Shown here: piece after piece, positions 1 to 15,500 of the stretch | Position numbering within the stretch: position 1 is the first letter of the stretch | Layout of the letters: every line of letters begins with the position of its first letter | From: an uncultured Deinococcales bacterium | GTDB lineage: Bacteria > Deinococcota > Deinococci > Deinococcales > JAAFIG01 | Assembly (NCBI GenBank): GCA_964247135.1 | Contig: CAXTTL010000112.1 | Coordinates: forward strand, 1-15,500 | Length of the DNA stretch: 15,500 bases | Direction: 5' to 3' | Notes under the pieces: generated by a model | What the model saw: the letters and a program-made list of their open reading frames with translations, nothing else | The model's database searches: none | Told to the model about the DNA's origin: nothing | Made by a program: the position numbers and the translations under genes

Positions 1-1287
1 GAGGTGCATCAGCACCACTCGGTCTTGGAGTGGTGTTTGCTGGCTGGCTCGAGCATACATCTGGTGCAGGTTGACGGCAGGTTCTTGGCTGATGATGACC
101 TCGCCGTAGCCTTGGGCGAGGAAATCGACTTTTTGCGTCTCGAGTGCGGCGCGTTGCAACTCGGCAACGATGCCCAGGGACGTGAATTTGTGGGCGTTTG
201 GGTAGAACATGTGCTCTTCGATTTCGCCGCCCGCCGCTTTGTACTGCTCGAGGGTGAACAGCGCCGATCCGAGGCTGAATTCGCTTTGCAACATCATGCC
301 GACGATGTATTCGCCGCGCATTCCCAGGTTGTAACGGTTGCCTTTGAGGAAATCGTCCTGTTTGGCGAAACTGCCGACGCTGAGGGCCTTGAGCTGCTCG
401 AGCGCGATGATGCCCTCGCGGTAGGCGGCTTTGGCGATGGGGCTGCAGTCAAAGGCCAGGGTCATCAGGGATTTGAGGGCGCTTTCGCTCATGCCGTTTT
501 GTTTGGCGAGTGTTGCCGGGGTGACGCTGGTGAGCAATTCGGCAAAGGCTTCGGCTTGGTCGAGTGGGTCAACGTCCTCGCGTCCGTTGTTTTCTTCGAT
601 GGCCAGCAAACGGGCTTGTGAGTCGTTGGCGTTGATCAACCGTGTGCCGACCAAGAAGTTCTTTGGCAGCCAATTTTGTTCTACCGCGTACTCGATGGCG
701 AGCAGTCTGCGGTAGCCGTAGATGACCAAGAACTCTCCCCTGTTCGTCGGATGTGGGCGGATTGCGATGTCGTGGCGCAATCCGGTTTTGGTAATTGACA
801 GGGCGAGTCCAACCAAGCCTTTGCGGCTGGTCTTGCGTCTGGGGTTGTTGTTGGGTTCGCTTTTGATCTTCTCGAACGGTGTCAGGACGCGGACTTCTTT
901 GAGTTTGAGAACGTTGAGCCGGTCTTTATCTTTCTTGGCAAGGGCGGCTCGTGTGACGGTGCGATTGTGGAATCGGACGATGTCGTTTTCGATGGGTGCT
1001 CGAGTCAACGCTTGGTAGACGCCATTGAAGGTGTCGAGGGCGGCTTCGTCGTCGAAGGTAAAGCCGCAAAGCAAATCCGCCTGTTCGCCGTCTTCGGGTT
1101 CGTCGAAGGGAATGGCGCTCATGCCCATGAGCCAGCCACGAAGTTCGTCACCCAGAGCTTGGTCTTCTGGGAGGTCTATCGTGCCCAGGTTTTCGTCTTC
1201 GTCGAAGGCACAGGTCAAAAGGTGCTCGAGCGCTTTTTCGGAGAGGGTTTCGAGCTGGCTGGGCAGTTTGGTTTTGGTGTGGTTCAT
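1..1287 (-). CDS. parB: ParB/RepB/Spo0J-family protein (plasmid/ICE long type) with acidic N-terminal extension; runs off the left edge
   Basis: Absent from the ORF track because it has no stop in the window. Hand translation from ATG 1287 (RBS AGGAG 4 nt upstream) is open for 429 codons: MNHTKTKLP...NNNPRRKTSRKGLVGLALSITKTGLRHDIAIRPHPTNRGEFLVIYGYRRLLAI...ARLLAIEENNGREDVDPLDQAEAFAELL...YKAAGG. NPR, GxRR (706-717) and ENxxRED are ParB CTPase-domain motifs. Confidence 0.9.
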   Translation of the reverse strand, partial: MNHTKTKLPSQLETLSEKALEHLLTCAFDEDENLGTIDLPEDQALGDELRGWLMGMSAIPFDEPEDGEQADLLCGFTFDDEAALDTFNGVYQALTRAPIENDIVRFHNRTVTRAALAKKDKDRLNVLKLKEVRVLTPFEKIKSEPNNNPRRKTSRKGLVGLALSITKTGLRHDIAIRPHPTNRGEFLVIYGYRRLLAIEYAVEQNWLPKNFLVGTRLINANDSQARLLAIEENNGREDVDPLDQAEAFAELLTSVTPATLAKQNGMSESALKSLMTLAFDCSPIAKAAYREGIIALEQLKALSVGSFAKQDDFLKGNRYNLGMRGEYIVGMMLQSEFSLGSALFTLEQYKAAGGEIEEHMFYPNAHKFTSLGIVAELQRAALETQKVDFLAQGYGEVIISQEPAVNLHQMYARASQQTPLQDRVVLMHL

Positions 1288-1301
1288 GGTGCTCCTGAAT
1301 G

Positions 1302-1327
1302 AAAAAGCCGCGTCCGAGTAGACGCGG
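1302..1327 (-). terminator. Intrinsic terminator-like hairpin immediately upstream of the parB RBS
   Basis: Minus strand reads CCGCGTC-tactcg-GACGCGG-CTTTTT: a 7-bp GC stem (1308-1314/1321-1327) followed by a T run. Confidence 0.6.
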
Positions 1328-1345
1328 TACAGAGGGCGTTGGGCT

Positions 1346-1657
1346 TTAATCTCCGAGTTCGAGGTAACTGGGGTTGGCATCGTTGTCGAGCATGGCTCGC
1401 CAGAGTTCTTGAAGATCGTCGATCTGGGCGGAGAAGGGAATCGGGTCGTCTTGGGCGATCAGCCAGACGTTGAGTTCTTTGTTGATTGGGTCAAGGCTGA
1501 AGCTGACGTCCCGCAGACCGATCGGCAAGGTGATGGTCATGGTAGCGAAGAGTAATTGACGGTGGACGGTAAACCTTTGATTGAATCCTTTCAGTTCAAG
1601 CAGTGCGTTTGAGAGGGCTTGAAAGTCGGGGTGGTCACGTGGGTTGGCTTGTTCCAT
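1346..1657 (-). CDS. Hypothetical protein (103 aa, acidic)
   Basis: ORF with RBS GAAAGGA, starting 10 nt after the helicase stop and co-oriented with its neighbours. No recognisable motif. Confidence 0.7.
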   Translation of the reverse strand: MEQANPRDHPDFQALSNALLELKGFNQRFTVHRQLLFATMTITLPIGLRDVSFSLDPINKELNVWLIAQDDPIPFSAQIDDLQELWRAMLDNDANPSYLELGD

Positions 1658-1667
1658 GGCGTCCTTT

Positions 1668-4600
1668 CTAGGCTTTACAGAGGTGGTTGGCGTCGTAAAA
1701 GGTGGTCTTTTGGTCGATGGTGAACTTGGCGATCAAACGGTTCTTGTCGTTGATGTAAAAGCCTGAGATCACCCCCTTCTTTTCGCTGTTTTTCAGGCGC
1801 ACGGCGGTGTTGACGGTGAAAATGTTGAGATCACTCATGAAGCCGCCGTGTTTGATGGCGTCCTGGTATTCGGTACCGGTCGCATCGAGCGCCTGCTTTT
1901 GATAGCGCTCGAGGGCGACCTTCAAGCGGGCGATGGTGACCTTGTCGGTTTCGGTATGACCTTTTTTGCGGCGATCCGCTTTGGCGATTGCAAGCTCGAG
2001 GTTTTGCCAGGCGGTCAGGCACAGGGCGACTTGGCGCATCTGGCTGCGTTTGTGCTCGAGCTGGTTTTCCTTGTCAATTTTGAAGCGCAAAACTTCGAGT
2101 TTGGCTCGGGCGGCGACGGGGTCCGGGGCGAGGGCGGTCAGCATGTCCTCGTATGAGAGCATCTCGGAGTTGGCGATTTCTCGGGCGTTGCTTTCAAAGA
2201 GTTGTTCGCGCCAGCTTCGTTTGCCGCGCATGATGGCGTACAAGAGTCCGTCGAGTGTGCCTTTGGCGAGCAGGACATGGACGCGAACGCTTTGGTTGGT
2301 GTTGCCCTGCCTGGCGCCGCGTCCGTTGGTTTGATCCCAGGCTCCCGGGGACGGTGGGAGATCGACGTGAATGATGTCGGTCGTGCCGTGTTGCAGGTCG
2401 CCGCCAACCCCGAGTGAACCTCGGGTGGCGATCAGGACATCAAATTGTCCGTCGTTGTAGCGGTCGATGATCTCTTGGCGTTTGGCTCCTGGGGCGCGGC
2501 TGGCGGTGACGATGGCGATTCGTGCCTTGGGGATGCCGAGGCTCTCCATCTCCTGGGCGAGCCGTTCAAAAGCGTCGGGTCCTGGGGCTTTGCGGTTGGT
2601 GCGTCTGCCGTGTTCGTCGCGTTCGGCGGGTGCGCCCCAGTCGAGGAAGCACAACACCTGTCCGCCCGTTTTGACCGCCTCGCGGCTCAGGTAGGCGGCG
2701 TAGGCGTAGCGCGGGTTGAAACTGAAATTGTCTTGGGTGAAGAATGCTGGATCGAGCGCCAGCCCGCGCATGGCACCAAACAGTCTCAGTACCTCGGTGC
2801 CCTTGTCAAAGCGCGAGGCTTGCAGCAGGGCGTTGGCCTCGTCGCGTAGTTTCGAGTAATTGGCTTCCTGCAGTTCTGAGAGGTCAAAGGCGTGCTCGTG
2901 AATTTCGATGCTTGGCATCTCGAGTCCGACCATGCTGGCGGTGGCGTGGGTGATGTAACGGTTGAGGATGCCCCTCAGTTCGTGCATGTTCTTGAAGCTG
3001 GTGACGCCCGGTCGCACGGTCAAATTCCCGGCGAAATCGGGATAGATCACCGATTCGATCACGCAAAAGCGGTCGATGAATTGCTCCGTGCCGTGGATAC
3101 CGATTTCACTGAAAGCTTCAGCGGCGATCGGTTTCAGCAGCGAGTACAGCTCGAGCGGGCTGTTGTCGGCTGGGGTGGCGGTCAGCATGAAGATTGGGGT
3201 GGCGGTGTTGTGGCTGATGCGACTGGTGTAGCGGGCTTTGACGAAATTGTCGAGCGCCCGTCCCGATTCGGCGCCCGAACCGATGAAGGCGAGTTTTTTG
3301 CCGAGCACTTGGGGGGCGATGTGCAGGTTGCGAAACACACCAGCCTCGTCGGTGATGATCGCATCGATGCCGAGGTCTTCCCAGTTGATCCCCTGAATCG
3401 GGTGCTCGACCTCGATCACGTCCATGACGTTGGATTCAAAGCGTGCCAGGTCTTTGGTGAACGAATAATCGCTTGGCTTCTTGTCCGCATTTTTGAGCTT
3501 GTGGTGTTGTTTGGTGCGGTCCAGCGCCTCATCTCGCATGACGGCTTTGAGGGTTTCGCTGCCGAGTTGGAGGCGGCGATAGGTTTCGTGGCTCATGATG
3601 CCGGCATCAAAGGCTCCGAAGCTGAGTTGCAAGAGTTTTTGGCGCATGATTTCTGGGGTGTCGTCGATGACCTGATCGCCGACCTTGGTGATGCCGATGA
3701 TGACGATCCTGCGGTGCGGCAATGGCTCGACCACCTCGCGCAAGTATTTGAGCAGCAAGGGTTTGGGGACGGGGATGGCGACCCGGCTGGCCATGCCTTT
3801 GGAGAGCAGTCCCTCGAGAATCAAACCGGCAACCAGGGTCTTTCCCAAGCCGGTGCCGAGGGCGCTGACCCCGTTGCCGCGCTCGACGCGCAGGCTCGCC
3901 TCTTGAACCTGATAACGGTGGGGCTGCATTCCGCGCCAGTGGCTGAGGTCGAGCCATTCGGTCGGCTCGAGCGCCGAGGCGATCATGTAGCGGGAATTGT
4001 ATTCGCGTTCGATTAGTTCGCGGTGCTCCAAGTCGGTGGCGACAAAGGTTGTGAAACTGGCTTTAAGCCTGGCTTGCTTTTCGAAAGCTTCGTCCATCGC
4101 AGCTTTTCGCCTGCCGAGGTATTTGGTTTTACTCATCTCTCCAGCGCCGTCGATCAGCTCGGTTTTAAACTCGAACCTCAAATATGACTCGAGCATTTTG
4201 GCGTCGCGTTCCGCCAGGGGTTTCGTGATTCGCAACGCACGGCGTTCGCTCCTGTCGACGATTGAGACGTGCCATTGCTGGTCGTATTCGGCTTTCAAGT
4301 GCGGGTATTCGGTTTCGATCCAAGCCTTGACGACGTGGCTTGGAATGAATCCCTCCCGTCCAGAGAGTTCGATGTCCTCGATGCTGCGCCACTGGGCGAT
4401 GGATTCGAGTTTGGCGATCTGTTGCTCGAGTCTGGCTTGAATGGCTGGGTTGGTGGTGGTGTGCGCCTGGGCTTGGCTGAGGGCAGAGATGTGAAAGGCG
4501 TTGCCATTGGCGTAACTGCCCCAACTTTCCCAGGTGCCATTTGGGGTGAGTGCCAAACCTTCATCCTCGAGCAGTGTTTGCAGGGCTTGGTCGTAGGACC

Positions 4601-6167
4601 ACTCGAGTGAGAACGCCACGTTTTCGGCGGTCAGGGCTTTGTGCCTGAGCAATTTGGCTTTGGTTGAATCAAAATCCCTTTCGCGCTCGAGCGTTAAGAC
4701 CTTGGGTGTGGTGAGATCGGGGCTGAGGTCACCGTTTTTGGTGATTGCGCCAGTCAAAAGGTGCAGGCGCGGTTGGGCGCGGGTCAGGATTTGAAAGGCT
4801 TCGAGCTGGTGCGGGTTGCCGTGCTGAGCCAGAAAGTCTGCCGAGGCGCTCAAGGCTTTGAGCCTTGCCTCTTCGGTGATTTCGGGCGCGGCGTTGCCGT
4901 CGCGGCGAAACTCGAAAAAACGCTCAAGCCATTGCACGGTGCTTTTTGCGACGCGCAACAAGGGTGATTCTTTGGGGGCTGGACGCCAGATGTGCGCCAA
5001 GGTCGTGCTTTGACTGGTGTACCTGGCAACGATGTCCAGAACTTTGCCGCCATGCTCGGCTCCCTGCTTTAAAGGATAACCGCGCCCTTGAAGCCGTTTG
5101 ACCGCCTCAATGCAGAGGGTTTGGACCCGTCCGTGCGCCCAATGGCTCTGCTCGAGCGCCTGATGCAGGGCACCGAAAGTCATTGGCGCTGGGCTGACCT
5201 CGAGCAGTTTGGTATGCGACATTTGGTCGCACGCCGCCTCGAGGTCGCCGTCGACGACATCCCGTCCGAAACGTGTTTCTTTGATCACACCTGCGGTCAA
5301 AAATTCTGGATGGGTCTGGAAGAATGTCCCCTGCAGGTAATCGCGCTCAAAGTTGTTGATGGCATGGGCCGCCGCGACGGCGATCGAACCGTAAGCCCGC
5401 GCCAGTTCCGCCAGAACGTCACCGACCTGCCAGGGTCGTTTCTCGAGGAACAGCACATCCGTCTCGAGTTTTGCGCCTGAGTCCTCGAAGGTCGAGTGCG
5501 GAAGTCGGTAAACGCCTCGCAACCTGGCTCGAGCCATCAACACGGCACGGTCAGCCAGGTGACGCGCACTGGAGGTATAACCGCTGGGCATGATCAGTGC
5601 CAAAATACCACCATCGTTCAGTCGATCCAAACTCGCCTCGAGAAAATACATTGGGTAATCCTCGAGGTCGGGCTTGTCATCCAATCGACGTGCCCCGCGA
5701 GCGCCAAACGGAGGGTTGCCGACGACCACGTCAAAGCGGGCGTGGGGGTCAAAATCTTCAAAGGCGCAATTGATGATTTTGGCGTCTGGGTAGAGCAGTT
5801 GGGCAATTTTGCTGGCGGTGGCATCGATCTCAACACCGGTCACCAGTTCGTTGTTGACCCAGGGGAGGAAGTTCCCGATTCCGCACGAACCCTCGAGCAC
5901 GGTGACTTGCTGGTAATGGCTGGCGATGCCCACTTTTTGCCAAATGATTCTTGCCACAAGGTCTGGCGTGTAATATTCCTGGATGGCGGCGAGCGATGCT
6001 TCACCGCTTCCGGCTTGCAGGCTGCCGCGACCGGTGTAACGACGCAGGATTTCGCGCTGCTCGGGGCTGAGTTCGGTTCCAAGACTCAAGGTGTTTGCCA
6101 ATTGGCTGGCTTGTGCGTTGGCGTCGAGCCGCTGATGCCTGGTGTGCGGAGTTTCCTGATGCAGCAT
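1668..6167 (-). CDS. DarB-like fusion: N6-adenine DNA methyltransferase + SNF2-type SF2 helicase (1499 aa)
   Basis: MTase motifs: EYYTP, LEGSCGIGNF (SAM-binding motif I), GVEID, VVGNPPFG (motif IV, 5706-5717), YRLPHSTF, TDVLFLEKR. Helicase motifs: GTGLGKT (Walker A), ITDEAG (Walker B), LTATPADNSPLE (motif III), QTNGRGARQGN (motif VI). RBS GAAAGG. This architecture is typical of phage P1 DarB-like proteins on MGEs. Confidence 0.9.
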   Translation of the reverse strand: MLHQETPHTRHQRLDANAQASQLANTLSLGTELSPEQREILRRYTGRGSLQAGSGEASLAAIQEYYTPDLVARIIWQKVGIASHYQQVTVLEGSCGIGNFLPWVNNELVTGVEIDATASKIAQLLYPDAKIINCAFEDFDPHARFDVVVGNPPFGARGARRLDDKPDLEDYPMYFLEASLDRLNDGGILALIMPSGYTSSARHLADRAVLMARARLRGVYRLPHSTFEDSGAKLETDVLFLEKRPWQVGDVLAELARAYGSIAVAAAHAINNFERDYLQGTFFQTHPEFLTAGVIKETRFGRDVVDGDLEAACDQMSHTKLLEVSPAPMTFGALHQALEQSHWAHGRVQTLCIEAVKRLQGRGYPLKQGAEHGGKVLDIVARYTSQSTTLAHIWRPAPKESPLLRVAKSTVQWLERFFEFRRDGNAAPEITEEARLKALSASADFLAQHGNPHQLEAFQILTRAQPRLHLLTGAITKNGDLSPDLTTPKVLTLERERDFDSTKAKLLRHKALTAENVAFSLEWSYDQALQTLLEDEGLALTPNGTWESWGSYANGNAFHISALSQAQAHTTTNPAIQARLEQQIAKLESIAQWRSIEDIELSGREGFIPSHVVKAWIETEYPHLKAEYDQQWHVSIVDRSERRALRITKPLAERDAKMLESYLRFEFKTELIDGAGEMSKTKYLGRRKAAMDEAFEKQARLKASFTTFVATDLEHRELIEREYNSRYMIASALEPTEWLDLSHWRGMQPHRYQVQEASLRVERGNGVSALGTGLGKTLVAGLILEGLLSKGMASRVAIPVPKPLLLKYLREVVEPLPHRRIVIIGITKVGDQVIDDTPEIMRQKLLQLSFGAFDAGIMSHETYRRLQLGSETLKAVMRDEALDRTKQHHKLKNADKKPSDYSFTKDLARFESNVMDVIEVEHPIQGINWEDLGIDAIITDEAGVFRNLHIAPQVLGKKLAFIGSGAESGRALDNFVKARYTSRISHNTATPIFMLTATPADNSPLELYSLLKPIAAEAFSEIGIHGTEQFIDRFCVIESVIYPDFAGNLTVRPGVTSFKNMHELRGILNRYITHATASMVGLEMPSIEIHEHAFDLSELQEANYSKLRDEANALLQASRFDKGTEVLRLFGAMRGLALDPAFFTQDNFSFNPRYAYAAYLSREAVKTGGQVLCFLDWGAPAERDEHGRRTNRKAPGPDAFERLAQEMESLGIPKARIAIVTASRAPGAKRQEIIDRYNDGQFDVLIATRGSLGVGGDLQHGTTDIIHVDLPPSPGAWDQTNGRGARQGNTNQSVRVHVLLAKGTLDGLLYAIMRGKRSWREQLFESNAREIANSEMLSYEDMLTALAPDPVAARAKLEVLRFKIDKENQLEHKRSQMRQVALCLTAWQNLELAIAKADRRKKGHTETDKVTIARLKVALERYQKQALDATGTEYQDAIKHGGFMSDLNIFTVNTAVRLKNSEKKGVISGFYINDKNRLIAKFTIDQKTTFYDANHLCKA

Positions 6168-6186
6168 GGGTGCCTTTCATGACATG

Positions 6187-6211
6187 AAAAAACCCACAAC
6201 AAGTGTGGGTT
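6187..6211 (-). terminator. Intrinsic terminator-like hairpin just upstream of the MTase-helicase RBS
   Basis: Minus strand reads AACCCACA-cttgt-TGTGGGTT-TTTT, a perfect 8-bp stem (6191-6198/6204-6211). Confidence 0.6.
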
Positions 6212-6243
6212 GGTGGACAACTTTTGTTGTGATTGGCTACTGT

Positions 6244-6507
6244 TTAATTTGGTTTTTTACGCTCCCAAGGAACATATTCTGTGTCGGCATCTTCGATGTA
6301 CATGGCTTCGGGTGTCAGGTTGTTAAAGTACAAATTGGCGTGCTTCAATTCGCCCCATTTTGAAAGTCTGTAGGTGTCACCACCCTCGAGTTGAGCTTGC
6401 AGCCGTTCATGCGCTTGCTCGAGCACCTCTTTTTCGTCTTGGCTGTCTGACTCGTGGTCAAAGACGATACCCAATGTGTTGCCGAAGCCGATGCGGTATT
6501 TGTTCAT
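6244..6507 (-). CDS. Hypothetical protein (87 aa, acidic)
   Basis: ATG with GAGGA RBS, co-oriented, fills the gap between neighbours. Confidence 0.7.
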   Translation of the reverse strand: MNKYRIGFGNTLGIVFDHESDSQDEKEVLEQAHERLQAQLEGGDTYRLSKWGELKHANLYFNNLTPEAMYIEDADTEYVPWERKKPN

Positions 6508-6530
6508 GATATATTCCTCGAGTTTGAATT

Positions 6531-6998
6531 TTAAGATTTGTTTTGATCTTGCCCAATACGAACGCCCAACACCACACCTAACACGGTGGTGAAAATCGGA
6601 ACGAATACTTTAACCACGGTGTTGTCGAAGAAACCTTGTGCGATCACGATGCGACCTTCGATTAAACTGCGGTGGTTTTCTATTACCAGTTTAGCTTCTT
6701 CAGGTTTGATCGGTAAAGTTGGTGAGGGCACGCTGACGGCCTGTAGAAAAATCAATCCATAAAGGACACTCAATCCGAGAATCAAGACTCCCAGAACGAT
6801 CAGGATCACCACCGCCGTTTGAAACACCCAGCGCCAACGTTTTTCCTCGGTTGTTTCTTGGACACGGATGCCGACTTCTGCGGTTTTGTCGTCCGGTGAA
6901 CCAAGTCCGTTGAGAATATTGATTTGCTCGAGTTTTGCAATGGGAATCCCGCCAGGATTGGCGGGATTGGAGTCTTGCTTTTGCTCAGATTCACTCAA
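6531..6998 (-). CDS. Two-TM membrane protein, coupled to the upstream RHH gene
   Basis: The TTG start overlaps the RHH stop (TTGA). Hydrophobic segments are AVVILIVLGVLILGLSVLYGLIFL and VFVPIFTTVLGVVLGVRIG (GxxxG repeats). Confidence 0.75.
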   Translation of the reverse strand: MSESEQKQDSNPANPGGIPIAKLEQINILNGLGSPDDKTAEVGIRVQETTEEKRWRWVFQTAVVILIVLGVLILGLSVLYGLIFLQAVSVPSPTLPIKPEEAKLVIENHRSLIEGRIVIAQGFFDNTVVKVFVPIFTTVLGVVLGVRIGQDQNKS

Positions 6999-7198
6999 GG
7001 CAACACCAGTTCCTTGATGGGTTGATTTTGGCTGTCGGCAATTAGCAAACGGTCACCCAACTTCATGTTTGATTCGACGCTGAAATACAAGGCCATCGCC
7101 CGACGAACGATTTCAGCTTTGCTGACGTGACGCAAGTCCGAAAGTTGCGTGAGCTTTGAGTCGAATTGTTGGTCTCCATCGATGGTAAATCGTGCCAT
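6995..7198 (-). CDS. Ribbon-helix-helix (CopG/MetJ/Arc-like) DNA-binding protein, 67 aa
   Basis: Start moved to ATG 7198 because of a strong RBS AAGGAGGT (7203-7210). MARFTIDGD (strand), FDSKLTQLSDLRHV (helix), SKAEIVRRAMALY (helix) match the RHH pattern. Confidence 0.8.
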   Translation of the reverse strand: MARFTIDGDQQFDSKLTQLSDLRHVSKAEIVRRAMALYFSVESNMKLGDRLLIADSQNQPIKELVLP

Positions 7199-7212
7199 GA
7201 TAACCTCCTTTG

Positions 7213-7269
7213 ACTGCAATTTTACTGCAAATCGGCTGCAACGTCAAAAATGTCTTAAATTTACTGCAA
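7213..7269 (-). repeat. Four TTGCAG direct repeats overlapping the promoter (putative RHH operator)
   Basis: CTGCAA on the plus strand at 7214, 7225 and 7236 (exact 11-bp period) and at 7264. Confidence 0.7.
7219..7247 (-). promoter_or_regulatory. Sigma70-type promoter of the RHH operon
   Basis: Minus strand: TTGACG (7242-7247), 17-nt spacer, TAAAAT (7219-7224); both boxes match consensus 5/6. Confidence 0.75.
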
Positions 7270-7271
7270 GA

Positions 7272-7550
7272 TCAATTATTTTCATAAGGACCAAAAAGGG
7301 TTTCGGCAGTTTCCTGCTCGAGCCACTTGGCGATTTCGTTTACTTCTCCATCCGGCTCATGTCCGAGGCGTGATGTGATCAGGTCGTCAATACAGGTGTG
7401 GCGGATGGTCGCGCCCAGAGCTTGTGCGACCATCTCGAATACCTCAAGCACCTCACCATCGATTTGATCGTCATAAATCGAGTTCACAATTTTGTCATCG
7501 ACCACGAAGTAGGTGATATCGGTGTACCGTACAATCCAAAGTATTTTCAT
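7272..7550 (-). CDS. Hypothetical protein (92 aa, strongly acidic)
   Basis: Start moved to ATG 7550 (ATGA overlap with upstream stop, GGAGG RBS). About 19 D/E versus 6 K/R. Confidence 0.7.
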   Translation of the reverse strand: MKILWIVRYTDITYFVVDDKIVNSIYDDQIDGEVLEVFEMVAQALGATIRHTCIDDLITSRLGHEPDGEVNEIAKWLEQETAETLFGPYENN

Positions 7551-7720
7551 GGCTCCTCCGTTATATCGGTTATGGTCCATTCGCCTTCAAATTCCACTTT
7601 GCCGGCTTCCGCCGCTTGGTCTTCCTTTTCGACGAGCAATTTGGCTTCTGAGGCATCTTTGGCTTCGATGACATACTCAAAGTATTGTTTGGTTTCGGCG
7701 AAAACTTTATACTTGGGCAT
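7547..7720 (-). CDS. Small acidic hypothetical protein (57 aa), weakly reminiscent of DpnD/PcfM-like proteins
   Basis: MPKYKVFAETKQYFEYVIEAKDASEAKLLV...; overlaps both neighbours; about 15 D/E versus 7 K. Family resemblance is by eye only. Confidence 0.6.
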   Translation of the reverse strand: MPKYKVFAETKQYFEYVIEAKDASEAKLLVEKEDQAAEAGKVEFEGEWTITDITEEP

Positions 7721-8129
7721 GATTGACACCACAATCTTCTAAACTTGGTTGATCAACGCTGTTCCCCCAGCGATTGATGATTTCGTACCCGTTGTCAGAA
7801 GTGGCTCGGTAATCGGGATTGAGAACATCCAGTGGCAGACTTTCACGATAATCAACAAGATATTGATAAGCGAGACTGTGCGTGACGAATTCAATTTCTT
7901 TGCCATCGGGGCAAACAACACGGAACGGCGCCGATTGATCTGAAACATCATCTGCTTCCAGGCAAGCCATAGGCTCGAGGGTGATCCCGACCGCTTTGAG
8001 AATGGTGTCCACAGCTTCGTGGATTTCTTCGTCGATCATGTCAGGACGGAAAACATCTTGTCCCGTCTCCGAAGCGATTCGCGTTTTCTCGAGCCACAAT
8101 TCGCCGCCAACAGTATAAAGTCTAGGCAT
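7707..8129 (-). CDS. Hypothetical protein (140 aa, acidic)
   Basis: Start moved to ATG 8129 after a purine-rich RBS GAAGGGGAAG; begins MPRLYTVGGELWLEK. Confidence 0.7.
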   Translation of the reverse strand: MPRLYTVGGELWLEKTRIASETGQDVFRPDMIDEEIHEAVDTILKAVGITLEPMACLEADDVSDQSAPFRVVCPDGKEIEFVTHSLAYQYLVDYRESLPLDVLNPDYRATSDNGYEIINRWGNSVDQPSLEDCGVNHAQV

Positions 8130-8244
8130 TATTCTTCCCCTTCGGCTTGTATGACCAAGCAACGGTTTTGCCCCAACGATTGGTGAGCGTGAAACCGCAA
8201 ACATCATCTTATTCGTTTGAATTCAACTTGTGACGGAATATCAA

Positions 8245-8290
8245 AATTTGATCAGACTCGAGCTGTTTCAGCCGCGAGTCTGATCAAATT
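8245..8290. repeat. Perfect 16-bp inverted repeat with an inner 4-bp stem
   Basis: AATTTGATCAGACTCG (8245-8260) / CGAGTCTGATCAAATT (8275-8290); the spacer contains GCTG-ttt-CAGC. Confidence 0.9.
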
Positions 8291-8298
8291 CGCAATTT

Positions 8299-8760
8299 TC
8301 AATTTGAAAAGTGGTTTCCAACGTCTTCAAACGTCGGACCGGGTGTCACCAATGTGTCTGGACCGTTTTGGCTTGCCGAACTTGGCGCGTGGATTACAAG
8401 ACCAAAAATGATGTTATTGGCATACATGCCCAAGTATTTTTTGGTTGTCTTGGCGTACCCTGCCACTGCTGGAGCAGCACGGTCGCACCAGGCTTCCATT
8501 TGCACCGAGTCACCGATTTCAAGATCAGGTGATTTGATATTGATTGTGGCGATGTCTCCAGGGCTTGAAATTTGACTTGTTTTCAGCGCAAATGACTTTC
8601 CGCGAACCGTGATGGTGGCTCACAAACCACCAACACAGACGCACGAGCCATCATGTTGAAGTTGAACTTGCAATTCTTGAATTGGCTTGTTGTCACAGGC
8701 ACTCAAGACCAACGTGCCGCAAAATGCAGCAAGCAAAAAGCTTTTATTGGGTTTTTTCAA
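8299..8760 (-). pseudogene. Small lipoprotein (153 codons) interrupted by one in-frame TGA at 8620-8622
   Basis: TTG start at 8760 with RBS AAAGGAG. Signal peptide and lipobox MKKPNKSFLLAAFCGTLVLSA-C. The frame continues ...SCVCVGGL*ATITVRGKSFALKTSQISSPGDIATINIKSPDLEIGDSVQMEAWCDR... into ORF 8299..8505 with no frameshift. Confidence 0.7.
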
Positions 8761-10561
8761 AATAAAACACTCCTTTGGCAAGTCCTTCAATTGTTGCCAT
8801 ATTATATTCGTGGTTGACCATCGGTGTCGTTGGGAAAAAGAAACTACCAGAATGTTGGAAGATACTCGGATCATCAACAGGCGTGATCCACGCCTGTTGT
8901 ACGGCACCCCAGACGATTCGGTACTTGAGAATCGCCGAGTAATGCGGTCCACTTAAGGCATCGGCTTGGGTCGGATAGAGTGCAAGCACCATGTTGTCAC
9001 GCGCACCTACATGTTCGTTGATGATGCTCCCAATCGAATAGCTGTAATCATAAAGCGTGTATGCGCCGTAGAGTGGGATGGCGTTAACCAGTGGTGTGAT
9101 CCACCTTGAACGCATGACAAGTGATGAGCTTCCAGGATTGAGGCTGTAATTGGCTTTTTGATTGGCAAGCCAGCGCTCTCCACCACCTTGGACATCCCAC
9201 GGATTGGTTGCTTCGCCCAGCGCGGTGGTGCTGAAAAAATAAACTGGGTATGGCAGTGTGTAGGCGGCAATCTCGGGTGAACGGTTGGCGTCGAGTTTGA
9301 CCATTCGCTGCGCAAACGAATCCTGTGACCATTTTTTGTAATAGCCAACGACCTTATCGATCCCGGTTGAATAATCTTTTTGCGTTATTGGCAGGCTTGT
9401 ATTGCCCTCATAAATCACGGCGTTGGGGTTGTTGGGGTCAAAAACGCGGTAGTACATTGGCGGGTCATTTCGTGAAGCCATGTTGTAAAAATTGGCGTTG
9501 CGGTAACGCCACCACCACCAAGCCAGTGTCACAAAGCCTTCAGTACCACATGAGAGCAATTTGTAACCGTTGACATTCCAGTCGGAGCTGATGCCATAGT
9601 CACTGGCATATTGTCCGTAGCCGCCACCTGGTACTTTTGAATTTGAGAGTGCTCCGTAGGTGGTAGCGTCGCAGACTTGCCACCACAGAAACCACCAGCA
9701 TTCCGCCCCTGTACCTGTGACCACGCGGGTAGTGGGGTGTGCGGCATTCACCAAAGTACCAGTGTTCACCCCTCGAGCTTGTGTCACTGTAACGGCTTTG
9801 CTGAGATTCAAATTGCCGTCCGAGCGCATGAAGTCACCCATGTTAAGGCTTGCCCCTCGGGTTTTGGTGCTCTGGGGATCAAGCATTTCATCCCATGCTT
9901 TTTCGACTGAATCGTAGAGTTTGGTTTCTTTGCTGAGTGTTGTTCGGGCTTCGTTTTCTTGGGATGTCCACTTTTGAACCTGTTCGGCACTGGCCAGGGT
10001 TGGCGTGTCTCCTACGATCCAAACCTCGCCGTTTTTGGACTCCAGAAAGAGGTCAAATCCCCCCTGGAGGCTAATGATGCGTTTCAAATTTTGGCGTCCA
10101 CCGAATTTGGTGAGCGTATTTTGGAGTTGTGACAACAGGCTGAGGTCGTGGCTAAGGGCATAGGCGACCGTTCGACCGGTCGATGCGCCAGTGATGACGG
10201 TCATGGTTGCGGGATCACTGGAACTGATTTGATCAGGTGTGAGCGCCAACGGGTCTTCGACAGGGAATGCGGTGGTGAAATTAACATAGGTAAATGGACG
10301 TCCATGAAAATCTTCTGTCAGCAACGAACCAATGTGCATGTCCGCACGCGTTCGCACTCCACGTTGGGAGGCTTGCAAGAGGCTGATCGCTTGACCAGCC
10401 ACTTTTGGCACGAGCCTGGCATGATCGAGCGGATCAGGAATTGCTGTCAGGCTGTTTCCGCAACCTGACAGCGAGATGCCGAGTACCGCTAGCCCGAGTC
10501 CAATCAGTGTAGTTCGTGTGTGTCTAATAATTTTTGAACGTGTGAAACGATTTACATTCAT
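8744..10561 (-). CDS. Large lipoprotein (605 aa) with probable C-terminal papain-like (C39/C10-type) cysteine peptidase domain
   Basis: Start moved to ATG 10561 (RBS AAGGAG). Basic N-region, then LIGLGLAVLGISLSG-C lipobox. The C-terminal half has LSCGTEGFVTLAWWW (Cys at a helix start), SGPHYSAILKY (His) and ITPVDDP (Asp) in papain order. CDS and lipoprotein calls are secure; the peptidase call is by eye. Confidence 0.7.
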   Translation of the reverse strand: MNVNRFTRSKIIRHTRTTLIGLGLAVLGISLSGCGNSLTAIPDPLDHARLVPKVAGQAISLLQASQRGVRTRADMHIGSLLTEDFHGRPFTYVNFTTAFPVEDPLALTPDQISSSDPATMTVITGASTGRTVAYALSHDLSLLSQLQNTLTKFGGRQNLKRIISLQGGFDLFLESKNGEVWIVGDTPTLASAEQVQKWTSQENEARTTLSKETKLYDSVEKAWDEMLDPQSTKTRGASLNMGDFMRSDGNLNLSKAVTVTQARGVNTGTLVNAAHPTTRVVTGTGAECWWFLWWQVCDATTYGALSNSKVPGGGYGQYASDYGISSDWNVNGYKLLSCGTEGFVTLAWWWWRYRNANFYNMASRNDPPMYYRVFDPNNPNAVIYEGNTSLPITQKDYSTGIDKVVGYYKKWSQDSFAQRMVKLDANRSPEIAAYTLPYPVYFFSTTALGEATNPWDVQGGGERWLANQKANYSLNPGSSSLVMRSRWITPLVNAIPLYGAYTLYDYSYSIGSIINEHVGARDNMVLALYPTQADALSGPHYSAILKYRIVWGAVQQAWITPVDDPSIFQHSGSFFFPTTPMVNHEYNMATIEGLAKGVFYFEKTQ

Positions 10562-10619
10562 AAAACGACTCCTTCCCCTAAGCGGGTGGTCGTAAGGTAA
10601 CATTGGTCGATCAGTTAAC

Positions 10620-10635
10620 TTGAGGAAAGTTCACT
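10620..10635. repeat. 16-bp direct repeat, copy 1 (TTGAGGAAAGTTCACT)
   Basis: Exact match to 11766-11781; intergenic. Confidence 0.85.
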
Positions 10636-10674
10636 CGAGCAACGAAGTCTTAAGAATTAGCCCTCATGTAAAGC

Positions 10675-10959
10675 TTATCCCCACCGTTCAACTGATTTGG
10701 TGACCATGTGACTTGCTTTGCGCATTTGTTTGAACCTGATGGTTTCGACTTCGCCAATAAAAAACGCCAAGCGTCTGGCTAAACCCTTTTCGATTTTTGC
10801 TTGCTCATCGTTATTTTCCAATCGTTTTTTGGTTTCTTCAACAATTTCATGGGCTAACTCGAGCAATGGATTTTTGGATTCTGGCATAAAAGGTTCAATT
10901 GACTGCGATTTCAAAGTTTTCTGTGTGTCGGATGCTAAAACATTGAATTTGGATTTCAT
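10675..10959 (-). CDS. Hypothetical protein (94 aa, helical)
   Basis: Start moved to ATG 10959 (ATGA overlap with upstream stop, GAGGT RBS); begins MKSKFNVLAS. Confidence 0.6.
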   Translation of the reverse strand: MKSKFNVLASDTQKTLKSQSIEPFMPESKNPLLELAHEIVEETKKRLENNDEQAKIEKGLARRLAFFIGEVETIRFKQMRKASHMVTKSVERWG

Positions 10960-11423
10960 TGCAAAACCTCGCTTACGAGTTGCAATGCTGTCACTCGTGG
11001 GCGAGTTGGAATGCCTTTGAAGGTATTTTCCTCCCAATTGCTTGAGAACGAAAATTCCGCCAAGAGTTTCTCGAGCGTTAACACCCGAAGTTCGGCTTTC
11101 TCACATTTGGCACGCAATCCTCTGTTTTCTGTTTCCAAGTCAAAAATGGTACGTCGCAATAAGGCTGGGTTTTCATCGGGATTGTCATCCGAATTATCGT
11201 CAAAATCAACGATTGACTGGCACTTTTGGCAATCAGCACTGACTCCGAATTGAAAGTCTTTTGATTGTAGCTTGCTGTTTTCAATTTGCTCCAGAATTAA
11301 CCCCTGTGCGGTGTAATGCTCGAGTTTTTTAGTATTTTCAGTGGGGATCACACCAACCAAAATACTCGTGCCACAATCGGGGCATTTGATGTTGTTGACC
11401 AAGAGATTTGGTTCTCTGTACAT
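10956..11423 (-). CDS. Zinc-ribbon (CPDC...CQKC) + coiled-coil hypothetical protein (155 aa)
   Basis: ATG 11423 with AAAGGAAG RBS; two CxxC pairs, an acidic linker, then the heptad-like IFDLETENRGLRAKCEKAELRVLTLEKLL. Confidence 0.65.
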   Translation of the reverse strand: MYREPNLLVNNIKCPDCGTSILVGVIPTENTKKLEHYTAQGLILEQIENSKLQSKDFQFGVSADCQKCQSIVDFDDNSDDNPDENPALLRRTIFDLETENRGLRAKCEKAELRVLTLEKLLAEFSFSSNWEENTFKGIPTRPRVTALQLVSEVLQ

Positions 11424-11450
11424 TTTGCGAACTTCCTTTCGATTTGAAGC

Positions 11451-11484
11451 AAAAGTGGTTGTTCTCAAGATTGAGAACAACCAC
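11451..11484 (-). terminator. 14-bp perfect inverted repeat + T run (terminator-like hairpin or palindromic operator)
   Basis: GTGGTTGTTCTCAA (11455-11468)-GA-TTGAGAACAACCAC (11471-11484), followed by TTTT on the minus strand. Confidence 0.6.
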
Positions 11485-11485
11485 A

Positions 11486-11502
11486 CAAGCCCGAGGGGCT
11501 TG
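11486..11502. repeat. 7-bp GC-rich hairpin directly after the 51-aa ORF stop
   Basis: CAAGCCC-gag-GGGCTTG. Confidence 0.7.
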
Positions 11503-11505
11503 ACG

Positions 11506-11661
11506 CTATCCGTACAACAGACGTTGGATTTCTTGATCGGTCACAGTGGTATCAATCTGAGCATTTTGGGCATGAATTTGGGTTGTGAACGATTCAACTT
11601 GAGACTCGAGTACCTGATGCCAGCTTGATTGACCGCAGTACCATACTTTTAACCAGACCAT
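11506..11661 (-). CDS. Small hypothetical protein (51 aa)
   Basis: ATG 11661 with RBS AAAGGAG 4 nt upstream; MVWLKVWYCGQSSWHQVLESQVESF... Confidence 0.6.
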   Translation of the reverse strand: MVWLKVWYCGQSSWHQVLESQVESFTTQIHAQNAQIDTTVTDQEIQRLLYG

Positions 11662-11765
11662 AAAACTCCTTTGCCAGTTGTATTGATCGCAGCCAGCGAT
11701 CTGAACCGAGATTCGCGAGTTCAAACACTGGTCTGGTTGATGTTAATTGGTGCTCGAGTTTCGAG

Positions 11766-11781
11766 TTGAGGAAAGTTCACT
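11766..11781. repeat. 16-bp direct repeat, copy 2
   Basis: Exact match to 10620-10635; intergenic. Confidence 0.85.
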
Positions 11782-11787
11782 TTAAGT

Positions 11788-12588
11788 TTAGGTTGCTATG
11801 CTTAGATTTTTTTTTCGATTCCAATCCATACCATCAAAAACATAGGTTTGACCACCGATTTGTTTTTCATCACCTTGAAACAATTTACGTTGACGCCATG
11901 CTTTTTCTTCAGCAGGTGTTGCTCGGTAACTGCCCGCCAAGGTTGGCATTGCAAACGACACTCGAGCCAAGTGAATGAAGTAGTTAAATTCGGTGATTGA
12001 AAGGTCAAAAAAATTCTTTTCTTCATTGATGACTGCGTGTTTGAGCACGCCTGTATTGTTGTAGTACAAATACGGACTTCGCTTTTCATTGACGAGCATT
12101 TCAACAAATTCACTTTGATGCAAGGTCGTGCCTTGGTATTTAATCAGTCGTGTCAGGTGTTTGGCGATCTTGCCTCGAGTCATTGGTGTCATGTCTTTTA
12201 AGTATTCGTCAAGTTTTGGATTGCCAGTGCTTAATTCTGGTTTTAGGGGTTTATTCCTTTTTGCTACCAATGGTGCAGGAATGGCATTCCCTGACCAGTT
12301 GGACAAGCACTCAGCAATTTCTTTATCTTTTCGCGGCAACGTGACGCCCGTTTCCCGTTCGAACGCTGCTCGAGTTACTTTGTTTCCGACGTGAAGCATT
12401 CCGCCTAGGGTTGCGTTGTCCTTGGTATCAATTGCTGCGATTATTTTTTCGGCAAGCGGGAGATTTTTGCCAGGGAAAGCCGAGATTTTATCTATTTCAG
12501 CGGCAAGCGTTTCGATTCGAGGATCAAGTATGAGCTTCTCGGCAAACTTTTCACCGAGCACTTCTTTTTGCATGTTTGTCAGTTCCAT
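11788..12588 (-). CDS. Hypothetical protein (266 aa)
   Basis: ATG 12588 in a TGATG overlap with the upstream stop; RBS AAAGGAG; long ORF in an AT-rich region. Confidence 0.8.
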   Translation of the reverse strand: MELTNMQKEVLGEKFAEKLILDPRIETLAAEIDKISAFPGKNLPLAEKIIAAIDTKDNATLGGMLHVGNKVTRAAFERETGVTLPRKDKEIAECLSNWSGNAIPAPLVAKRNKPLKPELSTGNPKLDEYLKDMTPMTRGKIAKHLTRLIKYQGTTLHQSEFVEMLVNEKRSPYLYYNNTGVLKHAVINEEKNFFDLSITEFNYFIHLARVSFAMPTLAGSYRATPAEEKAWRQRKLFQGDEKQIGGQTYVFDGMDWNRKKNLSIAT

Positions 12589-12821
12589 CAAAATACTCCT
12601 TTCGATCTAAAAAATTCGTTTTCGTGTGCCCAAGAACCCTCAAAAGGCGCGTTGGTGTACGGTAAATCTTTGGCTTTTCGCGCCCTAACGTATTTGGCAT
12701 GGGCAAGCTTGGCGGCGGCGACAACGGCGTTAAATTCTGCCATGTGAGGTGCTCGAGCGGCTTTCATGCGTGCCAGAAATTCTGCATCACTTTCTGTTTT
12801 GGATCTCGATAAAACGCTCAA
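12588..12821 (-). CDS. Hypothetical basic, Ala-rich protein (about 77 aa)
   Basis: Probable TTG start at 12821 after AAAGGCGG; fills the gap between coupled neighbours. Start uncertain. Confidence 0.55.
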   Translation of the reverse strand: MSVLSRSKTESDAEFLARMKAARAPHMAEFNAVVAAAKLAHAKYVRARKAKDLPYTNAPFEGSWAHENEFFRSKGVF

Positions 12822-12843
12822 ACGTCTACCGCCTTTCGTTTGG

Positions 12844-14037
12844 TCAATCAACAAGCCGCAATACCGTTCCAAATGGGAACCTGTCATCATCCGCACCACC
12901 GGCAATCACCACCCAGACGGTTTCAAATTCTGTTTCCTGGGGAAACGTGCCGTACCCATCGGTGAGGTAAATGACAATTCGTTCACCGAAGGGGTCAAAG
13001 TTGTCTTGCTCGCGCTCGAGCATGTCAAAGAATGGACAAAAGTTTGTGCCACCGCCACCTTTGGGCGGCTCGAGACTTTCCCAGTTTTCAAACGGGTACG
13101 GTCCGTACACGGCGGCATCGGCGTAACTGATGCGGGCTTTGACCTCTGGGTAACTTTGCAAGATGCCTTGAATTTCACTGAGCATCGTGTTCATGTGCTC
13201 ATCGCTGATGCTGCCGCTGGTGTCGATGCAAATATCGACGGTGACGCTGATGCCGTCCAGCGCATCGATGTACATTCCTCGAGAGAAAAAGCGGCGATCA
13301 AAGCCGACGAAATCCACCGGGCGGCGCGAAACAAGTCGTGCCAGAGCGTCGCGCCAAGGAATTTGTGGTTCAGTGAGCAGCCCGAATTCCCTTAACAGAC
13401 CTGCTGGCATGGTGCCTTGGGTTTTGGATTGCTGGGCGACGACTTTGGCATTGCCGACAGCGCCTTTCCAGTATTGTTGGAGGTTTTTGGGTCTGCCCCC
13501 TTGACTTGAGCCTTCAGTGTTTTCGTCACCCGATTGACCGTTTTCCGTGCCTGGTGTGCCTGGTGTGCCTGGTGCGGGTCGGTTTCCAGAATCGGCTTGA
13601 TCTGGAGGTTCGAGCAGATCAGGCGGCACCAGTTGATTGTTTTGTTGCTGCTCCAGAATGCAATAAATTTCTTCGACGCTGAGGTGCTCGAGTTCGGGCA
13701 TTCGGATGGCATCGTCTGGCAGTTGGAATTGAGGGTAGCTGGCAATGATGCCGTTGACGACCACATCCGCCGCGACGTTCCAGTTTTCTTTTTTTCGTGC
13801 TCTGCGCCTGATGGTGTGATTGAAGGCGGCGTGCAACAGCAGGTGCAGTATGGTGGCGTCTCGGGTCGATTTTTCAAAGTTTAAAAACGTTCTTGGCTCA
13901 AGGTAGAGCACAAAACCGTCCGTTTGATGGTCTTGTCCTTGTACGATTTTGACGAACAGGCTTAAAACCGCGAAGAACGGCACGTGAAAACGAAGTCTGA
14001 CCAAAGTGCCTTTGATGGCTTGTTCAAAGTCGCTCAA
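12844..14037 (-). CDS. DUF2201-type metallopeptidase-like + VWA domain protein (MoxR partner)
   Basis: N-terminal TDG, HLLLHAAFNH and WNVAADVVVN; low-complexity linker; IPWRDAL; VWA MIDAS motifs IDTSGSI, GGGGTNF and IYLTDGYG. TTG start overlaps the upstream stop. Confidence 0.9.
   Translation of the reverse strand: MSDFEQAIKGTLVRLRFHVPFFAVLSLFVKIVQGQDHQTDGFVLYLEPRTFLNFEKSTRDATILHLLLHAAFNHTIRRRARKKENWNVAADVVVNGIIASYPQFQLPDDAIRMPELEHLSVEEIYCILEQQQNNQLVPPDLLEPPDQADSGNRPAPGTPGTPGTENGQSGDENTEGSSQGGRPKNLQQYWKGAVGNAKVVAQQSKTQGTMPAGLLREFGLLTEPQIPWRDALARLVSRRPVDFVGFDRRFFSRGMYIDALDGISVTVDICIDTSGSISDEHMNTMLSEIQGILQSYPEVKARISYADAAVYGPYPFENWESLEPPKGGGGTNFCPFFDMLEREQDNFDPFGERIVIYLTDGYGTFPQETEFETVWVVIAGGADDDRFPFGTVLRLVD
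13547..13573. repeat. 9-bp tandem repeat (GTGCCTGGT)x3
   Basis: Encodes PGT PGT PGT in the low-complexity linker of the VWA protein. Confidence 0.85.
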
Positions 14038-14402
14038 GGTTGTCCCCCGATTAAAGTTTTGGTGCGGAGCGTTCCGTACCTGAGTTTGAATGCGCCACCA
14101 ATTTTGGCAATGCCTCGAATTTCACGCCAGTGTTCAATCAGCTTGCCATTGACCTCGCGCAATTTCACATGCCGCAGCGGATTGGGCAAGCCCAGGGCGT
14201 TGTGGTGTTGTTGCTCGAGTTGGTCGATGCGAGTGGTGTGTTCTTTGATTTTGAGGGCATCCAGGTTGGCTTCCATGGCAAGGATCATTTCCAAGTAATC
14301 GGCATCGGCTCGGGCACGTTCAAAAATTCCCTTCCAGCGTGGATCGTCGGGTTCGGCTTGTCTTGGCTTGACTGGCGAGATCGGCACAGTTAATTTAGGC
14401 AT
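14034..14402 (-). CDS. Hypothetical protein (122 aa)
   Basis: Overlaps both neighbours (13 nt and 4 nt) in the AAA-VWA operon. Confidence 0.7.
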   Translation of the reverse strand: MPKLTVPISPVKPRQAEPDDPRWKGIFERARADADYLEMILAMEANLDALKIKEHTTRIDQLEQQHHNALGLPNPLRHVKLREVNGKLIEHWREIRGIAKIGGAFKLRYGTLRTKTLIGGQP

Positions 14403-14674
14403 TTTGACCCCGTTTTGACGTCTGGCATGGTGTAAACCCGAGACTCACCGATATTTTGTTTTGGGTCATTCTCGAGATCGCTGAGGAAGGTTTCGGGCAA
14501 TGAAATTCGCAACGTTTCCAAGGTTGCTTTCAACTGTTCAAAGCCGATTGCCCACAAATTCAGTTTGAGGTCATAGGATTTGCGGATTGGATTCCACTCG
14601 CCGACCACAAAAGTCATCGACTCGTTTTGACGGACTGAAAACAGGCGTTGGCTCGACTGATCTTCCTCGTTCAT
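14390..14674 (-). CDS. Hypothetical protein (94 aa)
   Basis: ATGA overlap with the ATPase stop; GAGGAG RBS. Confidence 0.7.
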   Translation of the reverse strand: MNEEDQSSQRLFSVRQNESMTFVVGEWNPIRKSYDLKLNLWAIGFEQLKATLETLRISLPETFLSDLENDPKQNIGESRVYTMPDVKTGSKCLN

Positions 14675-15500
14675 TTTAGCTCCTCGAGCATTTCTTGGGC
14701 TTCACGCATCAAGCCCTGAAGGTGCGGGTGACGCGTCAGAGCGGGGCGCAACTCGGCGACATAGCGTTGTCGCGCGTCGGCTTTGAGGCTTCTGAGAAAG
14801 CTCGAGGCGATGAATTGGCGTTGTTCACCGTTTTGAACCCATTTGGTGGCATGTCCAAGTTCATCGGGCGTTTTGATGTGGATGAACAACTGCGTAGAGA
14901 CGGCGTATTGCATCTCGAGTCGGCTCGGGTATTCCGCCAAACTGTTGCCGCGAAGGATGGCAGCGACATCGGGAAGGTCGGCGCAGACGTTGACGTAGGC
15001 TTCAAAGGCATCGCAGGCGGTCTTGCCAACGGCGTGTTCGATTGAAACCCCTGCCGCATAGAGTTTGTTGGCGACAGACCAAGACCTGGGGCTGGGCCAG
15101 GCTGGTTGTTTCTTGTCAAGCACATGAATTAAGGCGGGCATGAAGTTTAGAAAACCGATGATCAGCGGATTCCAACCCGCGCCGATGGCGTAGGCTGTCA
15201 GGCTTTCGCGCTCTGTAGTGACCTCGAAGTGTACGAACCTGTTGGCGAGTGGTGCCGGCATTTCTGCCACGGCGGCGGTGTCCTCTTTGCGGTTGCCTGC
15301 CGCCCAAATGAACCAGCCGTCTGGGACTTCGTAATTGCCGACCTTGCGGTCCAGAATCAATTGCTGGGCGATGCCTTGCGTGGCTGGGGCGGCCATGTTC
15401 ATCTCGTCCAGGAACAAGATGCCTTGACCGCTGCGCGGCAGGAATTCTGGTGGGAACCATTTGCTGATGCCGTCTTCGGGCACGGGTAAACCTCGCAGGT
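14671..15500 (-). CDS. MoxR-family AAA+ ATPase (5'-truncated by the window edge)
   Basis: The frame is open to the edge (LRGLPVP...). Motifs: WFPPEFLP, Walker B ILFLDEMN, QLILDR, sensor-1 AAGNR, Arg finger PLANRF, PSPRSW. Walker A lies outside the window. Confidence 0.9.
   Translation of the reverse strand, partial: LRGLPVPEDGISKWFPPEFLPRSGQGILFLDEMNMAAPATQGIAQQLILDRKVGNYEVPDGWFIWAAGNRKEDTAAVAEMPAPLANRFVHFEVTTERESLTAYAIGAGWNPLIIGFLNFMPALIHVLDKKQPAWPSPRSWSVANKLYAAGVSIEHAVGKTACDAFEAYVNVCADLPDVAAILRGNSLAEYPSRLEMQYAVSTQLFIHIKTPDELGHATKWVQNGEQRQFIASSFLRSLKADARQRYVAELRPALTRHPHLQGLMREAQEMLEELK

Follow-up and report, generated by a model that had tools for sequence, protein, structure and literature searches.

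How did the hexamer CTCGAG come to be so abundant in a 15,500-nt stretch of DNA from an uncultured Deinococcales bacterium (the whole stretch is hereafter called the window), and what keeps it there? An earlier note on this DNA had counted about 55 copies against about 4 expected, beginning at position 48, ending at 14914 and including nine between 5151 and 5897. An exact search returned 55 sites (3.55 per kb; span 48..14919) and reproduced all of these positions. In 200 dinucleotide-preserving shuffles of the window the expected number was 3.34 (sd 1.63, maximum 8), none of the shuffles reached 55, and the excess is about sixteen times chance.

Relative to the minus-strand ORFs, 40 sites lie in the CTC-GAG (Leu-Glu) frame, nine in the xCT-CGA-Gxx frame (including the site at 48, hand-checked as A-R-A) and one in the xxC-TCG-AGx frame. 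The remaining five are intergenic:

6517..6522, intergenic CTCGAG
8257..8262, intergenic CTCGAG
10634..10639, intergenic CTCGAG
11605..11610, intergenic CTCGAG, missing from the earlier list
11753..11758, intergenic CTCGAG

This 40/10/5 division agrees with the earlier description of sites in the Leu-Glu frame, in other frames and in intergenic gaps, which had named four of the five intergenic copies.

Since 73% of window sites (40/55) fall in the Leu-Glu frame, the excess might follow from codon, dipeptide, CpG or TCGA composition. We therefore shuffled synonymous codons within each ORF, leaving protein sequence and codon usage unchanged; a dicodon-preserving shuffle is unsuitable, as it retains in-frame CTC-GAG pairs by construction. 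Over 500 shuffles, the window ORFs were expected to hold 9.8 +/- 2.7 sites (maximum 21) but contain 50, which upholds the claim that codon bias is insufficient. Applied to the ORFs of the whole genome, the same procedure gave 3,913 +/- 22 sites compared to 27,984 observed. TCGA/CpG bias, an alternative named in the earlier note, is excluded genome-wide: 33,925 of 54,606 TCGA tetramers lie within CTCGAG, while the 15 other NTCGAN words have only 121-2,188 copies each, making them at least 15-fold rarer. CTCGAG is also denser in non-coding DNA (7.4 per kb) than in coding DNA (6.5 per kb). Together with the dinucleotide shuffle, these results reject each form of compositional bias as the cause and leave this explanation a negligible probability. 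A larger repeat or MITE bearing the hexamer was rejected as well: flanks are near random, extension of the palindrome is at chance level, and the window has no repeat family past the hexamer itself.

A genome-wide and family-wide word

CTCGAG is the commonest hexamer of the 5.09-Mb host genome, with 33,925 copies (6.7 per kb, or about one per 150 bases), and is about 25-fold more frequent than its one-mismatch neighbours. The window shows its roughly sixteen-fold excess because the host carries the word about every 150 bases throughout its genome; the bias belongs to the host rather than to the element, as the earlier note had proposed. None of 825 windows of 5 kb held fewer than eight sites, and the longest site-free gap was 2.6 kb. 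Counts per 5-kb window were over-dispersed (variance 62.7, mean 33.3).

Genome ORFs, called with a crude longest-ORF caller, contain CTCGAG in all three frames: 17,104 as CTC-GAG, 6,482 as xxC-TCG-AGx and 4,398 as xCT-CGA-Gxx. The effect extends to the proteins. Leu-Glu dipeptides number 22,282, compared to 9,359 expected (2.4-fold), whereas the reverse pair, Glu-Leu, stands at 1.01 times expectation, and 76.8% of Leu-Glu pairs are encoded by CTCGAG. Other Leu-Glu codon pairs have given way to CTCGAG, and the proteome has gained about 13,000 Leu-Glu dipeptides through it.

The same signature was present in all 18 other genomes of this uncultured Deinococcales family, which span five genera and carry 4.3-6.8 sites per kb. 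All family genomes are metagenome bins, 57-94% complete, from which composition-based binning could have dropped CTCGAG-poor contigs. Eleven loci from 'Deinococcales bacterium' MAGs had 6.47 sites per kb, whereas 69 loci from other taxa had 0.097. Enrichment is weaker in other families of the order, and the phylum presents a graded series in which Deinococcus-like genomes avoid CTCGAG, several genera carry 1-3.6 per kb and the host family carries 4.3-6.8. A Meiothermus-like relative has 2-3 sites per kb. In genus g7, of the same order, CTCGAG is avoided, with 26-1,010 copies in each genome. The statement in the earlier note that some Deinococcota show such a bias fits this picture: the host belongs to that phylum, and its sister families are more weakly enriched. 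A primer-type motif search found no 16S rRNA in the assembly.

The immediate surroundings of the sites carry little further signal. Flanks are not extended (G at -1 in 39%, C at +6 in 38%), and the pair-distance spectrum to 400 bases, a simple test unlike the published HIP1 method, revealed only the 3-base coding period and no helical or longer periodicity. Between genes, density is 8.8 per kb in convergent, 8.3 in tandem and 7.2 in divergent spacers; near stop codons it is 8.1 per kb, compared to about 6.3 inside genes. The excess between convergent genes and near stop codons is too slight to assign CTCGAG a terminator or regulatory role. It would also be expected if the self-complementary CUCGAG, any two copies of which are able to pair, shaped mRNA folding or stability. 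However, divergent spacers are almost as dense, gene starts show no clear depletion, the palindrome extends past six bases only as often as by chance, and nothing in these data is specific to one RNA structure; a role at the RNA level is highly improbable.

Conservation, loss and gain of sites

Over 219 kb aligned to a genome of the same genus (G005), CTCGAG was kept at 1,295 of 1,634 positions (79.3%), compared to a mean of 45.9% for all hexamers, and ranked first among 1,442. Conservation exceeded coding constraint in every frame. The third base of CTC was kept in 805 of 847 cases (95%) before GAG, versus 217 of 343 (63%) before other Gnn codons; TCG within CTCGAG was kept in 288/303 cases (control, 422/595) and CGA in 151/177 (control, 179/295). 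Intergenic sites were kept in 124 of 165 cases (75%), compared to 45.3% for intergenic hexamers generally. CTCGAG is preserved as a six-base DNA unit, in all frames and between genes, far past what coding requires. Positional conservation, a check proposed in the earlier note, is thus seen, and the HIP1-like kind of signal that it had suggested is apparent in the genome-wide distribution, the occupation of every frame and of non-coding DNA, and this conservation past codon constraint. A 20-kb region of contig C1 is poorly conserved within the genus.

A three-way comparison of G000, G005 and G004 by parsimony (63 kb, in a few syntenic blocks of one genus) yielded 522 ancestral sites; sites were lost 159 times and gained 31 times, and 70 cases were ambiguous. 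Loss by a single transition occurred at 84 of 9,396 opportunities (0.89% per position per branch), compared to a background of 4.17%, and gain from the six transition neighbours at 10 of 222 (4.5%). Loss of existing sites runs about fivefold below background, and the formation of new ones is close to the background mutation rate; therefore, CTCGAG is slowly eroding in the host genus. A three-way replicate in genus g5 comprised just 3.7-4.8 kb of alignment.

The preponderance of losses, the background rate of gain and the resemblance of one-step neighbours to decay products could all be read as a relic, the sites being left over from an ancestral burst and now serving no function. Retention at synonymous and intergenic positions contradicts this, as does the rank of CTCGAG as the most conserved hexamer, and we regard a pure relic as very unlikely. 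Simple per-site selection, conversely, predicts from the suppression of losses that gains should run at about 2.8-fold background, whereas we observed about 1.1-fold, from only 10 events. The missing excess may reflect survivorship, the remaining near-sites perhaps being those where proteins cannot tolerate Leu-Glu, or the maintaining force may be other than ordinary selection.

A fragment of a plasmid-like element

Five genes of the window, all on the minus strand, were examined individually:

1..1380, minus strand: ParB-like protein gene running past the contig end (phrog_3264, ParB-like partition protein, 4.6e-18; weak Pfam ParB_N match below cut-off); 6 CTCGAG
1668..6167, minus strand: DarB-like fusion of an N6-adenine methyltransferase and an SNF2 helicase, 1499 aa (Eco57I, N6_Mtase, SNF2-rel_dom, Helicase_C); 21 CTCGAG, 4.67 per kb
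8744..10603, minus strand: 619-aa ORF, no family match in Pfam or PHROG profile searches; 1 CTCGAG, 0.54 per kb
12844..14037, minus strand: DUF2201 gene, putative metallopeptidase plus VWA-like domain (DUF2201_N, 9.9e-21; DUF2201, 1.1e-13; phrog_1314); 4 CTCGAG
14671..15498, minus strand: ATPase gene, truncated at the contig end (phrog_1297, ATPase, 3.2e-54; no Pfam match); 3 CTCGAG

The 1499-aa protein matches phrog_11801 at 1e-168 and phrog_10089, a DarB-like antirestriction family; its relatives include proteins of Deinococcus megaplasmids, DarB-like proteins of Thermus phages and P1 DarB, to which it is 25-30% identical. Gene order in the window resembles a module of the Deinococcus proteolyticus plasmid pDEIPR02, where an AAA ATPase occupies the position of the window's ATPase gene. 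Stretches homologous to that gene in other family genomes show 69-76% DNA identity. The ParB-like, DarB-like, DUF2201 and ATPase genes, together with this synteny, are those of a plasmid or phage-plasmid backbone and mark the window as a piece of a plasmid-like element, consistent with the mobile element that the earlier note had assumed. A circular contig was rejected, as genes are cut at both ends and terminal overlap is absent; no replication gene was recognized in the window. A look-up of public sequencing runs listed none that contains the window.

CTCGAG density in the window is about half that of the host, fifth lowest among 297 contigs, and its 5-kb pieces fall at the 3.5-4.5th percentile. 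GC content was rejected as the reason. The longest site-free stretch in the window (8256-9771; 1515 bases, the 18th longest in the genome) involves the 619-aa ORF. Other low-density contigs carry genes for a replication initiator, ParA, VirD4/TraG, a VirB4-like protein, TrbC pilin and primase.

The homologous pDEIPR02 module has no CTCGAG in 20.3 kb, and a relative of the DarB-like gene from another genus shares eight site positions with it (out of 21 and 26). As the rate at which new sites appear is only about that of background mutation, the element must be a long-term resident of the lineage, as had been claimed.

Candidate enzymes, known systems and a lineage-wide word

Could methylation account for the word? 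An orphan CTCGAG methyltransferase might mark the sites, with methyl-directed or very-short-patch repair creating and restoring them. The host genome contains about 11 DNA methyltransferase genes, and 18 of the 19 family genomes carry genes of the D12 class. Very-short-patch repair has a precedent in the Dcm/Vsr system of E. coli (CCWGG), where the bias is small. As there, a methylated palindrome can become commoner than its one-off neighbours if repair keeps restoring it, but the effect at CTCGAG is about 25-fold and none of the 19 family genomes yielded a Vsr.

A search of five Pfam methyltransferase classes (PF00145, PF01555, PF02384, PF07669 and PF02086) plus TaqI_C found no conserved orthologous methyltransferase common to the family genomes examined (bins 57-94% complete), a search blind to non-orthologous enzymes of the same specificity, which is unreadable from sequence. 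When five genomes from five genera were compared, no C5 methyltransferase was found in G008 and no beta-class enzyme in the single-contig genome G011, and gamma-class matches belonged to unrelated groups. D12 genes form at least four groups in the family. Group A was rejected as the cognate enzyme, being present in just 5 of 12 family genomes plus genus g6 of another family; it adjoins a 366-aa ORF that has no family assignment but 1,961 homologues and probably encodes a nuclease. Group B was rejected because its identity between genera (83%) exceeds that within a genus (75%), a pattern from which we infer that it is probably mobile. The C36 methyltransferase is sporadic across the order and was likewise set aside. 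Among potential repair and nuclease partners, which were either not found or sporadic, TaqI_C was found in just 3 of 9 genomes and MutH in 1 of 10; the XhoI nuclease family (PF04555) was missing from the host genome, but a control search of 14 genomes also returned none, making this result uninformative. Moreover, loss transitions are about equally suppressed at all three position pairs of CTCGAG (29, 25 and 30 events) and not solely at a methylatable base. The methylation link proposed in the earlier note is therefore not supported by the genes found, and we place coupling of this type on the unlikely side. In its favor, HIP1 and alternate HIPs are generally accompanied by a methyltransferase that acts on the palindrome or on its core (PMC4390886), and bioRxiv 10.64898/2026.06.24.734251 reports CTCGAG to be methylated in some hot-spring genomes.

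XhoI/PaeR7I-type restriction-modification systems recognize the same six bases. Their target is expected to be avoided or neutral, and genus g7 avoids CTCGAG as expected where such enzymes act; enrichment in the host family is the opposite.

A second possibility is a 'self' tag for uptake and recombination, raised by molecular drive: competence machinery would prefer DNA containing CTCGAG, and recombination would replace alleles that had lost it. Known tags, the USS of Pasteurellaceae such as Haemophilus and the DUS of Neisseriaceae such as Neisseria, are 9-12 bases long, non-palindromic and present about once per kb. Like these, CTCGAG is a short lineage-wide word that is enriched in coding and in non-coding DNA alike, with an even distribution across both, and is scarce in foreign DNA; the whole family has it, sister families have it in weaker form, and the lineage's plasmids carry it as well. 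The genome encodes a Thermus-type PilC (666.7 bits; the curated cut-off is 700), relatives of which at 93-97% identity occur in Deinococcales bacterium MAGs. However, CTCGAG does not have the form of an uptake sequence, being a palindrome of only six bases that lacks extended flanks and is about 10 times denser than USS or DUS, and drive should also raise gains, which are at background. In Thermus, DNA uptake is described as independent of sequence, and we know of no uptake specificity in Deinococcota. An uptake tag is quite unlikely by these measures, even with the same role recently proposed for HIP1 (PMC13756078; bioRxiv 10.1101/2024.09.10.611283).

The closest known parallel is HIP1 (GCGATCGC) of cyanobacteria, also a short GC-rich palindrome that is hyper-abundant genome-wide, in genes and spacers, and conserved past codon constraint. 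HIP1 is an octamer, from a different phylum, and is reported to be 15- to 300-fold over-represented (PMC5861425). HIPs occur about once per kb (PMC4390886), compared to about 6.7 per kb for CTCGAG, and the effect of CTCGAG on the proteome is clear (Leu-Glu, 2.4-fold). HIP1 spacing is described as quasi-periodic and its cognate methyltransferases as DmtA and DmtC in PMC13756078; CTCGAG has no periodicity other than three bases, and family searches found no conserved cognate methyltransferase, the feature by which the HIP1 case is defined. Hyper-abundance, presence in all frames and non-coding DNA, and conservation are thus shared with the HIP class, whereas a conserved cognate enzyme and quasi-periodic spacing were not found in these searches. 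The phenomenon is not bound to a single word, since in some lineages another GC-rich palindrome replaces HIP1 (Elhai 2015, PMC4390886). Each such alternate HIP has a specific methyltransferase according to the same source, and none was seen for CTCGAG. The main text of PMC4390886 does not contain CTCGAG, and the limited literature collection that we searched gave no prior description of its hyper-abundance.

Together, these results lead us to favor, at a probability of roughly 0.55, a reading in which the host lineage has left its imprint on a resident plasmid-like element, in the form of the 55 window sites, and CTCGAG acts as a DNA-level recognition word that is defended against loss. A stronger process in an ancestor would have built the excess. 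Today, a putative lineage-specific, probably dimeric protein, suggested by the pattern of sites, would read CTCGAG along the whole genome; it may mark or handle 'self' DNA in uptake and recombination, nucleoid organization or modification. Site loss would then be selected against, and incoming DNA would acquire sites slowly, so that site density would report residence time in the lineage. On such a scale, the window and the other contigs of plasmid or conjugation type would be placed by a density that is about half that of the chromosome. More tentatively, CTCGAG could be a lineage-wide 'self' word whose putative reader is independent of any conserved methyltransferase: an ancestral burst would have raised it to one per 150 bases, rewriting about 13,000 dipeptides, and it would now be only defended, with a weaker form across most of the order and avoidance in Deinococcus-like genomes.

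HIP1 has lacked a settled explanation for three decades, and most clues have come from one phylum. In Deinococcota, a signal of this kind has arisen independently and is stronger, with a hexamer every 150 bases and visibly reshaped proteins. The graded series within the phylum allows a comparative test of methylation-directed repair, uptake tagging and chromosome organization, and the absence of a shared methyltransferase, if upheld, argues that hyper-abundant palindromes need not be methylation-driven. Within genomes of the host family, site density separates chromosomal from plasmid DNA and flags recently acquired genes. If CTCGAG is indeed read as a 'self' word, the HIP phenomenon would have originated a second time, independently and at higher density, and site density would give a usable clock of how long mobile DNA has resided in these hosts.

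CTCGAG abundance in the window, its host genome and the phylum

The window contains exactly 55 CTCGAG sites, agreeing in number and position with the count of about 55 in the earlier note, while 200 dinucleotide-preserving shuffles gave a mean of 3.34 and a maximum of 8. All credible genes of the window lie on the minus strand; relative to their ORFs, 40 sites are read as CTC-GAG (Leu-Glu), nine as xCT-CGA-Gxx and one as xxC-TCG-AGx, and five are intergenic. Synonymous codon shuffling within each ORF gave 9.8 ± 2.7 sites (maximum 21 in 500 trials), versus 50 observed in ORFs. Leu-Glu pairs were themselves more frequent than expected (61 versus 34.6), and 40 of the 61 are spelled CTCGAG. The excess in the window is genuine and much larger than chance would give.

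The host assembly (G000, of which the window forms the whole of contig C112) comprises 5.09 Mb in 386 contigs, with 84% completeness and 1.8% contamination. It holds 33,925 copies of CTCGAG (6.7 per kb), in all frames and in non-coding DNA, which bears out the claim of a host-wide process resembling that of HIP1, the highly iterated palindrome of cyanobacteria. The next-commonest hexamers reach less than half this count and are themselves CTCGAG overlaps. A general TCGA bias does not explain the enrichment: 62% of the 54,606 TCGA tetramers lie within CTCGAG, and the other fifteen NTCGAN words have only 121 to 2,188 copies each. Bases flanking the sites are almost random, and extension of the palindrome past six bases was no more frequent than chance.

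Using a crude longest-ORF caller (4,210 ORFs), we found 6.5 sites per kb in coding and 7.4 in non-coding DNA of this genome. The ORFs contain 27,984 sites compared to 3,913 ± 22 after synonymous shuffling, distributed as 17,104 CTC-GAG, 6,482 xxC-TCG-AGx and 4,398 xCT-CGA-Gxx. The effect extends to the proteome, in which Leu-Glu occurs 22,282 times versus 9,359 expected (Glu-Leu, 1.01-fold); CTCGAG encodes 76.8% of these pairs, versus 11% expected from codon usage. Density is nearly even over the genome: each of 825 5-kb windows has at least 8 sites, no gap between sites in the assembly exceeds 2.6 kb, and convergent, divergent and tandem intergenic regions carry 8.8, 7.2 and 8.3 sites per kb, respectively. 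Sites rise slightly near stop codons, gene starts are not clearly depleted, and the spacing of sites showed a three-base period only.

Other palindromes are avoided in the same genome. GAGCTC, which is CTCGAG reversed, has no copy there (approximately 864 expected) and none in the window; the remaining GRGCYC words are nearly absent (GAGCCC 6, GGGCTC 4, GGGCCC 1), GGCC has only 380 copies, and numerous further palindromes of six bases fall 10- to 150-fold short of expectation (CGTACG 5, CCGCGG 11, GCATGC 17, GGATCC 7, CGATCG 47). The lack of GAGCTC means that no two CTCGAG sites abut (spacing 6, 0 cases). Pairs at spacing 8 are also rare (11 cases), which we attribute by inspection to the several avoided palindromes contained in GAGNNCTC.

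A PilC gene on host contig C2 scored 666.7 bits with the Thermus-type PilC model, whose cut-off is slightly higher (700 bits). Its relatives (93-97% identity; 64-67% in other genera) are labelled Deinococcales, in keeping with the assignment of the host to the Deinococcota. Eleven loci so labelled averaged 6.47 CTCGAG per kb, compared to 0.097 in 69 loci of other taxa. All 18 other genomes of the host's family (f1; five genera) had 4.3-6.8 sites per kb, a range reached by none of 160 further sampled genomes of the phylum. Genera outside the family were intermediate (g9, approximately 0.8-1 per kb; g13, g21 and g22, 2-3.4 per kb) or, in the large Deinococcus-like genus g7, avoided the word (26-1,010 copies per genome).

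In samples of 18-60 kb from five outside genomes, CTCGAG was 5- to 14-fold more frequent than other NTCGAN words (27-fold in the host) and exceeded synonymous shuffles 1.5- to 3.3-fold (host, 7.4-fold). Non-coding DNA of these genomes carried 1.2-3.7 sites per kb and Leu-Glu was 1.16- to 1.62-fold enriched; the host values in the same comparison were 8.6 per kb and 2.6-fold. These genomes carry the same bias, real but weaker, and family f1 is its extreme, in agreement with the statement in the earlier note that the bias occurs in some Deinococcota. Within one order, g7 strongly avoids CTCGAG (down to 26 copies in a genome of 2.9 Mb) and family f1 has it in hyper-abundance, which suggests that enzymes recognizing the word recur across the phylum.

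Conservation, gain and loss of sites

We aligned 219 kb of a genome from the same genus (G005, approximately 85% identical) to the host genome. CTCGAG was unchanged at 1,295 of 1,634 positions (79.3%), whereas hexamers overall were kept at 45.9% on average and one-mismatch neighbors of CTCGAG at 41.1%; it ranked first among the 1,442 hexamers that occur 60 times or more. Synonymous positions, at which protein constraint is removed, behaved in the same way. The third base of CTC (Leu) was kept in 805 of 847 cases before GAG versus 217 of 343 before other G-starting codons, and for GAG the figures were 809 of 863 following CTC and 282 of 370 following any other codon ending in C. In the minor frames, TCG within sites was kept in 288 of 303 cases (controls, 422 of 595) and CGA in 151 of 177 (controls, 179 of 295). 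Intergenic CTCGAG was retained at 124 of 165 positions, compared to 45.3% for intergenic hexamers generally. Retention above controls at both synonymous and intergenic positions shows that it is the six-base word itself that is constrained, and that the sites are actively preserved.

A three-way comparison of the host, G005 and a third genome of the genus (G004) covered 63 kb, with each change assigned by parsimony to the odd-one-out lineage. It yielded 522 ancestral sites, 159 losses (40, 50 and 69 in the three lineages), 31 gains (13, 6 and 12) and 70 ambiguous changes; losses stay ahead, 159 to 101, even if all ambiguous changes are counted as gains. Loss by a single transition occurred at 0.89% per position per branch (84/9,396), approximately 4.7-fold below the background transition rate of 4.17% per site per branch, and was evenly spread, with 29, 25 and 30 events at the three pairs of positions. 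Gain from the six transition neighbors proceeded at the background rate (10/222, 4.5%). Among host Leu-Glu codon pairs, those two or three changes from CTCGAG were most depleted and one-step neighbors were not, which fits one-step neighbors being decay products rather than sources. Our reading, drawn by parsimony from a few syntenic blocks of one genus, is that the excess stems from a stronger past process and that the sites are now defended and slowly eroding.

A plasmid-like element at half the host density

Genes are cut at both ends of the window and its termini do not overlap, indicating that it is a fragment. Besides a ParB-like protein, a DUF2201 protein (metallopeptidase and VWA-like domains) and an ATPase, it encodes the following:

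1668-6167, minus strand: 1499-aa DarB-like protein with Eco57I/N6_Mtase and SNF2 helicase domains
8744-10603, minus strand: 619-aa ORF

The 1499-aa protein matches phrog_11801 (DNA methyltransferase, 1e-168) and phrog_10089 (DarB-like antirestriction), and is 25-30% identical over approximately 90% of its length to phage P1 DarB, DarB-like proteins of Thermus phages and large Deinococcus megaplasmid proteins. On pDEIPR02, a plasmid of Deinococcus proteolyticus (locus L227), the order is ParB genes first, then an AAA ATPase and a VWA protein, and immediately downstream of these a large helicase-related protein. The ATPase, DUF2201/VWA and DarB-like genes of the window (1668-6167 and 12844-15498) keep this order, with the ParB-like gene on the opposite side. 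Judged by gene order and homology, the three genes seem to form a conserved module of Deinococcota plasmids that serves anti-restriction or establishment; its individual proteins also match phage families.

At 3.55 sites per kb, the window is fifth lowest among the 297 host contigs longer than 5 kb, and its three 5-kb pieces fall at the 3.5-4.5th percentile of the 825 genome windows. GC content does not account for this rank. Several of the other lowest-density contigs (2.6-3.6 per kb) likewise represent parts of plasmids or of conjugation loci:

C42: replication initiator, ParA, SSB and a second DUF2201 gene
C75: VirD4/TraG, VirB4-like ATPase and TrbC pilin
C137: primase and ParB
C289: ParB HTH domain

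Since the poorest contigs carry replication and partition genes of plasmids together with genes for type IV conjugation, plasmid and chromosome can be told apart by site density in this bin.

The pDEIPR02 module (20.3 kb, 61% GC) has no CTCGAG, and none of the 8 Leu-Glu pairs in its large gene is so spelled. A relative of the element in G007, a family member of another genus (46-64% protein identity), carries 6.5 sites per kb, the level of its own genome. Window and relative share 8 site positions in the large gene (of 21 and 26) and 3 in the DUF2201 gene (of 4 and 9). Because new sites arise only at about the mutation rate, the 55 sites of the window imply long residence in CTCGAG-rich hosts, as the earlier note had argued. 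The half-strength density of the window agrees with a residence that was shorter or interrupted, or with movement between hosts of lower density. The 619-aa ORF, for which no Pfam or PHROG family was found, has one CTCGAG in 1.86 kb and contains the 1.5-kb site-free stretch of the window; it may be cargo acquired after the backbone genes.

Methyltransferases, known systems and the likely basis of the bias

The host genome has approximately eleven DNA methyltransferase genes; candidates for a CTCGAG enzyme lie on contigs C14, C178, C36, C207/C4, C320 and C169. We searched for C5, beta-class and two gamma-class enzymes in five genomes of five genera, including the single-contig G011, and for D12-class enzymes in all 19 family f1 genomes. 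C5 enzymes were not found in G008 nor beta-class enzymes in G011, and the gamma-class matches fell into unrelated groups. D12 genes occurred in 18 of 19 genomes but formed at least four groups. The best-spread of these (group A) was found in 5 of 12 family genomes, and g6 was the single genus beyond the family in which it was found. The methyltransferase on host contig C36 was sporadic, TaqI_C occurred in 3 of 9 and MutH in 1 of 10 family genomes, and Vsr in 0 of 19. A search for the XhoI nuclease family is uninformative, since neither the host nor any of the 14 genomes of the control search gave a match. In this survey of incomplete bins, no methyltransferase group was common to the family genomes examined; specificity is unreadable from sequence, and enzymes of different descent could recognize the same word. 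The proposed methylation link is unsupported.

Group A lies alone in G011 and G007 and beside a conserved 366-aa ORF in G005 and G016 (L215:5752-6945 and L226:5812-6909), which overlaps the end of the methyltransferase gene. The two copies of this ORF are 55% identical and have 1,961 homologues elsewhere, several labelled Chloroflexi or Anaerolineales; belonging to no known family, it is probably an uncharacterized type II restriction nuclease. The g6 copy of group A (G168:C1:902908-903884) is apparently in two pieces and may be a decaying gene. Some methyltransferase genes contain no CTCGAG (G000:C189:4856-5632, the sole C5 gene of G011, G008:C114 and G009:C66) in genomes averaging 4-7 per kb, which fits recent acquisition.

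The closest known case is that of HIP1 and the alternate HIPs, other palindromes in its place, in cyanobacteria; for HIP1, phylogenetic regression has been used to relate the abundance of the word to the presence of gene families (PMC13756078). CTCGAG resembles HIP1 in its hyper-abundance, its presence in all contexts and its conservation, but differs in word length, phylum, density and a clear effect on the proteome. It also lacks two HIP features, periodic spacing and a conserved methyltransferase, the defining companion of HIP1, none being evident in family f1. CTCGAG has no occurrence in the main text of the alternate-HIP paper (PMC4390886) and appears among the methylated motifs of hot-spring genomes in a preprint, where it is listed with no mention of its abundance (bioRxiv 10.64898/2026.06.24.734251). 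We found no prior report of its hyper-abundance in the literature searched.

The most likely mechanism is that a protein specific to this lineage reads the palindrome genome-wide: sites would first have built up in an ancestor, and purifying constraint would then have kept those that existed.
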